Source: Roseiflexaceae bacterium (GTDB taxonomy: Bacteria > Chloroflexota > Chloroflexia > Chloroflexales > Roseiflexaceae). Taken from it: DNA of 64,000 bases. The notes below the pieces were generated by a model, which had not been told where the DNA came from, made no database searches, and saw nothing but the letters and a program-made list of their open reading frames with translations. The number at the start of each line of letters is the position of its first letter. The first letter of the stretch is position 1. The position numbers and the translations under genes are program-made. Of this stretch, positions 1 to 64,000 are shown piece by piece. The stretch lies in contig JBHOQX010000107.1 of NCBI GenBank assembly GCA_042408595.1, forward strand, positions 36,432-100,431. The letters are read 5' to 3'.

Positions 1-10
1 TCGGAGCGCC

Positions 11-2122
11 CTACCCCGCCGGTTTGCGCGCCTTCACCACGATATTCACGAATGTGCGCTCGTCGCCGCGCAGCCGCTCGTTCGGCGCATCGGCCAGGCG
101 GAACAGCCGGACGCCCAGGTTGATCGGGTTCAGCAGGCTGCCGCTGTTGCGCTCGCCGCGGAAACGGTCCGCCGAGTCGCGCAGCCGCTCCGGCAGCAGG
201 TTTTTCTCGATCAGCGGCTTGCCGATGCTGTAGACGATCAGGTGGATGAAGGGAAAGGCGTAGTGCGTCTGCTCCTCCAGCGCCTCGATCTCGAAGCCGG
301 CGGTTGCGATCACATCGCGCAAGTCGCCGGGGCGGTAGAGGCGCCAGTGGTTGCTCCACAGCCCGGTGATCGGGCCGGCGCTGCGGATCGGCCGCGCCCC
401 GATCGCCTCCAGCGTTTTGTTGATCGGGTCCCACAGGAACGGATAGTCGGCGTGGGGGACGCTCAGCGCCAGCGTGCCGCCCGGCTTCAACACCCGGAAC
501 ACTTCGCGGATCGCCTGGCGGTCATCGGCGATGTGCTCCAGCACCTCGGTCATCAGGACTTTGTCGAAGGCGCCGCTGCCGAACGGCAGGCGCTGGATGT
601 CCACACTTGCCAGGCGTGCCTCCACCCCCTCGCGCCTGGCCCATTCCAGCCGCGCGACATCCCCATCGACGCCGACCAGCCGGACATCCCGCAGGCGGCG
701 CATCATCATCAGGTAGACGCCCATGCCGCAGCCGCAGTCGAGCACCGTCTCGCCGTCGTGCAGGTCGAGGAAGTCCATCAGCGTGATCGCGCGGCGGCGG
801 AAGGCCATGTCGGCTTCGTTCTGAAGCAGCCGCTCTAGCGTCGCCCGGTCTTCAGCGGAGAGGTTGATGCGCGCAGTGGCGGGCGCGGCGGGCGGCGCGG
901 CCGAGGCGAGCAGCGGGGCGCCCGCGCTCACCGCCCCGAGCGCGAACTGCGCCCGTGGGCGGGCCGTGTCCCCGCTGCGCATCTGGCGGGCCGCCAGCAC
1001 CCGCTCCATCAGCGCCTCGTACTCATCGAGCGAGCGGCGGACGCTGAAGATCGCCTGGACATCCGCACGCTGCGGGCGCGGCGTTGGGGCGCGGAGTTGC
1101 GCCACGATCCCTTCCGCCAGCGCCACCGGGTCGCGTGGGGCGACGAGCCGGCCCATCCCAGTCACCTGGACGACCTCGCGCGCGCCGGGGATGTCGGTTG
1201 TCACCAGCGGCGCGCCGCTGAGCAGCGCTTCGATCTGGACGCTGGGAAAGCAGTCCGTGCGTGACGGGAGCGCGAAGACATCGCACAGGGCGTAGAAGTT
1301 CGCCATCTGCTGCGCGTTGAGAATCAGGCCGAGGGCGGTGATCTCGTCCTGGTGCTGCTCCAGCAGCGGGCGGCAGCGCGCGAAAAAGTTCTCGTAGACG
1401 ACGTTGATCTCGCCGGCGTAGATGAAATGCGCCTCGGGGACCTGCGCGCGCACCAGCGGCACGGCCTGGAGCAGGTAATCGAAGCCCTTTTCCTCCACGA
1501 AGCGCCCGGCGAAGCCGATCAGCTTCTTGCCTTCCAGCCCAAGCTCGCGGCGCCATGCGGCGACGGCCTCCGGCTGCGGCGGCGGCAGATCGGCGGGCGG
1601 GTAGATCGCCGCCAGCCGCCCGCGCAACGGCGCGAGGAAGCGCGAGTGCCGCCCGTAATCCGCGCTGTGGACCACCACCTGGTCGGCCAGGCGCATCCCG
1701 GCGGCCATGGTCGAATCCATCGCCCGCTGGATGAGCGCGTTCGTGAAGCCCGCCGGCATCACGACGTCGCCCTGGTGGGTGATGACCGAGGCGCGGCCAA
1801 GGGCCCGGGCCAGCGCCACCACCAGCAGCGTCTCGGGCATGGGCGTGTGGATGTGGACGAGATCGTGCGCGCGCAGCAGCCGCGCCAGCGTCGCCGGGTA
1901 GCCCGGCATCACCACCGTGCGGCTCACACGCGCGACATACGGCACCCGCACCACGCGCACGCCGTTGATGATCTCCTCAGCCGGCAGCTCGCGATGGTGC
2001 TGCGACGCCAGCACGGTGACGGTATGGCCGCGCGCCGCCAGCCCTTCGGCGAGGCGCTTGGCATAGGCGGTGAGGCCGGTCCAGTGCGGGTGATAGAACG
2101 TCAGTGTTACCAGAATCTTCAT
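11..2122 (-). CDS. Bifunctional glycosyltransferase family 1 (GT4) fused to a C-terminal class I SAM-dependent methyltransferase
   Basis: The N-terminal ~400 aa has the GT4 fold signature (EX7E-like C-terminal half, FAGRFVEEKGFDYL). The C-terminal ~290 aa carries methyltransferase motif I (VLDCGCGMG) and post-I/II motifs (VLMTEVLEHI, LKPGGTLAL). Confidence 0.8.
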   Translation of the reverse strand: MKILVTLTFYHPHWTGLTAYAKRLAEGLAARGHTVTVLASQHHRELPAEEIINGVRVVRVPYVARVSRTVVMPGYPATLARLLRAHDLVHIHTPMPETLLVVALARALGRASVITHQGDVVMPAGFTNALIQRAMDSTMAAGMRLADQVVVHSADYGRHSRFLAPLRGRLAAIYPPADLPPPQPEAVAAWRRELGLEGKKLIGFAGRFVEEKGFDYLLQAVPLVRAQVPEAHFIYAGEINVVYENFFARCRPLLEQHQDEITALGLILNAQQMANFYALCDVFALPSRTDCFPSVQIEALLSGAPLVTTDIPGAREVVQVTGMGRLVAPRDPVALAEGIVAQLRAPTPRPQRADVQAIFSVRRSLDEYEALMERVLAARQMRSGDTARPRAQFALGAVSAGAPLLASAAPPAAPATARINLSAEDRATLERLLQNEADMAFRRRAITLMDFLDLHDGETVLDCGCGMGVYLMMMRRLRDVRLVGVDGDVARLEWARREGVEARLASVDIQRLPFGSGAFDKVLMTEVLEHIADDRQAIREVFRVLKPGGTLALSVPHADYPFLWDPINKTLEAIGARPIRSAGPITGLWSNHWRLYRPGDLRDVIATAGFEIEALEEQTHYAFPFIHLIVYSIGKPLIEKNLLPERLRDSADRFRGERNSGSLLNPINLGVRLFRLADAPNERLRGDERTFVNIVVKARKPAG

Positions 2123-2155
2123 GCGAGTCCTTTGGGGCGGGCGGGCGCGCCGGCC

Positions 2156-2926
2156 TCACCCGCTCGCCTCCGCACGCTTCGTCGCACGCACGACCAGCGT
2201 TGTGCCGAGTGGAACGCGAGAGAAGAGATTGTCGCATTTGAGCGCGGCGTAGAACAGGGCGACGGCCAGCCGCCGCGCGGGGCTCGGCTCGCGCCAGAAC
2301 GCCTGCGACTGGCTGGCATGCGAGCGGCGGGCCAGCCGCAGCAGTGTGGTGTACGCCCAGACGACGCCGCGCATGCTGGGAAAGCCAAGCCAGCGCACCG
2401 TGATGTCGGTGTACCCGCCGTAGAATTCGGCCAGCAGTTCGGCATTGCGGAAGCGGCGCAGGTGGCCGGCGTAGCTGTCGAGCACGGAGAACTGGCGCGG
2501 ATCGCGCGGGACGCTGACGACCAGCGTGCCGCCGGGGCGGAGCAACTCGCCGGCGCGCGCCAGCAGCTCGCGCCATGGGCCGACATGCTCGAGCACTTCT
2601 GTGCAGACGACCACATCGTAGCCACCGGCCGCGATCGGGAGCGCCGGGTCGTAGGCATCGCCGGCGAACAGCCGGGCGTTGAGGCCACGTCGCGCCAGGA
2701 TGCGGCGGCCAAGCTCGATCACCCGCGCTTCGACATCCACGCCATCGACCTCGAACCCGGCCCGCACAAGCTCCGCCACCAGCCGGCCGCTGCCGCAGCC
2801 GAGGTCGAGCGCGCGGCCGGAGCGCCCGCGCAGCAGCCCGAGCACCACGTCGCTCAAATTGCGCAGCGCCGGGTCGGTCCATTGCCAGCGCTCGATCAGC
2901 GTGTCGTCCTGGGAGTAGACCTGCAT
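2156..2926 (-). CDS. Class I SAM-dependent methyltransferase
   Basis: Motif I LDLGCGSGRL, VVVCTEVLEHV, LRPGGTLVVSVP. It lies adjacent to and co-directional with the GT4-MTase fusion. Confidence 0.8.
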   Translation of the reverse strand: MQVYSQDDTLIERWQWTDPALRNLSDVVLGLLRGRSGRALDLGCGSGRLVAELVRAGFEVDGVDVEARVIELGRRILARRGLNARLFAGDAYDPALPIAAGGYDVVVCTEVLEHVGPWRELLARAGELLRPGGTLVVSVPRDPRQFSVLDSYAGHLRRFRNAELLAEFYGGYTDITVRWLGFPSMRGVVWAYTTLLRLARRSHASQSQAFWREPSPARRLAVALFYAALKCDNLFSRVPLGTTLVVRATKRAEASG

Positions 2927-3052
2927 GTGCCCGTTGCCCGCCCCGTACGAAGGCCTGCCCCTACTGTCTGCTTGCGTGCCGTGCTATTATAGCCGCTGAA
3001 CCAGATCAGGACAAAAACACCCCACGGGCACAGCACCAGGAGCACTTGCCGG

Positions 3053-4657
3053 ATGACCAAACCGACCCTCCCTGACGGCATACTGGCCGGCGCTCCGACC
3101 GGCGCGGGCCATTTCAAGGCCGCAGCGACTCACGACGGACGCCATCGGGCCGACATCCTCAGCCCTGCCTCCGACCAGTTCAACCGCGCCCTCGAGCGGG
3201 CGAGCAACGCACCGCTGCGCCATGGCAACCGCCTGACACTGCTGCGAAACGGCCCGGCGACCTACGACGACTGGCTGGCGGCGATCGCAGGCGCCGAGCG
3301 ATTTATCCACCTGGAAAACTATATCTTTCAGGACGACGCCACCGGCCGGCGGTTCGCCGATGCGCTCGCAGCCAAAGCGGCCGATGGCGTGCCGGTGCGC
3401 GTCCTGGTCGATTGGTTCGGCTCGTGCGATGTGCCGCTGTCGTTCTGGCGGCGGCTGCGCGGCGCCGGCGTCGATCTGCGGATTTTCAACCCGCCCGGTT
3501 TCAGCGATCCGCTCAAGGTCGTGCAGCGCGACCATCGCAAGATGATCGGTGTGGACGGCTGCTATGCATCGGTTGGGGGCGTCTGCATCGCCGATCCATG
3601 GATGGATACCTCGCCGGTGACCGGCCTGCCGTATCGTGATACGGCGGTCGCCGTGCAGGGGCCGGCGGTCGTCGACCTGGAGCGGGCCTTCGCCAGCATC
3701 TGGCAGCTCAGCGGCCCGCGGCTGCCGCCCGAGGAGCTCTTGCATGCCGGCGCGGTCCTGCCGGCCGGCGATGTCGCGGCGCGGGTGATCATCCAGGAGC
3801 CGGGACGGATGCGCATGCTGCGGGTGTTGCAGCTGCTGCTGGCCGGTGTGCAGGAGCGAATCTGGATCGCGGATGCCTACTTCCTCGTCTCGGCGATTGT
3901 GCGCGAGGCGTTGATCGCTGCGGCGCGCGACGGAGTGGACGTGCGCATCCTGCTGCCGGCCAGCAACGACCTGCCGCTGGTCGGCGTGATGTCGCGCTAC
4001 GGCTACCGGCCGCTGCTCGAGGCTGGCGTGCGCATCTGGGAGTACACCGGGCTGATGATGCATGCCAAGACGACCGTGGCCGACGGCTGGTGGTCGCGGA
4101 TCGGCTCGACCAACCTTAACCCGACCGGGCTGCTGACGAACTGGGAGATCGACCTGGTTGCCGAGGACCGCACATTTGGCGCGGCCATGGAGGCGATGTA
4201 CCTGGATGATCTGGCGCATGCGCGGGAGATCAAGCTGCGCGGGGTGCGCCGGCTGCGCCCTCGCCCGGAGCGCCCGGAGAGTCGGGCCGAGCGCCGCGCC
4301 CGCCGCCACCGGACCAAGCGCAGCGTGCGGGTGAGTGTGATGGCGGCCCGGGTCGGCGCCGCGCTCGCCGCCGCCGGCGACGATGTGGTCAGCCGGAATG
4401 AGTGGGCCGTCGGCACAGCGATGAGCAGCGGGCTGCTCAGCCTGTCGCTGCTGGCGTTCCGCTTCCCACGCGCCCTGGCATGGCCGCTCGCACTGGTCGG
4501 AGCGCTACTCGGCACGCTGGGGCTCCTGCGGCAGATCCGCCCGCCTGGGGGGCACCAGTTCTCGCGCGCTCGCCGGGCCGAGCTCTTCCGCCAACAACTG
4601 CAGCGCATCCGTGAGGGGCAGTTGCGCCGCGCCCGCCGCCGGCGGCTGCCGGTGTGA
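3053..4657 (+). CDS. Phospholipase D family protein, cardiolipin synthase-like, with a C-terminal membrane/basic tail
   Basis: Two HKD motifs (HRKMIGVDG and HAKTTVADGWWSRIGSTNLN). The C-terminal segment is hydrophobic and Arg-rich. Confidence 0.75.
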   Translation: MTKPTLPDGILAGAPTGAGHFKAAATHDGRHRADILSPASDQFNRALERASNAPLRHGNRLTLLRNGPATYDDWLAAIAGAERFIHLENYIFQDDATGRRFADALAAKAADGVPVRVLVDWFGSCDVPLSFWRRLRGAGVDLRIFNPPGFSDPLKVVQRDHRKMIGVDGCYASVGGVCIADPWMDTSPVTGLPYRDTAVAVQGPAVVDLERAFASIWQLSGPRLPPEELLHAGAVLPAGDVAARVIIQEPGRMRMLRVLQLLLAGVQERIWIADAYFLVSAIVREALIAAARDGVDVRILLPASNDLPLVGVMSRYGYRPLLEAGVRIWEYTGLMMHAKTTVADGWWSRIGSTNLNPTGLLTNWEIDLVAEDRTFGAAMEAMYLDDLAHAREIKLRGVRRLRPRPERPESRAERRARRHRTKRSVRVSVMAARVGAALAAAGDDVVSRNEWAVGTAMSSGLLSLSLLAFRFPRALAWPLALVGALLGTLGLLRQIRPPGGHQFSRARRAELFRQQLQRIREGQLRRARRRRLPV

Positions 4658-4764
4658 CCCCACGGCGGACGGCGGCATGCTCTTCCGGATAGAGGATGAG
4701 CGCCGGAAGAAGGCTTTCTCAGTTGCAACACGGGCATCGTCTTCCGTCGTTGGCGGTCTGCCGC

Positions 4765-5421
4765 CTACCACCCACCATCCACCAGGATGCTGGTCCGACT
4801 GGCCGCCCTGCGCAGCCGGGCGATCAAGACAACCAGCCCGGTGAAGAGCAGCGCGCCGGCGGCGATCCCTAGGCAGGTGAGCGCCACGCCGCTGTACCCA
4901 CCGGATTGCCGTGGATCGAGGAACGGGTAGGGGTACCAGCCGACCAGCGCGCCACGCACCAGCGCATAGGCCAGCCAGACGATCGGGTAGAGCAGCCAGA
5001 TGAGCCCCCACTGAAAGGGAAGGGGGACGTGCGGCGGGTCGATCAACCAGTCCGCCAGCACAGCTAACGGCATAATGCGGTGCAGCACCGTGTCCACCCA
5101 TGGCACGGTCATCTGCAGCTGCTCCTGCAGATCGGAGAGCAGCAGCGCGAAGACGACGAACGTAACGCTGAGATACAATACCGCCGCGCCGCGGATAAGC
5201 GCCACTGCCAGCGGCGGGCGGCGCGACGGGTCAAGCGTTGCGCCCCACAGCAGCACGGCCGCGCCGTACAGGTTGCTCTGGACGGTAAAAAAGCTGAAGA
5301 AGTTGACCGGGTTGAATCCCGGCACACCGGTGCGCAGCCAGAGCTGGTAGCCGATGGCGATGAGGGTGAGAAACGCAAAGGCGGCCCGGTAGGCGCGGAC
5401 CCAGCCCGCTGCTCGTTTCAT
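4765..5421 (-). CDS. Polytopic membrane protein, possibly Pr6Pr-like family
   Basis: The ORF-track entry 4765..6225 is over-extended. An ATG at 5421 gives MKRAAGW... with 5-6 predicted TM helices (FTVQSNLYGAAVLLWGA). Confidence 0.6.
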   Translation of the reverse strand: MKRAAGWVRAYRAAFAFLTLIAIGYQLWLRTGVPGFNPVNFFSFFTVQSNLYGAAVLLWGATLDPSRRPPLAVALIRGAAVLYLSVTFVVFALLLSDLQEQLQMTVPWVDTVLHRIMPLAVLADWLIDPPHVPLPFQWGLIWLLYPIVWLAYALVRGALVGWYPYPFLDPRQSGGYSGVALTCLGIAAGALLFTGLVVLIARLRRAASRTSILVDGGW

Positions 5422-5496
5422 CGCATGGCTCCTTTCTGTGCGGCGGCCTACCCGTAGTGTACCACAACGCGTTCCATGGCCTGATGTGAGCCTTCT

Positions 5497-7449
5497 ATGC
5501 AGCAACTGATCCTCGCCGATATCGCCGGGCCGTTTTACGACCTGGACCTGCCCTTTCGCAACTGGTCGTCGCTGCCGTTCACGCAGCTCGACCTGGCGCA
5601 CCCGCCCTATGTCGATGCGGCGCGTCTTGACGCGGCGGTGATGCGCGCCATCGCGCATCTCGCCCGGCTTCAGGCGCAGGGCTATACCGGGATCGTGCTC
5701 GACAACCTGGCCCATCTCACCGGGTTTGAAGCGGCTGGCGGCGCGATTTACCCGCCAGGCTGCCCCGAGCGCCTGCGGGTGGCCTGCTACCGCGCCGCCT
5801 TCGGTCGGCTGTTCGCGGCGGCAGAGGCGCGCGGCATGGCGGTTTTCATCACGACCGATATGCAATGGAGCACCGCCCCGTTGCGGCGCTACGTCGGGCA
5901 GCTGGCGGCGGACAACCCGCGCTTGGCGGAGGCGAACCGGCGTGCGCTCGCCGAGCTGTTCGCGGCCTTCCCGCAGGTGCGCGGTATCGTGGTGCGCGTC
6001 GGCGAAGCCGGCGGGGCGCACAACGCCGGGGGCTACGATGGGCACATGCTCTATCGCAGCGTCGCCGCGCTGCGCGCCCTGATCGACACGTTGCTGCCGG
6101 TCTGCGCGCAGTACGGCCGGCTGCTGGTGGTGCGCACGTGGAGCATCGGCGTCGGCGAGTTGGGCGATCTGCTCTGGTCGCCGGCGCGCTATCACGCCGT
6201 GTTCGGCGGCTACAGTTCGCCGCACCTACTGGCGTCGGTCAAACACGGGCCGGCAGATTTCTTCCGCCTGCTGCCGCCCAATCCGACGATCGGGCTGGCG
6301 GGGCCGCGCCAGATCATCGAGCTGCAAAACCGACGCGAGTACGAGTTGTTCGGCATGGCGCCGAGCGGGGTCGCGGCGTTGCACGGCGCGGCCATCCGTC
6401 ATGCGGCAGCAACTGGCGCCGCCGGTGTCTGGGCCTGGAATGCGACCGGCGGCTGGGGCGGCGGAACGGCGACGCTTGGCCCGGACGGTTGGAACGTGTG
6501 GACGGAGCTGAGCAGCGCGCTGACCGCCGCGCTCGCCCAGTCCCCCGCTCTGGACCCGGCGGCGTTCGTGCGGGACTGGTGCGCGGCCCGGCTCGGGGGT
6601 GCGCTCGGCGCGGCAGCGGCGGCGCTCTATCTCGATTCGGAGCAGCTTTGGGAACGTGGCTGGTACATGGGGCCGCTCGTCGGCGCGGCGGCGCTGCGCG
6701 GCATACGCATCCCGCCGCTTCTCTGGGTCTGGTGGATGCGCCCGACCGCCGCGCCGCTATGCTGGGCCTATCTCGCGGCGGCGGTGGCGAGCCCAGAGCG
6801 TGCCCTGCGCGACAGCCGCGTGGCGGTGGCGCAGGCGGCGCGGCACGCGGCGGCGCTGGCACGGCTGGCGGCCGATGGCGGGCCGGAGGCGGCGTTCATG
6901 GCCGAGAGCGCCCGCTATTTCTGGGATGCGCTGGCCGTTGCCTACGCCATTCGCGCTGTGATGCTGCCGGCCTTCGCCGCAGCGGCGCGCGGGGAAGTAG
7001 CGGGCTGGCGGCGCGCGGCGCGGGGAGCTGCCGCGGCGCGCGCTGGCCTGCGGCAGCATCGCGAGACCTGGGACGGCCGGCGCGATTTTCCGGCGCTGGA
7101 GCTGGACGAAATCGACGCCTTTCTGGCCTCGCTGGAGCGCATGCCGGAGGTGCGCTGGCTTCAGGCGCGAGCCGCCTGCGAGATGGTAGCGCACCTGCGG
7201 GCAGGCGGGCGGGCGAGGACCGCCCTTTACGCCGGTGGTACGGCCGGGGCAGTCATGGTCGCGCTCGCACTGGCCCGCCTCAGGCGCACCCCCGTCGGTG
7301 TGGCTGGCGCGCTCACCCCGCTCCTGCTGGCCGCGCCGCCGGTGCGGCGGCAGGCGCTGCGCGCCGGCCTGCCCTGGCTCAACCGCCGGCTCTTTCTGCT
7401 GCCGTCGATCTTCTTCGAAACCGGCCCGTCGCTGACGGAATGGGCGTGA
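5497..7449 (+). CDS. Hypothetical 650-aa protein, possibly a glycoside-hydrolase-like TIM-barrel
   Basis: Long ORF with coding-like composition and no frame conflicts in its N-terminal half. The C-terminal half is Ala/Arg-rich. No confident motif match. Confidence 0.55.
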   Translation: MQQLILADIAGPFYDLDLPFRNWSSLPFTQLDLAHPPYVDAARLDAAVMRAIAHLARLQAQGYTGIVLDNLAHLTGFEAAGGAIYPPGCPERLRVACYRAAFGRLFAAAEARGMAVFITTDMQWSTAPLRRYVGQLAADNPRLAEANRRALAELFAAFPQVRGIVVRVGEAGGAHNAGGYDGHMLYRSVAALRALIDTLLPVCAQYGRLLVVRTWSIGVGELGDLLWSPARYHAVFGGYSSPHLLASVKHGPADFFRLLPPNPTIGLAGPRQIIELQNRREYELFGMAPSGVAALHGAAIRHAAATGAAGVWAWNATGGWGGGTATLGPDGWNVWTELSSALTAALAQSPALDPAAFVRDWCAARLGGALGAAAAALYLDSEQLWERGWYMGPLVGAAALRGIRIPPLLWVWWMRPTAAPLCWAYLAAAVASPERALRDSRVAVAQAARHAAALARLAADGGPEAAFMAESARYFWDALAVAYAIRAVMLPAFAAAARGEVAGWRRAARGAAAARAGLRQHRETWDGRRDFPALELDEIDAFLASLERMPEVRWLQARAACEMVAHLRAGGRARTALYAGGTAGAVMVALALARLRRTPVGVAGALTPLLLAAPPVRRQALRAGLPWLNRRLFLLPSIFFETGPSLTEWA

Positions 7450-7480
7450 GCCAGGCACGCCGGGTGCCGCCGACGGCGGG

Positions 7481-8212
7481 CTACGCGCTTCGCATCCGCT
7501 CACGCCGCAGGCCGCGCCGCCAAAACGCGCGCCATTCGCGGCGGATCACCAGTCCGGTCACAATGGCTGTCTGGGCGAAGCCCCAGGCGCGCCCGGCCGC
7601 CTCGGTGCGGCGCGCCAACAGCGCGGCGCGCAGGTCATCGGCGGTCGTGCCGGGGAAGCTGGTCACGCCGGTGCCGATCGTCGCGAGGTGGTGTGCGTCG
7701 CTCCCCCCGACCGCCGCCAGGTGCAACGCTCGGGCGTCCGCCGCGGCGAGCGCGTTCATCCGCGGCGACCAGAGGCTGGCGTTGAAGGTTTCGACCGCGT
7801 CCAGCGGCCATTCCGGCACCGGCCCGGACGCGCGCTGTCGCAGGCCACTCCGCCCGAGCGACGGTACCATCCAGTCGTACGGGTGCGCCGCGATGCATAT
7901 CCCACCCTGGGCGTGGGCCGCAGCGATCGTCTCCGCCGCTGGCCGGCCGGGCGGTAGCGCCCGCTCAATGAACAGGACGAGCAGGTGCCCGTCCGCCGTC
8001 GAGACTTCCTCGCCGATGATGACGTCGATGCCGTAGGCGGGGGCAAGCCGGCGCGCCGCGAGCGCCCCGTCGATGGTGTCGTGGTCGGTGATCGCGATCA
8101 GGCGCAGGCTGGTGTGCTGCGCCACGTGGGCCAACACTTCCTCAGGCGTATTGTGGCCGTCGCTCCAGGTGGTGTGAAGGTGGAGGTCGGCGCTGCTCCA
8201 GACCTGGGTCAC
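7481..8212 (-). CDS. PHP-domain metal-dependent phosphoesterase
   Basis: N-terminal DLHLHTTWSDGH and ITDHDTIDG, typical PHP / histidinol-phosphatase-like motifs. Confidence 0.75.
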   Translation of the reverse strand: MTQVWSSADLHLHTTWSDGHNTPEEVLAHVAQHTSLRLIAITDHDTIDGALAARRLAPAYGIDVIIGEEVSTADGHLLVLFIERALPPGRPAAETIAAAHAQGGICIAAHPYDWMVPSLGRSGLRQRASGPVPEWPLDAVETFNASLWSPRMNALAAADARALHLAAVGGSDAHHLATIGTGVTSFPGTTADDLRAALLARRTEAAGRAWGFAQTAIVTGLVIRREWRAFWRRGLRRERMRSA

Positions 8213-8376
8213 GGGTGTGTCTCCTTGTCAAGCAGGTGGCGGATGGCGAACGATGCCTGGCCCAGAGACCGGGAGAGGACGAGCGGGAGAACAAGCCTGC
8301 CTCCCGGCCTCCCTCCCTGAAACCGTCATCCGTCGTCGTTCGTCCAGCGGCCGTTGCCAGGCGATAGGGCTGTCGC

Positions 8377-9531
8377 TCACCGCCCCACCGCCCCGACCAG
8401 CCGGGCACGGGCGCGGGCGCGAACGTGTGGTCGTATCACACGGGTGTAATGTTCAAGTAATGCATCGAGCACATGCGACCAGGTGCGTCGCTCGGCGGCG
8501 GCGCGGGCTGCCCGGCCCATCGCAGCGCGGCGCTCTGGCGCATCCAGCAACTCCCGGGCGGCGGCCCGCAGATCCGCCGGGCTTCCGGGCGCGAAGAACA
8601 GCCCGGTCTCACCCTCGCGTATCAGGTCGAGCGCGCCGCCAGCCCGCGCGGCGACCACCGGTAGGCCGGATGCCATCGCCTCCTGGATCACCTGGCCGAA
8701 GGTCTCGGTGGCCGACGGAAAGACGAACAGATCGGCGCTGGCGTAGGCCGTCGCCAGATCGTCGCCTTGCAGAAAGCCGGTGAAGGTCGCCGGCGCCCCT
8801 GCCAGCTCGCGCTCCAGCCCGGCGCGCGCCGGCCCATCGCCGACGATCACCAGCCGGGTGGCGGGCAGGCTGGCCAGCACCGCCAGCAGGTCGAGTCGCT
8901 TCTCGGCGGCCAGGCGCCCGGCGTACAGGATGAGCCGCTCGCCAGGGCGCGCGCCGACCGAGGCGCGCCATACCGCGCTGCGGCGTGCCGGATGGAAGCG
9001 GTCGGTATCCACCCCGCGCCCCCAGACACGCAGCCGGCGGAAGCCGTGGGCGCGCAGGTCGGCGAGGGTGGCGGACGACGGGCAGAGCGTGGCGGCGCAG
9101 GCGTTGTGGACGCGGCGCAGGTAGGCGTAGGCCAGTGAGCGCAGCGTGCCCAAGCCGTAATAGCTCGCGTACGCCGGCCAGTCGGTGTGATAGACGCCAA
9201 GGAGCGGCGCGCCGACCCGCATGCCGGCCGCAACTGCCGCCGGACCCAGCATGACCGGCCCGGCCAGATGGACGATATCCGGCCGGAAACGCCGCAGCCC
9301 CTCGAAGATGCGCGGCTGCGGCGGCGTGAGCTTCAGACCCGGGTAGAGCGGCAGCGGCCAGCCGCGCAGGCGCACGACCTCAGCCCCGGCGTAGCTCTCC
9401 GGCGCGTCGTACGGCGCAAATAAAAGCGCCGCGTGGTTGCGGCGCTGCAGGTGTTCGAGGAGACGGCAGAGGGTCGTCACGACCCCGTTCACGTCTGGCA
9501 GGAATGTCTCCGTGATCAGCGCGATTCGCAC
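8377..9531 (-). CDS. Glycosyltransferase family 1 (GT4)
   Basis: MRIALITETFLPDVNGV N-terminus. C-terminal GT4 core (LYAGRLAAEKRLDLL, FVFPSATETFGQVIQEAMASGLPVV). Confidence 0.8.
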   Translation of the reverse strand: MRIALITETFLPDVNGVVTTLCRLLEHLQRRNHAALLFAPYDAPESYAGAEVVRLRGWPLPLYPGLKLTPPQPRIFEGLRRFRPDIVHLAGPVMLGPAAVAAGMRVGAPLLGVYHTDWPAYASYYGLGTLRSLAYAYLRRVHNACAATLCPSSATLADLRAHGFRRLRVWGRGVDTDRFHPARRSAVWRASVGARPGERLILYAGRLAAEKRLDLLAVLASLPATRLVIVGDGPARAGLERELAGAPATFTGFLQGDDLATAYASADLFVFPSATETFGQVIQEAMASGLPVVAARAGGALDLIREGETGLFFAPGSPADLRAAARELLDAPERRAAMGRAARAAAERRTWSHVLDALLEHYTRVIRPHVRARARARLVGAVGR

Positions 9532-9961
9532 GGCGCACCTCCTCTGCGCAGGGCCTGTCTAGCGCATCATTGCACCTATCATCGCAGAGAAAGATGTAGT
9601 TTTCCCGATGATTGTGTTAAGTTCAGGCTAAATCTTTGCTAAATGCGCATGCTGGTGGCTGCGTGTTCTCGCGGCCGTCCTTCCTGCTACGTTCCCGTCG
9701 CGGGGGGATCTGTGCGCATGCCAGGCATCAGCATGGATTCCACCCATGGTTTTCTCCCTTGCGGGGGTAGGCTTTTACCTGTACCAGGCGCCAGTTCGAT
9801 CGCACCGCCGTCGGTTCCCTCTCTCCCGGGTTGGGAGACGGGGCAGCGATACGGACCGCGGGCGCTTGGCCACGTTGGCAGAGAAACCTCCCCTCCGTAA
9901 GTCACTCCCCAAGCGCATGGCCGATTGACACGCTCGCGCCACCCCGCTACAATCCCGTGCC

Positions 9962-11428
9962 ATGACGCCATTCGACCTGCGGCTCGCCGCCGCGATCGCC
10001 GCCGGCAAAGCCGCCGGCTTCGCCAGCCGGGCGCTCAGGCGCGGCGGCGGCACCACCTTCCCGGGTGTCGTCGCCCGCCGCCTGGAGCCGCGCGCCCTGC
10101 GCCGCCTGGCCGCCCGCCTGCCGGAAGGCGTGGTGGTTGTTGGCGGGACGAACGGCAAGACCACGACCACCCGCATGCTCGCTGCAATTCTGGAAGCGAG
10201 CGGGCGTGCGGTGCTCCACAACCGTGCCGGTGCGAACCTGCTGACCGGCCTGACGACGGCCGCGATCGCCGGCGCGTCGCTCGCCGGGCGGCCCCGTGCC
10301 GCCCTCGGCCTGTTCGAGACCGACGAGGCCGCCTTGCCGGACGCGCTCGATGAGACGCAGCCGCGCCTGGTGCTGCTCCACAATCTGTTCCGCGACCAAC
10401 TCGACCGCTATGGCGAGGTAGACACGATCGCCGCCCGCTGGCGTGTCGCGCTGGAGCGGCTGCCGGCCAGGGCCACAGTGCTGCTCAACGCCGACGATCC
10501 GGCGGTCGCCGCGCTCGAGGAGGGGTTAGCGGCGCACGTCGTGTGCTACGGGCTGGAGGACACGCGCCACGCCGAAGGGAGCGCCGCCCACCTGGCTGAC
10601 TCGCAGTTCTGCCGGCGTTGCGGTGCGCCCTACGCCTACGGCGCGCTGTTCTACGGCCACATCGGGCACTACGCCTGCCCGCGCTGCGGCCACGCTCGCC
10701 CCGTGCCGGCCTACCGGCTCGAACGACTCGACCTCGATGGCTCCGCCGGCAGCCGCTTGCACATCGCCTACCCGGGCGGCGCGATGGAGTTGCGCCTGCC
10801 GCTGCCCGGCCTGTATAACGCCCTGAACGCCCTGGCCGCCACCGCCGCCGCCCTGTTGCTGGGGGTGGCTCCGGCGGTAACGCGCGACACGCTGGAGCAT
10901 TTCAGCGCCGCCTTCGGACGGATCGAGCGGATCGATGCTGCCGGGCGCCCGTTGCTCCTGGCGCTGATCAAAAACCCGATCGGCGCGAGCGAGACCGTGC
11001 GGATGCTCACCGGTGGGCAGGAGTCAGGGGGCAGTGATCAGGAGAAGGCAAGCGCCGGGAACGACGGAACAAGCATCCAGCCGCGCGCCTCCAGCCTCCA
11101 TGTCCTTGTCGCTATCAACGACAACTACGCCGACGGCACCGACGTTTCGTGGCTATGGGACGCGGACTTCGAACGACTGGCGGGGCGGGTCGCCACGGCG
11201 ACGGTGAGCGGGACGCGCGCGGCGGACATGGCGGTGCGGCTGAAGTACGCCGGCGTCCCGCCGGAGCGTATCCATATGGTGCCGGCGTTGTCGCAGGCGT
11301 TGGATGCCGCGCTCGCCGCGCTGCCCCCCGGTGCGACCCTCTACGCCCTGCCGACGTACACGGCGATGCTGGAGCTGCGCGCGGAGCTGGTGCGGCGCGG
11401 CTGGGCGCGGCCGTTCTGGGCGGATTGA
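9962..11428 (+). CDS. murT: Lipid II isoglutaminyl synthase subunit MurT (Mur-ligase-like with C-terminal DUF1727)
   Basis: Mur ligase P-loop VVVGGTNGKTTTTRML. Cys-rich ribbon CRRCGAPY...YACPRCGH. DUF1727-like C-terminus. No gatD partner is adjacent. Confidence 0.8.
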   Translation: MTPFDLRLAAAIAAGKAAGFASRALRRGGGTTFPGVVARRLEPRALRRLAARLPEGVVVVGGTNGKTTTTRMLAAILEASGRAVLHNRAGANLLTGLTTAAIAGASLAGRPRAALGLFETDEAALPDALDETQPRLVLLHNLFRDQLDRYGEVDTIAARWRVALERLPARATVLLNADDPAVAALEEGLAAHVVCYGLEDTRHAEGSAAHLADSQFCRRCGAPYAYGALFYGHIGHYACPRCGHARPVPAYRLERLDLDGSAGSRLHIAYPGGAMELRLPLPGLYNALNALAATAAALLLGVAPAVTRDTLEHFSAAFGRIERIDAAGRPLLLALIKNPIGASETVRMLTGGQESGGSDQEKASAGNDGTSIQPRASSLHVLVAINDNYADGTDVSWLWDADFERLAGRVATATVSGTRAADMAVRLKYAGVPPERIHMVPALSQALDAALAALPPGATLYALPTYTAMLELRAELVRRGWARPFWAD

Positions 11429-11596
11429 TGCCCCTGGGATCGAGCGCCATCACGCAGGTGTCTACGACACCGGATCGCGACGCTGCGAGTTCGTTCCCGC
11501 TTTGCTCCTATCCTGCTGATCTGCTGCGCTGCTCTCCGCAATATGCTACGGCAGATATGCTTGCCCACCAGGCTCGTCCATTGGTGCAGATCGGCC

Positions 11597-13180
11597 ATGA
11601 GCGCAATCCATCTTTCTTCGCCCACGCAGTCACATCCCGCCGGCCAGCCCCACCGCCTGCGCGCGACCATCCTGGCGGCGCTGGCGGCGCTGCTGCTCCT
11701 CTCGCTCCTCCTTGGCGGCCTTGGCACCTACGCGTTTGTTGCCGCTGGCGAGCGCGCCGCTTGGGACGGCCGCGAGGAAGAGGCGGCGCACGCTGCCGCC
11801 TCGGTCGTGGCCGCCTACATCGGGCGGCAGCAGGCGGCCCTCTCCACCATCGGCTCGCTTGGCAAAGCCCGCCTCCAGGCAGCCTCCGATATTCCATATG
11901 CGGTTCTGCAGCGCAATCCTGACCTGATCGAGATCGTGCGGGTGGACGAGGACGGCAATCTGGTCGTCGCGGCCGGCCAGCCCCTGCTCGCCTCGCAGTC
12001 GCCGTTGGCCGATACGGCGTGGTACGCCGGCGCAGCCCGCCAGGGCAGCTATCTCAGCGCCGGGCAGCAGGGCGGCACGGGCGAGCCGTTCGTGACGCTC
12101 GCCGTGCCGGCGTCGCAGAACGGCCGACGCGACGGGCGTGGCGACATCGTCGCCGCGCGCATCCGCGCTGCGGTATTGCGCCAGGCGTTGCAAACCATCC
12201 ACCTCGGGGCGACCGGGCGGGTATATCTGCTCAGCCGCGCCGGCCAGATCATCGCCCACCCAGACATGCCGGTCACCCAGCAGGCGGCGCGCCCCGATCA
12301 CCCCGCGCTGGCCGCTGGCACGATCCCCGGTACGTTCTGGCACGGAGTCTACGCCAGGCCGGATGGCCAGCCGGTCATCGCCGCGGCGACCCCGCTGGCC
12401 AGCACAGACTGGCTCGCCGTTGCGGAACTGCCGGCTGCGGAAGCGACCGCCACCAGCCGGACGGCGGCGGCGCTGCTGATCGTCGGCGTGGGGCTGTTCG
12501 GCCTCCTGACGATGGGGCTGCTGGTCCTGGTGCTCAACCGCAAGGTCTTCCGTCCGGTGGAGCAGCTTCGTGCCGCGGCGGTGCGGCTTGCGAGCGGCGA
12601 CCTCGCCAGCCGCGCCCCGGCGTCCGGAACAGACGAGATCGGCCAGGTATCGCGGGCCTTCAACCTCATGGCGGATGCGGTCGCGGCGCGGGAGCAGGCG
12701 CTTCAACAATTGACCGCTTCGCTCGAGCAGCAGGTCGAGGCGCGCACCGCCGAGCTGCGCCGGGAAGCGGAGGAGCGGGCGCGGCTGCAGGCGCGGATTA
12801 TCGCCGCGCAGAACGCCGCGCTCGCCGAGCTGGCCACCCCGCTCGTGCCGATCAGCGACGATGTGGTGGTGATGCCCCTGATCGGCGCGCTCGACGATCA
12901 GCGGGCCGCGCACGTGCTCACCACGCTGCTGCACGGTGTCGAGCGGACGCGCGCGCGTGTGGCCATCCTCGACATCACCGGGGTGCCGGTGGTTGATACG
13001 CACGTCGCCAGGGTGCTGATCGATGCGGCGCAGAGCATCCGGCTGCTCGGCGCACGGGCCGTGCTCACCGGCATCCGCCCCGAAGTCGCCCAGGCCCTCA
13101 TCGGCCTCGGTGTGGACTTGGGCGGCCTGGTGACGCGCAGCACGCTCCAGCAGGGGATCGCCTTCGCGCTCGGGCGCTGA
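11597..13180 (+). CDS. Membrane sensor protein with a periplasmic Cache-like region, HAMP domain and C-terminal STAS domain
   Basis: Two TM segments flank a ~250 aa periplasmic region. A HAMP domain follows (VFRPVEQLRAAAVRLASGDLASR...IGQVSRAFNLMADAV). The C-terminus is an RsbR-type STAS domain (VVVMPLIGALDDQRAAHV...AILDITGVPVVDTHVARVL). The start is taken at MSAIHLS. Confidence 0.7.
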   Translation: MSAIHLSSPTQSHPAGQPHRLRATILAALAALLLLSLLLGGLGTYAFVAAGERAAWDGREEEAAHAAASVVAAYIGRQQAALSTIGSLGKARLQAASDIPYAVLQRNPDLIEIVRVDEDGNLVVAAGQPLLASQSPLADTAWYAGAARQGSYLSAGQQGGTGEPFVTLAVPASQNGRRDGRGDIVAARIRAAVLRQALQTIHLGATGRVYLLSRAGQIIAHPDMPVTQQAARPDHPALAAGTIPGTFWHGVYARPDGQPVIAAATPLASTDWLAVAELPAAEATATSRTAAALLIVGVGLFGLLTMGLLVLVLNRKVFRPVEQLRAAAVRLASGDLASRAPASGTDEIGQVSRAFNLMADAVAAREQALQQLTASLEQQVEARTAELRREAEERARLQARIIAAQNAALAELATPLVPISDDVVVMPLIGALDDQRAAHVLTTLLHGVERTRARVAILDITGVPVVDTHVARVLIDAAQSIRLLGARAVLTGIRPEVAQALIGLGVDLGGLVTRSTLQQGIAFALGR

Positions 13181-13240
13181 GAGGGGCCTTCTTCGGGTGG
13201 CTCGTCTTCTTCGCGGCGACCCGTCATCTTCCCCACGCTG

Positions 13241-13249
13241 TGCTACAAT
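13241..13249 (+). promoter_or_regulatory. Putative extended -10 promoter element TGCTACAAT upstream of the geranylgeranyl reductase gene
   Basis: TGnTAcAAT lies ~85 nt upstream of the start codon. It belongs to a recurrent motif family in this window. Confidence 0.35.
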
Positions 13250-13333
13250 CCATCGGGGGGCGCGCGGGCCGCGCTCCCTGCGAATCGTGCCCACCTCCAC
13301 CGGCCGCCGGACACCCGGCGGCCGCCAGCGACG

Positions 13334-14515
13334 ATGCGTGATGTGATCGTCATCGGCGCAGGTCCGGCCGGGGCGACGGCGGCCCGCGAGTTGGCGGCCG
13401 CCGGCCTCGACGTGCTGCTGCTCGACCGGGCAGTCTTCCCGCGCGACAAAACCTGTGGCGACGGCCTGACGCCGCGCGCGCTGCACCTGCTCGCCCGGAG
13501 CGGGGTGCTGTCCGCCGTTGAGGGCGGGCGCGCGCAGATCCGCCGGGTGGCCCTGACCGCGCCGGATGGCACGCCGCTCCGGATCGATATGCCGGCCATC
13601 CCCGGCTGGCCGGATCGCCTGCTGATCGTGCCGCGGCTGGAGCTCGACGCGCTGCTGTGCGAGCGGGCCTGCACCGCCGGGGCGACGCTGCTGGCGCCCG
13701 TGCGCGCCCGGCTGTTGCGCCGCCTCCCGACCCACGTCGAAGTCGAAGCCGACCGGGACGGCCGCGCCGAGACCTTCCTTGCCCGCCTGGCGGTCGTTGC
13801 CACCGGCGCCAGCCACGGGCTGCTGCTGGACTCTGGGCTGCTCGCCCGGCCGCCGCGGGTGGTGCTGGCGGCGCGGGCGTACGTCGAGGACGCGGCGGGG
13901 CTGGATGCCGAGCTGGTGCACCTGCGCTTCGACGGTGTGCCGCTGCCGGGCTACGCCTGGATCTTCCCGCTCTCGGCCACGTCGGCCAACATCGGGTTGG
14001 GGTACACGGCGCGCGGCCCGGGGCTGAGGCGTTTCGGCCGGCGGCCCACCCCGCGGGCCGCCCTGGACGCCTACTTCGCCCGCCCCGCCATGCGCGAGGT
14101 GCTGGCCGGCGCGCGGCGCAGCGGCCCGGTCAAGGGCTTCCCCATCCGCGTCGATTTCCTCCATTCCCCCACGGTGTTCGACCGCGCACTGCTCGTCGGT
14201 GAGGCGGCCGGGCTGGTGAACCCGATGACCGGGGATGGGATCGACTTCGCCCTTGAGTCGGGGATGCTCGCCGCCGGGCGGATCGCGGCGTGTTTCGCCG
14301 CCGGGGATTTCTCTCGCGCCGCGCTCGCCCCCTACGACGCCGCGCTGCGCGCGCACTTCGCCGCGCTCTTCCGGCTATGCGGGTTGCTGCAGCGCACCGC
14401 TGTCTCCAGTGCGCTGGCGCTGAACCTGCTGACGCGGGCGGCGGCCCGTCGGCCCGATCTGAAGGACTGGCTGGTGCGTCGTGTGCTCGGGCCGCCGGCC
14501 GCGGCGATCGGGTGA
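13334..14515 (+). CDS. Geranylgeranyl reductase family FAD-dependent oxidoreductase
   Basis: Rossmann GxGxxG at the N-terminus (VIVIGAGPAGATAAREL). The DKTCGDGLTPRA motif is characteristic of geranylgeranyl reductases. Confidence 0.8.
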   Translation: MRDVIVIGAGPAGATAARELAAAGLDVLLLDRAVFPRDKTCGDGLTPRALHLLARSGVLSAVEGGRAQIRRVALTAPDGTPLRIDMPAIPGWPDRLLIVPRLELDALLCERACTAGATLLAPVRARLLRRLPTHVEVEADRDGRAETFLARLAVVATGASHGLLLDSGLLARPPRVVLAARAYVEDAAGLDAELVHLRFDGVPLPGYAWIFPLSATSANIGLGYTARGPGLRRFGRRPTPRAALDAYFARPAMREVLAGARRSGPVKGFPIRVDFLHSPTVFDRALLVGEAAGLVNPMTGDGIDFALESGMLAAGRIAACFAAGDFSRAALAPYDAALRAHFAALFRLCGLLQRTAVSSALALNLLTRAAARRPDLKDWLVRRVLGPPAAAIG

Positions 14516-14541
14516 GGGGGCGCCGGCGCCAGGGGTGCGCC

Positions 14542-17500
14542 TCAGCGCATTGTGCGGATCGACTCGTAGAGCGCGGTCGTCTCGGGCATCGGCTCGACCC
14601 CAAGTTCGGCGCGCAGCACATCCGCACAGCGGGCGTAGAGCCGGAGCGCTGTGCTACGCTCACCAAGGTAGGCATGAGCGTGCATCAGCAGGCGGTAGGC
14701 GCCTTCATTGCCAGGGTCGGACTCCAGGGCGCGCCACCCCACCCCGATCGCCGCGTGCGCCTGCCCTATGTCGAGCAGGAGCGTGCCGAGCCGCAGCGCC
14801 GCCTCGTTGAATACGAACCCTAGCCGCTCGCGCTCCAGTGCCGTCCAGTCCTCGTAGAGCGCGTCGGGCAAGTACGGCCCGCTGTAGAGATCGAGCGCAC
14901 GGCGCAGCGCGGCGATCGCCGCCTGCCGCCGGCCGTCCATCGCTGCCTGTTGCCCTTCGGCCACTGCCTGGTCGAACGCCAGGACATCCAGTTCGACCAG
15001 GCCCTCCAGGTTCAGGGCGAATGTCTCGCCTTGCTGCAACAGAAACGACGATGGTGCGCCGTCCGGGCGGTCCGGCTCGATCGCCTTGACCAGCCGGTTC
15101 ATCGTGACCCGCAGGTTGTTGGTAGCGATCTCCGGCTCCATGTGCGGCCAGAGCGCTTCCATCGCCTGCTCGCGCGTCACCCAGCGGCCGCGCTCGGTGA
15201 CCAGCAACTGCAACAATTGCCGCGCCTTGCTGCTGCGCCACTCGCGTTCGCGGATCTCTTGCTCGCCGCGCCAGATCCCGAATGCGCCGAGCGTGCGGAT
15301 GCGGAGGGTGTAGGGCGGGCGGTAAACCAGCCGCTTGAGGGCGCTCTCGGCGGCGGCGCGCACCCCACTGTCGCGGTCTTTCAGCAGCGGGCGCAGCGCG
15401 GCGAATGCCCCGCCGCTGCCCAGATCCCCGAGCAATGCGGCGGCGGCGGCCCGCAGCGCGGCATCTGGCTCGCCCAGCAGCCCGGCGAGCAGGTCGGCGG
15501 CCTGTTCCGGCAGGTGGTGTCGCAGCAGCGGCCCCACCGCCGCGGGCGGCACGCCGGCCCGCAGCCCGGCCACCGCGATATCCGCCACCGCGGCCTGCGG
15601 CAGCAGTGGTAGGAACGTCACCCGATCGTCGATCACGATCTGCCACCCGGCCCGTAGCGCCGCCGCGCGCGCCGGCGGGTCGCTCGCGCCGATCAGGTGG
15701 GCGCAGTAGAGGCGGGCAGCGGCCAGGAACAGGCGGTAGCCCTGCTGCTCCATCAGCGCCGCCGCCTCTTGCGCCAGCTCCAGCGCCCGTGCTGGCTCGC
15801 CGCTCTCGCCCAGGATCAGCGCCAGCAGCAGCCAGTAGCGCAGGTCGGCAGCCGCGCCCGGCTCGCGCAGCCGACGCCGCACGCTTGCGACTGCCGCGCG
15901 GGCGTTGGCCGCCTGGCCGCGGCGGAGCAGTGCGTAAAATTCGATGACCTGGAGCGTGGCGAGTGGCCCGAGCGCCCCCAGCTCCTGCAGCGTGCCGCGC
16001 GCCTGGGCGATATAGGTCATCGCCTCGTCCGGACGGTCGTTCAGCGCTAGCAGCAGCGCCAGCCGAGCGGCGCTGTAGGCTGCGATCCCGCCATAGCCGT
16101 AGTCGCTCAGGTGCCGATGCGACTCGGCGGCAAGCGCCAGCCCCTCGGCGAGCTGGCCCTGCTCGGCGAGCGCCAGACTCTTCAGGCCGAGCAGCGCCTG
16201 GCGCAGCCGATCGTCGCAATCGATCGCCGGCGTCTGAAGCGCTTCGTCTACCGCGCGACAGGCCTCGGCGGGCAGGCCGAGCTGGCAGGCCATCGAGCCG
16301 ACGGTCATCGCCAGCAGCCAGCGCCACATGGTGCCGAGCGGGTAGGCGGCGGCGTGCCGGGCGACCCGCAGGACAGCCGGACCACGCCCGCGCGCCGAGA
16401 GCAGCAGCGCGACGCAGACCAGTGCCGCCCCGCGCGACCACTGGTCGCGGGTGCGGTTGGCGGCACGGATAGCCTGGATGCAGACCCCCTCGAGTTTGGC
16501 GATCCGCCCCTGGAGCACCAAAATGACCGCCAGCTTCCCCAGCGCGGCCAGCCGGCGGTCCCAGCGGCGTTGGCGCTCGTACAGCTCGGCGGCTCGCTCG
16601 ATCACCGGCGCTGCGCTGATGGGGTCGGCGAGCGCCTGACTGACGCCCCACATATGGAGTAGATCCGGGTCGCCGTCGCGTTGTGCTGGGTCAAGCCGGG
16701 CCAGCCAGCGCCGCACCGTTTCGCGGCGCGGCGAGTTCAACAGCGGCCAGGCGCGCTCGCGTAACGCGCGCACCAGGTCGTCCGTGGCACCGGCGCTGGC
16801 GTAATGCTCGAGCGCGGCCTCCAGCGCACCGCGGGCCTCGAGCGCCCGCCCGAAGCGCAGTCGCAGCGTGTTGAGCGTGTCCACGCCAAGCCGCTCGGTG
16901 GCGGTGCGGAGCAGCAACTCGCGCCACAGCGGGTGAAAGTGCAACTGGTCGCCCCGCGCATCGACCGACTGGAGCGGCAGGCCGAGCGCGCGCGCTCGCC
17001 CGATGAGATAGGCCGCATCCTCGCATTCCAGCACCTCCTCCAGCAAGGCGGCGTCGAACTGTGCCGGAACCGATGCCAGACATAGGAACTCGACCAGCTC
17101 GGCCGGCAGATCGGCCAACACCTCAGTGGCCAGGTAGGCCAGCAGCTGCTCCTGGGAGCCGCCGAGCGCGCGGACGAACGCCCCGCGCCGGTCGGCCGGC
17201 TGCGCAGCCAGCGCCCGCGCCGCGAACTGCACACTCAGCGCCCACCCGCCGGTGCGCTCCAGCAGCAGCATGAGCTCCGGCTCGTTCAGCGTCGTGCCCT
17301 GCTGCGCCAGCATCCGACGGATATCATCGACCGTCAGGTGCAGGTCGTGCTGCGAGAGCTCCACCAAGCGGCCTTCGGCGCGCAGCCGCGGAATCGGCGC
17401 GAACGACGGCTCGCGCCGCGACGCGATAATCACCCGCAGGCCCGGCGGCGCGGCGCGCAGCAGGTAGCCGATGATCTGCCCGATCACCGCCGAGTCGAGC

Positions 17501-17973
17501 ACGGCGTGCAGATCGTCCAGTATCAGGAACGTGGCCGCGGTGATCTGCCGCTGAAGGTCGGCGCAGAGCGCGCCGGCGACAAGCGGCCAGTCGCGATCAA
17601 GGTTCGCGGCGCTGTGTAGGATGCGCCAGGCATCCGCGCCGATGCCGGGAAACACCCGGCGGAACGCGCTGATCAGGTATGCCAGAAAGATCGCCGGGTC
17701 GCGCTCGCCGGGCGCCAGCCCCAACCACACGACGGGCGCGCCGGTGCGGGCTAGCTCGCGCGCCCACTGCACGAGCAGGGTCGTCTTACCGAAGCCGGCT
17801 GGCGCCACGAGCAACGTCAGCGGGTAGAGGCGCACCTCGGACAGGATCGCCTGAAGATCCAGGCGGAGCAGCGCGCCGTCGGCCAGCGGCGGCGGCGTCA
17901 GTTTGAGCGGCAGGATCAGCTGCACAGAGGGGGGCGGCTGGAAGCGCGGGCGCTGGTGGCGGGCAGTCTGCAT
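14542..17973 (-). CDS. STAND-like transcriptional regulator: N-terminal MalT-type AAA NTPase, then TPR and HEAT repeats, then a C-terminal OmpR-type winged helix plus BTAD (SARP module)
   Basis: Walker A LLVAPAGFGKTTLLVQWA. A TPR-like central helical region. HEAT/PBS repeats (LLGDLGSGGAFAALRPLLKDRDSGVRAAAESAL). The C-terminus reads RIRTLGAFGIWRGEQEI...ALYEDWTALERERL...AYRLLMHAHAYLGERSTALRLYARCADVLRAELGVEP, a SARP DNA-binding domain plus BTAD. The start is taken at MQTARHQ (17973). Confidence 0.75.
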   Translation of the reverse strand: MQTARHQRPRFQPPPSVQLILPLKLTPPPLADGALLRLDLQAILSEVRLYPLTLLVAPAGFGKTTLLVQWARELARTGAPVVWLGLAPGERDPAIFLAYLISAFRRVFPGIGADAWRILHSAANLDRDWPLVAGALCADLQRQITAATFLILDDLHAVLDSAVIGQIIGYLLRAAPPGLRVIIASRREPSFAPIPRLRAEGRLVELSQHDLHLTVDDIRRMLAQQGTTLNEPELMLLLERTGGWALSVQFAARALAAQPADRRGAFVRALGGSQEQLLAYLATEVLADLPAELVEFLCLASVPAQFDAALLEEVLECEDAAYLIGRARALGLPLQSVDARGDQLHFHPLWRELLLRTATERLGVDTLNTLRLRFGRALEARGALEAALEHYASAGATDDLVRALRERAWPLLNSPRRETVRRWLARLDPAQRDGDPDLLHMWGVSQALADPISAAPVIERAAELYERQRRWDRRLAALGKLAVILVLQGRIAKLEGVCIQAIRAANRTRDQWSRGAALVCVALLLSARGRGPAVLRVARHAAAYPLGTMWRWLLAMTVGSMACQLGLPAEACRAVDEALQTPAIDCDDRLRQALLGLKSLALAEQGQLAEGLALAAESHRHLSDYGYGGIAAYSAARLALLLALNDRPDEAMTYIAQARGTLQELGALGPLATLQVIEFYALLRRGQAANARAAVASVRRRLREPGAAADLRYWLLLALILGESGEPARALELAQEAAALMEQQGYRLFLAAARLYCAHLIGASDPPARAAALRAGWQIVIDDRVTFLPLLPQAAVADIAVAGLRAGVPPAAVGPLLRHHLPEQAADLLAGLLGEPDAALRAAAAALLGDLGSGGAFAALRPLLKDRDSGVRAAAESALKRLVYRPPYTLRIRTLGAFGIWRGEQEIREREWRSSKARQLLQLLVTERGRWVTREQAMEALWPHMEPEIATNNLRVTMNRLVKAIEPDRPDGAPSSFLLQQGETFALNLEGLVELDVLAFDQAVAEGQQAAMDGRRQAAIAALRRALDLYSGPYLPDALYEDWTALERERLGFVFNEAALRLGTLLLDIGQAHAAIGVGWRALESDPGNEGAYRLLMHAHAYLGERSTALRLYARCADVLRAELGVEPMPETTALYESIRTMR

Positions 17974-18127
17974 AGCGGTCCTGACGCGAATGAACACCTG
18001 GATCGGATTATAGCAGCCGGGCCGGCGGTGGAAACGCCCGGGACGTGTGCGGTTTCGGCGCAAACGGGTAACGAAGACGCCCATTCTATGGTACGATCTC
18101 GCCATTCTCTACAGAGAGGGATCCCCC

Positions 18128-19270
18128 ATGGAAAAGATTCTCATTCTCTATGCTTCGGTCGGCACCGGCCATAAGAGCGCAGCGCAGGCCATCGGCGAGG
18201 CGTTCGCCCGCAACCCCGACCGGGTCGTCATGGTCGCGGACACCTTCGACTACGGCAGCGCTTTGTTGCGTGAAGCTTACACGAAAACGTACCTTCAACT
18301 CAGTGACAAGGCACCGCTGCTCTGGAAGCTGTTCTACAACACGCTCGACACCAGTGATCTCGACCTGGCCGTGACCAGCAGCCGACTGCGCGGTATGATT
18401 GAGCGGCCGCTGCTGTCTCGGTTGGACAAGCTCGTGCAGCAATTCGCGCCAAGCGCAATCATCTGCACCCATCCGCTGCCGGTCGAGGTGCTGGCGTCGC
18501 TGAAGCTCGCCGGCAAGCTCAAGGCGCCGATTTATTGTGTGATCACCGATTTTGTCGCCCATGCCGCCTGGATCAACCCGGCCGTGGATCGCTACTTTCT
18601 AGCAAGCGACCTGACCCGCGAGGAGTTGCTGATCCGCGGCGTCTCGGCCGATGTGCTAGACGTAACCGGCATCCCCATCCGCCTGGAGATCAGCACGCCG
18701 AAGCCCATGGCGGAGATGCGTGCGCGCTACAACTTCAAGCTGGATGAACCGGTGATCACCATGTTTGGCGGCGGGCTCGATCCGGAGCGCGTGCGCCTGA
18801 TGATCACCCGCCTGCTGGACACCGAGCTCAACGGCGAAGTAGTGGTCGTGGCCGGCCGCAGCGAGGAGTTGATGTCCACGATCGCCGATCTGACGAGCGG
18901 GCCGCACATGCGCCTACGTAAGCTCGGGTACATTAGCTATGTTGACGACCTGGTGGCCGCCAGCGAGCTGGTGATCACCAAATCCGGCGGCCTGATCGTC
19001 AGCGAGGTGTTGGGGCGCGGCACGCCGATGATTGTGATCGACCCGATCCCGGGGCAGGAGGAATGGAATGCCGATTACGTGACCGGCAGCGGCGCGGGCA
19101 TCCAGCTCCGTATGCCGGAGACGGTTCCTCCGGCGGTGCTTTCTCTGTTGGCGCAGCCGGAGTGGCTGGGGCTCTTGCGAGAGCAGGCCCGGCGCGTCGG
19201 CCGGCCGCGTGCCGCGCTCGATGTCGCCGACCGGGTGCTGACCGACCTGCGCACCGGGAAGCTCCGCTAG
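18128..19270 (+). CDS. GT28-family diacylglycerol glycosyltransferase (MGDG / monoglycosyl-DAG synthase, UgtP/MgdA-like)
   Basis: MEKILILYASVGTGHKSAAQAIGEAF N-terminus. GT28 C-terminal domain (LVITKSGGLIVSEVLGRGTPMIVIDPIPGQEEWNADYV). The start is at the ATG at 18128, preceded by a TGGTACGAT -10-like box. Confidence 0.75.
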   Translation: MEKILILYASVGTGHKSAAQAIGEAFARNPDRVVMVADTFDYGSALLREAYTKTYLQLSDKAPLLWKLFYNTLDTSDLDLAVTSSRLRGMIERPLLSRLDKLVQQFAPSAIICTHPLPVEVLASLKLAGKLKAPIYCVITDFVAHAAWINPAVDRYFLASDLTREELLIRGVSADVLDVTGIPIRLEISTPKPMAEMRARYNFKLDEPVITMFGGGLDPERVRLMITRLLDTELNGEVVVVAGRSEELMSTIADLTSGPHMRLRKLGYISYVDDLVAASELVITKSGGLIVSEVLGRGTPMIVIDPIPGQEEWNADYVTGSGAGIQLRMPETVPPAVLSLLAQPEWLGLLREQARRVGRPRAALDVADRVLTDLRTGKLR

Positions 19271-19380
19271 CCAGGCAGGGGGGCCTGGTAGCAGGCATGT
19301 GCGCACGGCCCGCGATATGGAGGACGCGGAGCCACCTTCTCGATCTTTCTCCGCGTCCTCCGCGCCGGCGCGGGGTCGCT

Positions 19381-21054
<1,674 letters not shown>

Positions 21055-21093
21055 GCAAACCTCAGGTACTTAAGCCGCTCTATGGCAAACAAC

Positions 21094-21123
21094 GCGCCCA
21101 TCAGTGTAGCACATGATGGGCGC
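21094..21123 (-). terminator. GC-rich hairpin (13-bp stem with one bulge, loop TAG) between the small ORF and the ettA start; candidate intrinsic terminator or leader element
   Basis: GCGCCCATCAGTG-TAG-CACATGATGGGCGC. On the minus strand it is followed by GTTGTTTGCC. Confidence 0.45.
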
Positions 21124-21150
21124 AGCGGGACGGGAACGCGCGTTGAGGGA

Positions 21151-21450
21151 TCAGGAACGATTCGCTCGCACCAGCCGCCGCAGCCGAAGGCGCAGCGCGC
21201 GCGCCAGCAGCGGGTCGGGCTCCGCTTCGGCCGCACGGAGCAGGTGTAGCGCCTCGGTGTGCCATGGCGCGTCGGCGTGCGGACAGACGAAACGATCGTG
21301 CGGGCGCTCCGTCTGGAGCACCGCCTCGCTGAACGAGGTCGGCCCCAGCCGCCCCCGCTTGACCTGGCACACAGCCCCGCAGACGCGGCAGGTCATCTGC
21401 TCGTACGCGCCTGGGTCAGGGAAGAAGGCGTCATAACTGCGCGTTGGCAT
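21151..21450 (-). CDS. Small hypothetical protein with a possible Cys/His zinc-ribbon (CxxC...CxH)
   Basis: 99-aa ORF co-directional with and downstream of mtnP. Motifs CRVCGAVC and CPH. No family recognised. Confidence 0.35.
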   Translation of the reverse strand: MPTRSYDAFFPDPGAYEQMTCRVCGAVCQVKRGRLGPTSFSEAVLQTERPHDRFVCPHADAPWHTEALHLLRAAEAEPDPLLARALRLRLRRLVRANRS

Positions 21451-21679
21451 GGTCAGCCTTTGAGGCTATGCCCCACCGCACGCCCGCAGAGGCCGGCGTC
21501 ATGGCCGGCCTGGCCGGCTGGGCGCCTCCTGCGTGATGCGGCAGGGAGAACGACAACCGGCAGGCCGGAACGACCCGGTGCCGGCCCGACAGGCGCAGTC
21601 GATTCGCTACGCTAGGCAGAACGTTGTCAAGTCGTAGTTCGATACGCAAAGCTAGACGCCCCCGGATCGCTGCCGCATC

Positions 21680-22552
21680 TCACCACCCCGCCAGGTACTT
21701 CCCCGCCAGCAACTCCACCTGCTGGCGTTTCTCCGGTGGGATGGCGCGCGGGTCGGTGATGATCGCCGTCGCCAGGGCATGGTGCGCCGGGCTGTCGAAG
21801 CCGTCGCCGATCAGCGGGACAGCCCGCCGTATCACCTCCTGGCTCAGCCGGGCGTTGGCCTGGAGCACCTTCACCACCGCCTCGACCGTCACAGCATCGT
21901 GGTCGGGGTGCCAGCAGTCGTAGTCGGTCACCATCGCCAGCGTGGCGTAGGCGATCTCGGCCTCGCGAGCCAGCTTGGCCTCCGGCAGTGCCGTCATGCC
22001 GATCAGGTCGTGGCCGCGGCGGCGGTTCTCCTCGCTCTCGGCCAGCGTCGAGAAGGCCGGCCCCTCGATCACCACCAGTGTCCCGCCGCGGTGGACGGTC
22101 GCGCCGGCCTCGCGGGCGGCCTGCTCCAGCAGATCCGACAGGCGCGCATCGAACGGCTTGTCGAACGCGATGTGGACGACCATCCCGCCGCCGAAGAAGG
22201 TGTCGTGCCGGAAGCCACGGGTACGGTCGTAGAGCTGGCTGGGGATGACGATGTGGCCGGGCGCGTAATCCTCGCGCAGGCTGCCGACCGCGCTGACCGA
22301 GATCAGAAAACGGACGCCGAGTTGCTTGAAGCCGTGGATGTTCGCCCGACTCGGCACCTCGCTCGGGGTGAGGCGGTGGCCGACGCCGTGGCGCGGCAGG
22401 AAGGCCACCCGCCGCCCGCTGATCGTGCCGAGCACGTAGGCGTCGCTTGGCGGGCCGAAGGGCGTGGCCAGTTCGACCCGCTCGATGTCGTCCAGTCCGT
22501 TCATCGCGTACAGCCCGCTTCCGCCGATCACGCCGATTGTTGCTTGAGGCAT
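21680..22552 (-). CDS. mtnP: S-methyl-5'-thioadenosine phosphorylase / PNP-family nucleoside phosphorylase
   Basis: IGVIGGSGLY, AFLPRHGVGHRLTPSEV, ISVSAVGSLRE. The start is at MPQATIGV (22552). Confidence 0.85.
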   Translation of the reverse strand: MPQATIGVIGGSGLYAMNGLDDIERVELATPFGPPSDAYVLGTISGRRVAFLPRHGVGHRLTPSEVPSRANIHGFKQLGVRFLISVSAVGSLREDYAPGHIVIPSQLYDRTRGFRHDTFFGGGMVVHIAFDKPFDARLSDLLEQAAREAGATVHRGGTLVVIEGPAFSTLAESEENRRRGHDLIGMTALPEAKLAREAEIAYATLAMVTDYDCWHPDHDAVTVEAVVKVLQANARLSQEVIRRAVPLIGDGFDSPAHHALATAIITDPRAIPPEKRQQVELLAGKYLAGW

Positions 22553-22785
22553 ATCTTGCTCCTTCCGGCGCGTAGTGCGCATCGATTGGACCACGCCGAC
22601 ACCCTCACCCCGTGTCTCTCCTTGAGAACCTGCCTGAACCGGGGCGGTGTGGCGGGCGCCGCCCCGCTTCAGGTAGCTTGTCAGCAGACGGCTAACTCAC
22701 TTAGCAGACGCCCGGCGCGATCGGCAGTATCCTGCCGCCGACCGACCGAACCACGGCGCGCCAGCGCCGCTAGCGGAGAAGACCT

Positions 22786-24777
22786 ATGGCACAGCGTAAA
22801 CGCGCGCTCATCACCGGCATCACCGGGCAGGACGGCTCGTACCTCGCCGAGCTGCTGCTAGAGCAGGGCTACGAGGTCATCGGTATGCTGCGCCGCTCCA
22901 GCACCGTCAATTTCGAGCGCATCCAGCATATTCAGGACCGCCTCACGCTTGTCACCGGCGACCTGCTGGACGAGGTGTCGCTCATCCACCTGCTGCGCGA
23001 GCACCGCCCTGCCGAAGTCTACAACCTGGCGGCCCAGAGCTTTGTGCAGACATCCTTCTCACAGCCGGTCTTCACCGGCGAGGTGACGGCGCTCGGCGTC
23101 ACCCGCATGCTCGACGCCATCCGGATCGCCGACCCAGACATCCGCTTCTACCAGGCCAGCTCCTCGGAGATGTTCGGCAAGGTCGTCGAGGTGCCGCAGC
23201 GCGAGACGACCCCATTTTACCCCCGCTCGCCCTATGGCGTCGCAAAGGTCTACGGGCACTGGATCACGGTCAACTATCGTGAGAGCTATGGCATGCACGC
23301 CAGCAGCGGGATTCTGTTCAACCACGAGTGCATCGCCAGCACGACGCCGCTCCTTGTTCGGCGCCAGGGGGTTGTTGATGTCGCCTTCCCCGACGAACTG
23401 GCGCCCGTGATCCGCAACGGGCGCCCGGTGCAGACAGTCGAACTGCGCGATGTCGAGATCTGGGATGGCGCGGTCTGGACGCCCGTGCGGTCGATCACCG
23501 CCACCCACCGCCGCACGACCGACCCGGATCATCAGATGCTCGGCGTGCAGGCGCGTGGCGGTGTCGTGACCGTCACCGCACACCACCACATGCTCGACGC
23601 GCAGCGCGAGATTGTCCCGGCGCACCGGCTGCACCCAGGCGACCGATTGGCCCTCGCTGACCGCGTGCCAGAATTGCCCGCCTGGACGGTCCTCACCACC
23701 GAATTCGCGGAACTTCTTGGCCTCCTTGCCGCGGGAGGCTCCATTCAGGGCGAGGAGCGCATTCAGTTTACCAATAACGACCCGACACTGCGCGCGCGTG
23801 TCGTCACTCTCTGGTCCCGGCTCTTCCTCGGCGCCGCCTCGACGTGCATCCTGCCATCCGGCTTCAATCCAGAGGGCCAGGTCGAGCAGGTCTCCCTGAC
23901 GGCGAGCCCGGCGCTCGCCCGGTGGCTGCGCTCGCAACTGTACCACGAGAGCGGCTACAAGCGGGTGCCGCAGCTCGTACTGAACGGCAGCCGTGCCATC
24001 CAGGACGCCTTCCTCGCCGGCTATTGCGCGGGCGATGGGCTGCAGGCCGGCAACGGTGAGAGCATCAAGACCAACAGCCCGCTCCTGGCGCAGGGGCTCT
24101 GGTGGCTCCATCGTGCCCAGGGACGGTCCTGCTCGGTCGATGTCGAGCACCGCGGCGAGGTTGCCTCTTACCAGCTCAACATCGGTACCGCCAACCTGCC
24201 TGGCGAGAAGGAGCAGCACCTGCGCAAACCGGCGGACGAGGTCCGGCGCGTCGAGCCGGTGCCGACCGCCGATCCTTGGGTGTTCGACCTGGAAACCGAA
24301 AGTGGCATCTTCTGCGCCGGGATCGGCGGAATCGTTGTGCACAACAGCCCGCGGCGCGGCCTTGAGTTCGTCACCCGCAAGATCACCCATGGCGTGGCCC
24401 GCATCAAGCTCGGCCTGGACCGCGAGCTGCGCCTGGGCAACCTCGACGCGCAGCGCGACTGGGGCTACGCCAAAGACTACGTCAGGGCGATGTGGCTGAT
24501 GCTCCAACAGGACACGCCGGGCGACTATGTCGTCGCCACCGGGACGACCCACACTGTGCGGCGCTTCTGCGAGCTGGCGTTCGAGGCAGCCGGCCTCGAC
24601 TACCGCGACTATGTGGTGCAGGACGAGCGCTTCTTCCGCCCGGCGGAAGTCGATCTGCTGGTCGGCGACCCATCCAAGGCGAAGGCGGTGCTCGGCTGGC
24701 AGCCGGAGACGACGTTCGAGGAGCTGGTGCAACGCATGGTCGAGAGCGACCTGGCGCTGCTGAGGGCCGGCCGCTGA
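22786..24777 (+). CDS. gmd: GDP-mannose 4,6-dehydratase interrupted in-frame by a 339-aa intein
   Basis: The exteins are colinear with Gmd (ITGITGQDGSYLAELLL ... GILFNHE | SPRRGLEFVTRKIT...). The insertion lies exactly at the NHE/SPRRG catalytic motif. Confidence 0.9.
   Translation: MAQRKRALITGITGQDGSYLAELLLEQGYEVIGMLRRSSTVNFERIQHIQDRLTLVTGDLLDEVSLIHLLREHRPAEVYNLAAQSFVQTSFSQPVFTGEVTALGVTRMLDAIRIADPDIRFYQASSSEMFGKVVEVPQRETTPFYPRSPYGVAKVYGHWITVNYRESYGMHASSGILFNHECIASTTPLLVRRQGVVDVAFPDELAPVIRNGRPVQTVELRDVEIWDGAVWTPVRSITATHRRTTDPDHQMLGVQARGGVVTVTAHHHMLDAQREIVPAHRLHPGDRLALADRVPELPAWTVLTTEFAELLGLLAAGGSIQGEERIQFTNNDPTLRARVVTLWSRLFLGAASTCILPSGFNPEGQVEQVSLTASPALARWLRSQLYHESGYKRVPQLVLNGSRAIQDAFLAGYCAGDGLQAGNGESIKTNSPLLAQGLWWLHRAQGRSCSVDVEHRGEVASYQLNIGTANLPGEKEQHLRKPADEVRRVEPVPTADPWVFDLETESGIFCAGIGGIVVHNSPRRGLEFVTRKITHGVARIKLGLDRELRLGNLDAQRDWGYAKDYVRAMWLMLQQDTPGDYVVATGTTHTVRRFCELAFEAAGLDYRDYVVQDERFFRPAEVDLLVGDPSKAKAVLGWQPETTFEELVQRMVESDLALLRAGR
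23329..24345 (+). mobile_element. Intein (339 aa) with a LAGLIDADG homing endonuclease domain inside gmd
   Basis: Begins with Cys (CIAST...) and ends with HN followed by a Ser +1. Block B T..H (VTAHHH). Block F/G VFDLETESG...GIVVHN. Two LAGLIDADG-like motifs (ELLGLLAAGGSI and AFLAGYCAGDGL). Confidence 0.85.
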
Positions 24778-24780
24778 GGC

Positions 24781-24854
24781 GGGGGCGCAGCGGCGCACAC
24801 CGGCATCGCACAGGGGCGTGGGGGCATCGCTGCCTCCCTGTGCGATGCGCCCCC
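24781..24854. terminator. Bidirectional hairpin between convergent gmd and the downstream minus-strand gene
   Basis: CATCGCACAGGG...CCCTGTGCGATG 12-bp inverted repeat nested inside GGGGGCGC...GCGCCCCC. Confidence 0.5.
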
Positions 24855-24860
24855 GAACCC

Positions 24861-25486
24861 CTACGCCGCCTGGCGCACCTGATCGGCGAAAATCCGGTCG
24901 AGGCGCTCCTTCTCGCGCAGGTAGACCGTCTCGACAAAGCGGGGCATGTCGCGCACGGGCTGGATCGCGGCGTAGCCGCGGCGCAGGAAGCGGTGAATGT
25001 CCGCCATGCCGACCGCCGCGGCGAGCTGCTCGGTGCGGTTGAGCGCTAGCCCGACCAACGGCCGACTCGAGATCCGGTGGACATTGTAGAGCGAATCGCG
25101 CACCAGGTCGAGCTGGCGCAGCCGCGCGCCGTAGTTGTCGGCGAGGCGATAGGCCCGCTCGTAGGTCGCCTCGTCGAAGTCGGGCGGCGCGCCGATCTGC
25201 AGCAGCAACCCGACGATCACGTCGTCGAGTTGATTCGACAGGTCCAGCAACTCCAGAACCTTTTCGACATCGCCGATATTCAGGCCCGGCGCCAGGTGAA
25301 CGAACTGCTGGAGCCGCCGGGCTTGCTGGTCGCGCGCCGTGAAGTCGCGCGGGCCGTACAGTTCCTCGAAGAAGAATGCGCCGAGGAGGCGGTACTGTGG
25401 CTCTTGCGCCAGGTCTGCGTGGTCGCGCCGTAATCGTTCCGACTGAAAGTGCTGCAACGCGAGCTTCATCGTTCGGGTGGACATGG
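24861..25486 (-). CDS. Hypothetical protein (~208 aa)
   Basis: Coding-like ORF immediately downstream of the TPR membrane protein on the same strand. No recognisable motif. The start is set at MSTRTMK. Confidence 0.45.
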
Positions 25487-25501
25487 CTCTCTGAAAAGCA
25501 G

Positions 25502-28500
25502 TTATGGACGGCCGCCGAGCCGCGTCAGCGCCGCGCGGGCTTCGCCGTCCCACGCCGCCGCGCCATCGAGCGCGAGCGCCTCGCGCAGCGAGCGCACCGC
25601 CTTATCGATCTTGCCGGCCTGCTCGGCCGCAAGCCCGAGGTAGAACTTCGCCTCGGCGTCGTCCGGGCGCTGGCTCACAGCCGCCTCGAACGCCCGCATC
25701 GCACGGTCCGGCTGCTGGCTGGCCAGGTAGGCGCGGCCCAACCAGTAGTGCGCGTCCGGGTTGTACGGCTGCAGCGCAACCGCCCGCTCCAGGTCGTGCA
25801 CCGCCGACGCCAGCCGCGACTCGCGCAGGTCGAGCCGCGCACGCAGATAGTAGGCCTCGGCGAGCGTGCTATCGTCGCGGATGGCGCGGGTGTACAGGCT
25901 GCGCGCCGTCGGCAGGTCGTTCTGGCGCTCGGCGATCAGCCCCTGCACGAGGCGTGCCGCGCCGACCTCGGCCCTGCTATCCAGCACGGCCTGGAGCGTG
26001 GCCGTCGCGCCGGCCAGGTCACCCGTGTCGAGTTGCGCCCGCGCCAGGCCGATCCGGGCCGCGGCATCGTTGGGTGCTTTCTGGAGCGCATGCTGGAAGT
26101 GCGCGATCGCGTCGCGTGGGGCGCCCTGCCGCCGCAGGGCCTCGCCCAGCGAGGTGTAGGGGCGCGGCGTGTCGGGCGCGGCTTCGATCGCTTTCTGGTA
26201 GTAGCTTTGGGCGACGGCAGGGCGGCCGCGGGCCAGCGCCACCCGCCCCATGCCGATATACGCGTCGGCCAGCTTGGGGTCGAGCTGCAGCGCCCGAGCG
26301 TAGCGCTGGTCGGCGTCATCGAGCTTATTATCGCGCAGAGCGATGTCGCCCAGGACCACCAGCGCGCGTGGGGCCTGTTCGCCCGAGAGCTTGAGGGCCC
26401 GGTCGGCCGCCGCACCGGCCTCGCGGACACGGCCGAGCTCCAGGTATACCGGCGCAAGCTGCTCCAGAACGGATATCCGCGCTGTGTCATCGGCGCTCTT
26501 GTCGAGCGCCCGTTCCAGCGCCCGCGCGGCAGTATCACTGTCGCCGAGCTGCCGGAAGTAGTCCCCGATCTCGCGCAGGGCGGCCGGGTCGTCGAGCCCA
26601 TCCGCGAGCGCCGCGGCATACTCCTCTTGGGCGGTTGCGGCCGCCGGCGGGGACTGGCGGGCCGCGATCCGGGCCAGCCCGAGGTGCGCCGCCGCCAGGT
26701 CGCGTTGGTGGTTAAGCGCGGCCAGGTACGCCTGCTGCGCTCCGGCGGTGTCGCCGACCTGGAGTAGCGCGTCGCCGAGCAGCACGGCGACTGTCGGATC
26801 GTCCGGGGCGAGCTGGTTGGCCCGCTCGAGCGCGGCGCGCGCCGCCGCCGGATTGCCGGCGGTGACGTAGAGCTGGCTCAACCGCTTCAGCGCGGGGACG
26901 GCCCGCCCCGCATCTGCGCTGTTCGCGTCCTCGAGCAGCAGCCGCTGCGCCTCATCGTAGCCGGCCGGCCCGCTGCCGATCAGGGCATCGACCAGCGCTT
27001 GCCTGTTCGCCGGCGTCACGAACTTCGCCGCCAGCCAGCGCCGTTGTTCGAGCGCTGTGGTTGGGTCCTTAAGCTCTTGCGCGAGGGTAGCCAGCCGCAT
27101 ACGCGCCGGGTAGTAGTCCGGGTTGAGCGCGATCGCCTGCCGCAGCAGGTCGGCGGCGCCCGTTTTGTCGCCCTTCGCCTCCAGGGCGCGTGCCTGGCCG
27201 TACAGCGGCTCGGGGCGCTGCGGCTCCTTGCGGGCGCAGGCCTCGAACTCCTTGCGCGCTTCGTCTGGCTGGCCGCCCGCCAGGTAGCTCTGAGCGATCA
27301 GCAGCCGAGTCTCGAACGTGTCGTTGCCTGCCTTGCGCAGCTCTTCCAGCCGGGCGCGCGCCCGCGCGGCCGGCGCGCGATCGCCGAAGAGCCATGACCA
27401 GAGGGCCGCCAGCCCGCTCGCCCGCGGCCGGGCCTCCGCCGTGGCCGCGCCGATGTCGGCGGCGGCGGCCAGCACCTGGCGCTGGCGCGACTCGCTGAGC
27501 GCCCGTTGCGCCTGGCCCTCGGCGATCTGGCTGGCCAGCTCGTCCCCGGCGGCGTCGCGCGCCAGGCCGTATTCGCGCCAGGCCCGCGCCACCGCGTCCG
27601 CGGCCCGGGCCGTGCCGTCCAGCGCGTCGCCAGCTGATGCGATCTCGCTGGCCGACGCCCCCTCGCCGAGCGCGAGGTCCCAGAGCAGCGGCCCGCGCGC
27701 GCCGGATGCCCGTGCCAGGGCAAACTGTGCTCGCGCCCCGTCCAGTTCGCTCCTCAGCACCTGCGCGAAGACCGTCTGGAGCGCGCGGCCCGCGGCCGCG
27801 TCGTCCGCCAGGCGATTAGCGTCTCCCAGATACGTTGTCGCCTGGCTGATCTCGCCGTTGCGCCAGGCGGTCTCCGCCAGCAGCAGCGAGAGCTCGGAGC
27901 TGGCCGGCAGCAGGTTCACCGCCGGCTCCAGCACATGCCTCGCTTCTTCGGGCTTGTTGTCGTCCAGGCTGATGCGCGCCAGGTTCACCCAAAGCGCGCC
28001 CAGGTCGCGGCCATTGAGGAGCTCCACCGCCCGCCCGAAGGCGATCCGCGCTCCCTCAAGGTCGCCGGCGTCCGTGAGCGCTACGCCGAGGTTGTTGGCG
28101 TAGATCGCCGCGCGCGGCGGCAGCGGGCCGGAGTCGCCCCGCGCGGCATCCGCAGCGGAGTCGAGCAGCCGGCGGTACTCGGCGGCGGCCTGCGCCGCGT
28201 CGCCGCGCGCCCAGAGCAGGTTCGCGCGCAGCATGCCGGGCAGGTCCGGCGCGAGCCCCGGTGCGTCGGTGGCGAGCTGGTCGAGCGTGGCGGCGGTGCC
28301 CCACTCGCCGGCGCCGTAGGCGCGAAGCGCGTCGAGCAGCCTGGGGAGGACGATCTGCCCGTTGATCGGCGCGACGGCCAGCGGCATGGCCGCCGGCTCG
28401 GCGAAGCGTGTCGAGTAGCCGACCCAGCTTCGTGGCGCGTACGGCCCGAGCGGGCGGTACACCAGCACCGGGACGAGCGCCTCCTGGTCGAGCAGGGCGC

Positions 28501-29062
28501 CCGGCGCGATCGAGCCGCTGATCAGGACATCGGCCTCCTCGCGCGCGAGCGCCGCCAGCGCCGCCGCGTCGTCGGGCGGGGCCTCGGCGAGCAGGCGGGC
28601 CTGGACGCGGCCGCCCGTGGCCTGGGGGAGCAACGCGGCGAGTTGCGCGGCAGCGGCGCGGCCCGTTGCGCCCGGCGCGCCAGTTCCATCGCGGAACGGG
28701 GCGATAAGCACCACAAAGTCGTCAGGCGTGGGGCCGATCAAGGCGGGAAGCTGCCACAGCCCGAACAGAACGAGCGCCGCCGCGGCCAGGCCGACCCCCA
28801 GGCGGCGCGGCCCCACCCGGCGCCACCAGGGCGTATCGGCGGGCAGGGTGCGGCGCGGCTGTTTCAGGCTGGTCCAGAGCATGCCGGCGCGGCGGCGGGC
28901 TGTGGCCCAGCGCGAGCCGCGCTCCATGATCGGGGAGACGACACCCTGGTGGATCAACTCCTGTTTGGCGGGTGGCGGCGGCCGGCGGAGTCGCTGGATC
29001 CAGAGCGCCACCACGATCGTTGCCAGCAGCAGGGCCATCAGCAGGATAATCAACTGCGCCAT
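25502..29062 (-). CDS. Large membrane-anchored TPR-repeat protein (1186 aa)
   Basis: N-terminal TM (LLMALLLATIVVALWI) and a second hydrophobic segment. The C-terminal ~800 aa are consecutive 34-aa TPR units (AxxxY/L...A..P repeats). Confidence 0.75.
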   Translation of the reverse strand: MAQLIILLMALLLATIVVALWIQRLRRPPPPAKQELIHQGVVSPIMERGSRWATARRRAGMLWTSLKQPRRTLPADTPWWRRVGPRRLGVGLAAAALVLFGLWQLPALIGPTPDDFVVLIAPFRDGTGAPGATGRAAAAQLAALLPQATGGRVQARLLAEAPPDDAAALAALAREEADVLISGSIAPGALLDQEALVPVLVYRPLGPYAPRSWVGYSTRFAEPAAMPLAVAPINGQIVLPRLLDALRAYGAGEWGTAATLDQLATDAPGLAPDLPGMLRANLLWARGDAAQAAAEYRRLLDSAADAARGDSGPLPPRAAIYANNLGVALTDAGDLEGARIAFGRAVELLNGRDLGALWVNLARISLDDNKPEEARHVLEPAVNLLPASSELSLLLAETAWRNGEISQATTYLGDANRLADDAAAGRALQTVFAQVLRSELDGARAQFALARASGARGPLLWDLALGEGASASEIASAGDALDGTARAADAVARAWREYGLARDAAGDELASQIAEGQAQRALSESRQRQVLAAAADIGAATAEARPRASGLAALWSWLFGDRAPAARARARLEELRKAGNDTFETRLLIAQSYLAGGQPDEARKEFEACARKEPQRPEPLYGQARALEAKGDKTGAADLLRQAIALNPDYYPARMRLATLAQELKDPTTALEQRRWLAAKFVTPANRQALVDALIGSGPAGYDEAQRLLLEDANSADAGRAVPALKRLSQLYVTAGNPAAARAALERANQLAPDDPTVAVLLGDALLQVGDTAGAQQAYLAALNHQRDLAAAHLGLARIAARQSPPAAATAQEEYAAALADGLDDPAALREIGDYFRQLGDSDTAARALERALDKSADDTARISVLEQLAPVYLELGRVREAGAAADRALKLSGEQAPRALVVLGDIALRDNKLDDADQRYARALQLDPKLADAYIGMGRVALARGRPAVAQSYYQKAIEAAPDTPRPYTSLGEALRRQGAPRDAIAHFQHALQKAPNDAAARIGLARAQLDTGDLAGATATLQAVLDSRAEVGAARLVQGLIAERQNDLPTARSLYTRAIRDDSTLAEAYYLRARLDLRESRLASAVHDLERAVALQPYNPDAHYWLGRAYLASQQPDRAMRAFEAAVSQRPDDAEAKFYLGLAAEQAGKIDKAVRSLREALALDGAAAWDGEARAALTRLGGRP

Positions 29063-29068
29063 CGCCGG

Positions 29069-30394
29069 TTACTCCTCCAGCCGTGCGAGCTGGCTGACGC
29101 ACGCCAGGAGCTGCTGAAACTGGAACGGCTGCTGAATGTACGCACGCGCCCCGTGCGCGAAGGCCACGTCTTCATCCTCCGCGCGTGGCGAGGTGATCAC
29201 CAGCGGCGTCGCTGGCGTGTCATTCCGGCATGTCTCGGCGAACTCCCACAGCGCATCGCCCAGGCGCGCATCCGCCAGAATCAACGCGACCGCTGGCTCG
29301 TGCGACAGGTAGGCGTTCGCCTGGGGTACGTCCGGCGCCGTGAGTACCCGGTACCCCTGCGCGCTCAGCGCGTTGCCAAGAAAGCCGGCGAGGTTGGCGT
29401 CCGGCACAAGCAGCAGCACCGTCGGCACCCGCCGCCCGCGCCGCTCCGCGTCCACCGGCTGGCCGTCCGGGCTGCGGATGTCGATCGCATAGGTGCTCCC
29501 GGGTTGGCGCTTGGCGAAGCGCTTCATTGCGGCGGCCACCCGGCTCACTTCTTCATGGTCGGCGTACTGCCGGTTGCGGTTGGTTGCCACGCCGATCGCC
29601 AGCGAGATGACCGGAAAGCGCCGGCCGAAGCCCTGGCGGTCCACACCCTGCAGGAAGCCGCGCTCCAGATCCGCCGGGTCGTACAGCGCCCGCGCTCGTT
29701 GGTCGAACAGCTTCAGGCTTTCGATACAGAGCGTCTCGACACGGTCGGGCGTCGTAAGGAAGGCGAAATCATCGCCACCGATATGGCCGAGGAAGTCGCT
29801 CGGGCCGCCGTGTGTCGCCAGAGTCTCGGAGAGGACCGTGGCCACCAGTTTGATCATGCGGTCGCCGCGGGCGTAGCCGTAGGTATCGTTGAACGCCTTG
29901 AAGTTGTTCAGATCGGCATGGCAGAGGGCGAACGGCTCGTCGCGGCGGACACGGCGCTTCAGTTCCTCGGTGAGCAGGATGTTGCCCGGCAGCCCGGTGA
30001 GCGGGTTGTTCACCGACGGCTGGGCGGCGCGGCGCAGATGGCTCTTGATGCGTGCCACCAGCTCCGGCACGTTGAACGGTTTGGTCACATAGTCGTCCGC
30101 GCCCGTCTCGAAGCCGAGCACGACGTCGGTGGGGGTCATGCGGGCGGTGAGGATCAGCGTGGGGATGTGCGCCGTGCGCGTGTCGTTGCGCAACTGGCGG
30201 ATGACTTCATAGCCGTCCACGCCGGGCATCATCAGATCGACGATCGCCATGTCCGGCACATATTCCTGCGCCAGCCGGATGCACTCGATGCCGTCCTCGG
30301 CCGCCAGCACCTCAAACCCCTGCTCCTCCAGCATCAACTGCAGCAGTTCGCGAATGGATGGTTGGTCGTCTGCGATCAGGATGCGTTTGGTCAT
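29069..30394 (-). CDS. Response regulator with a GGDEF diguanylate cyclase domain (REC-GGDEF-REC-like), GG(D/E)EF motif present as GGDDF
   Basis: REC domain (KRILIADDQPSIREL...DLMMPGVDGY...TARMT). GGDEF domain (LTGLPGN...RGDRMIKLVA...GHIGGDDFAFL). C-terminal REC-like fold. The start is moved to MTKRILIADD. Confidence 0.8.
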   Translation of the reverse strand: MTKRILIADDQPSIRELLQLMLEEQGFEVLAAEDGIECIRLAQEYVPDMAIVDLMMPGVDGYEVIRQLRNDTRTAHIPTLILTARMTPTDVVLGFETGADDYVTKPFNVPELVARIKSHLRRAAQPSVNNPLTGLPGNILLTEELKRRVRRDEPFALCHADLNNFKAFNDTYGYARGDRMIKLVATVLSETLATHGGPSDFLGHIGGDDFAFLTTPDRVETLCIESLKLFDQRARALYDPADLERGFLQGVDRQGFGRRFPVISLAIGVATNRNRQYADHEEVSRVAAAMKRFAKRQPGSTYAIDIRSPDGQPVDAERRGRRVPTVLLLVPDANLAGFLGNALSAQGYRVLTAPDVPQANAYLSHEPAVALILADARLGDALWEFAETCRNDTPATPLVITSPRAEDEDVAFAHGARAYIQQPFQFQQLLACVSQLARLEE

Positions 30395-30451
30395 AGATGA
30401 GCCGCGAGCGCCGGCGCGGGGCGCGATTAGGCGTATGCCGCTCGTCATCGG

Positions 30452-31429
30452 CTACAGCACAAGTTGGGCGTAGAGGCTCTCCAGGCTGAGGTCCTGACGC
30501 ACCGTCTCGCTCGATGCGAGCGTCAGCGTCGCAGCGCTGACGCCAAGGCGCACGGCCTCATCGATCGGGATGTCATGCAGCAGGCCATAGAGCACGGTCG
30601 CGGTCAACGCATCGCTCGCACCGGTCGAGTCGACGACCTCGGTGCGCAACGCCGGCACATGCCCGCTCAGGTCGGCGGTGGCGTACACCAGCCCGGCATC
30701 CGCCATGGTGATGATGGCGATCTGCACGCCGTCGGCGATCAGCGCCTTTGCCGCGCGGATCGCCTGGTCAACATCCTCCGCCGGCAGGCCGGTCAGCCCG
30801 CGCGCCTCGACGGCGTTCGGCGTCACCAGGGCGAACGCGCCGACAATCGGCCGGTAGCGCACGGCGCGCACATAGGCCACCGGGTCGAGTCCGACCGGCA
30901 CCCCGGCCGCCTGGCAGATCGCCAGCAGCGCCTCGGCCGATTCGCGCGGCAGGTTGGCGTCGATCATCACGAAGTGCGCGCTGGTCAGCAGCTCGGCGTG
31001 CGCCTGAATGTAATCGGGTGTCAGCGCCGCGATCGCCCGGGTATCGTCGATCCCGGCGAGCAGTTGGCCGTGCGCGTTCTGCAGTGCGATATACGCCGCC
31101 GAGTGCCGGTCGCAGGTGACCAGCACGTGATCGGTGTTCACCCCCGCCTGCTCCGTCTGATGAATAATGACGCGGCCGAAGTCGTCCTGGCAGACGGCGG
31201 TCAGCAGGGCGACCGGCGCGCCGAGCCGGGCGAGATTCTCGGCGATGTTGCGCGCGCACCCGCCAACGCTGATTCGCACATCGCCCGGATTCGAGGTGCC
31301 GGCGACGATGTCGCCACGCACCTGGCCCTTGATGTCGAGGCAGGCCGCGCCGGCCACCACGAACTCCACGGCGGCGTTGTCGGTATCGCTCGCAGGCGAG
31401 GCTTTACTTCTTGGCGCCATCCCGACCAT
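30452..31429 (-). CDS. PfkB-family carbohydrate/nucleoside kinase (ribokinase-like)
   Basis: GG dipeptide region VSVGGCARNIA. C-terminal anion-hole motif VVDSTGASDALTA (DTxGAGD-like). Confidence 0.75.
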   Translation of the reverse strand: MVGMAPRSKASPASDTDNAAVEFVVAGAACLDIKGQVRGDIVAGTSNPGDVRISVGGCARNIAENLARLGAPVALLTAVCQDDFGRVIIHQTEQAGVNTDHVLVTCDRHSAAYIALQNAHGQLLAGIDDTRAIAALTPDYIQAHAELLTSAHFVMIDANLPRESAEALLAICQAAGVPVGLDPVAYVRAVRYRPIVGAFALVTPNAVEARGLTGLPAEDVDQAIRAAKALIADGVQIAIITMADAGLVYATADLSGHVPALRTEVVDSTGASDALTATVLYGLLHDIPIDEAVRLGVSAATLTLASSETVRQDLSLESLYAQLVL

Positions 31430-32597
31430 CTTTTCGCGGCTCCGGCGGGAGCAGGGTATACTCGCCGTCGAGCGTCCAATCCGATGTCGCCCGAATGGCC
31501 TGGATCACGACCTCCGGCGTCAGCGGCACATCCGCGCTCCGCAGCGCATGGACCAACTGGCGCATGCGCTCGGCTTCGATCTCGGCCTCCGCGCCGAGCA
31601 CCAGTTTGACGCGTGTCGCCTCGCGCTGCGCCTCGATCTCCTTTTCCATAGTTTCGCGCTCGAGCGCCGCCTTGAGATTGGCATTGCGGAAGCGCTCGCC
31701 GGGCACGGTGACGGTTTCAAAGCGCAGTTCGATGATCTCAACGCCATGGTTCCGCGCCAACTCGTCCATGCGCCGCCGCGCCTGTTCGGCCAGTTCATCG
31801 CGCCGCCGGAACGTCTCCACCGCGTTGGTGCCGGCGGTGAAGACGACCTCGCGCACGACATCGTCCACTTCTTCCTCGATCTGCTTGCGCAGCACTCGCT
31901 CCCAGAAGACCGGATCGTTGCGCGCGTCGGCGAGCGACTTGCTCAGCTCCTGGGCGACCTCGTTCTGGAAGGTGCCCTGGTTGGGGATGCCGCTCATCAC
32001 CCGCTGGGGAAGCTCGCGGGAGACCTGGTAGAGTACATGGACGACGATCTTGTCGACATTATGTCCCGCCTGTGTGTTGATGTTCTCGACGGTCACATCG
32101 CTGTCGAGCACATAGAGCGGGATACGGGCGATCTGCGCTTCGAGCAGCGGAAGCGGCCCAGGCGCGATCGGCCCGATCGCGCGCTCGACCTGGCCGGTCC
32201 AGACATTGGCGATCAGGACGGCATGGTCGGATGGGACGGCGAGCACGTTGCCGCGTACGGCGCGGAAGAGCAGGTAGAGCAGAACCAGCCATAGGACGGT
32301 AGCCAGCACCGCAGCGAACCGACCGTAGGTGCTCTGGATAACGACATAGACGGTGAGGCTGGAGATGAACGCCGTGGTGATCACCACCGCCGTGAGCCCC
32401 TGCCAGCCGCGATACAGCACGACCGGCAGCGCAATCGCCAGGATGAGCGCCGCCAGAATGCCGCCGATGCGGGTGATATCCAGCACCAGGGCCAGCGCGA
32501 TAAGCGATCCGAGCAAGATCGCCATCACGAGCTGAGCGGCAACCAGGCGCGCCGCGTCGCGCCGGTCACCGGTGGATGGGGTCGTCACAGTGGACAT
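31404..32597 (-). CDS. SPFH/band-7 domain membrane protein
   Basis: Several N-terminal TM helices. An SPFH core follows (DKIVVHVLYQVS...), then a coiled-coil Glu/Arg-rich region. Confidence 0.7.
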   Translation of the reverse strand: MSTVTTPSTGDRRDAARLVAAQLVMAILLGSLIALALVLDITRIGGILAALILAIALPVVLYRGWQGLTAVVITTAFISSLTVYVVIQSTYGRFAAVLATVLWLVLLYLLFRAVRGNVLAVPSDHAVLIANVWTGQVERAIGPIAPGPLPLLEAQIARIPLYVLDSDVTVENINTQAGHNVDKIVVHVLYQVSRELPQRVMSGIPNQGTFQNEVAQELSKSLADARNDPVFWERVLRKQIEEEVDDVVREVVFTAGTNAVETFRRRDELAEQARRRMDELARNHGVEIIELRFETVTVPGERFRNANLKAALERETMEKEIEAQREATRVKLVLGAEAEIEAERMRQLVHALRSADVPLTPEVVIQAIRATSDWTLDGEYTLLPPEPRKDGRDGAKK

Positions 32598-33545
32598 CTA
32601 CACCTCCAGCAAGACCTTGAGCCGCCCACGGGCCGCGCCGAACGCGGCCACCCCCTGATCAAGCCGAAACGACGCCGCGATCAGCGGCTCGGTCAGCACC
32701 AGGCCGCGCGCCAGCAGGCGCAGCGCCGGCGCGAACGGGCCGCAGCGCGAGCCGAGCACCTGAATCTCGTCCACCACGACGGCGGTCACATCCAGGCCGG
32801 ACGCGCCGGCGATCGTGCTCTTCAGCACGAGCCGGCCACGGGGCCGCACCAGCTGCCGCGCCACCGCCAGGCCGGCTGCCTGCCCGGTGCACTCCACGAC
32901 AACATCGAACGAGGCCGCCGGAAGCGCTGCCGCGTCCTGCGTTGCGGCGATGCCCAACTCCTGGAGCAGGCCCCAGCGCTCCGGGTGCCGCCCGACGACT
33001 GCCACCTCGCAGCCGGGCAGGCGCAGCACCTGCGCGCAGAGCAGGCCGAGCTTGCCGTCGCCGACGAGCGCGATCCGGTCCGTGGGCCGGATATGCGCCT
33101 GCTCGAGTATCTCCAGCGCCGCCGCCAGCGGCTCGGTGAAGACCGCCGCGCTGTCCGCCACGCCGTCCGGCACGGCGTGGAGGCACCCGACGGGCAGGCT
33201 GAACCGCTCGGCCATGGCGCCGTCGCGCCCGGCGATCCCGAGCGTCGTGCGCTGCGGGCAGTGGCTGCTCTCACCGCGGGCGCACCAGGCGCAACGGAAG
33301 CAGGCCGCGTTGATCTCGCCGACCACGCGCCGCCCGCGCCAGGCCCCGTCGTCACAGGCAACGACCGTGCCGACGAATTCGTGCCCGAGCACGCCACGAA
33401 AGCCCATATAGCCGCGAGTGATCTCGATATCCGTATTGCAGATGCCGACCAAATGCGGGCGAATGATCGCCTCGCCGGGGCGGAGTGCCGGCTCAGGGTA
33501 GTCCGTCGCCAGCCGGAGCTGGCCATCGAACAGCAGTGCGTGCAT
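32598..33545 (-). CDS. Zinc-dependent alcohol dehydrogenase (MDR superfamily)
   Basis: GHEFVGTVV catalytic-Zn motif. Structural-Zn Cys cluster CFRCAWCARGESSHC. The ORF-track entry is over-extended upstream; the start is taken at MHALLFDG. Confidence 0.8.
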   Translation of the reverse strand: MHALLFDGQLRLATDYPEPALRPGEAIIRPHLVGICNTDIEITRGYMGFRGVLGHEFVGTVVACDDGAWRGRRVVGEINAACFRCAWCARGESSHCPQRTTLGIAGRDGAMAERFSLPVGCLHAVPDGVADSAAVFTEPLAAALEILEQAHIRPTDRIALVGDGKLGLLCAQVLRLPGCEVAVVGRHPERWGLLQELGIAATQDAAALPAASFDVVVECTGQAAGLAVARQLVRPRGRLVLKSTIAGASGLDVTAVVVDEIQVLGSRCGPFAPALRLLARGLVLTEPLIAASFRLDQGVAAFGAARGRLKVLLEV

Positions 33546-33668
33546 GGGGCCTCTCCAGGGCAGGCGCCGGGAGATGCGGCAGAGTGCCTGGGACGCGATG
33601 CAGCGCCGGCGGGCCGAACTGGTATGCATTATACTACACTGGAAGGTTATATCGCAACAGCATGACTT

Positions 33669-34628
33669 TTGGGGGGTTCCGCCGTGCGCATTGTCTTTCT
33701 GGGAACGCCCGATTTCGCCGCCATCCCGCTGCGTGCGCTCGCGGCGGATGGGCGCTACGAACTGGTTGGGGTCGTCACGCAGCCTGATCGGCCCGCCGGG
33801 CGCGGCCAGGCGCTGCGCGAGGCGCCGGTGAAGCGCGCCGCCCGCGAGCTCGGGCTGGCGGTGCCGGTGCTCCAGCCGGAGACCCTCAAGGATCCGGCAG
33901 TCGTCGCGCAGGTCGCCGCGCTGCGGCCGGATGTCGGCGTAGTGGCGGCCTACGGCGAAATTCTGCGCCAGGATGTGCTGGCGATCCCGCCGCACGGCTA
34001 CGTGAACCTGCATCCGTCGCTGCTGCCGCGGCACCGCGGCCCGATGCCGGTGGCTGGCGCGATCCTGGCCGGCGATACGGAGACGGGTGTGACGGTCATG
34101 CAGCTTGTGGCGAAGATGGACGCCGGCCCGATCATCGCGCAGGAGCGCGTGCCGCTCGCGCCCGACGCCCGCACCGGCCCCTTGACGATCGAGCTGTTCG
34201 AGCGGGGCGCGGCGCTGCTGGCGGCGACGCTCGCACCATACTGCGCCGGCGAGCTTGTACCGCAGGCCCAGGATGAAAGCCAGGCGACCTACACCCGCCG
34301 GCTCACGCGCGCCGATGGCCAGATCGACTGGACGCTCCCGGCGGAGCAGATCGAGCGGATGACCCGCGCCTACGATCCATGGCCGGGTGCGTTCACGACC
34401 TTTCGTGGCCAGCCGCTCAAGATCATCGCGGCGCGGCCGGAACCGGGCTGGCGCGGCACAGAACCGCCCGGAACGCTGCTAGACGGCCCGGCGGGGCTGC
34501 GGGTCGCCACTGGCGCGGGCGCACTGGAGCTGCTGGTCGTCCAGCCCGCCGGCCGGCGCGCGCTCGCCGCGGCGGATTGGCGGCGCGGCCTGCGGCCCGA
34601 CCCCGCAGGCGAACGGCTGGGCGCCTGA
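33669..34628 (+). CDS. fmt: Methionyl-tRNA formyltransferase
   Basis: IVFLGTPDFA, HPSLLPRHRGPMPV (the SLLP motif). C-terminal Fmt domain. Confidence 0.85.
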   Translation: MGGSAVRIVFLGTPDFAAIPLRALAADGRYELVGVVTQPDRPAGRGQALREAPVKRAARELGLAVPVLQPETLKDPAVVAQVAALRPDVGVVAAYGEILRQDVLAIPPHGYVNLHPSLLPRHRGPMPVAGAILAGDTETGVTVMQLVAKMDAGPIIAQERVPLAPDARTGPLTIELFERGAALLAATLAPYCAGELVPQAQDESQATYTRRLTRADGQIDWTLPAEQIERMTRAYDPWPGAFTTFRGQPLKIIAARPEPGWRGTEPPGTLLDGPAGLRVATGAGALELLVVQPAGRRALAAADWRRGLRPDPAGERLGA

Positions 34629-34741
34629 ATTCACCCGCCTCTCATCCCTCGCAGCGCGCCGGATGGTATACTAATAGGAGCGGGGTCGTGCCCGTGCGAT
34701 GCGGGGCGTCGCTGCCCCGATGGCTTTGTTGAGATAATTCC

Positions 34742-36007
34742 ATGCGACGAATTGCTCAGTCGATCGCTCGCTTCCAAGCGCCGATGTGGCTGCTCGTGCC
34801 GCTGCTGGCGCTGATGCTGCTGCTCGGGTTCGGCGGCGGTTATGTCGCCGCGATCCGTCTGACCTCTCCCTGCCCCGAGTCGCGCGAGGTCTGTGCCAAG
34901 TTCGCGAACTTCTGGAAAGCCTGGGATATCGCCGAAGCGAACTATGTCGACCCCTCGGCGCTCGATCCGGCGCGCATGACCGACGGCGCGATCGAGGGCA
35001 TGCTCGACAGCCTGGGCGATCGGGGCCACACCCGCTACCTTTCGGCGGAGACGGCCAAGGCCGAGCGCGAGTCGCTCGCCGGGAAGTTCGAAGGCATCGG
35101 GGCGTATATCGATGTACGCGACGACCAGCCGATGATCGTCCAGCCGATCGAAGGTTCGCCGGCGGAGCGGGCCGGCATCCAGCCGGGCGACCTGATTCTG
35201 AAGGTCGATGGCGAGGATGTGCGCGGCGTGACGATCGACCAGCTTCGGGCGAAAGTCCGCGGGCCGAAAGGCTCGCAGGTGCGGCTGACGCTGCGCCACG
35301 CCGGCACGGAGGGGTCGTACGAGGTGACGATCACCCGCGCGGAGATCAATGTCCCGGCGGTCTCGTGGCGCATGCTGGCCGATCGTGTCGCCTACATCAA
35401 ACTCGTCCAGTTCTCGTCGCCGTCGTCCGAGCAGATGAAACAGGCGCTGAGCGATGCACAGGCCCAGGGCGCGCGGGCGATCGTGCTCGATCTGCGCAAC
35501 AACCCGGGCGGGCTGGTGAACGAATTGGTGGAGATCGCCAGCCAGTTTCTACCGAAAGACACCACCGTGCTGCTCGAGCAGAACCGCAACGGCGAGCGCA
35601 CACCCTACAAGACCCGTGAGGGCGGTGTGGCGCTGACGATCCCGCTGGTCGTGCTGGTGAATAACAACACCGCCAGCTCGGCCGAGATCCTGGCGGGCGC
35701 GCTGAAGGAGGCCGGCCGCGCCACGGTGATCGGCACGCCGACCTACGGCACGGCGACGGTGCTGCGGCCGTTCGACCTGGACGGTGGGGCACAGCTCCGC
35801 CTGGGCACGACGCAGTGGCTCACGCCCAACGGCGAGGTGGTGCGCAACAAGGGGATCGAGCCGAACGAGAAGGTCGAGCTGCCGCCGGACGCCCGCCCGC
35901 TCTCGCCGGTCGAGGCGGCGAAGCTGAGCGCCGCCGAGCTGAGCAGCATCAGCGATACCCAGCTCGCCCGCGCGCTCGGCATCCTGGGCGAGCTCGCCAG
36001 GCGCTGA
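34742..36007 (+). CDS. Carboxyl-terminal processing protease (S41 family, PDZ-containing)
   Basis: PDZ domain (GIQPGDLILKVDGEDV). S41 catalytic region (LRNNPGGLV...TASSAEILAGAL). Confidence 0.85.
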   Translation: MRRIAQSIARFQAPMWLLVPLLALMLLLGFGGGYVAAIRLTSPCPESREVCAKFANFWKAWDIAEANYVDPSALDPARMTDGAIEGMLDSLGDRGHTRYLSAETAKAERESLAGKFEGIGAYIDVRDDQPMIVQPIEGSPAERAGIQPGDLILKVDGEDVRGVTIDQLRAKVRGPKGSQVRLTLRHAGTEGSYEVTITRAEINVPAVSWRMLADRVAYIKLVQFSSPSSEQMKQALSDAQAQGARAIVLDLRNNPGGLVNELVEIASQFLPKDTTVLLEQNRNGERTPYKTREGGVALTIPLVVLVNNNTASSAEILAGALKEAGRATVIGTPTYGTATVLRPFDLDGGAQLRLGTTQWLTPNGEVVRNKGIEPNEKVELPPDARPLSPVEAAKLSAAELSSISDTQLARALGILGELARR

Positions 36008-36038
36008 TCGTAGGTGAGAGCGCGGCGGCAGGAGCAGC

Positions 36039-38141
36039 TTGCACCGCTGCTGCATGGTTGCGCCGTCAATCCCCATGCGCCGGACCCGACCCGCAAACCA
36101 CATTCGACCGTGGGCGCTGGCGTTGGTGGCCACCGCGCTGCTTGCCCTGGCGTGGCTCACCGGTCCGCTGGGGCGTCTTCTTGTCCTCCTCGCACTGCTG
36201 CTGTTCGCGCCAGGCTACCTGCTGGAGCGGGCGCTGCGCCCCCGGCTCGAGACGCCGTTCGCCCGTCCGGCGCTGTGGCTCGCCTTGAGTCTGAGCAGCG
36301 CCGCGCTCCTCTATGAATGGAGCACGGCGCTCCATCTCCACCTGACCACCGCCGCGCTCGCGTCGCTGCTGGGACTTTGCGCGCTGGCCGCTGCCGCCGC
36401 GGCCTGGCGCGAGCTGGGGCGCGTCCGGCCCGCACCTCCCGGCCCCGCCGTGCTCGGCTGGGCTGGGCTGCTGGCGTTGCTGGCGCTCACCGCCGGGACG
36501 CGCTTCGTTCAGATTCAGGGCCTCGCGCTCCCCGCCTGGGTCGACTCGGTGCACCACGCGCTGATGATCCGGGTGGCGGCCGAGCGGGGCCAGGCACCGC
36601 TGTCGCTCTACCCGTACCTGCCGGTCACGCAGTTGCCGTACCACTGGGGCTACCACGTCGTCATGGCGGCGGCTCTGCAACTCTCCGGCGCGTCGCTGCC
36701 GCAGACCATGCTGTGGGGCGGCCAGGGGCTGAACGCGCTGAGCGGGCTGGCCTGCGCCGCGCTCGCCGCTGCCCTCTGGCGCCGCCCGCTGGCCGGGGTG
36801 ATCGCCGCGCTAGTGGTCGGGCTGGTGTCGATCATGCCGGCGTACTACGTGAGTTGGGGGCGCTACACCCAGCTCACCGGTCTCCTTCTGTTGCCGGCGG
36901 CGGGGCTGCTGTGGCAGGCGGCGCTGCGCGCGCCGTCGCGCGGGCGCTGGGTGGCACTCGCCGTGGTGCTCGCCGGGCTGAGCCTGGTCCACATCCGGGT
37001 GCTGCTGCTGACGCTGGCGCTGCTGGCGGCGCTGCTGGCGGCGTGGGCGGTGCGCGAACCCGCGTTCGTCCTCAGGCAACGCCTCCTCCCCGCGCTGTTA
37101 GCGGGCGCGCTGGCTCTAGCGCTGACCGCCCCCTGGCTCGCGCTGCTGGCGCAGCGCTGGCTCGGCCGGATCGCTGCGGAGCCGGGTGTGCTGGCCGGCA
37201 GCCCGGGAAGCACCGCGCTGCATCTGGATATTCTCTGGGCAGGCACGAACCGCTGGCTGATCGCCCTGGCGCTGGCCGCCGCGCTCTGGGGAATCGCGCG
37301 GCGGCGGCGGGCGGCGGCCGCGCTGGCGCTATGGGTGGCGCTGGTGGTGGCCGCCGCCAACCCCTGGCTGCTGAGATACGTGCTGCCGGCGGCGGGAGCG
37401 GTGGCGCTGGTGCTGGCGGCACAGGTGCGCCGCTGGCTGCCCGCGGTCGTCGGAGCGACGCTACTGTGCTGCAACCCGGCGCTGGTACGCCTGCCGGCGT
37501 CATGGCTTTTGACGAACGATGTGGTTGCCATCAGTCTGTTCGTGCCGCTCAGCGCACTGATCGGTGGGGGCGCATGCCTGGCGTGGGAGGCGCTCGCGCG
37601 GCGGGCCGCATCCGCCGGAGCGTTGGCGCCGCGCGGCGCCCGCCTGGCGGGCGTGGCGGCGCTGGCCGCGCTGGCCATCTGGGGGGCCTGGAACCAGCGC
37701 AGCATTGTCAACCCGGCGACGGTGCTGGCGACCGGGGCGGATGTGGCGGCGATCGCCTGGGTGGCGGAGCACACCCCGCCCGACGCCCGCTTCCTTATCA
37801 ACGCGACCGAATGGCAGCGCGGCTCGGACCGCGCGGTGGATGGCGGCTGGTGGCTGTTGCCGCTCGCAGGCCGGTGGACGAGCACGCCGCCGGTGCTCTA
37901 TATCTTCGGCGACCCGGCCTATGTGCACGAGACGCAGGAGCGCAGCGAGCTGGTGCGCACCCTCACGCCAGCCGACATGCCGCGCCTGCTGGAGCGGATG
38001 CGGCGCGACGGGATCGGGTATGTGTACTTGGGGACGAAGCCCGGCGCGCTGACGAAAGCGATGTTCGCCGGCAACCCGGCGTTTGAGACCGTCTATGATG
38101 CTGGCGGCGTCACCATCCTTGCCGTCCGCCACGGGGCATGA
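36039..38141 (+). CDS. Polytopic GT-C-like membrane protein; paralogue of 50643..53162 (putative lipid-linked-sugar-dependent glycosyltransferase)
   Basis: More than 12 predicted TM helices. A WVDSVHH motif in the first extracytoplasmic loop. Shared SWGRYTQLTG and C-terminal FLINATEWQRGSDRAVDGGWWLLPLAGR motifs with the 839-aa paralogue. Confidence 0.6.
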   Translation: MHRCCMVAPSIPMRRTRPANHIRPWALALVATALLALAWLTGPLGRLLVLLALLLFAPGYLLERALRPRLETPFARPALWLALSLSSAALLYEWSTALHLHLTTAALASLLGLCALAAAAAAWRELGRVRPAPPGPAVLGWAGLLALLALTAGTRFVQIQGLALPAWVDSVHHALMIRVAAERGQAPLSLYPYLPVTQLPYHWGYHVVMAAALQLSGASLPQTMLWGGQGLNALSGLACAALAAALWRRPLAGVIAALVVGLVSIMPAYYVSWGRYTQLTGLLLLPAAGLLWQAALRAPSRGRWVALAVVLAGLSLVHIRVLLLTLALLAALLAAWAVREPAFVLRQRLLPALLAGALALALTAPWLALLAQRWLGRIAAEPGVLAGSPGSTALHLDILWAGTNRWLIALALAAALWGIARRRRAAAALALWVALVVAAANPWLLRYVLPAAGAVALVLAAQVRRWLPAVVGATLLCCNPALVRLPASWLLTNDVVAISLFVPLSALIGGGACLAWEALARRAASAGALAPRGARLAGVAALAALAIWGAWNQRSIVNPATVLATGADVAAIAWVAEHTPPDARFLINATEWQRGSDRAVDGGWWLLPLAGRWTSTPPVLYIFGDPAYVHETQERSELVRTLTPADMPRLLERMRRDGIGYVYLGTKPGALTKAMFAGNPAFETVYDAGGVTILAVRHGA

Positions 38142-38312
38142 TATGATTTCGGCCGTCGGGCGCGCCGTGCCGTCCGGCGATCATCCGGTTGCCAGGCGCT
38201 GTGCGCCGCAGCGGGTGGATGGCGGTCGTCGGTTCGGCGCACGTTCGGTCTCCCCCAGCATGCTATCTGCCCTCGGTGCAGAAGCGGCAAACATAGAGCC
38301 ATCACTACCGCC

Positions 38313-39701
38313 ATGACGACGAGCGACCTCCAGATCAGCGACCGCGAACGAGAGATTCTCCGCCTCGTCGCCACCGGCGCCACCAACCAGCAGATCGCCC
38401 AACAACTGCATATCAGCCCCAACACCGTCAAGGTGCATCTGCGCAATATTTTCGGCAAGATCGGCGTGGCGTCGCGCACCGAGGCCACGCTCTATGCCGT
38501 GCGCACCGGCCTGGTGCAGGTGGGCGAGGCCGCCGTGCCGCCCGGCGCGGAAGCCTCCGCGCCGGCGTCGGAGGCGCCCCAGGCGCCACCATCCACCGGG
38601 CCGCTGGAGGACGCGCCGGCTGTCACGCCGACGCCCGTGCCGGCGGCTGCACCGCGCGCCCGGCTGCACCCCTGGCTGCTTGGAGCGGCCGTTGTGTTCC
38701 TGCTGGCGCTGGCCGCGATCATCTATCTGGTGGCGCGCCCGCTCGCTACGCCGGGCGCACCCGCCGCGACCACGCTTCCCGGCGCTGGCAGCGTGGAGAT
38801 CCCCAAACCCGACCAGCGCTGGCTCGAGCTGCCGCCGATGCCGGCCGGGCGGGCCGGCTTCGCGCTCGCCGGCCAAGTGAGCGGCAGCCAGAGCGCGCTG
38901 TATGTGATCGCTGGCACGAACGGCGGCAGCATTACGGGCGACGTACAGCGCTTCGACCCCGGCAGCCGTGTGTGGACAGCGCTCAGCGCCAAGCCGACCG
39001 CTGTGACGGATGTGCAGGCGGCGGTGATCGGCAACCGGGTGTACGTGCCGGGCGGGCGGCTCGCCTCGGGCGCGATCACCAACGTCCACGAAGCGTACGA
39101 CCCGCAACGCGACCGCTGGGTGACGCTCAAGCCGTTGCCCGCGCCGCGCAGCGGCTACGCCCTGGCGGCGGTGGACGGCAAGCTCTATCTCTTCGGCGGC
39201 TGGGATGGCACGACCTACCGCGCCGATGTCTGGCAGTACAACCCCGACACGGACACCTGGGCGCAACGCACCCCCATGCCGACGGCGCGCGCCTTCGCCG
39301 GCGCGGTCGCCGGCGAGGGCCTAGTGTACATCTTCGGCGGGGAGAACAGCCGCGGTGTGCTCGCCACCAACGAGCGCTATGTGCCCGCCGAGGAGGGCGG
39401 CGCGCCGTGGGCCACTCGCGCGCCGCTGCCCGTGCCGACGAGCCATATGGCCGCGGCGCTCACCAGCGGCATCGCCTTTCTGCTCAGCGGGGCGGAGGCG
39501 CCGGGCCGGCTGATGGTGTACAACCTCGCGCTCGACTCGTGGCAACTCGGCAAGGCGCCGCTGGCTGCGCTGCGCGACCTGCGCGCCCAGGCGCTCGGCA
39601 ACAAGCTGTACATCCTGGGCGGCCAGGGCGCCGAGGGCATCAGCCCACGCGCCTACGAATACCAGGCGATGATCAATATCGTGCTGCCGCTCGCCCCGTA
39701 G
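38313..39701 (+). CDS. One-component regulator: N-terminal LuxR-family HTH, single TM helix, C-terminal Kelch-repeat beta-propeller
   Basis: EREILRLVATGATNQQIAQQLHISPNTVKVHLRNIFGKIGV (LuxR HTH). TM LGAAVVFLLALAAIIYLV. At least five Kelch blades (YVIAGTNGG..., VYVPGGR..., LYLFGGWDG..., VYIFGGEN..., LYILGGQG). Confidence 0.75.
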   Translation: MTTSDLQISDREREILRLVATGATNQQIAQQLHISPNTVKVHLRNIFGKIGVASRTEATLYAVRTGLVQVGEAAVPPGAEASAPASEAPQAPPSTGPLEDAPAVTPTPVPAAAPRARLHPWLLGAAVVFLLALAAIIYLVARPLATPGAPAATTLPGAGSVEIPKPDQRWLELPPMPAGRAGFALAGQVSGSQSALYVIAGTNGGSITGDVQRFDPGSRVWTALSAKPTAVTDVQAAVIGNRVYVPGGRLASGAITNVHEAYDPQRDRWVTLKPLPAPRSGYALAAVDGKLYLFGGWDGTTYRADVWQYNPDTDTWAQRTPMPTARAFAGAVAGEGLVYIFGGENSRGVLATNERYVPAEEGGAPWATRAPLPVPTSHMAAALTSGIAFLLSGAEAPGRLMVYNLALDSWQLGKAPLAALRDLRAQALGNKLYILGGQGAEGISPRAYEYQAMINIVLPLAP

Positions 39702-39726
39702 CATGCCCGAAGGCGACAGGAAACCT

Positions 39727-40809
39727 ATGCGCGTGCTGTTTACGTGTGGGCGAGAGCCGCAGTACACCCGCAACCAAGTCATCCTCAAGGCGCTCCGCCG
39801 CACCACGGAGGTTATCGAGATCACCGACAGCCACAAGAGCTACCCGATCCGGCACCTGCGGCTGCTCGGCAAACTCCTCGCCGGCTCCCGGAGGCACGAT
39901 GTCGTGTTCGTCGGCTTCTACGGCTACCTGCTAGTGTTCCTTGCCCGGCTGCTGTCGCGCCGCCCGCTGATCTTCGACGCCTACCTGTCGACGTATAACA
40001 CCCTGTGCTTCGACCGCCGGACCTTCGCGCCGAACTCGCTCGTGGGGCGGATGGCCTTCTGGCTCGACAAGCTGGCCTGCTCGATCGCCGATGTCGTGGT
40101 GGTGGATACGCGAGCGCACCTGAACTACTTCGTCGAGACCTACGGCCTGCCGCCGGAGAAGTTCGCCGTGCTGTACCTCGGCTGCGACGAGGAGCTGTTC
40201 TACCCGCGCCGCCCGCCGAGCGGGCCGCAGTTCAAGGTCTTTTACTACGGCTCCTACCTGCCGCTCCAAGGGATCGAATACATCATCCGCGCCGCGAAAC
40301 TGCTGGAAGACCAGCCGGACATCGTCTTCCAGATCGCCGGGCAGGGTATGCGCTATGCCGAGATGCGCGACCTGGCCGCATCGCTCGGCTGCCGCAACAT
40401 CGAATTCATCGACTGGATTCCGTACGCGCGCCTGCCGGAGTACATCGCCGAGGCGTCCGTCTGCCTCGGTGGTCACTTCTCGAACAGCGACAAGGCGCAG
40501 AATGTGATCGCCACCAAGACCTACCAGTTCCTCGCCATGGCCAAGCCGACGATCGTCGGTGCATGCGCCGCCAATGCTGAGATCTTCACCCATGGCGAGC
40601 ACGTCTACATGTGCCGGATGGCCGACCCGCGCTCGCTGGCCGACGCGATCCTGGCGCTGCGGGCCGACGGCGCCCTGCGCCGGACGATCGCCTGGGGCGG
40701 CTACCTGCAGTTCGCCGAGCGCTACAGCACGCCGCGCCTCGGCGAAGTGATTCAGGAGATCATCCAGCAAGCGTGCGCACCCGCGCGCCGCAATACACTG
40801 CCGCGATAA
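39727..40809 (+). CDS. Glycosyltransferase family 1 (GT4)-like
   Basis: The start is taken at MRVLFTCG with an AGGAAA RBS, and it overlaps the stop of the upstream regulator. The C-terminal half resembles a GT4 core (FQIAGQG...ATKTYQFLAMAKPTIV). Confidence 0.65.
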   Translation: MRVLFTCGREPQYTRNQVILKALRRTTEVIEITDSHKSYPIRHLRLLGKLLAGSRRHDVVFVGFYGYLLVFLARLLSRRPLIFDAYLSTYNTLCFDRRTFAPNSLVGRMAFWLDKLACSIADVVVVDTRAHLNYFVETYGLPPEKFAVLYLGCDEELFYPRRPPSGPQFKVFYYGSYLPLQGIEYIIRAAKLLEDQPDIVFQIAGQGMRYAEMRDLAASLGCRNIEFIDWIPYARLPEYIAEASVCLGGHFSNSDKAQNVIATKTYQFLAMAKPTIVGACAANAEIFTHGEHVYMCRMADPRSLADAILALRADGALRRTIAWGGYLQFAERYSTPRLGEVIQEIIQQACAPARRNTLPR

Positions 40810-40820
40810 GGGAGACCCCC

Positions 40821-41327
40821 ATGCACCGACACCTTGCTCCTCTTGGCCTGACCCTGCTCTTGCTTGCGGCCTGCAGCAACACGACGCCGCCCGCGCCGAC
40901 GGCGATCCCCGGGGCGCAGGTGGCCGTCACCGCCGCGCCGGCGCTGCCGGGGACGGTCATCCCGACCATGGCGCCGCGCCTCAACCCGAACCCCGCCGAG
41001 ACGCCCGTCATCGTGACCGGGCTGACGGTCGGCCCGGACGGCCACGAGATTGTCAGCATCGCCAATATCAGCGAGACCGACCAGCCGATCGGCCTGTGGT
41101 CGGTGTTCAACGAGCGCACGGGCGCGCATTTCGACTTCCCGGCGGACTTTGTGCTGAAGCCACAGCAGGTCGTAAAGGTGCATAGCGGCCCCGGCGCCGT
41201 CAACAACCCGCCCGGTGACCTGCTCTGGTCCACCGAGCGCCAGTGGACCGGGGACCAGGAGGATGTCATCCTGCTGAACCGCCCGGGCGCGGTGATGTAC
41301 CGCTTCGTCGCCGATCTTCGCAAGTAG
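40821..41327 (+). CDS. Lipoprotein with a lamin-tail-like (LTD) beta-sandwich domain
   Basis: Lipobox signal LLLLAACS. IANISETDQPIGLWSV...VILLNRPGAV is typical of LTD domains. Confidence 0.6.
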   Translation: MHRHLAPLGLTLLLLAACSNTTPPAPTAIPGAQVAVTAAPALPGTVIPTMAPRLNPNPAETPVIVTGLTVGPDGHEIVSIANISETDQPIGLWSVFNERTGAHFDFPADFVLKPQQVVKVHSGPGAVNNPPGDLLWSTERQWTGDQEDVILLNRPGAVMYRFVADLRK

Positions 41328-41567
41328 AGCAACCGACCTGCGCCTGGCAAGAGGAAGGGCAGGGTAGTGGAGGGTAGGAGCCAGGGCAGAACCTTCCCCA
41401 TCTTCAATCCGCATAGCGATCGGAAGTACTTCACATTGATGAGGCGATTAACCCAAAAGGGTTATTGCCGGGAATAGCTGGATCGCCTAGGATAGCAGTG
41501 GTGACAGGGACCGCGGAGGTTGCGCCTGTCGTCGCTATTCGTAACTACATCAAGCAAGGAGCACCGC

Positions 41568-43007
41568 ATGAAGCACTTCTCCCGCATCCTCGCCGCCGTC
41601 GCGCTACTGGGCGCGCTGGTGGCCGTGGTTGGGGTCGGGCCGCGCGCCACGCTGGCGGCGGGGCCGGCGCAATCGTCCACGATCAACGTCCTGAACCTGT
41701 CCAACAGCGACGCGACCATCCAGGTTTTCTACTACAACCCGGATGGCTCGCTGGCAACGATGGCGTCCGGCTACAGCAACCCGGATAACGACACCATCCC
41801 CGCCAACGCCTTCAAGGCCTATAACCCGATCCGCGCTGCGCCCGGTTTCAACGGATCGGTTGTGATCGCCTCGACCCAGGAGATCGCGGTGGTGTCGAAC
41901 ATCACGATCGCCTCGCCCGCGAGCGCTGTCGGCAGCTATGTGGGCATCAAGGCTGGCGGTCCGAAGGTCTACTTCCCGCTGGTGATGAAAGGCAATGCCG
42001 GGAACACCACGAATTTCAATGTGCAAAACACCGGCGCTTCGGCGGTGAACATCTCCATCCAGTTCGTGCCGGAGCCGGGTAGCAGCTACGCGTCCATCCC
42101 GACGGTCACCGATACCATCCAGCCGGGCGCTGCTAAGACCTACGACCAGGCGACGATGTCGCAGTTCAGCAGCGTCACCAAGTGGGTCGGCTCAGCGACA
42201 GTAACGGCGACATCCTCGGGCGGGACGATCGCCGGCGTGGCGAATATTGTTAATAGTTCGAACGCCAACGCGTATCGGCTCAGCACATACAACGCGTTCG
42301 GCGGCGGCTCGACGACCGTGCTGGCACCGCTGATCCAAGAGGCGAACAATGGTAACCGAACCTCGGTGAACTGCCAGAACCTCGGCAGCACGCCCACAAC
42401 GATCAACGTGGCCTATACCCCAGAGCCGGGCAACCCGAACAAGGCGTCGGAGTCCAAGTCGAACATCGTGCCGAACGGTATCGCTGTCTTCCTGCAGCTC
42501 GAATCGGGAGCGCAGAAGTTCGTCGGCTCGGCTACCATCACCTCGAGCCCGGCAGTGCCGCTGGCCTGTGTGATCAACCAGACACGCAGTGCGCTGGGGC
42601 GCGCTTCTTCGTATGAAGGCTTCGACCCGAGCACGGCGACGACGAAGATCGTCGTCCCGGTACTGCAGGGCTGCAACGGCAGCACAACGAATGGCTTCAA
42701 CTCGACGACGGTCAACGTCGCCTCGGTTGATGGTACGGCGGCAAACTTCACGATCGACTACAAGCCCGAGCCCGGGATCACCGATCCGCCGACGGCCAAC
42801 AAGAGCGGTGCGACGGCGGTCTTCAACCAGGCGCTGGCGTACAACTCCATTCCGTGTGGCCAGGCTGGTCAGCAGAAGTTCGTCGGCGGCGCGGTTGTAA
42901 CGGCGGATAAGCCGATTGTGGCGGTTGTCAACTTGGCGCGCGCTGGTGGTCCGTACACGGTGCGCGACACGCTCGCCACCTACGACGCGTTCAACGTCGC
43001 GCCGTAA
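41568..43007 (+). CDS. Secreted protein with four CARDB-like ~115-aa repeats
   Basis: Signal peptide MKHFSRILAAVALLGALVAVVG. Repeats each carry a VxNxGxxxxxI...PEPG signature. AAGGAG RBS 8 nt upstream. Confidence 0.65.
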   Translation: MKHFSRILAAVALLGALVAVVGVGPRATLAAGPAQSSTINVLNLSNSDATIQVFYYNPDGSLATMASGYSNPDNDTIPANAFKAYNPIRAAPGFNGSVVIASTQEIAVVSNITIASPASAVGSYVGIKAGGPKVYFPLVMKGNAGNTTNFNVQNTGASAVNISIQFVPEPGSSYASIPTVTDTIQPGAAKTYDQATMSQFSSVTKWVGSATVTATSSGGTIAGVANIVNSSNANAYRLSTYNAFGGGSTTVLAPLIQEANNGNRTSVNCQNLGSTPTTINVAYTPEPGNPNKASESKSNIVPNGIAVFLQLESGAQKFVGSATITSSPAVPLACVINQTRSALGRASSYEGFDPSTATTKIVVPVLQGCNGSTTNGFNSTTVNVASVDGTAANFTIDYKPEPGITDPPTANKSGATAVFNQALAYNSIPCGQAGQQKFVGGAVVTADKPIVAVVNLARAGGPYTVRDTLATYDAFNVAP

Positions 43008-43026
43008 GCAGCTGTCAGGTAGCAAG

Positions 43027-43064
43027 ACAGGTGGCGGTGTCAAACCGCCACCTGTTTTATTATG
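43027..43064 (+). terminator. Rho-independent terminator
   Basis: ACAGGTGGCGGT-GTCAAA-ACCGCCACCTGT perfect 12-bp stem followed by TTTATTAT, 20 nt after the stop codon. Confidence 0.85.
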
Positions 43065-43279
43065 CCCATCCCGAGCCCTCCAGGCTCGGGATAGGGGTAT
43101 AACTTCTCAGTTGAGAGGACGTACGCGGTGGGAAGGGTTGGCGCGGCGCGGCCCATCCAAGCCCTTTTTGGGGAACGCCGCCGCATCAGCTCTCCGTGGC
43201 GGGCCTGCGGCCCTCTATACCTCCTGCGCTGCAAGCGAGCGCGACCACGCCGTGTCAGTTGAGCGCTGCCTTGGCGGGT

Positions 43280-44248
43280 TCAGTGGCGCAGCAGCGCGAA
43301 GATCGCAGCCCAGACTAACTCAAAGATCATGACAAGCAACCGGGCGAGCACGGCGATCGCGATGGCCGTCGGCCAAGGCATAAACTGGCTGAGGAGATAG
43401 GCGGTTACCACTTGCCGCAGCGCCGGGACGGGCGCGAATTGCGCCAGCCAGCCAGCGAGCGCTGAGACAGCGGTGATATTCAGCATGGTTGGTATGAAGC
43501 TCGCGGGCAGATCGTAGACGCCAGCGGCGACGATAAAGTAAAATACCCCACTGTTCGCGAACAGCAGCACAAAGATCCCACTCCAGAGGAGCATGTCTCG
43601 CGGAGCAATCGGCGCGCTCAGCGGCTGCCGCCCCAGTCGCTGCAGCAGCGGATTGGCGACCCGCGTCAACAGCGCGGGCCGCAAGGCCAACAGCACGAGT
43701 GGAACCGGCAGCAGCCACGCCAGCACACCAGCACGGGCGGCCATTTGCGCTCCCGGACCATACCCAACGGTGAGGCCGGCGATGATCATCGCGCCGAGCA
43801 GAGTCGTTACAACCTCGTAGGACATCGCCAGCATTGTCGTACTCCGTGCGATGCCCCTCGCCGCATAGGATTCGGTGCGTGCACCGACAAAGGGCAGCGG
43901 CGTCGGCAGGCGGTTCGCCAGGTTCGTCAGGCAGAAGAGTCGCATGTGCGCTAGCATGGCGCGGTCGCCCGAGATATGCCGCATGATCAGCGCCCAGGCC
44001 AGCGCGGTGAGCAGCAGCCCGGCTGAATACAGGACGAACGCCAGCACCAGATTCCACGGGCGGATGTGCCAATCGTACGATCGAATCTGGCTCCAGTTCG
44101 TGACGATCCGATAGGCGATGTAGCTGAGCGTCAGCGCGATGGCCGCGATCCATGCGATCCGGGCGATACGCCGGGCGTGTGGGCGCACGGCCTGCCACAG
44201 GCGCAGCGGGTGCGAGGGCGACGCCGCCTTATCAGGAGAGTAGTTCAT
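43280..44248 (-). CDS. UPF0104 / lysylphosphatidylglycerol-synthase-TM-like flippase-family membrane protein
   Basis: Eight predicted TM helices. Its start overlaps the stop of the neighbouring GT-C gene. Confidence 0.6.
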   Translation of the reverse strand: MNYSPDKAASPSHPLRLWQAVRPHARRIARIAWIAAIALTLSYIAYRIVTNWSQIRSYDWHIRPWNLVLAFVLYSAGLLLTALAWALIMRHISGDRAMLAHMRLFCLTNLANRLPTPLPFVGARTESYAARGIARSTTMLAMSYEVVTTLLGAMIIAGLTVGYGPGAQMAARAGVLAWLLPVPLVLLALRPALLTRVANPLLQRLGRQPLSAPIAPRDMLLWSGIFVLLFANSGVFYFIVAAGVYDLPASFIPTMLNITAVSALAGWLAQFAPVPALRQVVTAYLLSQFMPWPTAIAIAVLARLLVMIFELVWAAIFALLRH

Positions 44249-46142
44249 ACAGAATCAGTTCCTGATCAGCAAATAGCTTACGTGCATGCCGATCGAGCAC
44301 GCCGTTCATAGTTGCGGTAAACTTCTGGCCGTAGGGGAGATTGTTGTAGCGACCGGGATTCTTCGTCGTAAAGATGATGTGCGTAAATCCCCGCGACAAA
44401 AGGTCATCCGCCAGTTCCTCTGGCGTGTCGTACTGCTCTAATCTGAGCGCCCGCTGGCTGATTGGGTTAGCCCAGGCATAGTCCCGGTCGAGATAATAGC
44501 CGCGCGACTCGTTCAACGCCAGCAGCACCCGGGCGTTCTGCGGCAACGCAGCGTTGGCGTAAGCGTAGATCTTATAGCCCGGCACCGTGCTAGCGAGAAA
44601 CTCCTGGCGGTCCTGTGCGCCCGACAGATACGGCCAGCGTGTCGCCAGGCGCGCCCGGTCGTCCGGCCGTACGGCCCACAGACTGGCGGCGAGGCCGGCC
44701 ACCAGCCCGGCCTGCACCGCCACCCGCCAGGCGCCGGCCCGGATGTGCCACAGCCAGTACGCACCGCCCGCACCTAGCAGCGCAAGCAGCGGCAGGATCG
44801 GCATCAGAAAGCGCGTCTGGTGGGTCTGAAGGAACCACGACGTATAAAAGATCAGCCAGAGCGCCGCGAACCAGCGCGCCATCCGCCGCTCAGGCGCGGG
44901 CAACAGGAAGAGCGCCGGCACAGCCAACAGGATCAGCGGGCGGAAGAGCCAGCCGACGTTCATCTGCGGCGGTCCGAACGGATGGGTTGTTGTTGTCGCG
45001 CGCCACATGTTCAACAGCCAGTTGGCGGGATCAAGCGGGGTGTTTGTGATGCGGATGTAGCCGAACAAATACTGTGAGCCGAGTTGGTCCCAATCGCGCG
45101 CGCCGAGCCATTCCTGAAAGAACGGCCAGAACGGGTTGCCGGTGAGCAGCCAGGTCTTCGTATACCACGGCGTGACCACCAGGAAGCCGACGAGCCCATA
45201 GCTGGCGAAAAGCCCGGCCGCGCGCCATGCGCTGGTCCGCCGGCCGACCAGCGCGATACCTCCAACCAGCGTCCCCAGAATGGCCGCCAGCACAGCGGCG
45301 TTCATCTTGGTGCTGGCGGCCAGCCCGGCGAAGATCGCCGAGAGCAGCCAGTTGGCCTGCGCTCCATCGTCCAGCCAGAGCAGAAAGGCGGCGATCGCCA
45401 GGAATGTGAACAGCGCCAGCGGCACTTCGACCAGACCGACGCCCGCCAGCGCGCCGGTCATCGGGGCCGTGGCGACCAGCGCGGCGGCGGCAAGCCCGGC
45501 CGCCCCGCCGAACGCGCGCCGCCCGGCCGCCCAGACCGCTACGCAAAGCAGCAAGAGCGCCAGCCAGGAGACCAAATGCGCCAGAATGTCCGCGCCGAGT
45601 AGGAGCCCGAGCATAGAGAGCATCTCGGTCTCCAGCGGCCAGTTGGAATAGGGGATGAACGGGATGTAGCGAATGCCGCCGTGCGCGATATACAGCTTGG
45701 GGATCGCCAGGTGGTACGCGACTTCATCCCAGGCGGCCGGCGGGACAAGCGCGTCCGCGAGCAGCGGGTAGAGGCAGCCCAGCGCGATGATCGACAGCAG
45801 GGCGGCAGCGAACCAGCCGGGCCGGGCGATAAGGCGCAACGATGCGAGCGCCGCACGATATGCCGCCCGCTGGCGGCGGATCTCCAGCAGCGCGAGCAGG
45901 GCCGCGAGCGCCAGAAGCATCCAGGCGAATCGCGGCCGGAGCAGCCCGAGCGCACCGAGGCCAAGGGCGAGATGCCCCAGGCTACCCAGGCCAAGCGCCG
46001 TGGCGAAGATATAGAACTCGGGCCGTGCCCGGTCGCGCCAGCCGAGCAGATGCGTCAGCGGTGCGCCAACCCCGAATGCAGCGATCAGTACAAGTGCCAA
46101 CAAGGCGAACGAAGACCCGACCAGTTGGGCAAACGCGGCCAT
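44232..46142 (-). CDS. GT-C family membrane glycosyltransferase (GT39/ArnT/PMT-like)
   Basis: Polytopic. DE motif in the first loop (AAWDEVAYHLAIPKLY). Long C-terminal soluble domain. Confidence 0.7.
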   Translation of the reverse strand: MAAFAQLVGSSFALLALVLIAAFGVGAPLTHLLGWRDRARPEFYIFATALGLGSLGHLALGLGALGLLRPRFAWMLLALAALLALLEIRRQRAAYRAALASLRLIARPGWFAAALLSIIALGCLYPLLADALVPPAAWDEVAYHLAIPKLYIAHGGIRYIPFIPYSNWPLETEMLSMLGLLLGADILAHLVSWLALLLLCVAVWAAGRRAFGGAAGLAAAALVATAPMTGALAGVGLVEVPLALFTFLAIAAFLLWLDDGAQANWLLSAIFAGLAASTKMNAAVLAAILGTLVGGIALVGRRTSAWRAAGLFASYGLVGFLVVTPWYTKTWLLTGNPFWPFFQEWLGARDWDQLGSQYLFGYIRITNTPLDPANWLLNMWRATTTTHPFGPPQMNVGWLFRPLILLAVPALFLLPAPERRMARWFAALWLIFYTSWFLQTHQTRFLMPILPLLALLGAGGAYWLWHIRAGAWRVAVQAGLVAGLAASLWAVRPDDRARLATRWPYLSGAQDRQEFLASTVPGYKIYAYANAALPQNARVLLALNESRGYYLDRDYAWANPISQRALRLEQYDTPEELADDLLSRGFTHIIFTTKNPGRYNNLPYGQKFTATMNGVLDRHARKLFADQELILYELLS

Positions 46143-46163
46143 ACGGCTCCTACGCTACCGGCT

Positions 46164-47090
46164 TCACGAAGGCTTGCGTGCAAAGAAGACAACCGATGAA
46201 CCAAAACCCAGCCTGCGTAGCGGAAACAAAAGCGGCGCACTGGCGACGCGCGCCGCCGCGGAGCGCGCCAGTCGCTGCGCCACGCGTGCTAGCCTCGCCC
46301 GCTGCTGGGCCTCTAGCCACGCGCTGAGACTATCCATGAATGCGCTGTAGTCACTCCCTAGCTGTGCGCGCGCGATCTCGTCGAAGCCACTCCGCCTCAG
46401 TTGCCGCGCTAGCACCTGTGCTGAGAAGCCGAACAGATGCTGCGGCGCCTCATACCCGACCCACCAGCGGCCGAATAGCCGGGCTTCGATCGAGCTCGGA
46501 TCGGGGACCTTGAGGGCCACCCAGCCGCCAGGGCGTAGTATACGCCAGATCTCGCGGAGGTGCGCCGCTGGATCATCGACATGCTCCAGCACGTCCCACA
46601 TCGTCACAACATCAAAACTTCCGTCGGGAAAGCCGGCTTCGAGCAGCGTCCCCTGAAAGATGTGCAGACCGAAGCGTTGTCGCGCGTACTCCGCTGCGGT
46701 GGCAACCGGCTCAACACCCTGCACCTGCCAACGCCCGTGCTGCCGCATCTCGTCGAGAAAAACCCCTGTGGCGCAGCCAACATCGAGCAGGCAGCCGTGC
46801 GATTGGCGATGCATGATTGCACGGCACCGCCGCTGTACACCGTACCGGAGTGCCCACCGTCGGAAGGCCGAGGGTTGGTCGGCGATCGCGCCGATAAACG
46901 GATGATATGAATCAGGGTAGTGGCGTGCTAGCTCTGCCCGGTCGGGGCGTGGATTGAGATACAGCAGCCCGCACACGCGGCAGCGAACCAGTGTGAACTC
47001 CCCCGGCAGGCGCAGCCGTATGTCGGTCAGGGTGTGGACAACCTGCGCGGAGTCGGCCCCGCAGAAATTACATGTAACGTGCTGCATCAT
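46164..47090 (-). CDS. Class I SAM methyltransferase with an N-terminal CxxC...CxxC zinc ribbon
   Basis: CNFCGAD...CRVCGL zinc ribbon. Motif I LLDVGCATGV. VVTMWDVLEHV. LRPGGWVALKVP. The ORF-track entry 46164..47519 is over-extended; the start is at MMQHV (47090). Confidence 0.75.
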   Translation of the reverse strand: MMQHVTCNFCGADSAQVVHTLTDIRLRLPGEFTLVRCRVCGLLYLNPRPDRAELARHYPDSYHPFIGAIADQPSAFRRWALRYGVQRRCRAIMHRQSHGCLLDVGCATGVFLDEMRQHGRWQVQGVEPVATAAEYARQRFGLHIFQGTLLEAGFPDGSFDVVTMWDVLEHVDDPAAHLREIWRILRPGGWVALKVPDPSSIEARLFGRWWVGYEAPQHLFGFSAQVLARQLRRSGFDEIARAQLGSDYSAFMDSLSAWLEAQQRARLARVAQRLARSAAARVASAPLLFPLRRLGFGSSVVFFARKPS

Positions 47091-47283
47091 GCTAGGCCCG
47101 AGGGGGCCTTCCTCCACTCTCAGATGTAGGGTTTTCCGCAGCGCAGGAGCATGGTGTAAAGGGTTTTTAGGGCGAGGCGTCCATCGGTTACGATGGTGGT
47201 TACCAGGCCAACCTATCGTCAGGAGGATGGATGCCCCGCCCACCAGGATTATCGTAATGGGAGCAGACCGTGTCAACCTACCT

Positions 47284-48198
47284 GCCGTACGTAAGCCGTC
47301 CGCAGCCATGCGTGCTGAGTCTGTATAGCTTTGGGCTCCTCCTTGCCCAGCATTGTGGTCTGACGCAGGTCGCCGTCCTCTAGGCGGCGCTGCTTGACCG
47401 GTCAGACGCGGCGACGCGCGAACAACTGCGCGACTGGTACCGCGATGCCGCCCACAAACGCGGGGCCAAACGCGGCGACAAACGCCGCAGCCTCGTGGTG
47501 CAGGACTGTTTTGCCCCATTGTTCCGGTGGGTGCTGACGCTGTATCCGCCCCACTGCCACCACCGTGCGCTCGCTATGGATGCCTCGACCTTGGGGCAGC
47601 GCTTTACCATCCTCAGCATCACCGTGCCGGTGCATGGCTGCGCCATTCCCATCGCCTGGCGCGTGGTTGAGGCCACGCGTGCTGGGGCCTGGCGCCCGCA
47701 TTGGGAAGCGCTGTTTGGCCAGTTCGCCGGTGTTGTCCCGTCCGACTGGACGGTGATCGTGACCGCCGACCGTGGTTTGTACGCCAGTGGCTGTTTACGA
47801 CCATCACGGCGCTTGGCTGGCACCCGTCGCTCCGCATCAAGCGCCAAGGCACGTATTGTCCTGTCGGAACGACTACGTTTCGACCGCTCAGCGGCGTCGT
47901 GACGCAGGGCGGGATGCCGTAGCAGGGCCGCGTGACCTATTTTGTGATCAAGGAGCGCCAACTGGCCTGCACCCTGTTGGCGCGGTGGGATGCAGGCTTT
48001 ACCGACCCCTAGTTGATCCTGACCGACCTTGCCCCTGCGCAGGCCGATGGAGCCTGGGACGGCCTGCCTGCCTGGATTGAAGGCGGCTACAAGGACGCGA
48101 CACGCGGCGGCTGGCATTGGGAACAGACCAAGATGACCGACCGCAACGGGCAGAACGGCTCTAGCTCGTCATGGCCGTCGCACCCTTGTGGTTGGTAA
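47284..48198 (+). pseudogene. Degenerate IS4/IS701-like DDE transposase
   Basis: Transposase-like segments are split across three frames with internal stops. They include ALAMDASTL (first D region), VIVTADRGLYAS..LGWHPSLRIK (second D) and AWIEGGYKDATRGGWHWEQTKMTD (E/K region). The N-terminus is missing. Confidence 0.6.
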
Positions 48199-48472
48199 GC
48201 GTCGGCAGCGCCGCCGAGGTCGCGCAACCCCCAGTCGCCTCGCACGATGCTGCCCCCACCCCATATCGCGCGCCGCACGGCGAGCGGTCGCCGCCCGGTT
48301 CGTCAACTGAGCTGCTTTCACCGCGGACGCCTGCTGCTGGTGACGGCGCTGATCCGCGGGCACGCGTTGCCATCGATGCACGTAGTGCCCGAGCCGTGGC
48401 CAAAAGTCTTGACACCCATATCCACCACCCCGAGGCCTATCGACCGCTTCCCAATGCGGCATAACAAAAACC

Positions 48473-49369
48473 CTACACCTGAGAGGCCTCCCTCCATCCC
48501 TGCCACAGACCTTCAATATACGGACGAATCTGGTCGTGCTGGCCGCGCAGCAGATCGTGCGCGATCCGCCTCGCGGCGATGACAGCAATGGCCACGTAGG
48601 TCAGCCACGGATGCGGGCCATGGGGGTGGCGGCGGTAGAAGCGCACCCGGTTGCGCGCGCGGATGCGCCGGATGGCTGCTGATTCCTTTCTGGTACTGAG
48701 CGACACTTTGTGGTAAACCACGGCTCTGCCGACATAGGTGATTCGGAACCCACGATCACGCGCCCGGCGACAGAAATCGGAGTCTTCGTAGTACATAAAC
48801 CAAGATTCGTCAAACAGGCCGATGATGTCGAACAACGCCGCCCTGATGAGCATCGCGCAGCCGCTCACGTAATCGAACTCGATCGTCCGGTGATAGCGCG
48901 CTCCATCGTGGCGTCGGACACCGAAGCTCAGCGGCAGCGGTAGCCAGCGATACATCCGGTCGCCGGCGCGGTACAGGCGTGATGGATCGGCGAAGAGCAG
49001 CACTCTCGGCGCAGCGATGCCGATATCCGGGTTGGCCTCCATCTCACGGACGAGGGTCGCCAGCGCGTCCGGATCGACGATGGTGTCGTTGTTGAGGGCG
49101 AAAACATAGGCTGCGCCGAGCGCGCGGGCGTGCTCGATGCCGTCGTTGAGCGCCGCCGCGTAGCCGCCGTTCTCGGCGCGGGCGATGACATGCGCCTCGG
49201 GGAAGCGCGCCCGCACTAGCGCGACCGAATCGTCGGTCGAGGCGTTGTCCACGACGACGATCTGGTGTCGCGAGTAGCGCGCGCGCCGTAGTGACTCAAG
49301 ACACGCGGCGAGATCGTCGCGCAGGTTCCAGTTTGGGATGACAGTTACGACCAGCGGCTCAGACATCAC
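48473..49369 (-). CDS. Glycosyltransferase family 2, candidate polyprenyl-phosphate sugar synthase
   Basis: VVTVIPNWN...VVVDNASTDDS...ALNNDT (DxD). About 298 aa, a size typical of GtrB/ArnC/Ppm1-like enzymes. Its ATG overlaps the stop of the upstream GT4 (ATGA). Confidence 0.75.
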   Translation of the reverse strand: MMSEPLVVTVIPNWNLRDDLAACLESLRRARYSRHQIVVVDNASTDDSVALVRARFPEAHVIARAENGGYAAALNDGIEHARALGAAYVFALNNDTIVDPDALATLVREMEANPDIGIAAPRVLLFADPSRLYRAGDRMYRWLPLPLSFGVRRHDGARYHRTIEFDYVSGCAMLIRAALFDIIGLFDESWFMYYEDSDFCRRARDRGFRITYVGRAVVYHKVSLSTRKESAAIRRIRARNRVRFYRRHPHGPHPWLTYVAIAVIAARRIAHDLLRGQHDQIRPYIEGLWQGWREASQV

Positions 49370-50565
49370 TATAACTGCTCCTGCAACGCCGACGCAGGAT
49401 TCAGCACTCGCTCATACACACCGTAGGTGCAGGCCATCATCCGATCGAGGCTGAAGCGCTCGACGCTCTCCAGCCCCGCTGCCGCCAGCCGCTGGCGCAG
49501 TGCTGCGTCTTGCAGCAGGCGGATAATCGCCTGTGCCAGGGCATCCGGCACGTCCGGCACGACGAGCAGGCCGTTGCGCTCGTGTTCCACGATCTCCGGA
49601 ATGCCGCCCACCCGCGCGCCGACGACCGGCACGCCAGCGGCCATGGCTTCGAGCAGCGCCACGCCGAATGCCTCGGTGAGCGACGGCAGCGCGAAGACAT
49701 CGGCGGCAGCGTAGCTGGCGACCAGTTCCTCCTGCCTTTGCAGCCCCAGGAAGCGCACCGCGCCGGCGACGCCTTCGGCCCGCGCCAGCGCCTGCATCCG
49801 GCCCACCGCGGTGTCCCGCCCGACGACGCACAACTCGGCGTCCGGCGCGGCGCGCCGCACCAGCGGCATGGCGCGAATCAGCGTGGGCAGCCCCTTGCGC
49901 TGCATGTTGCCGCCGACAAACAACACCCGCGGCGGGTGCGGCGGCAGCGCGGCCCGCAGCGCGCGGGCGGCCCGGTAGCGCGTCGGGTCGACACTCTTGT
50001 AGCACATATGCAGCCGCTCCGGCTTCACCCGGTAGGCGGCGGCGACCGCTCGCGCGGTGTAGCGGCTGTTCGCCATCACCGCCGTGAGCCGCGGCAGCGC
50101 GATGCGCTCGGCGAGGCGCACGGCGTGGTAGTAGGCCCAGCGCGCCGCCCAGTCGTGATAGTAGCGGCGGTAGTAGGCAAGCGAGCGGACCTCGGCGGCG
50201 TAGGTGTCGTTCACGTTCCCGACCGCCGGCGCGGGGGCGCGGCACAGCAGCGACTCGCGGGCGTCGGTGAAATGCACCAGATCGAAGCGCTCGCGCCGCT
50301 CCGCTTCCGCCAGCGCCCGCCCGAAGCTGCGGCTGAGCGAGACCCAGCGCGCCTGCGAGTCGGCCAGGCGGGCGGGCGGGACGCCGATGTAGTTGAGCGG
50401 CAGCCCGGCCTCCGGCCGCTGATCCTCCGGCCCAATCACGGTGACGCGGTGGCCGTCTGCGGCCAGGCGCGCCGCCAGGTTCCGGGTGTGCAACCCGATC
50501 CCGCTCAGCACCGAGCGAAACTGCTGCGTGACGATGCAGATGGAGAGGGGCTCTGTCTCGGCCAT
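49369..50565 (-). CDS. Glycosyltransferase family 1 (GT4)
   Basis: The start is taken at MAETEPLSICIVTQQF. GT4 core LFVGGNMQRKGL...FALPSLTEAFGVALLEAMAAGVPVV. Confidence 0.8.
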   Translation of the reverse strand: MAETEPLSICIVTQQFRSVLSGIGLHTRNLAARLAADGHRVTVIGPEDQRPEAGLPLNYIGVPPARLADSQARWVSLSRSFGRALAEAERRERFDLVHFTDARESLLCRAPAPAVGNVNDTYAAEVRSLAYYRRYYHDWAARWAYYHAVRLAERIALPRLTAVMANSRYTARAVAAAYRVKPERLHMCYKSVDPTRYRAARALRAALPPHPPRVLFVGGNMQRKGLPTLIRAMPLVRRAAPDAELCVVGRDTAVGRMQALARAEGVAGAVRFLGLQRQEELVASYAAADVFALPSLTEAFGVALLEAMAAGVPVVGARVGGIPEIVEHERNGLLVVPDVPDALAQAIIRLLQDAALRQRLAAAGLESVERFSLDRMMACTYGVYERVLNPASALQEQL

Positions 50566-50642
50566 ACTGTGTGTGATCCGTGTTGCGTCATCCGTAACCC
50601 CACCTCCGACCGCCGGTGAAGCCCACAACTCAAAACTCAGAA

Positions 50643-53162
<2,520 letters not shown>

Positions 53163-53192
53163 GCCGCGCTAACCCCGGGCTTCCGTCAGCAT

Positions 53193-53207
53193 CGGCGCAT
53201 TATAGCG
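53193..53207 (-). promoter_or_regulatory. Putative promoter of the GT-C gene (minus strand CTTTTGCGCTATAAT)
   Basis: -10 TATAAT on the minus strand ~35 nt upstream of the start. The same TTTTGCGCTA motif recurs upstream of the neighbouring propeller gene (55713..55727). Confidence 0.35.
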
Positions 53208-53242
53208 CAAAAGAGTGGCACCATGGCGTGATGCACCAATGA

Positions 53243-53279
53243 ACACTGGACGGCGGACGCCCGGCGTCCGCCGTCCAGT
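53243..53279 (-). terminator. Perfect 18-bp inverted repeat downstream of the propeller-protein gene
   Basis: CACTGGACGGCGGACGCC / GGCGTCCGCCGTCCAGTG, located ~25 nt after the stop on the minus strand. Confidence 0.55.
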
Positions 53280-53304
53280 GGCCCCGGCCTGCCGTCCGAC
53301 GCCG

Positions 53305-55647
53305 CTACCCGTGCCCGATCACCTCGATCTCGGCCAGACTGGCGGCCTTCGCGCCGTAGAACGTCCCGGTCACGTTGTCGAGCGTCACCTGGACTGAGAC
53401 GACGCCCGGCACGTCGTCGAAGCGCACGTCCGTGCCGCCGACCGAGACCGGGCCGGACTGTCGGCTGGCGATCTGGTTGCCGGCGGCGTCGAGCAGCCGC
53501 ACCGTTGCCTGCCCGACCTGGATGCTGGAGTTCGCCTCGTCGCCCTGGCGCGGGTTGTACAGCCGCACCGTGCGGACGGTGATCGGCACGCGGAAGGTCA
53601 GCCGGGCCCACTGGCCGGCCTGCTGGCCGGGCGCGCTCGTCCAGTAGCGCCAGATCTCGCCCTTCATCACCCGCCGGTCGATCAGCCCGGTGTTGTAGTT
53701 CGCGTCGCGGGTGGACGAGACACTCACCTGCGCGCCCGGCGCGAGGTTCGTCCACTTCGCATCGGCGTCGTTCGCCGGCACGGGGATCATGGTATGGCCC
53801 GCGTGGCAGCCGACGCAGCGCACCACCGTGCCGGGGCGCCCAAAGTTCATCCCGGCGACGTGCGCCGCGCCGTTCGGCCCCTGTGGTCCGACGGTCAGCG
53901 GCACGGTGCCGTCCGGCGCGCGCAGTTGCTCGAACAACGGCAGGTCCGCCGGGGCGTTCGGCTCGCGCGCCGCGCCAGCTGGACTGACCGCGAGCTCGCC
54001 GAGCAGGATCGGCCAGTCCAGGTTCGGGAACGAGCCAGGACTCGTCCGCTGGTGGTCGAGGAAGAAGCGGATCGTCGCCACCGAGCCAACGGCGGGCGCG
54101 CTGACGATGTCGGTGTCCACCGGCGCGTTGGCAAAGACATTGAGCGCGTCGAAGACGAACGTGCCGCCTGCGGTGTACGGCGCGGCGGCCGGCGGGAGCG
54201 CGGCCGGCGCCTGCGTCACTCGGTCGGGGATGACCGGCGGGCGTGGGCGGGGCCGGACGATCCGGGCGCGCAGCTCGGTCGTGCCGGGGTTGTCGTAGAT
54301 CTTCTTGATGTTCGTGCCGTCGGGGTCCATGATGTACAGGCCGTAATCCTGGTTCGTGTCCGGCGCCCGCGAGAAGACGATCCGACCGTCCGGGAGCACA
54401 TCCGGCTCGGTCGCGTAGATCGTGCGGTAGATGCCGAACGAGCAGTCATTCGAGCTTGGGCAGTAGACATACTCCTTCGAGAGGGCGGTCGCGCCCAGGA
54501 TCGGAGTGTAACGGCCGGGGCCGCGGGTGTAGCGGCGCAGCCCGCCGAAGCCGCCGGCCTCGGTCATGTTGAACATCGGGAAGAAGTTGGCGATCAATTG
54601 GCCGTCGGGCGTGAAAGCGCCGCCGTAGATGTGGTTGGCCTCTTCGTCGCGGAGGGTGCCGCTCCACAACGCCAGCTCGGTGCCGTCCGGATTGATGGTG
54701 GCCGCCTGCCATGCGTTGCGCCAGAGCCAGTCGTTGTAGCGGCTGCTGCCGTCGATCTCGCGGTTGCGCTCGGCGCTCAGGCCATCCTTCTGGACGTAGC
54801 CGCCGCGCGGGTCGGCGACCGTGGACATATCGTTCAGTGCGAAGCGGTGGTTGCGCCACCAGCGGGCGTAGACGATCTTGCCGGTGACCGGGTCCACCAG
54901 CGGCCGGTCGGCGCCGTTGCGCTCGGACGTGATCCGGTGTAGCCCGCTGCCGTCGGCGTTCATCACATACAGGTTGCTGGTTCGCACACCGCTGTACTGG
55001 GCGTAGGAGGGCCAGCGGGTCGACGAGAAGACGACCCGCCCATCCGGCAGCCACGCCGGGTCGGTGTCGTCGTAGGCACTCAGGCCCCCGGCGGCCGGGC
55101 CGAACTGCGCGGCGTTGAACGGCTGATCGCTGAAGGTGAGCTGGCGCAGCCCGCTGCCGTCCACATTGATGCGGTAGATGCGCCACGCGCCGGGGTTCGT
55201 CCGCGGGTCGCGGCTGTAGTTCCCCTGCGGCAGCCCGGCGAAGAGGATGGTCGTGCCATCGTACGAGACGTCCGGCGCGTTCACGTCGATCAGGTTCAGC
55301 GACGCCGCGCTCGGGCGGCTGCCGTCGATCAGCGTGCGGATGCGGCCGCCCGGCTCCCACACCAGCAGTCTGCCCGGCGCGGCGATGCGGAAGCGGCTGT
55401 GCGGCCCCACACCCGGCATGTCTTTCGCCGGGTCGTAGTAGATGCTCCCCTGATCTGGGATCTGGCGCGAGACGAAGACGATCGGATAGCCCGGCATGTC
55501 GCTCCAGGAGCGGGCGAACGGCAGATAGACCCGCGAGGGGGCTGCGGCGCGAAGGGGCCGGAAATGAACCGCGGCGGCGACGAGCGCCGCGAGACCGACG
55601 AGGACCAGGAGGCCAGACGTCAGGCGGAGAAGGCGGGAATGCAGCAT
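53305..55647 (-). CDS. Membrane-anchored TolB-like (PD40/WD40-like) beta-propeller protein with a C-terminal F5/8 type C (discoidin) domain
   Basis: Signal anchor LLVLVGLAALVAAAV. Repeated PD40-like blades (VSYDGTTILFAG, RINVDGSGLRQLT, NADGSGLHRIT, MDPDGTNIKKI). The C-terminal ~150 aa are discoidin-like. A single CVGCH motif is present. Confidence 0.7.
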   Translation of the reverse strand: MLHSRLLRLTSGLLVLVGLAALVAAAVHFRPLRAAAPSRVYLPFARSWSDMPGYPIVFVSRQIPDQGSIYYDPAKDMPGVGPHSRFRIAAPGRLLVWEPGGRIRTLIDGSRPSAASLNLIDVNAPDVSYDGTTILFAGLPQGNYSRDPRTNPGAWRIYRINVDGSGLRQLTFSDQPFNAAQFGPAAGGLSAYDDTDPAWLPDGRVVFSSTRWPSYAQYSGVRTSNLYVMNADGSGLHRITSERNGADRPLVDPVTGKIVYARWWRNHRFALNDMSTVADPRGGYVQKDGLSAERNREIDGSSRYNDWLWRNAWQAATINPDGTELALWSGTLRDEEANHIYGGAFTPDGQLIANFFPMFNMTEAGGFGGLRRYTRGPGRYTPILGATALSKEYVYCPSSNDCSFGIYRTIYATEPDVLPDGRIVFSRAPDTNQDYGLYIMDPDGTNIKKIYDNPGTTELRARIVRPRPRPPVIPDRVTQAPAALPPAAAPYTAGGTFVFDALNVFANAPVDTDIVSAPAVGSVATIRFFLDHQRTSPGSFPNLDWPILLGELAVSPAGAAREPNAPADLPLFEQLRAPDGTVPLTVGPQGPNGAAHVAGMNFGRPGTVVRCVGCHAGHTMIPVPANDADAKWTNLAPGAQVSVSSTRDANYNTGLIDRRVMKGEIWRYWTSAPGQQAGQWARLTFRVPITVRTVRLYNPRQGDEANSSIQVGQATVRLLDAAGNQIASRQSGPVSVGGTDVRFDDVPGVVSVQVTLDNVTGTFYGAKAASLAEIEVIGHG

Positions 55648-55902
55648 GGGCCACTCCTGTGACGAACGTACTGCGACCACCGGCAGGCGGAATGGTCGCC
55701 GAACCACCATGGATCCTAGCGCAAAAGCCACCGCCGCACGATGACAAAGCTATCACGGAACGGCGCCCGGAGCGGCATGCTGGATCGCAATTTCGCAATG
55801 TTTGGAGACTACGAAGGCCGGTCGTGGGAGCGGCCGGACGCCGGCACGCGGGAGAGCGCCCGTCGTCGGCAGCGCGCAAGGGGCGGTGGGCCAGGCGGGG
55901 CG

Positions 55903-56418
55903 CTAGCGATCCGCCTGTTGCACGCGCTCCTGCCATTCGAGCAGGCGGGCGCGCTGCGCCGGGTTCAGCGCGATGATCGGGCGGGCGCGGCGGATACGGG
56001 CCAGCGCCTCATCCGCGGAGCTGCCGCAGGCGACAAGGTAGGCCGCGGCGGTGAGGGGGGCCCGCCCGACGCCGGCGTGGCAGTGCACCAGCACCGGCAG
56101 CCGCCTGGCGTGGGCCGCCGCGATGAAGTCCACCGCCTCGCGGAGCTGCTCCAGCGTCGGCGCGTGGAAATCCGGCACCAGCAGCCGGTGGGCGCGCTCG
56201 GGCGGCGGCCCGGCGAAGCGATCCGCGCGCTCGGCCTGGAGGCTGAGCACGGCGCGAATGCCCAGCGCATAGAGCGCCGGCCACTGGCGCGGGCGGAACT
56301 GCCCGCCAACGTACAGCAACTCATCCACCCGGCTGACGTTCGGGCCGACCAGGCGGCGCCACTGGGTCGCCAGGTACAGCCAGCGCAGCGAGGTGTTCGA
56401 ATGGTCGCTCGGGATCAT
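55903..56418 (-). CDS. Dual-specificity / tyrosine protein phosphatase
   Basis: Catalytic P-loop VHCHAGVGRAP (HCx5R). The start is at MIPSDH. Confidence 0.75.
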   Translation of the reverse strand: MIPSDHSNTSLRWLYLATQWRRLVGPNVSRVDELLYVGGQFRPRQWPALYALGIRAVLSLQAERADRFAGPPPERAHRLLVPDFHAPTLEQLREAVDFIAAAHARRLPVLVHCHAGVGRAPLTAAAYLVACGSSADEALARIRRARPIIALNPAQRARLLEWQERVQQADR

Positions 56419-56518
56419 AGAGCTCTCATAGCAGGCACGACATTGCGCCGCGGGCGCGACTGCGCTATTATACCCGCATCCCTGCGCCGCCGGCCCAAGC
56501 AGCGATGGAGGAGCGCCG

Positions 56519-56797
56519 ATGTTGACCGCCTTCGTGCAGATCCATGCCCAGCCCGCCAAGATCTCCGAGGTCGCGCAGGCGATCGCGAACATGCCGAACG
56601 TCGCCGAGGTGTACAGTGTGACCGGCGAGTTCGATATCATCGCCGTTCTGCGCCTCCCGGAGTACGAGCAGCTCGCCGAGGCCGTGCCGGAGGGGCTGGC
56701 CCGGATCGACGGCGTGCTGCGCACCAATACCATCCTGGCGTTCCGGCGCTTCTCGGCCAAGGACCTCGCCGCCGCCTGGGATATCGGCGTCTCCTGA
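56519..56797 (+). CDS. Stand-alone Lrp/AsnC C-terminal (RAM) ligand-binding domain protein
   Basis: 92 aa. AEVYSVTGEFDIIAVLRLPEYEQLAE is the AsnC_trans_reg fold. There is no HTH. Confidence 0.7.
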   Translation: MLTAFVQIHAQPAKISEVAQAIANMPNVAEVYSVTGEFDIIAVLRLPEYEQLAEAVPEGLARIDGVLRTNTILAFRRFSAKDLAAAWDIGVS

Positions 56798-56820
56798 GCT
56801 TGCCCGCGCCCCGCGCCGTG

Positions 56821-56829
56821 TGGTACAAT
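56821..56829 (+). promoter_or_regulatory. Putative extended -10 box TGGTACAAT for tRNA-Leu
   Basis: It ends 8 nt before the mature tRNA 5' end. Confidence 0.4.
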
Positions 56830-56837
56830 CAAGGGGC

Positions 56838-56922
56838 GGGGATGTGGCGAAATTGGCAGACGCGCAAGTCTTAGGAACTTGTGGAGCAATCCGTGAGGGT
56901 TCGAGTCCCTCCGTCCCCACCA
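56838..56922 (+). tRNA. tRNA-Leu (anticodon UAG), class II with long variable arm, CCA encoded
   Basis: Acceptor GGGGATG/CGTCCCC. 3-bp D-stem with GG in the D-loop. Anticodon stem CAAGT/ACTTG with loop CTTAGGA. T-arm GAGGG-TTCGAGT-CCCTC. Discriminator A followed by CCA. Confidence 0.85.
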
Positions 56923-57006
56923 CTGCGCGGGCGCGGCATCTGCCGCGCCTGTATGATTCGTGGTATACTGCTGCCACACACGCTTTTCGCACGTTTGTTC
57001 GCCGCC

Positions 57007-57867
57007 ATGATTCTGCATACGCGCGCCCTGCCCCGCCCGGCGACGCTCGCCCTGATCGCCGCGATCTCGCTCCTGGCGATCATCATCACGCGCCCGGGCG
57101 AGCCGGCAACCCGGCTGATCTCGCGCTGGCAGCCGCGCGAGATCGTGACGCGGCCGGATGTCCACGCCGGGCGCGAGCCTGCGCCCCCGCCCCTGGCGCT
57201 CACCGGCCGGGTCGCCGCGGTGGACGCCTTCAACCTCAGCGTGGACGACGGCCTGTATCCCGGCCAGCGCGAGCAGCTCGCGGCGGATGTCAACGCGGCC
57301 TACGCGTATGTCGTCGCGCGCTTCGGCAGCGGAGCGCGCGGGCGCTTCACGGCAGCGTTCCAGGCCGAGAGCGGCTGCGGTCTCCACGGCATCGCCGATA
57401 CCGAGGCGCGCAACGTCCGGGTCTTTACCTGCTCCGCGATCGACCGCCAGCGCGCCATCAACATCATGGCGCACGAGATCGTCCACCAGCTTGCGCAGGA
57501 CCGCTACGGCCCGGCGCATCTCAACGCCGACCTGATCCTGCTCGAAGGGGTGGCGACCTGGGGCGCGGGCAAGTACTGGCTTGGCGATCAGCCCGACTTC
57601 CGCGGCTATGTGAAGGCGCAGCGCGCCAGCGGCCTCAGCTACCCGCTGGCGACCGACTATACCGGCCTGGGCGTTACCGCGATGAACGCGCTCTATTACC
57701 AGTGGGCCAGCTTTGTCGAATACCTGATCAAGACCTACGGGCGCGAGCAATTCGACCGGCTGTATGTCAGCGGGAACGGCGCGCCCGGCAGCGCGGACTA
57801 CGCCGGCGTGTACGGCAAGGGCCTGGATGTGCTGGAGCGCGAGTGGAGCGCGTGGGTCGATCGGTGA
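57007..57867 (+). CDS. Membrane-anchored HExxH zinc-metallopeptidase-like protein
   Basis: N-terminal TM (LALIAAISLLAIIIT). MAHEIVHQL HExxH motif. The ORF-track entry was over-extended across the tRNA; the start is at the ATG at 57007. Confidence 0.55.
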   Translation: MILHTRALPRPATLALIAAISLLAIIITRPGEPATRLISRWQPREIVTRPDVHAGREPAPPPLALTGRVAAVDAFNLSVDDGLYPGQREQLAADVNAAYAYVVARFGSGARGRFTAAFQAESGCGLHGIADTEARNVRVFTCSAIDRQRAINIMAHEIVHQLAQDRYGPAHLNADLILLEGVATWGAGKYWLGDQPDFRGYVKAQRASGLSYPLATDYTGLGVTAMNALYYQWASFVEYLIKTYGREQFDRLYVSGNGAPGSADYAGVYGKGLDVLEREWSAWVDR

Positions 57868-57934
57868 GCCAGGGCGCAAGAACGGTTGCCCCGCCCGCCA
57901 CCCGGCCATCCACGCCTGCGCGTTGTCAGAGCCA

Positions 57935-58246
57935 ATGACCAGCGAGAAGAAATACCGCATCTACCTCTGCGGCGGCCCGCACTGCACCGCGCAGGGCCGC
58001 GACCGGCTGGCGCAAACGCTGGACGACGAGCTGTGGGCCTGGCAGCTCGACGATCAGGTCGAAGTGCGCGTCAGCGGCTGCCAGGACCGCTGCGACGTCG
58101 CACCGAACATGACCGTCTGGCCGGGGCCGTGGCACTACGCGCGCCTGACGCCCGACGCGATCGTGCGGATCGTCGAGCAGCACCTGCTGCGCGGCGAGCC
58201 AGTGACGGAGCTGCTGAACGACCAGCAGCGCCGGGGTGATGGGTGA
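57935..58246 (+). CDS. Thioredoxin-like [2Fe-2S] ferredoxin
   Basis: Cx4C...Cx3C pattern (LCGGPHC ... SGCQDRC). 103 aa. The start is at MTSEKKY. Confidence 0.65.
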   Translation: MTSEKKYRIYLCGGPHCTAQGRDRLAQTLDDELWAWQLDDQVEVRVSGCQDRCDVAPNMTVWPGPWHYARLTPDAIVRIVEQHLLRGEPVTELLNDQQRRGDG

Positions 58247-58338
58247 GGGGCTGAGACGCCGGAGCCCCCGGCCCGCCTGATTCATCGCTGATCATTGCCA
58301 TTGCTGTGGCGCTTTCAAAAGCAGCGACTTTCCTAATC

Positions 58339-58347
58339 TGCTATAAT
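58339..58347 (+). promoter_or_regulatory. Extended -10 promoter TGCTATAAT
   Basis: Consensus TATAAT with an upstream TG. It lies inside a 370-nt noncoding gap ahead of the structured region and apbC. Confidence 0.45.
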
Positions 58348-58349
58348 AG

Positions 58350-58600
58350 GGCTGCACTGAGACATATGTCCTATCGCGCCGGCCGGCTATTCGATAGACT
58401 GCGAGTCGTGGCGCTGGCCTTGAGCTACGGAGCACACGGAAAAGCTGCCTGAAACGTTTGGAGGGGAATGGCGAATCGGGGCGGGCTGCGCCCGCCACAC
58501 CTCGCTCTTTCAGGCAGCTTCTGCGAACGCCGGGCGCACGAAGCCAGACGCTGAGCGCTCCGTAGCTGCGGTATCGTGCCAACTACCTGTCTGGCCATAG
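58350..58600 (+). ncRNA. Candidate structured RNA or 5' leader with nested long inverted repeats; family not identified
   Basis: Outer stem GAGCTACGGAGC (58424..) pairs with GCTCCGTAGCTG (58556..). Inner 12-bp perfect stem AGCTGCCTGAAA / TTTCAGGCAGCT. Apical GGCGGGC-TGC-GCCCGCC hairpin. An additional 5' hairpin CTATCG...CGATAG. No convincing ORF. Confidence 0.35.
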
Positions 58601-58615
58601 AAAGCGACATGTACG

Positions 58616-59719
58616 ATGGGCCTGTTTTCGGGCAGCAACGCCGATACGACCCTTGAGCAGGCGGTGCTGCGAGCGCTGCGCACGGTCCAGGAGCCGGAGC
58701 TTGGCGGCGACCTGGTGGCGCGCAATATGGTCAGGGATCTGCGGGTGGACGATGGCCGCGTGAGCTTCACCGTCGAACTGACGACGCCCGCCTGCCCGCT
58801 GAAGGATCAGATCAAGGACGAGTGCGAAGCGGCGATCGAGCGGATCGCCGGGGTGCCGCGTGAGCGTGTCGCGATCGAGTTCAGCGCGCAGGTGCGGCCG
58901 CGCGGCGGCGTGCTGGAGAAAGCCGCCATCCCGGGGGTCAGCCATGTGATCGCCGTGGCGGCGGGCAAAGGCGGCGTCGGCAAGTCCACCGTCGCGGTGA
59001 ACCTGGCCCTGGCGCTGGCCCAGGAGGGCGCGCGCGTCGGCCTGCTGGACGCGGACGTGTACGGGCCGTCCGTCCCGCTGATGATGGGCGCCAAGGGGCA
59101 GCCGGCGATCATCACCGGGCCGGACGGGCAGCCACAGATGCAGCCGATCGCGGCGCACGGCGTCAAACTGATGTCGTTCGGCTTCATGGTGGAGGAGAAC
59201 CAGCCGGTGATCTGGCGCGGGCCGATGGTCTCGCAGGGGCTGCGCCAGTTCCTCTACCAGGTCGCCTGGGCCCCGCTGGATTACCTGATCATCGACATGC
59301 CGCCCGGCACCGGCGACATCGCCCTGACGCTGGCGCAGTCGCTTCAGAACGTCGGCCTGACCGGCGTGGTGACGGTCACGACGCCGCAGGCGGTGGCGAC
59401 ACTCGATGTGTTGAAGAGCATGGAGATGTTCAAGAAGGTGAACGTCCCGCTGCTCGGGATCGTCGAGAACATGGCATACTTCATCGCGCCGGACACCGGG
59501 AAGCGCTACGACATCTTCGGCAGCGGCGGTGCGGCGCGGCTGGCGGCGCGGCTCGGCGTGCCGCTGCTTGGCCAGATCCCGCTCGGCATGCGCATCCGCG
59601 AGGGCGGCGATGATGGCCGGCCGGCGGTGCTGAGCGACATGCCGGACGCCTATGCCGAGACGTTCCGCGAGGTTGCCCGGCAGCTCGCGGCACGGATCAG
59701 CGTACTGGAATATGCGTGA
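58616..59719 (+). CDS. apbC: Fe-S cluster carrier ATPase Mrp/ApbC (N-terminal DUF59/MIP18-like domain plus ParA-type ATPase)
   Basis: Deviant Walker A VIAVAAGKGGVGKSTVAVNLALALA. CxxC region (Cys present around GIVENMAYF, characteristic of Mrp). Confidence 0.85.
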   Translation: MGLFSGSNADTTLEQAVLRALRTVQEPELGGDLVARNMVRDLRVDDGRVSFTVELTTPACPLKDQIKDECEAAIERIAGVPRERVAIEFSAQVRPRGGVLEKAAIPGVSHVIAVAAGKGGVGKSTVAVNLALALAQEGARVGLLDADVYGPSVPLMMGAKGQPAIITGPDGQPQMQPIAAHGVKLMSFGFMVEENQPVIWRGPMVSQGLRQFLYQVAWAPLDYLIIDMPPGTGDIALTLAQSLQNVGLTGVVTVTTPQAVATLDVLKSMEMFKKVNVPLLGIVENMAYFIAPDTGKRYDIFGSGGAARLAARLGVPLLGQIPLGMRIREGGDDGRPAVLSDMPDAYAETFREVARQLAARISVLEYA

Positions 59720-59967
59720 CAGAGGAGGGCGAACATGCTGCGACTCTCCAAAAATCGATCGCGCTCACCGCATGGGTGCGGTGAGGAAATGTGGAGGGTC
59801 TGCCCCCTGCCACAGCTCCCACGTCGCAGGTGACCGTGTAGATCTCCAGCAGGCCTACCGGGATGCGTAACATGAACGGAGCACCGCCGTCAGATGGTAC
59901 GTTGAAGGCGGCGGTGCTATGCACCCGGCATCGCTCTACCTCTTATTCCTGGCCGCCAACAACCAGC

Positions 59968-61026
59968 ATGGACGAAATGCGCACAACCATCATCCCGCTC
60001 TACGCCGCCGGGCAGGCGCCAACCCCGGTGTACCACACGAGCGCGCCGGCGCACGACAGCTATGGGCGGCGGATCGACTACCTGCGCATCTCGCTCACCG
60101 ACCGCTGCAACCTCCGCTGCGTCTACTGCATGCCCGCCGTCGGGATGAAGTTTCTGCCGCGCCCGGAGCTCTTGACCAACGACGAGCTCCTGCTGGTCGT
60201 GCGGGCGGCGGCGGCGGCTGGCTTCCGCAAGCTGCGGCTCACCGGCGGTGAGCCGAGCCTGCGCCCCGACCTGGTCGAGCTGGTGCGGGCCATGAAGCGC
60301 GTCCGCGGCATCGAGCAGATCGCTATGACGACCAACGGCCTGCGCCTGGCCGCCACCGCCGCGGCGCTGAAGGAGGCCGGGCTCGACCGGGTGAACATCA
60401 GCATCGACACGCTCGACCCGCAGAAGTTCCGCCAGATCACGCGCGGCGGGCGGCTGGAGCAGGTCTGGGAGGGGATCGCGGCGGCCGACCGGGCCGGGCT
60501 GCATCCGATCAAGCTGAACGCGGTGGTCATGCGCGGCCTGAACGACGACGAGGTGGTGCAACTGGCGGGGCTGACGCTCGATCGGCCGTGGGAGATGCGC
60601 TTCATCGAGGTCATGCCGCTCACCGGCGTGGCGGAGGTCGCGCAGGATGGCGTGGTCACCAGCGCGGAGTTGATCGCCCGGATCGAAGCCGCCTATGGCC
60701 CGCTGGAGGAGTTGGGGCTGGCCCCGGCCGATTCGGCGCGGCGCTACCGTATCCCCGGTGCGCGCGGCAAGCTCGGCTTCATCAGCGCCGTGAGCGACCC
60801 ATTCTGCGCCAGTTGCAACCGCATGCGCCTGACCGCCGACGGCCGGCTGCACCTCTGCCTGCTGCGCGACGACGAGCTCGACCTGCGGGCGGCCATCCGC
60901 GCCGGCGCGAGCGAGGCGCAGATCGAGCAGCTCATCCGCCACGCTGTCGCCGTCAAGCCGTGGGGACATGGCCTGCCGGAGGGTGTCCTCCCGACGCTGC
61001 GCGGCATGTCGGAGCTGGGCGGGTGA
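59968..61026 (+). CDS. moaA: GTP 3',8-cyclase MoaA (radical SAM)
   Basis: YLRISLTDRCNLRCVYCMP radical-SAM cluster motif. C-terminal second-cluster cysteines (CASCNRMRLTADGRLHLCL). The start is set at MDEMR; the ORF extends further upstream. Confidence 0.85.
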   Translation: MDEMRTTIIPLYAAGQAPTPVYHTSAPAHDSYGRRIDYLRISLTDRCNLRCVYCMPAVGMKFLPRPELLTNDELLLVVRAAAAAGFRKLRLTGGEPSLRPDLVELVRAMKRVRGIEQIAMTTNGLRLAATAAALKEAGLDRVNISIDTLDPQKFRQITRGGRLEQVWEGIAAADRAGLHPIKLNAVVMRGLNDDEVVQLAGLTLDRPWEMRFIEVMPLTGVAEVAQDGVVTSAELIARIEAAYGPLEELGLAPADSARRYRIPGARGKLGFISAVSDPFCASCNRMRLTADGRLHLCLLRDDELDLRAAIRAGASEAQIEQLIRHAVAVKPWGHGLPEGVLPTLRGMSELGG

Positions 61027-61084
61027 GCGCGCAACGGCAGGGCGTTCGCAGCTGCCGGCAGCGCGGATGGTCGCACCTTCTCCA

Positions 61085-61113
61085 TTGCATTCTTTCCTAA
61101 AGCTTGCTATACT
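61085..61113 (+). promoter_or_regulatory. Sigma70-like promoter: -35 TTGCAT, 17-nt spacer, extended -10 TGCTATACT
   Basis: Canonical spacing. It lies 45 nt upstream of the A-type carrier start, which has a GAGGAGG RBS. Confidence 0.5.
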
Positions 61114-61158
61114 ATCCCCGGGTATCCATGTGCGCGGTGGGCGCTGAGGAGGAGTTTC

Positions 61159-61620
61159 ATGGCGATCAGCGAGCAGGAGATCGAGCTGAAGGCCGTTCCG
61201 ACCTTTACCCCGGTCGTGACTGTTACCGAGAGCGCGGCGGCGCGCCTGCAGGCGATGATGAAGGAGCGCGCGCTGAGCGATTATGGCCTGCGTGTGTTTG
61301 TGGCCGGCGGCGGCTGCTCCGGCCTGCAATACGGCATGACCTTCGACAACGAGGAGCGCCCGGGCGACACCGTCTGGGAGGTCGGTGGCCTGAAGCTGAT
61401 GGTCGATCCGGTGAGCGCCGGCTACATCAAGGGTGCGGTAATCAGCTACCAGCAGGACAATATGCTCCAGGGCGCGTTCAAGATCGACAATCCGAACGCG
61501 GTTGCGAGCTGCGGCTGCGGGCATTCGTTCCGCCCGAAGAACGAGCAGGCGGCCGAGGATTATGAAGGCTACGACAGCGGCTATGCTGGCGGCGGCTGCG
61601 GCCATTGCGGCCACGGTTAG
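61159..61620 (+). CDS. Fe-S cluster A-type carrier (HesB/IscA/ErpA family) with a Cys/His/Gly-rich C-terminal extension
   Basis: FVAGGGCSGLQYGMTFD and C-terminal CGCGHSF motifs. A ~30 aa tail follows, ending GGGCGHCGHG. Confidence 0.8.
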   Translation: MAISEQEIELKAVPTFTPVVTVTESAAARLQAMMKERALSDYGLRVFVAGGGCSGLQYGMTFDNEERPGDTVWEVGGLKLMVDPVSAGYIKGAVISYQQDNMLQGAFKIDNPNAVASCGCGHSFRPKNEQAAEDYEGYDSGYAGGGCGHCGHG

Positions 61621-61640
61621 ATTCGCTGTGGCCTGATACG

Positions 61641-61696
61641 CAATACGGATGAACGCAACGCCCCGGTGTTGCGCTCATCCGTATTGTGCTTTCTGG
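61641..61696 (+). terminator. Long near-perfect hairpin terminator
   Basis: CAATACGGATGAACGCAAC-gccccggt-GTTGCGCTCATCCGTATTG followed by TGCTTTCTGG. Confidence 0.65.
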
Positions 61697-61709
61697 AGAT
61701 CACCGACCG

Positions 61710-62036
61710 ATGAGCTACCGCAATGTGACAACCACCGAAGTGCAGGCGCGCATCGCACGCGGCGAGGCGTTTCGTCTGATCGATGTGCGCGAGCCGGCGG
61801 AGCACGCCATCGCCCGGATCGAGGGAGCCGAGTTGCTGCCCCTCAGCCGCGCCGAGGAGTGGATTGCGACACTCAGGCCGGATGAAGATATCGTCATCTT
61901 CTGCCACAGCGGGCACCGCAGCCAGCAGATCGCCAGCTATCTGTCGGCGCGTCTCGGCTTCACCAACGTCGCCAACATGCTCGGGGGTATCGACGACTGG
62001 TCGCTGCGCGTCGATCCGGGCGTCCCACGCTACTGA
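61710..62036 (+). CDS. Single-domain rhodanese-like sulfurtransferase
   Basis: Active-site loop IVIFCHSGHRSQQ. 108 aa. Confidence 0.8.
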   Translation: MSYRNVTTTEVQARIARGEAFRLIDVREPAEHAIARIEGAELLPLSRAEEWIATLRPDEDIVIFCHSGHRSQQIASYLSARLGFTNVANMLGGIDDWSLRVDPGVPRY

Positions 62037-62099
62037 CGGAGCGGCCCGTGGGCGATCCACGGCGCTGCGCCGGGGGGCGACCGCGACTGGGGAGCCTCT

Positions 62100-62468
62100 A
62101 TGAACTCAGCCCTCAACCAACGTCAGGCGGTATTCGAAGAAGGTATTCGTCTCTTCAACACGGAACGCTACTGGCATGCCCATGAAGCGTGGGAGGTGTG
62201 CTGGCGCGCAGCGGGCGAGCCGGAGGCGACGCTGTACAAAGGGCTGATCCAGGCGGCGGCGGCGCTGGTACACTGGCAGCGGGGCAACCTGCGCGGGCTA
62301 CGGCAGAACTGGGCGAAGGCTCGCCCGCGGCTGCTGGCCACGAGCGACATCGTGGCCGGCCTGGACGTGCCAGCGCTGATCAGCGGGATGGATGCGCTGG
62401 TGAATGCCAGAGGCGAGGGCGCGCCGCCCATCCTCAAGCCGGCGCCGAACCTTTCGCCATTGTCATAA
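62100..62468 (+). CDS. DUF309-domain protein
   Basis: FEEGIRLFNTERYWHAHEAWEVCWR...LIQAAAALVHWQRGN is typical of DUF309. Confidence 0.6.
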   Translation: MNSALNQRQAVFEEGIRLFNTERYWHAHEAWEVCWRAAGEPEATLYKGLIQAAAALVHWQRGNLRGLRQNWAKARPRLLATSDIVAGLDVPALISGMDALVNARGEGAPPILKPAPNLSPLS

Positions 62469-62486
62469 TATACGCACAATGAAGTA

Positions 62487-62495
62487 TGCTATACT
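62487..62495 (+). promoter_or_regulatory. Extended -10 TGCTATACT inside an AT-rich inverted-repeat region upstream of the REC-HD-GYP gene
   Basis: It is embedded in GCACAATGA-agtatgctatact-CATTGTGC (9-bp inverted repeat), a possible operator. Confidence 0.4.
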
Positions 62496-62607
62496 CATTG
62501 TGCACCACGATAGTATGTGCTAGCACCGACCATAGAACTGGCCTCCCCGTATGCGGCCTCCTTTGGGCGATCACCTCTTGACAACGTGCCAGCAGGAGGA
62601 TGTACGC

Positions 62608-63600
62608 ATGCCAGCACAGATCATGGTTGTCGATGATGAGCCCGCGATCGTGACCATTCTCGAGCGCCTGCTCATGCGCGAGGGATATTCGGTTGTGACG
62701 GCGCGGAACGGGGTGGAGGCGCTGGCGAAGGTTCATGAGCACCAGCCCGACCTGATCCTGCTGGATGTGATGATGCCTGAAATGGATGGCTTCACCGTCT
62801 GCCAGCGGCTGAAGGACGACGCGCGCACCGCGCTCATCCCGATCACCATGCTGACCGGGCGGGATGACCACGAGAGCCACCGACGCGGCATCGAGGCCGG
62901 AGCGGACGATTTTCTCGCCAAGCCGTTCGAGCAGAGCATCCTGCGGGCGCGCATCCGCTCGCAGCTACGCCTCAAGCGCCTGACCGACCAGCTCGAACAT
63001 ACCGAGAATGTCATCTTCACGCTCGCGTTGGTCGTTGAAGAGAAGGACGAGTACACCGAGGGACACCTCCGCCGGCTCCAGGGGTACTCCGGACAGCTCG
63101 CCGGCGCCTGCGGGCTGGATGACACCCAGGTGCAGGCGGTGTGCTATGGCGGCATCCTTCACGATATCGGGAAAATTGGCGTCAGCGAGGCGATTTTGCG
63201 CAAGCCCGGCCCGCTGACCGTGGAGGAGATGCAGCAGATGCGTCAGCACCCGGTGATCGGCGCGCGCCTGATTCGGCAGATGCGATTCGCCCGCGAGGTC
63301 GCGCCGATCGTGCGCGGGCATCACGAGTGGTGGAACGGCGCCGGCTACCCCGACGGGCTGCGTGGGGAGGAGATCCCGATCGGCGCGCGCATTATCACGA
63401 TCGTGGATGCCTACGACGCTATGACGACCGACCGCCCCTACCGCGCAGCGCTTACCGATGAGCAGGCGATCCAACGGCTTCAGCAGGGCAGCGGTACGCA
63501 ATTCGACCCCGATCTGCTGGATGTGTTTTTCGGCCTGCTCTCGCGCGGCGAGCTGTCGCCCGTCGGCATGGACTTTGTGCAGAACGGCACGCCGGAGTAG
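62608..63600 (+). CDS. Response regulator with an HD-GYP c-di-GMP phosphodiesterase domain
   Basis: REC (IMVVDDEPAI...LLDVMMPEMDGF...LTGRDD). HD-GYP (GHLRRLQ...ILHDIGKIGV...HHEWWNGAGYPDGL...DAYDAMTTDRPYR). Confidence 0.85.
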   Translation: MPAQIMVVDDEPAIVTILERLLMREGYSVVTARNGVEALAKVHEHQPDLILLDVMMPEMDGFTVCQRLKDDARTALIPITMLTGRDDHESHRRGIEAGADDFLAKPFEQSILRARIRSQLRLKRLTDQLEHTENVIFTLALVVEEKDEYTEGHLRRLQGYSGQLAGACGLDDTQVQAVCYGGILHDIGKIGVSEAILRKPGPLTVEEMQQMRQHPVIGARLIRQMRFAREVAPIVRGHHEWWNGAGYPDGLRGEEIPIGARIITIVDAYDAMTTDRPYRAALTDEQAIQRLQQGSGTQFDPDLLDVFFGLLSRGELSPVGMDFVQNGTPE

Positions 63601-63675
63601 CTGGAACACGTATGCTGCCTGACGGATGTCGCACCCCCGCCCTTCCCCCCTGCCCGCTTGATCGGCTGCGGCGCT

Positions 63676-64000
63676 GTGTACACTGACCTTCTGCCGTATC
63701 TACGCTGTCCGGCCTGCGTCCAGCCGCTGGCGCTGCACGAGGCGACCACGGACATTGCTGGCGAGACGATCGCCGGTCGGTTGTGTTGCGCCGGCTGCGG
63801 CGCGGCGTTTCCCATCGCCGATGGGATCGCGGACATGCTCGGGCCACCGCGCCCGCCGACTATCGCCCAGGCGATCAATGAACTCCCGCTCGCCGCCTGG
63901 GGGTACGAGCGCCTGTGGCGGCCGTTCGCGTTGACGTTGCTGAGCGGCGAGCCGTTCGGCTATGGCCGCGAGCTGCTGCTGATCGCGCGGATGCTCGCCC
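63676..64000 (+). CDS. Partial 5' end of a protein with a Trm112-like zinc ribbon followed by the start of a SAM-methyltransferase-like domain
   Basis: LPYLRCPACVQPL...GRLCCAGCGAAFPIADGIADML (Trm112-like CPxC...CxxC). The start codon is uncertain (GTG 63676 or upstream TTG). It is truncated by the window end. Confidence 0.4.
   Translation, partial: MYTDLLPYLRCPACVQPLALHEATTDIAGETIAGRLCCAGCGAAFPIADGIADMLGPPRPPTIAQAINELPLAAWGYERLWRPFALTLLSGEPFGYGRELLLIARMLA

Follow-up and report, generated by a model that had tools for sequence, protein, structure and literature searches.

A MalT-Type STAND Regulator With a C-Terminal SARP Module From Roseiflexaceae and Its Predicted Target Promoter in Related Genomes

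Introduction

In every class of SARP described so far (small, medium, and large SARPs and SARP-LALs), the SARP module is located at the N-terminus, as stated in a review on these proteins and in the papers on AfsR. According to the AfsR literature, the winged helix-turn-helix (wHTH) and the BTAD together form a dedicated RNA-polymerase-recruiting module, and the repeats of the afs box begin at positions -40 and -29. The role of a histidine switch has been described in AfsR and NLRs in a bioRxiv preprint. Our literature searches turned up nothing on SARPs of Chloroflexi or on a SARP located at the C-terminus. Here we analyze a gene carried by a 64-kb stretch of Roseiflexaceae DNA (hereafter the window), in the product of which the SARP module occupies the C-terminal end (residues 889-1143 of 1143), the reverse of the published SARP classes.

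Results

Extent and Domain Composition of the Regulator

The open reading frame enclosing the gene (14542..18105, minus strand) consists of 1187 codons without any stop, and the ATG at 17973, the start common to 21/21 aligned orthologues, defines a protein of 1143 residues. The GC3 value of the coding sequence (0.87) is typical of the real genes of the window (70% GC). As to the promoter of the regulator gene, the sequence TGCTATAAT is conserved upstream of the orthologues at loci L003, L007, L008, L018, L110, and L126. The features of the locus are listed in Table 1.

Table 1. Coordinates of the regulator, its domains and motifs, and the adjacent features in the window
Feature	Position	Strand	Basis or remark
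STAND-SARP regulator CDS	14542..17973	-	1143 aa + stop; ORF list, translation, orthologue starts
BTAD, aa 991-1143	14545..15003	-	Pfam, PDB, Foldseek
OmpR-type winged helix-turn-helix, aa 889-990	15004..15309	-	Pfam; aligns to AfsR ODB domain
Recognition-helix region LWPHMEPEIATNNLRVTMNRLVKAIEP, aa 941-967	15073..15153	-	Alignments to orthologues and AfsR
PBS-lyase/HEAT-like repeats, aa 811-888	15310..15543	-	Pfam, family profile vs PDB
All-helical repeat arm, presumed sensor, aa 429-810	15544..16689	-	AlphaFold2, Foldseek
MalT-clade NOD (NBD, helical domain, winged-helix domain), aa 17-428	16690..17925	-	NCBIfam, PDB, Foldseek
FHPLW motif, aa 346-350, winged-helix domain	16912..16938	-	F346, H347, P348 invariant (21 orthologues)
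Walker B FLILDDLH, aa 149-156	17506..17529	-	D153, D154 invariant (21 orthologues)
Walker A APAGFGKTT, aa 57-65	17779..17805	-	Orthologue alignment
Divergent intergenic region, 154 bp	17974..18127		No SARP box found (box, PWM, repeat searches)
Regulator promoter TTTCCA-N16-TG-n-TATAAT	18007..18034	-	Promoter scan, 10/12 matches + TG extension
MGDG-synthase-family glycosyltransferase, divergent neighbour (context only)	18128..19270	+	Pfam MGDG_synth, E 1.6e-29

From the N- to the C-terminus, the protein is composed of a MalT-clade STAND NTPase, an all-helical arm, PBS-lyase/HEAT repeats, and an OmpR-type wHTH followed by a BTAD. A previous sequence-only reading had proposed a MalT-type P-loop NTPase at the N-terminus, and this assignment is well founded: the P-loop sequence it quoted, LLVAPAGFGKTTLLVQWA, is present, the NCBIfam model MalT (PRK04841) matches residues 21-460 (E 1.8e-52), with a score of 178.5 bits vs an equivalog cut-off of 537 bits and coverage of model positions 3-434 of 903, and in the comparison of the family profile with the PDB the NOD of MalT (8bob) aligns with residues 17-428 (E 1.9e-47). 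Chain 8bob_C is also the best Foldseek match of the NOD, and PF25873 (WHD_MalT) is on record for homologues. In the Walker A motif, residues A57, P58, A59, G60, G62, K63, T64, and T65 are invariant in the 21 orthologues. The FHPLW motif is proposed to be the counterpart of the histidine switch (MHD or F-Y-HD) of STAND/NLR proteins.

The SARP wHTH and BTAD predicted at the C-terminus in the same reading were likewise recovered: Pfam Trans_reg_C matches residues 914-969 with a score of 34.3 bits, above its cut-off of 26.2 bits, and Pfam BTAD matches residues 995-1140 over the full length of the model (E 2.5e-29). The family profile aligns residues 894-1138 with the AfsR structures 8k60, 8jke, and 8hvr (E ~2e-9) and also matches EmbR (2fez); the SARP module aligns with residues 47-260 of AfsR and 33-254 of EmbR, and in Foldseek, the BTAD superimposes on 8k60_J with a target-normalised TM-score of 0.55. 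In the recognition-helix region, residues W942, N952, N953, L954, R955, V956, T957, and R960 are invariant in the orthologues. The AlphaFold model is of low confidence in the wHTH and linker (residues 883-996). No match to GerE/LuxR was detected with Pfam at E <= 0.1.

The presence of HEAT/PBS-lyase-like repeats ahead of this module, also part of the earlier description, is borne out by Pfam HEAT_2, which reaches 27.2 bits at residues 827-882, just under the cut-off of 27.7 bits, and by alphaRep/HEAT proteins of the PDB, which match the family profile at about residues 810-881 with E values down to 5e-29. The TPR-like repeats fared less evenly. The AlphaFold2 model of the arm consists of helix hairpins throughout, mostly with pLDDT values of 85-95, and Foldseek pairs it with superhelical TPR proteins and with 6mfv, a STAND-TPR protein, but no TPR sequence model matches the protein. 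The Pfam search suggested in the earlier reading thus retrieved Trans_reg_C, BTAD, and HEAT_2, whereas NB-ARC and TPR were absent and the P-loop matches (residues 48-160) were weak.

Distribution of the Domain Order

The search for homologues yielded 603 proteins with E <= 1e-10, the top 120 of which are all full length. Within Chloroflexales, the number of full-length homologues exceeds 120, with identities of 48-97%. The search of relatives recommended in the sequence-only reading recovered the same domain order in 141/141 full-length representatives of 50%-identity clusters among the best 150 matches, and the combination of an N-terminal NOD with a C-terminal wHTH-BTAD was also found in contigs of Anaerolineales, Dehalococcoidia, Syntrophomonadaceae, Paenibacillaceae, and Dormiibacterota. 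Judging from these alignments, the regulator is the local orthologue of a Chloroflexales-wide family within a much larger set of proteins with the same order, and its layout is a genuine one, but widespread in Chloroflexota, contrary to the rarity that the earlier description implied. Annotation pipelines already name such proteins BTAD-containing, or MalT plus SARP.

A Small Gene and Its Promoter Box in the Relatives

In most relatives, an uncharacterised gene of about 73 codons, here called gene A, lies tail-to-tail with the regulator gene. It is convergent and adjacent in 14/18 distinct genome orthologue loci and adjacent in 38/48 distinct metagenome loci. The consensus of its promoter is GGTAAY-N5-GGTAAY-N10-TAnnnT; the box and the -10 element were identified in 13/14 genome loci and 54/59 metagenome loci, and the spacer is exactly 10 nt long in 53 of the 54 box-bearing metagenome loci. 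When a PWM built on the repeats only was run on 1.08 Mb of loci, one strong site per A-carrying orthologue locus was detected, each of them upstream of A. With the -10 element set at -12..-7, the GGTAAY repeats begin at -39 and -28.

Where the helix of the orthologues reads NNLRVTxxRLxK, the boxes are of the GGTAAY type, while the helix RDFKVALNALN is carried by a paralogue (locus L023) and by small SARPs (L033 and L034), all of which adjoin A-like genes preceded by phased repeats of the type G(C/T)(A/T/G)AC(C/T) located 9 nt from the -10 element. In this comparison, the boxes and the recognition helices of the adjoining SARP proteins vary in concert, in two helix/box classes. Gene A is therefore the predicted target of the family on grounds of comparative genomics, and the synteny, the geometry, and the covariation across just two helix/box classes suggest that the regulator binds to the GGTAAY box. 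Gene A is not always linked: unlinked A genes with a conserved box were found at loci L105, L108, L111, L116, L129, L131, and L142.

The Missing Gene A Side of the Window

No gene A was detected in the 64-kb window by HMM search with the filters off, nor does GGTAA-N6-GGTAA match anywhere in it with at most one mismatch. The best score of the box PWM in the whole window was 7.1 bits, vs 30-45 bits for true sites and a mean shuffle maximum of 7.3 bits. Since gene A and its box are absent, the target must be either elsewhere or lost. Loci L110 and L126, which are among the closest relatives with fetched flanking DNA, show the order MGDG synthase, regulator, gene A with its box, and the lineage of the window has therefore lost only the A side. 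An adjacent gene A is also missing at loci L003, L006, and L008.

These losses lend some weight to the idea that gene A disappeared during a rearrangement of the 3'-flank and that the regulator is now either rewired to other targets or decaying. We nevertheless consider this unlikely. The reading frame is intact, and the comparison with the 97%-identical strain (L009) points to purifying selection (dN/dS = 0.31), with only 3 changes in the 255-residue SARP module. Every family-invariant residue has been kept, including those of the recognition helix, as has the strong conserved promoter of the regulator, and the box-keeping unlinked A genes of other organisms make an action in trans on an unlinked gene A plausible. 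As the DNA-reading residues are unchanged, the window's regulator most likely acts on an A-type promoter that is unlinked and lies elsewhere in the genome, although this target may have been lost.

The Divergent MGDG-Synthase Gene

The sequence-only reading had correctly noted an MGDG-synthase-like gene diverging from the regulator gene across a gap of 154 bp, and had suggested that the regulator might control this gene via the shared region and, more broadly, genes of envelope lipids or glycans. The pairing does recur (in the window and at loci L009/L010, L003, L007, L008, L018, L110, L113, L126, and L128), the MGDG orthologues of L110 and L126 occupy the same position with 56-59% identity, and other glycosyltransferase and cell-wall genes (GT4, MurT, and GDP-mannose dehydratase) are located nearby in the window. 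The search for SARP-type direct repeats that the earlier reading advised in the gap was negative, both there and in the corresponding intergenic region of the relatives: apart from one short family at chance level, no repeats with an 11-bp phase were found in the gap, and no repeat word is common to the relatives. The only GGTAAC of the gap (at about 18066..18071, plus strand) is replaced by AGTAAC in the 97%-identical strain, and the family's box is matched nowhere in the window. The MGDG promoters of the relatives, those of L110 and L126 among them, are canonical (TTTACA-N17/18-TAGGAT), of the ordinary sigma-70 type with good -35 and -10 elements, unlike SARP-dependent promoters, which are built without a -35 element. 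The adjacency is moreover confined to one sub-clade (5/18 genome/assembly loci plus the metagenome loci L110, L113, L126, and L128), and the Roseiflexus, Chloroflexus, and Oscillochloris loci show no such pairing, although the regulator is equally conserved there. That the regulator controls the MGDG-synthase gene or envelope genes is thus, in our opinion, improbable, and the adjacent gene is probably not a target of the regulator.

Defence and Assembly Artefact

Defence functions are common among bacterial STAND/NLR-like proteins, and weak matches to nSTAND_NTPase5 and to PADLOC mad8 were obtained (E 4e-6, P-loop region only), which would fit a conflict or defence NTPase using its DNA-binding tail as an effector rather than a transcription factor. 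This is very improbable: the order-wide conservation with stable synteny indicates vertical inheritance, the neighbours in the window are housekeeping and envelope genes, the C-terminus is an RNA-polymerase-recruiting module, and the linked promoter of the relatives has the exact geometry expected of an activator. Unlike Avs, bNACHT, and similar defence STANDs, the protein has mad8 as its sole PADLOC match, lacks any toxic effector such as a nuclease, a protease, or a TIR domain, and is not encoded in a defence island. The fusion of a MalT-like gene with a separate SARP gene by assembly or annotation, which only the unusual domain order would favour, can be rejected for practical purposes, as the single frame is uninterrupted, two independent Logan assemblies encode the 97%-identical protein P0001, which has the same length (1143 residues), and the homologues counted above are collinear, so that the gene first reported stands as an intact one.

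Discussion

Proposed Mode of Action

We consider the product of the gene likely to be a STAND-class activator of transcription that senses a signal in the cytoplasm; its target in the family would be gene A, here most likely unlinked. On the model of MalT and AfsR, the autoinhibited state might be an ADP-bound monomer, and the sensing of a ligand or partner by the helical arm would lead to ATP binding and oligomerisation. The oligomer could then bring its SARP modules next to one another on direct repeats with an 11-bp spacing; these repeats would cover the -35 region and the spacer of a promoter devoid of a usable -35 element, and the BTAD/wHTH pair would recruit the RNA polymerase ("sigma adaptation"). 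The wider proposal that Chloroflexales, and beyond them Chloroflexota, possess a SARP regulon of their own, in which a STAND switch of the MalT clade, carrying its SARP output at the C-terminus, acts on gene A via an afs-box-like promoter, has in our view an even chance of being correct. If so, it would be the first SARP regulon outside Actinobacteria and a counterpart of the AfsK/AfsR/AfsS module that was put together independently, with the Ser/Thr kinase pairing in part of the order; the "sigma adaptation" module would be able to function at the N- as well as at the C-terminus of STAND proteins, and the gene of the window would be a member of the regulon whose target is now unlinked.

Comparison With MalT, AfsR, and Other SARP Proteins

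[quoted passage not shown] The succession of NOD, sensor, and DNA-binding output is therefore that of MalT, with the output swapped, and the regulator is better described as a MalT in which the LuxR output has been replaced by a SARP. With MalT and the LALs it shares the STAND NTPase clade, the succession of NOD, helical sensor, and C-terminal DNA-binding output, and presumably an oligomerisation driven by ATP and ligand followed by cooperative binding to repeated sites. It differs from them in its output (an OmpR-type wHTH and BTAD instead of a LuxR/GerE helix-turn-helix), in the HEAT block preceding it, and in its sensor, which has no detectable similarity to that of MalT.

Like the large SARPs of Streptomyces (AfsR, PolY, and RslR3), the protein combines a STAND NTPase, a SARP module, and helical repeats. 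The AfsR contact residues W74, P79, R87, R92, and K95 correspond to W942, P947, R955, R960, and K963, whereas Q48, T88, and R94 are replaced by K916, V956, and V962; as T88 contacts a base in AfsR, the details of the contacts differ. In the relatives, the predicted target promoter is laid out like the afs box, with two repeats 11 bp apart that overlap the -35 region and the spacer. The small gene adjacent to the regulator as its predicted target would parallel the pair formed by AfsR and afsS, although no sequence model ties protein A to AfsS or any other known family, and a Ser/Thr kinase gene adjoins the regulator in part of the family, recalling AfsK. On the other hand, AfsR has an N-terminal SARP module, an NB-ARC NTPase, and a C-terminal TPR region, while the present protein has a C-terminal SARP, a MalT-clade NTPase, and no Pfam TPR match, and the NCBIfam AfsR equivalog model gives only 43.8 bits vs a cut-off of 1430 bits, in the SARP part only. 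The repeat word of the family (GGTAAY) is distinct from the box words beside the paralogue, and the host is a member of Chloroflexota, not Actinobacteria, with no biosynthetic gene cluster nearby.

The SARP-LALs (PimR, FilR, and SanG) also unite a SARP module and a LAL/MalT-like ATPase half in one polypeptide, but the SARP comes first in these proteins and last in the present one, in which a long helical arm and a HEAT block separate the two halves. EmbR of Mycobacterium tuberculosis has the same wHTH and BTAD fold (PDB 2fez) and a SARP module fused to a signalling domain; in that protein, the SARP module is N-terminal, the signalling domain is a C-terminal FHA domain, and there is no NTPase.

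Reading frame and surroundings of the regulator gene

In the window, which has a G+C content of approximately 70%, the regulator is encoded within a minus-strand ORF of 1187 open codons, where the G+C content at the third position (0.87) matches that of the real genes of the window. The ATG at 17973, yielding a protein of 1143 aa, is the right start, since the 21 aligned orthologs from the regulator's Chloroflexales family all start at most a few residues away from it. The start at 18105 was discarded because no homolog reaches so far and because a strong promoter, the TGCTATAAT element of which is also found upstream of other orthologs, lies within the extension. When the gene was compared with the 97%-identical copy present in two independent assemblies, the dN/dS ratio was 0.31 and 3 of the 255 residues of the SARP module (wHTH plus BTAD) were found to have changed; the gene is under purifying selection. 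The window's strain is also represented in the Logan assemblies SRR35365466 and SRR30649429. Its 3' neighbor, separated by 26 bp, is a convergent gene encoding an FAD-dependent oxidoreductase, and on its 5' side the divergent gene of an MGDG-synthase-family glycosyltransferase was confirmed across a gap of 154 bp.

Next to the regulator gene, the window encodes a 545-aa dCache-HAMP-STAS protein and a 393-aa FAD oxidoreductase in separate genes, whereas the counterpart in the 97%-identical strain (L009) consists of a 307-aa dCache protein and a 599-aa STAS-FAD protein, which suggests a frameshift or a difference in gene calling. Further along, a GDP-mannose 4,6-dehydratase gene is split by an intein of approximately 320 aa including a LAGLIDADG homing-endonuclease region (junctions NHE/CIAS...VVHN/SPRRG). 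A protein of 1186 aa consisting almost entirely of TPR repeats, whose gene immediately follows a response-regulator/GGDEF gene in the same orientation, is unrelated to the regulator. A single tRNA gene is the sole Rfam match in the 64 kb.

Positions of the features in the window and in related loci (L numbers)
Feature	Sequence	Position	Strand
Regulator gene	window	14542..17973	-
Minus-strand ORF including the regulator	window	14542..18105	-
Regulator promoter, TTTCCA-N16-TG-n-TATAAT	window	18034..18007	-
Intergenic region shared with the MGDG gene	window	17974..18127	
MGDG-synthase-family gene	window	18128..19270	+
G(T/C)TAA(G/A) patch (intergenic region 9532-9961)	window	9616-9645	+
dCache-HAMP-STAS and FAD oxidoreductase genes	window	11543-14515	+
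Counterpart of the latter	L009	5016-7862	
GDP-mannose 4,6-dehydratase gene with intein	window	22786-24777	+
TPR protein gene	window	25502-30448	-
tRNA gene	window	56838-56919	+
MGDG ortholog, apparently frameshifted	L003	6633-7755	
Gene A	L001	11454-11675	-
Gene A, other loci	L004, L007, L011-L019, L021, L052, L091-L159		
Box upstream of A	L001	11757-11773	-
Box upstream of A	L012	9890-9906	-
Box upstream of A, other examples	L111, L142		
B-IlvA-C block	L001	11769-13502	
Ser/Thr kinase gene upstream of the regulator	L004	5883-7826	
Ser/Thr kinase gene upstream of the regulator, other loci	L012, L013, L052, L103, L109, L118, L122, L135, L137, L149-L155		
Paralog box, GCAACT-N5-GCAACT-N5-GTTACC-N9-TAGAGT	L023		
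Box, TGCAACC-N4-TGTGACC-N9-TACCCT	L033		
Box, TGTTACT-N4-TGCAACC-N9-TATACA	L034		

Domain architecture

Both ends of the architecture proposed in the sequence-only reading were recovered. At the C-terminus, Pfam matched Trans_reg_C above the cut-off (aa 914-969) and BTAD with E = 2.5e-29 (aa 995-1140); at the N-terminus, the NCBIfam MalT model covers aa 21-460 (E = 1.8e-52), and the Pfam P-loop models match weakly (aa 48-160). The LuxR/GerE, NB-ARC and TPR models of Pfam gave no match, and the NCBIfam AfsR model matches solely across the C-terminal SARP part. The ortholog profile compared with the PDB matched the nucleotide-binding oligomerization module (NOD) of MalT (8bob, aa 17-428, E = 1.9e-47), alphaRep/HEAT proteins (aa ~810-881) and AfsR (8k60, 8jke and 8hvr, aa 894-1138), as well as EmbR. 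The AlphaFold2 model (mean pLDDT 81) shows a Rossmann-like NTPase followed by approximately 30 helices, and its top Foldseek match was MalT (8bob_C), TPR superhelices and AfsR (8k60_J) also being matched. Among the repeats thought to lie between the two ends, the HEAT part stands, based on these profile matches and on HEAT_2 (aa 827-882, slightly below the cut-off), and the TPR-like part is supported by the superhelix matches of Foldseek, no TPR model of Pfam matching the protein.

The motifs are intact: the Walker A (APAGxGKTT), the Walker B (DD153-154), RR186-187, GW243-244 and FHP346-348 are invariant in the ortholog alignment, as are the recognition helix residues N952-T957 and R960. The wHTH aligns with residues 47-97 of AfsR, the DNA-contacting residues W74, P79, R87, R92 and K95 of which are kept as W942, P947, R955, R960 and K963, while the base-contacting T88 is replaced by V956. 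This pattern fits a competent DNA binder which would have a specificity unlike that of AfsR. A role in phage defense was set aside, since PADLOC gave only a weak P-loop match and the surroundings are not a defense island.

Distribution of the layout

A total of 603 homologs with E <= 1e-10 were found in a database of 5.8 billion proteins; the best 120 of these, with lengths of 955-1223 aa and identities of 48-97%, are all collinear. The named sources are Roseiflexaceae, Roseiflexus, Kouleothrix, Chloroflexaceae and Oscillochloris, and the labels include "BTAD domain-containing putative transcriptional regulator" and "MalT / SARP family." In an exhaustive HMMER search on 1.84 billion cluster representatives, the best 150 matches of which were mapped with NOD, wHTH and BTAD sub-profiles, the 141 proteins with 950 aa or more all showed the same domain order, with the NOD at the N-terminus and the wHTH and BTAD at the C-terminus. 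The cluster look-up named few distant representatives, and the taxonomy is that obtained by scanning genome contigs: in species-representative genomes, orthologs 46-61% identical occur in Roseiflexus, Ca. Ribeiella, Oscillochloris, Chloroflexus and Viridilinea, and full-length single-ORF relatives (23-32% identical) in Anaerolineales, Dehalococcoidia, Syntrophomonadaceae, Paenibacillaceae and Dormiibacterota.

The collinear full-length homologs and the 97%-identical copy, which two independent assemblies share, show that the ORF is neither an artefactual fusion of two genes nor a one-off. The homolog counts, the labels and the genome scan show that the layout occurs widely and that annotation pipelines have already registered it. 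A full-text search, which most subscription journals are outside the reach of, yielded no literature on C-terminal SARP modules or on SARPs of Chloroflexi: the layout is common and machine-annotated, yet apparently unstudied.

The MGDG-synthase gene as a possible target

The proximity of the MGDG gene had led to the suggestion that it might be regulated by the divergent protein, and SARP-type direct repeats were to be looked for in the intergenic region. No such phased repeats were found there. The sole repeat family present, a 9-nt word whose copies are spaced by 21 and 39 bp, was rejected as a SARP box, one copy lying within the MGDG coding region. When the regulator-MGDG intergenic regions of relatives were screened without bias for shared 6-mers with copies 10-12 or 21-23 bp apart, only GC-rich words emerged, and the single GGTAAC of this region in the window is replaced by AGTAAC in the 97%-identical strain. 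What is conserved in this region is a pair of back-to-back ordinary promoters, marked by TGCTATAAT on the regulator side and by TGGTA(C/G)GAT on the MGDG side; in the metagenome loci L110 and L126, the MGDG promoter also has a good -35 (TTTACA-N17/18-TAGGAT). A usable -35 is characteristically missing from promoters that depend on SARPs (AfsR paper). The pairing itself is confined to one sub-clade, comprising 5 of the 18 distinct genome and assembly loci and the metagenome loci L110, L113, L126 and L128. Given the absence of phased repeats, the ordinary promoters, the non-conserved GGTAAC and this restricted pairing, control of the MGDG gene by the regulator is unsupported, and an annotation of the gene as its target is not warranted.

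In an 11-Mb genome carrying P0014 (L003), the ortholog of the window's 380-aa MGDG gene seems to be frameshifted: tblastn gave two segments in different frames, called as genes of 266 aa and 190 aa.

Protein A and its promoter

In the flanks of relatives, a small convergent ORF is located directly 3' of the regulator. This family, protein A, is approximately 73 aa long, within a range of about 70-80 aa, and has the pattern M..RR[VIT]E[SA]FL[LV]R[LI]VV...W.GR[IV]QH[IV].[ST]G.E..F...FI; neither Pfam nor NCBIfam contains a matching family. All the named members of its 318 homologs are "hypothetical," and all the named sources belong to Chloroflexales. Gene A adjoins the regulator in 14 of the 18 distinct genome and assembly loci, and when metagenomes were searched starting from protein A, 38 of the 48 distinct loci had the regulator next to A in convergent orientation (median gap ~85 bp). 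The AlphaFold2 model (three strands and one helix) has a pLDDT of only 67, and Foldseek found nothing in the PDB below E = 0.3. Genes encoding an A-like domain also adjoin a paralogous STAND-SARP gene (L023) and small SARP-only genes in Anaerolineaceae (L033, L034).

Beyond gene A, a conserved block consists of ORF B (73 aa), the threonine ammonia-lyase gene ilvA and ORF C (~70 aa), B and C showing no match with any known family. The block also occurs in L006, L007, L011, L018 and L019; in L007, an IS605 OrfB/TnpB-type gene (PF01385, PF07282) lies between A and B.

Thirteen of the 14 genome loci and 54 of the 59 from metagenomes carry, upstream of gene A, a promoter with the sequence GGTAAY-N5-GGTAAY-N10-TAnnnT. 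Of the 54 metagenome promoters, 53 have a spacer of exactly 10 nt between the box and the -10, and G2, T3, A5, T14 and A16 are invariant. When the 1.08 Mb of fetched loci were scanned with a matrix of the repeats only, each ortholog locus bearing gene A gave one strong site, always upstream of A, and a handful of scattered matches also appeared; a high-scoring box in L020, located within the coding sequence of an AMP-ligase, was attributed to chance. If the -10 is set at -12 to -7, the first repeat starts at -39 and the second at -28.

The phased repeats of L023, L033 and L034 consist of other words, 9 nt from a -10, and the SARPs of these three loci share the recognition helix RDFKVALNALN; that of all the orthologs of the window's regulator is NNLRVTxxRLxK. 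The adjacent SARP protein is predicted to read the box, the best evidence available being this covariation between helix and box across two classes. The fact that A genes located away from the regulator (L105, L108, L111, L116, L129, L131 and L142) retain the box suggests that the system can also work in trans.

The target in the window

An HMM for protein A, run with filters off on the 64 kb translated in all six frames, detected no gene A in the window (best E = 3). The pattern GGTAA-N6-GGTAA gave no match with up to one mismatch and 8 matches with two (7.8 expected), and the best score of a 33-nt PWM over the whole window was 7.1 bits; true sites score 30-45 bits, and the maxima in shuffled sequences average 7.3. 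Three G(T/C)TAA(G/A) copies, spaced exactly 11 bp apart, occupy an AT-rich patch that lies between the divergent genes for a GT4 glycosyltransferase and MurT; they have no -10 at the SARP distance and score at chance level against the GGTAAY matrix.

In L110 and L126, the regulators of which are 63% and 60% identical to that of the window (59% and 56% in the case of the MGDG genes), the MGDG gene is followed by the divergent regulator and by a convergent gene A with its box. The fact that these loci keep this order suggests that the window's lineage has kept the 5' flank and that its 3' partner was lost or relocated. The DNA-reading residues of the regulator are all retained. Gene A may have been lost in this lineage and the regulator rewired; most likely, the target in this organism is unlinked, located elsewhere in the genome. 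The window's gene is a genuine member of the family, albeit one that looks like an orphan.

Comparison with known systems

SARP activators and the way in which they recruit RNA polymerase have been studied almost solely in actinomycetes, and the module was N-terminal in every case. The present family shows that this output module is widely used in another phylum, where it is C-terminal on a MalT-type switch, and the comparative data provide a concrete candidate binding site and target gene in cultured Roseiflexus, Chloroflexus and Oscillochloris.

The description of the protein as an inverted AfsR does not hold: the NTPase of AfsR belongs to the NB-ARC clade, whereas that of the regulator is of the MalT clade, and the order NOD, sensor, DNA-binding output is also that of MalT. 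A MalT-type STAND regulator in which the LuxR output has been swapped for a SARP module is the accurate description. The LuxR output typical of the MalT/LAL family is missing, and the position of the module and the NTPase clade both differ from those of the described SARP classes, in every one of which the module is N-terminal (SARP review and AfsR papers). The regulator most probably works like both MalT/LAL and SARP proteins. By analogy with MalT and AfsR, the monomer would be locked with ADP until a signal led to ATP binding and oligomerization; the SARP protomers would then sit side by side on the 11-bp-phased repeats and recruit RNA polymerase via sigma adaptation. In loci of the Oscillochloridaceae/Chloroflexaceae type, a Ser/Thr kinase gene lies directly upstream of the regulator on the same strand, an adjacency which recalls AfsK-AfsR and has no counterpart in the window. 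The A promoter of the relatives matches the geometry of the afs box of AfsR, which consists of two 11-bp direct repeats beginning at -40 and -29 (AfsR paper).

Follow-up and report, generated by a model that had tools for sequence, protein, structure and literature searches.

Three-component systems that join a synthase and a flippase to a GT-C glycosyltransferase are represented by GtrA/GtrB/Gtr*, ArnC/ArnEF/ArnT, CsbB/GtcA/YfhO, and polyprenyl-phosphoribose synthase/MATE/GT136 (PMC11127046, PMC7389260). Some GT-C enzymes, namely EmbA-C, AftD, and GT136 ORF12, carry CBMs that bind their glycan acceptors (PMC11127046). Makarova et al. (2015, PMC5898192) described an archaeal neighborhood in which a UPF0104 protein is encoded together with the PMT/STT3-like protein arCOG00563 and an AglD-like GT2, and a flippase role in archaeal glycosylation has been predicted for UPF0104 on the basis of this proximity (PMC5898192).

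The DNA examined here (the window) is a stretch of 64,000 nucleotides from Roseiflexaceae bacterium GCA_042408595.1 (contig JBHOQX010000107.1, positions 36,432 to 100,431, forward), and its genes of interest are listed in Table 1. As in the three-component systems, a GT-C-type protein, in this case from the Pfam family DUF6541, is coupled to a GT2 synthase in related genomes, the cluster includes a candidate flippase, and in some members a CBM-like domain is attached to the GT-C protein as in GT136 ORF12, EmbA-C, and AftD. Unlike in those systems, the GT-C protein belongs to the DUF6541 sequence family with a motif set of its own (WGDS..H, WGRYTQL, and DGGWW), and the candidate flippase is a UPF0104 protein rather than GtrA, SMR, or MATE. 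Moreover, the coupled pair sits in a fixed cluster of ~10 genes with GT4s, a GT2, a methyltransferase, a secreted repeat protein, and a LuxR-Kelch protein, and the window itself holds three GT-C genes but no synthase. The archaeal neighborhood is comparable in its three roles, all predicted from gene neighborhood, namely a synthase for Dol-P/Pren-P hexose, a flippase (UPF0104), and a distant GT-C, whereas the present cluster is bacterial (Chloroflexota) and has DUF6541 in place of arCOG00563.

Gene content of the locus and its relatives

All three large ORFs that had been predicted to encode polytopic GT-C proteins are present and have coding-type GC3 values (0.81–0.88), and each product contains ~9–11 hydrophobic spans. 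The 298-aa GT2, the neighboring GT4, and one methyltransferase are likewise real genes as judged by Pfam or NCBIfam matches.

Table 1. Features of the glycosylation locus, given in window positions
Feature	Position	Strand	Remarks
DUF6541 paralog A, 700 aa	36039..38141	+	GT-C-fold membrane protein (predicted), C-terminal extracytoplasmic alpha/beta domain; probable start ATG 36075 (closest homolog, 688 aa)
LuxR(GerE) HTH + one TM helix + extracytoplasmic Kelch propeller	38313..39701	+	
GT4 glycosyltransferase, 368 aa	39703..40809	+	Pfam Glyco_trans_1_4, Glycos_transf_1
Small lipoprotein, LTD-like domain, 168 aa	40821..41327	+	
Secreted four-repeat protein, 479 aa (495-aa ORF)	41568..43007	+	
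UPF0104 / LPG_synthase_TM-family membrane protein, 322 aa	43280..44248	-	Candidate flippase
PMT_2 (ArnT/PMT-type) GT-C, 636 aa	44232..46142	-	Pfam PF13231
SAM-dependent methyltransferase, 308 aa	46164..47090	-	N-terminal Cys4 motif; Pfam Methyltransf_23 E 2e-31; likely start 47090
Decayed insertion sequence	47106..48496 (element 47117-48485)	not applicable	
GT2 glycosyltransferase, 298 aa	48473..49369	-	WbbL/GlfT1/MftF type, soluble GT-A
GT4 glycosyltransferase, 398 aa from ATG 50565 (likely start)	49369..50565	-	Glycos_transf_1 E 3e-39, Glyco_transf_4 E 1e-20
DUF6541 paralog B, 839 aa	50643..53162	-	Signal anchor, CBM-like beta-sandwich, GT-C domain (predicted), C-terminal extracytoplasmic domain

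The GT4 and 298-aa GT2 genes are tightly coupled. However, the junction, TAGTGATG, does not contain the ATGA overlap that had been proposed, as the stop codon is TAG and the downstream gene begins either with a GTG that overlaps this stop by 1 nt or with an ATG 2 nt further on. The UPF0104 and PMT_2 genes overlap by 17 nt. The GT2 and methyltransferase genes are parted by an old insertion sequence that has 19-nt terminal inverted repeats (0 expected by chance) and an 11-bp target-site duplication (flanks GCCTTCCTCCA and GCCTCCCTCCA), lies at the 3′ terminus of the GT2 gene, and contains broken DDE-transposase-like frames, whereas the two genes are adjacent in the related locus L034. An ORF called as a gene on a Logan contig (47380..48117, 245 aa) was dismissed as spurious, being Arg-rich, devoid of a family match, and oriented antisense to what remains of the transposase. 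The longer methyltransferase calls of 381 and 451 aa extend into the element and were discarded for this reason.

Synteny was evaluated in 80 related loci, 66 of which include upstream flank. In the canonical order, an AglJ/PpgS/ArnC-like GT2 gene and the 839-aa ortholog are followed by two GT4 genes and then by the genes for a GT2, a methyltransferase, UPF0104, the secreted four-repeat protein, and the LuxR-Kelch protein, such that synthase, flippase-like protein, and GT-C recur together as would be expected of the module originally predicted. Homologs in this recurrent order number 37 loci for the 298-aa-type GT2, 34 for the methyltransferase, 35 for the secreted repeat protein, 20 for UPF0104 (same strand, downstream), and 15 for LuxR-Kelch. 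Homologs of the 368-aa GT4 (40–48% identity) adjoin a DUF6541 gene in 28 related loci, and those of the 398-aa GT4 are present in 29. The window contains a rearranged copy of the conserved cluster, to which a second, diverged DUF6541 paralog and a PMT_2 gene have been added and which is interrupted by the decayed insertion sequence.

DUF6541 proteins and their predicted fold

The 700- and 839-aa proteins had been said to match no family that could be named with confidence. Both in fact exceed the 29-bit gathering threshold of Pfam DUF6541 (PF20176), the 839-aa protein with 73.6 bits over model positions 2–640 of 646 and the 700-aa protein with 33.4 bits, although the earlier remark was fair in that the family has no assigned function. 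The literature searched contains no mention of DUF6541, and nothing usable was found there on GT-C enzymes in Chloroflexi or on a Chloroflexus wall polysaccharide with O-methyl sugars. The family comprises 3,963 clusters at 50% identity (E ≤ 1e-3), with relatives in 445 species-level genomes, nearly all of them Chloroflexota; the closest named relatives of the window proteins come from Chloroflexia and Anaerolineae MAGs. Some orthologs also match Pfam DUF1616, which we take to be an archaeal family, and the match in the window protein is weak (E 0.079).

The two proteins are paralogs over their full length, as was proposed. Profile-profile comparison with hhalign, using two 41-sequence alignments (one per paralog group), gave a probability of 100% and an E value of 8e-72 over 605 columns at 33% identity; BLASTP of the 700-aa against the 839-aa protein finds similarity in the C-terminal third only (E 1e-21). 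Each of the motifs quoted in the original prediction (WVDSVHH/WGDSYQH, SWGRYTQLTG/NWGRYTQLAG, and DGGWWL(L)PL(L)AGR) was recovered, and all of them line up between the paralogs in the profile-profile alignment. Residues D326/D169 and H330/H173 (numbered for the 839- and 700-aa proteins, respectively), as well as the WGRYTQL and DGGWW motifs, show no variation in either set of 41 sequences (~50% identity) and are aligned across the groups.

Confident AF2 models were obtained for the DUF6541 proteins, and all 18 Foldseek matches at E ≤ 1e-3 are GT-C enzymes. The membrane domain of these predicted models is superposable on solved GT-C enzymes, and a conserved acidic residue (D326/D169) occupies the first extracytoplasmic core loop. 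In contrast, a sequence search of PDB chains with the 839-aa protein, the 636-aa protein, and the 41-sequence profile A1 gave no meaningful match. Because the family lacks sequence similarity to solved GT-C enzymes even at the profile level, the assignment of a GT-C fold is a prediction that rests on modeled structure. Note that the acidic residue is a single Asp, as opposed to the DxD or DE pair of many GT-C families, a difference that we counted against the GT-C reading.

The Asp of the DS motif had been expected to face outside, and the predicted topology agrees. Loops predicted to be inside contain 14 Lys or Arg among 66 residues, compared with 4 among 119 in those predicted to be outside, and by this bias D326, the WGRYTQL loop, and the C-terminal domain are assigned to the extracytoplasmic side. 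An N-terminal signal followed by a strict lipobox Cys is present in 28 of the 41 orthologs of the 839-aa protein, with a near-lipobox Cys in most others, and therefore the CBM-like beta-sandwich (aa ~55–180 of the 839-aa protein) is predicted to be exported; these signals also predict an outside position for the loop with the invariant Asp.

Like DUF6541, ArnT/PMT_2 proteins (GT83/GT39-type) and AftA/AftB/AftD/Emb proteins have a first outside loop with an acidic residue, and by analogy a polyprenyl-monophosphate sugar donor may be expected for DUF6541 as well. The presence of several GT-C paralogs in one locus is also reminiscent of the mycobacterial arabinan system, in which GT-C paralogs differ in acceptor specificity. 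However, the motif set and C-terminal domain of DUF6541 differ from those enzymes, genes for DPA or Ara4N biosynthesis are absent, and the DUF6541 proteins match no PMT_2 or Aft/Emb Pfam model at E ≤ 10 and are therefore not PMT_2 members. The true PMT_2 member of the window is the 636-aa protein, which matches PF13231 at E 7e-10 with 39.7 bits (gathering threshold, 26.1) and whose first loop contains the predicted GT39/ArnT-type DE motif (AAWDEVAYH). One member of its JGI cluster is named "Ara4N transferase-like glycosyltransferase." Among the 80 related loci, a homolog is present in L034 only (47% identity), and the gene is a lineage-specific insertion in the cluster.

Donor synthesis and the candidate flippase

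The original prediction held that the 298-aa GT2 is a GtrB/ArnC/Ppm1-type synthase that supplies the three GT-C proteins of the window. Its size and GT2 family fit this role, as do its tight coupling to the GT4 gene, its location alongside the GT-C genes in one cluster, and a weak similarity to PpgS, ArnC, and AglJ in the N-terminal nucleotide-binding region. However, the models of these synthases (ArnC E 0.003, PpgS 1.3e-6, and AglJ 0.002) cover only N-terminal residues ~7–115, and an HMM built from 53 AglJ-like synthases aligns with aa 22–138 only. The matches that extend over ~210–250 residues are instead to the NCBIfam models for MftF (3.7e-24), a rhamnosyltransferase (4.5e-18), and GlfT1 (2e-10), with EpsD also among the full-length matches; the PDB matches are soluble GT2s, and no C-terminal TM pair was found in the protein. 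Furthermore, canonical clusters carry both a 298-aa-type GT2 and a separate AglJ-like synthase, and thus the two are not interchangeable. The protein is WbbL/GlfT1/MftF-like, an outcome that the original prediction itself had named as one that would speak against it, and on sequence grounds its role as a synthase is scarcely credible and can be regarded as largely refuted.

Searches of the 64-kb window by tblastn with three AglJ-like GT2s, and of its six-frame ORFs with the 53-sequence HMM, detected no polyprenyl-phosphate sugar synthase. Therefore, the donor-synthase gene must be elsewhere in the genome. Of the 66 related loci that include upstream flank, 54 have a GT2 gene directly upstream (<400 bp) of the 839-aa ortholog on the same strand, often overlapping it, and the encoded proteins are 52–73% (mostly 60–73%) identical to the GT2 of locus L003. 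Over nearly their whole length, three of these GT2s match AglJ (the best match, E 1e-32 to 2e-34), PgfS, and ArnC, whereas the match to PpgS covers the catalytic ~190 residues, and each protein ends in two C-terminal TM helices. With 110–120 bits against a cut-off of 325, they do not qualify as AglJ equivalogs. No synthase gene adjoins members of the 700-aa group in loci L005–L007, which we counted against the link to a donor. The Gtr/Arn-type logic of synthase, flippase, and GT-C is therefore strongly supported by synteny in relatives, whose canonical clusters have the complete trio, but the window holds only three GT-C genes and a candidate flippase.

This gene pairing also bears on the idea that DUF6541 has a GT-C fold but is not an enzyme and instead serves as a transporter subunit or as a scaffold that binds lipids or glycans, like PIG-U/GAB1 in GPI transamidase. 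Such a role would accord with the fact that DUF6541 members are so far enzymes by prediction only. The invariant first-loop Asp and the invariant charged and aromatic residues in predicted outside loops argue for catalysis, as does the coupling to a polyprenyl-P-hexose synthase gene, and PIG-U scores far below catalytic GT-C enzymes against the DUF6541 models. We consider the scaffold role very improbable.

The assignment of the 322-aa protein to UPF0104 can be accepted by homology. Against PF03706 the protein itself scores 15 bits (E 0.018), below the threshold of 33.4, although its residues 33–312 are collinear with positions 1–300 of the 302-position model. Because a word-indexed search for homologs gave 4 matches, syntenic orthologs from the related loci were used instead. 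Three of these (27%, 26%, and 26% identical) gave E values of 3.6e-11, 2e-8, and 4e-7, with scores of 43.5 and 34.4 bits above the cut-off and 30.3 below it. Of two closer homologs, one with 45% identity reaches 18.1 bits and the other, with 42% identity and the JGI name YbhN/UPF0104, reaches 26.2 bits. The UPF0104/LPG_synthase_TM family is related to the flippase domain of MprF.

A proposed route to envelope glycans

With moderate confidence, we take the 700- and 839-aa proteins to represent a new GT-C family that uses polyprenyl-phosphate sugars in envelope-glycan assembly. The DUF6541 enzymes would act on the external side of the cytoplasmic membrane on a polyprenyl-phosphate-linked sugar donor, with D326/D169 of the W(G/V)DS..H motif in the first extracytoplasmic GT-C loop as the residue that likely performs catalysis or activates the acceptor. 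The AglJ/PpgS/ArnC-like GT2 encoded directly upstream of the 839-aa ortholog would make this donor in most Chloroflexota, and the UPF0104 protein probably flips it. The cytoplasmic GT4s, the WbbL-like GT2, and the methyltransferase may assemble an envelope glycan or glycoconjugate, possibly methylated, that the GT-C enzymes would finish or decorate outside the membrane, with the CBM-like beta-sandwich of the 839-aa protein holding the glycan acceptor. Synteny fits the transfer of single sugars and en bloc transfer alike.

An en bloc pathway would resemble Agl in that an AglJ-like GT2 loads polyprenyl phosphate with a first hexose, GT4s and the WbbL-like GT2 extend the glycan and the methyltransferase modifies it at the cytoplasmic face, UPF0104 flips the lipid-linked oligosaccharide, and DUF6541 acts as a highly diverged oligosaccharyltransferase or ligase that passes the complete glycan to a protein, such as the secreted repeat protein, or to the wall. 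The C-terminal extracytoplasmic domain of DUF6541 resembles the AglB C-terminal core domain by structure comparison, and one of its helices opens with an invariant WW pair that, at the level of sequence, is reminiscent of WWDYG. The methyltransferase and UPF0104 proteins also have counterparts in the Agl pathway, where UPF0104 is fused to AglD, and the enzyme list of the cluster, which we take to parallel Haloferax AglJ/G/I/E/P/B, was counted in favor of en bloc transfer. In addition, the compact canonical clusters L037 and L055 run from the AglJ-like GT2 to the regulator without another initiating phosphoglycosyltransferase, Wzx, or Wzy. Nevertheless, the DUF6541 proteins have no Pfam STT3 match at E ≤ 10 and contain neither WWDxG nor a first-loop DxD, with WGDS..H and DGGWW instead, and thus they look like STT3 proteins but are not members. 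ArnT and AftA match the 839-aa model as well as oligosaccharyltransferases do, the CBM-like domain points to an acceptor that is a glycan and not a peptide, and larger versions of the cluster have features of polysaccharide loci in that they encode a pyruvyl transferase, a sulfotransferase, and flippases of the Wzx type.

The secreted repeat protein, which is conserved in the cluster and Ser/Thr/Asn-rich, might serve as an acceptor in such a pathway. It has a signal peptide and four internal beta-rich repeats, with ~20% Ser+Thr and 9% Asn, and is 31% identical over its full length (E 3e-43) to a 470-aa protein of locus L002 that matches DUF5719 (E 4e-7). The original prediction had suggested a CARDB-repeat protein as acceptor, but this protein has no Pfam match at E ≤ 10, CARDB included, and CARDB was absent from the Pfam scans of the other window proteins at cut-offs of 0.01 or 1e-4. 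Among 28 homologs, no alignment column has an N-X-S/T sequon in ≥50% of sequences, and sequon counts are within ~1 SD of composition-matched shuffles in most homologs tested, with a mild excess of ~2.3 SD in the window protein and that of L034 only. An N-glycosylation acceptor role was set aside on this basis, whereas these data speak neither for nor against O-linked glycans, and we retain the protein as a candidate acceptor or accessory protein. Overall, we consider it unlikely that DUF6541 is a diverged oligosaccharyltransferase, and just as doubtful that it is the STT3/AglB-like, but by sequence unrecognizable, transferase of a Chloroflexota-wide archaeal-style pathway that would move a methylated polyprenyl-monophosphate oligosaccharide en bloc to the secreted repeat protein or wall.

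Two further proteins complete the locus. The LuxR-Kelch protein (GerE E 8e-22; Kelch_1 E 6e-38; TM peak at aa 122–140), whose homologs occur in at least 15 related loci and adjoin the 700-aa orthologs in L006 and L007, is a putative membrane-anchored regulator that probably controls the cluster. The 168-aa lipoprotein (lipobox LLAAC) matches Pfam LTD (E 1e-7) with a score below the cut-off. Its type is found in 1 related locus, whereas the 199-aa type of L037 is found in 20, and it is a lineage-specific protein that takes the position of an unrelated ~198-aa lipoprotein of canonical clusters.

For DUF6541, these findings provide a specific hypothesis, in which a predicted GT-C fold and an outside-facing invariant Asp are combined with a near-obligatory partner, the polyprenyl-P-hexose synthase. 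If our preferred reading of the 700- and 839-aa proteins is correct, a new sequence family, possibly oligosaccharyltransferase-like, would be added to the GT-C enzymes. The analysis also defines a cluster of ~10 genes that includes the secreted repeat protein and the putative membrane-anchored LuxR-Kelch regulator. Chloroflexota have a multilayered envelope whose composition is under debate, and recent cryo-ET studies describe the identity of the layers as unclear (PMC7332563, PMC13319060). An envelope-glycan cluster found throughout the phylum would be an obvious candidate to account for some of this layering, and if en bloc transfer does occur, the pathway would build one chemically undefined outer layer of the Chloroflexota envelope.

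DUF6541 paralogues and their predicted fold

Because the G+C content of the window is ~70%, genes were called by third-position GC bias. The three large ORFs of the original prediction proved to be true coding regions (GC3 0.81-0.88) with the coordinates first proposed, all of the motifs quoted for them were found, and each of the products (700, 636, and 839 aa) carries many hydrophobic spans. Probable true starts lie at 36075 for the 700-aa gene, 50565 for the GT4 gene next to the 298-aa GT2, and 47090 for the methyltransferase gene. The 636-aa protein, predicted to be a GT-C enzyme with a DE motif, is indeed a member of Pfam PMT_2 (E 7e-10, over threshold), and its AAWDEVAYH sequence is the ArnT/PMT-type first-loop DE.

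The 700- and 839-aa proteins both pass the gathering score of Pfam DUF6541. Their proposed paralogy was confirmed by hhalign with 41-sequence alignments of each orthologue group (A1 versus A2; probability 100%, E 8e-72, 605 columns, 33% identity), which pairs D326 of the 839-aa protein with D169 of the 700-aa protein, H330 with H173, and YHFGFH with YHWGYH, together with common WGRYTQL and DGGWW motifs. The BLASTP alignment of the two is confined to the C-terminal third (E 1e-21), and an extra N-terminal segment of ~190 residues sets the 839-aa protein apart. Each has hundreds of full-length homologues at ~45-58% identity. A literature search for DUF6541 found no paper, and a PDB sequence search, profile included, yielded no sequence-level relative.

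AlphaFold2 models built from the orthologue alignments were confident for both the 839-aa protein (pLDDT 83, pTM 0.86) and the 700-aa protein (pLDDT 89.9, pTM 0.90). When the 839-aa model was compared with the PDB by Foldseek, 18 of 18 matches at E<=1e-3 were GT-C enzymes (AftA, 1e-9), and on these models we assign a predicted GT-C fold to the DUF6541 proteins. An AglB-like top hit and an AglB-like C-terminal domain speak for the main rival explanation, that DUF6541 serves as a diverged oligosaccharyltransferase of an Agl-like en bloc pathway; the lack of STT3 motifs speaks against it. The extra N-terminal domain was modeled as a beta-sandwich resembling carbohydrate-binding modules (CBMs) and PHR-type jelly rolls.

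For topology, modeled helices were taken as membrane spans with the N-terminus set inside. Lys and Arg then make up 14 of 66 residues in short inside loops versus 4 of 119 in outside loops, a distribution that puts four elements outside, namely the beta-sandwich, the loop with D326 and the WGDS..H motif, the flexible loop carrying WGRYTQL, and the C-terminal domain, so that the DS motif is predicted to face outward as had been proposed. Independent support comes from the orthologues of the 839-aa protein, most of which have an N-terminal signal peptide of the lipoprotein type (L-x-G/A-C; alignment A1). A lipobox Cys ends the N-terminal hydrophobic segment in 28 of 41 by a strict pattern, and most of the remainder fit a looser one, which implies that the domain after it is exported and lipid-anchored; most orthologues would thus be polytopic GT-C proteins with a lipid-anchored N-terminal CBM-like domain. 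The 839-aa protein of the window has Leu in place of this Cys and probably keeps a signal anchor. We regard family membership, the fold of the models, the invariant residues, and the predicted orientation as shown.

A conserved cluster in Chloroflexota relatives

A pattern scan limited to a single genome for each species identified relatives in 445 genomes, nearly all of them MAGs of Anaerolineae, Chloroflexia, or Thermoflexia; 80 loci (designated L numbers) were fetched and searched with the window proteins by tblastn. In 54 of the 66 loci with an upstream flank, the 839-aa orthologue is preceded at <=400 bp by a GT2 gene of the same orientation, often at a spacing of 4 nt or overlapping. Three of these GT2s were profile-scanned; they match AglJ (E 1e-32 to 2e-34), PgfS, and ArnC nearly end to end and the PpgS and Dol-P-hexose transferase models over the catalytic ~190 residues, with scores under the equivalog cut-offs. 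Two hydrophobic helices form the C-terminus of each, and these features together identify the three as polyprenyl-phosphate hexose synthase-type enzymes. DUF6541 shows conserved linkage to a GT2 of this type, as it does to a UPF0104 protein.

The recurrent gene order (for example in L037, L055, L063, L043, L048, L052, L074, and L078) is AglJ-like GT2, DUF6541, GT4, GT4, WbbL-like GT2, methyltransferase (sometimes two), UPF0104, secreted repeat protein, small lipoprotein, and, on the opposite strand, LuxR-Kelch. Within limits set by the 10-kb flanks, homologues were counted in 37 loci for the WbbL-like GT2, 35 for the secreted repeat protein, 34 for the methyltransferase, 20 for UPF0104, and 15 for LuxR-Kelch. 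The last gene is a conserved neighbor of both DUF6541 groups; the 700-aa group is a separate orthologue set in Chloroflexia (Kouleothrix, Oscillochloris) that retains it, in L006 along with GT2, GT4, and methyltransferase genes. Its product joins a GerE/LuxR helix-turn-helix to an extracytoplasmic Kelch propeller through one membrane helix and is a putative one-component membrane regulator.

The secreted proteins (~440-480 aa) have four beta-rich repeats with the motif ..PL.M..N.G..T.F.VQN.G.. and no Pfam family, one homologue matching DUF5719 (E 4e-7). No CARDB domain was found; the original prediction had named a secreted CARDB-repeat protein as a possible acceptor. The secreted repeat protein could be an acceptor or an envelope component. 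As a candidate acceptor, it has no conserved sequons, which argues against the en bloc pathway, while compact clusters with no other initiating enzyme speak for it; these clusters hold no second initiating transferase, Wzx, or Wzy. On balance we regard an oligosaccharyltransferase role as unlikely. Larger forms of the cluster also encode Wzx-type flippases, pyruvyl- and sulfotransferases, and more GT-C-like membrane proteins.

Several distant relatives carry a gene for a Peptidase_M23 and PPC-domain protein (1064-1327 aa) directly upstream of the AglJ-like GT2, which suggests that the cluster is tied to peptidoglycan remodeling. In one Chloroflexia MAG, DUF6541 genes occur as a tandem pair, and other clusters encode additional, unrelated polytopic GT-C-like proteins. 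Some contigs of public MAGs (loci L009, L025, L026, and L086; proteins P0063 and P0110) bear a typical Chloroflexota cluster under the labels Pyrinomonadaceae, 'delta proteobacterium', Roseobacter, Methanomethylicaceae, or Bathyarchaeia; these labels probably reflect binning errors rather than horizontal transfer and were disregarded.

The rearranged cluster of the window

Followed along the minus strand from position 53162, the gene order is DUF6541-839, GT4, GT2, an insertion sequence (IS) remnant, methyltransferase, PMT_2, and UPF0104, beyond which secreted repeat protein, lipoprotein, GT4, LuxR-Kelch, and DUF6541-700 follow inverted. This order corresponds to the conserved cluster with four changes: the rearrangement, the second DUF6541 paralogue, the PMT_2 gene, and the absence of the synthase gene, whose position upstream of DUF6541-839 is occupied by a gene for a PD40/DUF7402 protein. 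Among the fetched loci, the PMT_2 gene recurs only in the closest, L034 (47% identity).

The 298-aa GT2 had been proposed to be a polyprenyl-phosphate sugar synthase. Its matches to MftF, rhamnosyltransferase (WbbL type), and GlfT1 span ~210-250 residues and so most of the protein, whereas the ArnC, PpgS, and AglJ models cover only the N-terminal nucleotide-binding part; its PDB relatives are soluble GT2s, and it has no C-terminal membrane helices. The profile matches essentially refute a role as donor synthase, and for this gene the outcome is the one that the original prediction itself had said would count against it. The ATGA overlap reported at its junction with GT4 likewise fell away, the actual sequence being TAGTGATG.

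A decayed IS accounts for the 1.37-kb 'gap' that separates GT2 from methyltransferase; it has 19-nt terminal inverted repeats (CTCTCAGATGTAGGGTTTT; none expected by chance) and is bounded by an 11-bp direct repeat, the target-site duplication (GCCTTCCTCCA / GCCTCCCTCCA). Its frames are DDE-transposase-like (IS4/IS701-like by eye) and disrupted by a frameshift and stop codons; a 245-aa ORF called within it on a public contig is spurious. The element has replaced the last GT2 residues, the stop codon now lying inside the right repeat, and precise excision would restore a 300-aa GT2 with its stop 1 nt from the methyltransferase ATG.

Envelope biosynthesis genes are abundant across the entire window. 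A GDP-mannose 4,6-dehydratase gene is broken at the conserved NHE|SPRRG motif by a ~339-aa intein with a LAGLIDADG domain, beginning with Cys182 and ending in HN before a Ser. Two long ORFs, 55903-57960 (-) and 56881-57867 (+), overlap a tRNA gene, so at least one of these calls is over-extended.

Features of the window and of related loci
Source	Feature	Position	Strand	Remark
Window	GT4-methyltransferase fusion	11-2122	-	703 aa
Window	Further GT4	8377-9531	-	
Window	MurT	9962-11428	+	
Window	MGDG-synthase-type GT28	18047-19270	+	
Window	GDP-mannose 4,6-dehydratase	22786-24777	+	663 aa
Window	Intein	about 23329-24345	+	within the dehydratase gene
Window	DUF6541	36039-38141	+	700 aa
Window	LuxR-Kelch	38313-39701	+	
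Window	GT4	39703-40809	+	
Window	Secreted four-repeat protein	41568-43007	+	479 aa
Window	Small lipoprotein			cluster region
Window	UPF0104	43280-44248	-	322 aa
Window	PMT_2	44232-46142	-	636 aa
Window	Methyltransferase			cluster region; Methyltransf_23
Window	Decayed IS	47106-48496		element 47117-48485, 1369 bp
Window	GT2	48473-49369	-	298 aa
Window	GT4	49369-50565	-	
Window	DUF6541	50643-53162	-	839 aa
Window	tRNA gene	56838-56919	+	Rfam, 57 bits
L002	Secreted repeat protein	17605-19017		homologues also in others
L037	Secreted repeat protein	17740-19092		
L055	Secreted repeat protein	10166-11488		
L006	LuxR-Kelch	12158-13711		
L007	LuxR-Kelch	15569-16951		
L037	LuxR-Kelch	19885-21228	-	
L002	Peptidase_M23 + PPC	3715-7698		
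L004	Peptidase_M23 + PPC	5831-9025		
L037	Peptidase_M23 + PPC	5699-8914		
L041	Two tandem DUF6541 genes	7512-12427		
L003	GT-C-like protein	12503-14071		522 aa; ADEF first-loop motif; no family annotation
L004	GT-C-like protein	13692-15248		518 aa; no precomputed Pfam hit

Putative mechanism and relation to known systems

We lean toward a reading in which DUF6541 proteins are outer-face transferases that use a polyprenyl-phosphate donor. We infer activity, donor sugar, and acceptor alike: at the outer face, the enzymes would draw their sugar from this donor, and D326/D169 would lie in the putative catalytic site; UPF0104 would flip the lipid-linked sugar; and the GT4/GT2/methyltransferase set would produce a glycan that is completed outside. 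The UPF0104 membership of the 322-aa protein holds by homology, and its flippase role is putative. Such a role has been predicted for archaeal homologues adjoining PMT/STT3-like and AglD-like genes (PMC5898192) and was also assumed for GpgF (PMC12713373). Because of the CBM-like domain, the acceptor may be a glycan, by analogy with EmbA-C, AftD, and the GT136 enzyme ORF12 (PMC11127046).

In function, the cluster resembles the Gtr, Arn, CsbB/GtcA/YfhO, and GT136 three-component extracytoplasmic glycosylation systems, and its multi-GT-C logic resembles that of mycobacterial arabinan synthesis. By sequence, DUF6541 falls outside PMT_2, STT3, and every other named GT-C family, and its motif set, C-terminal domain, and fixed gene cluster are its own.
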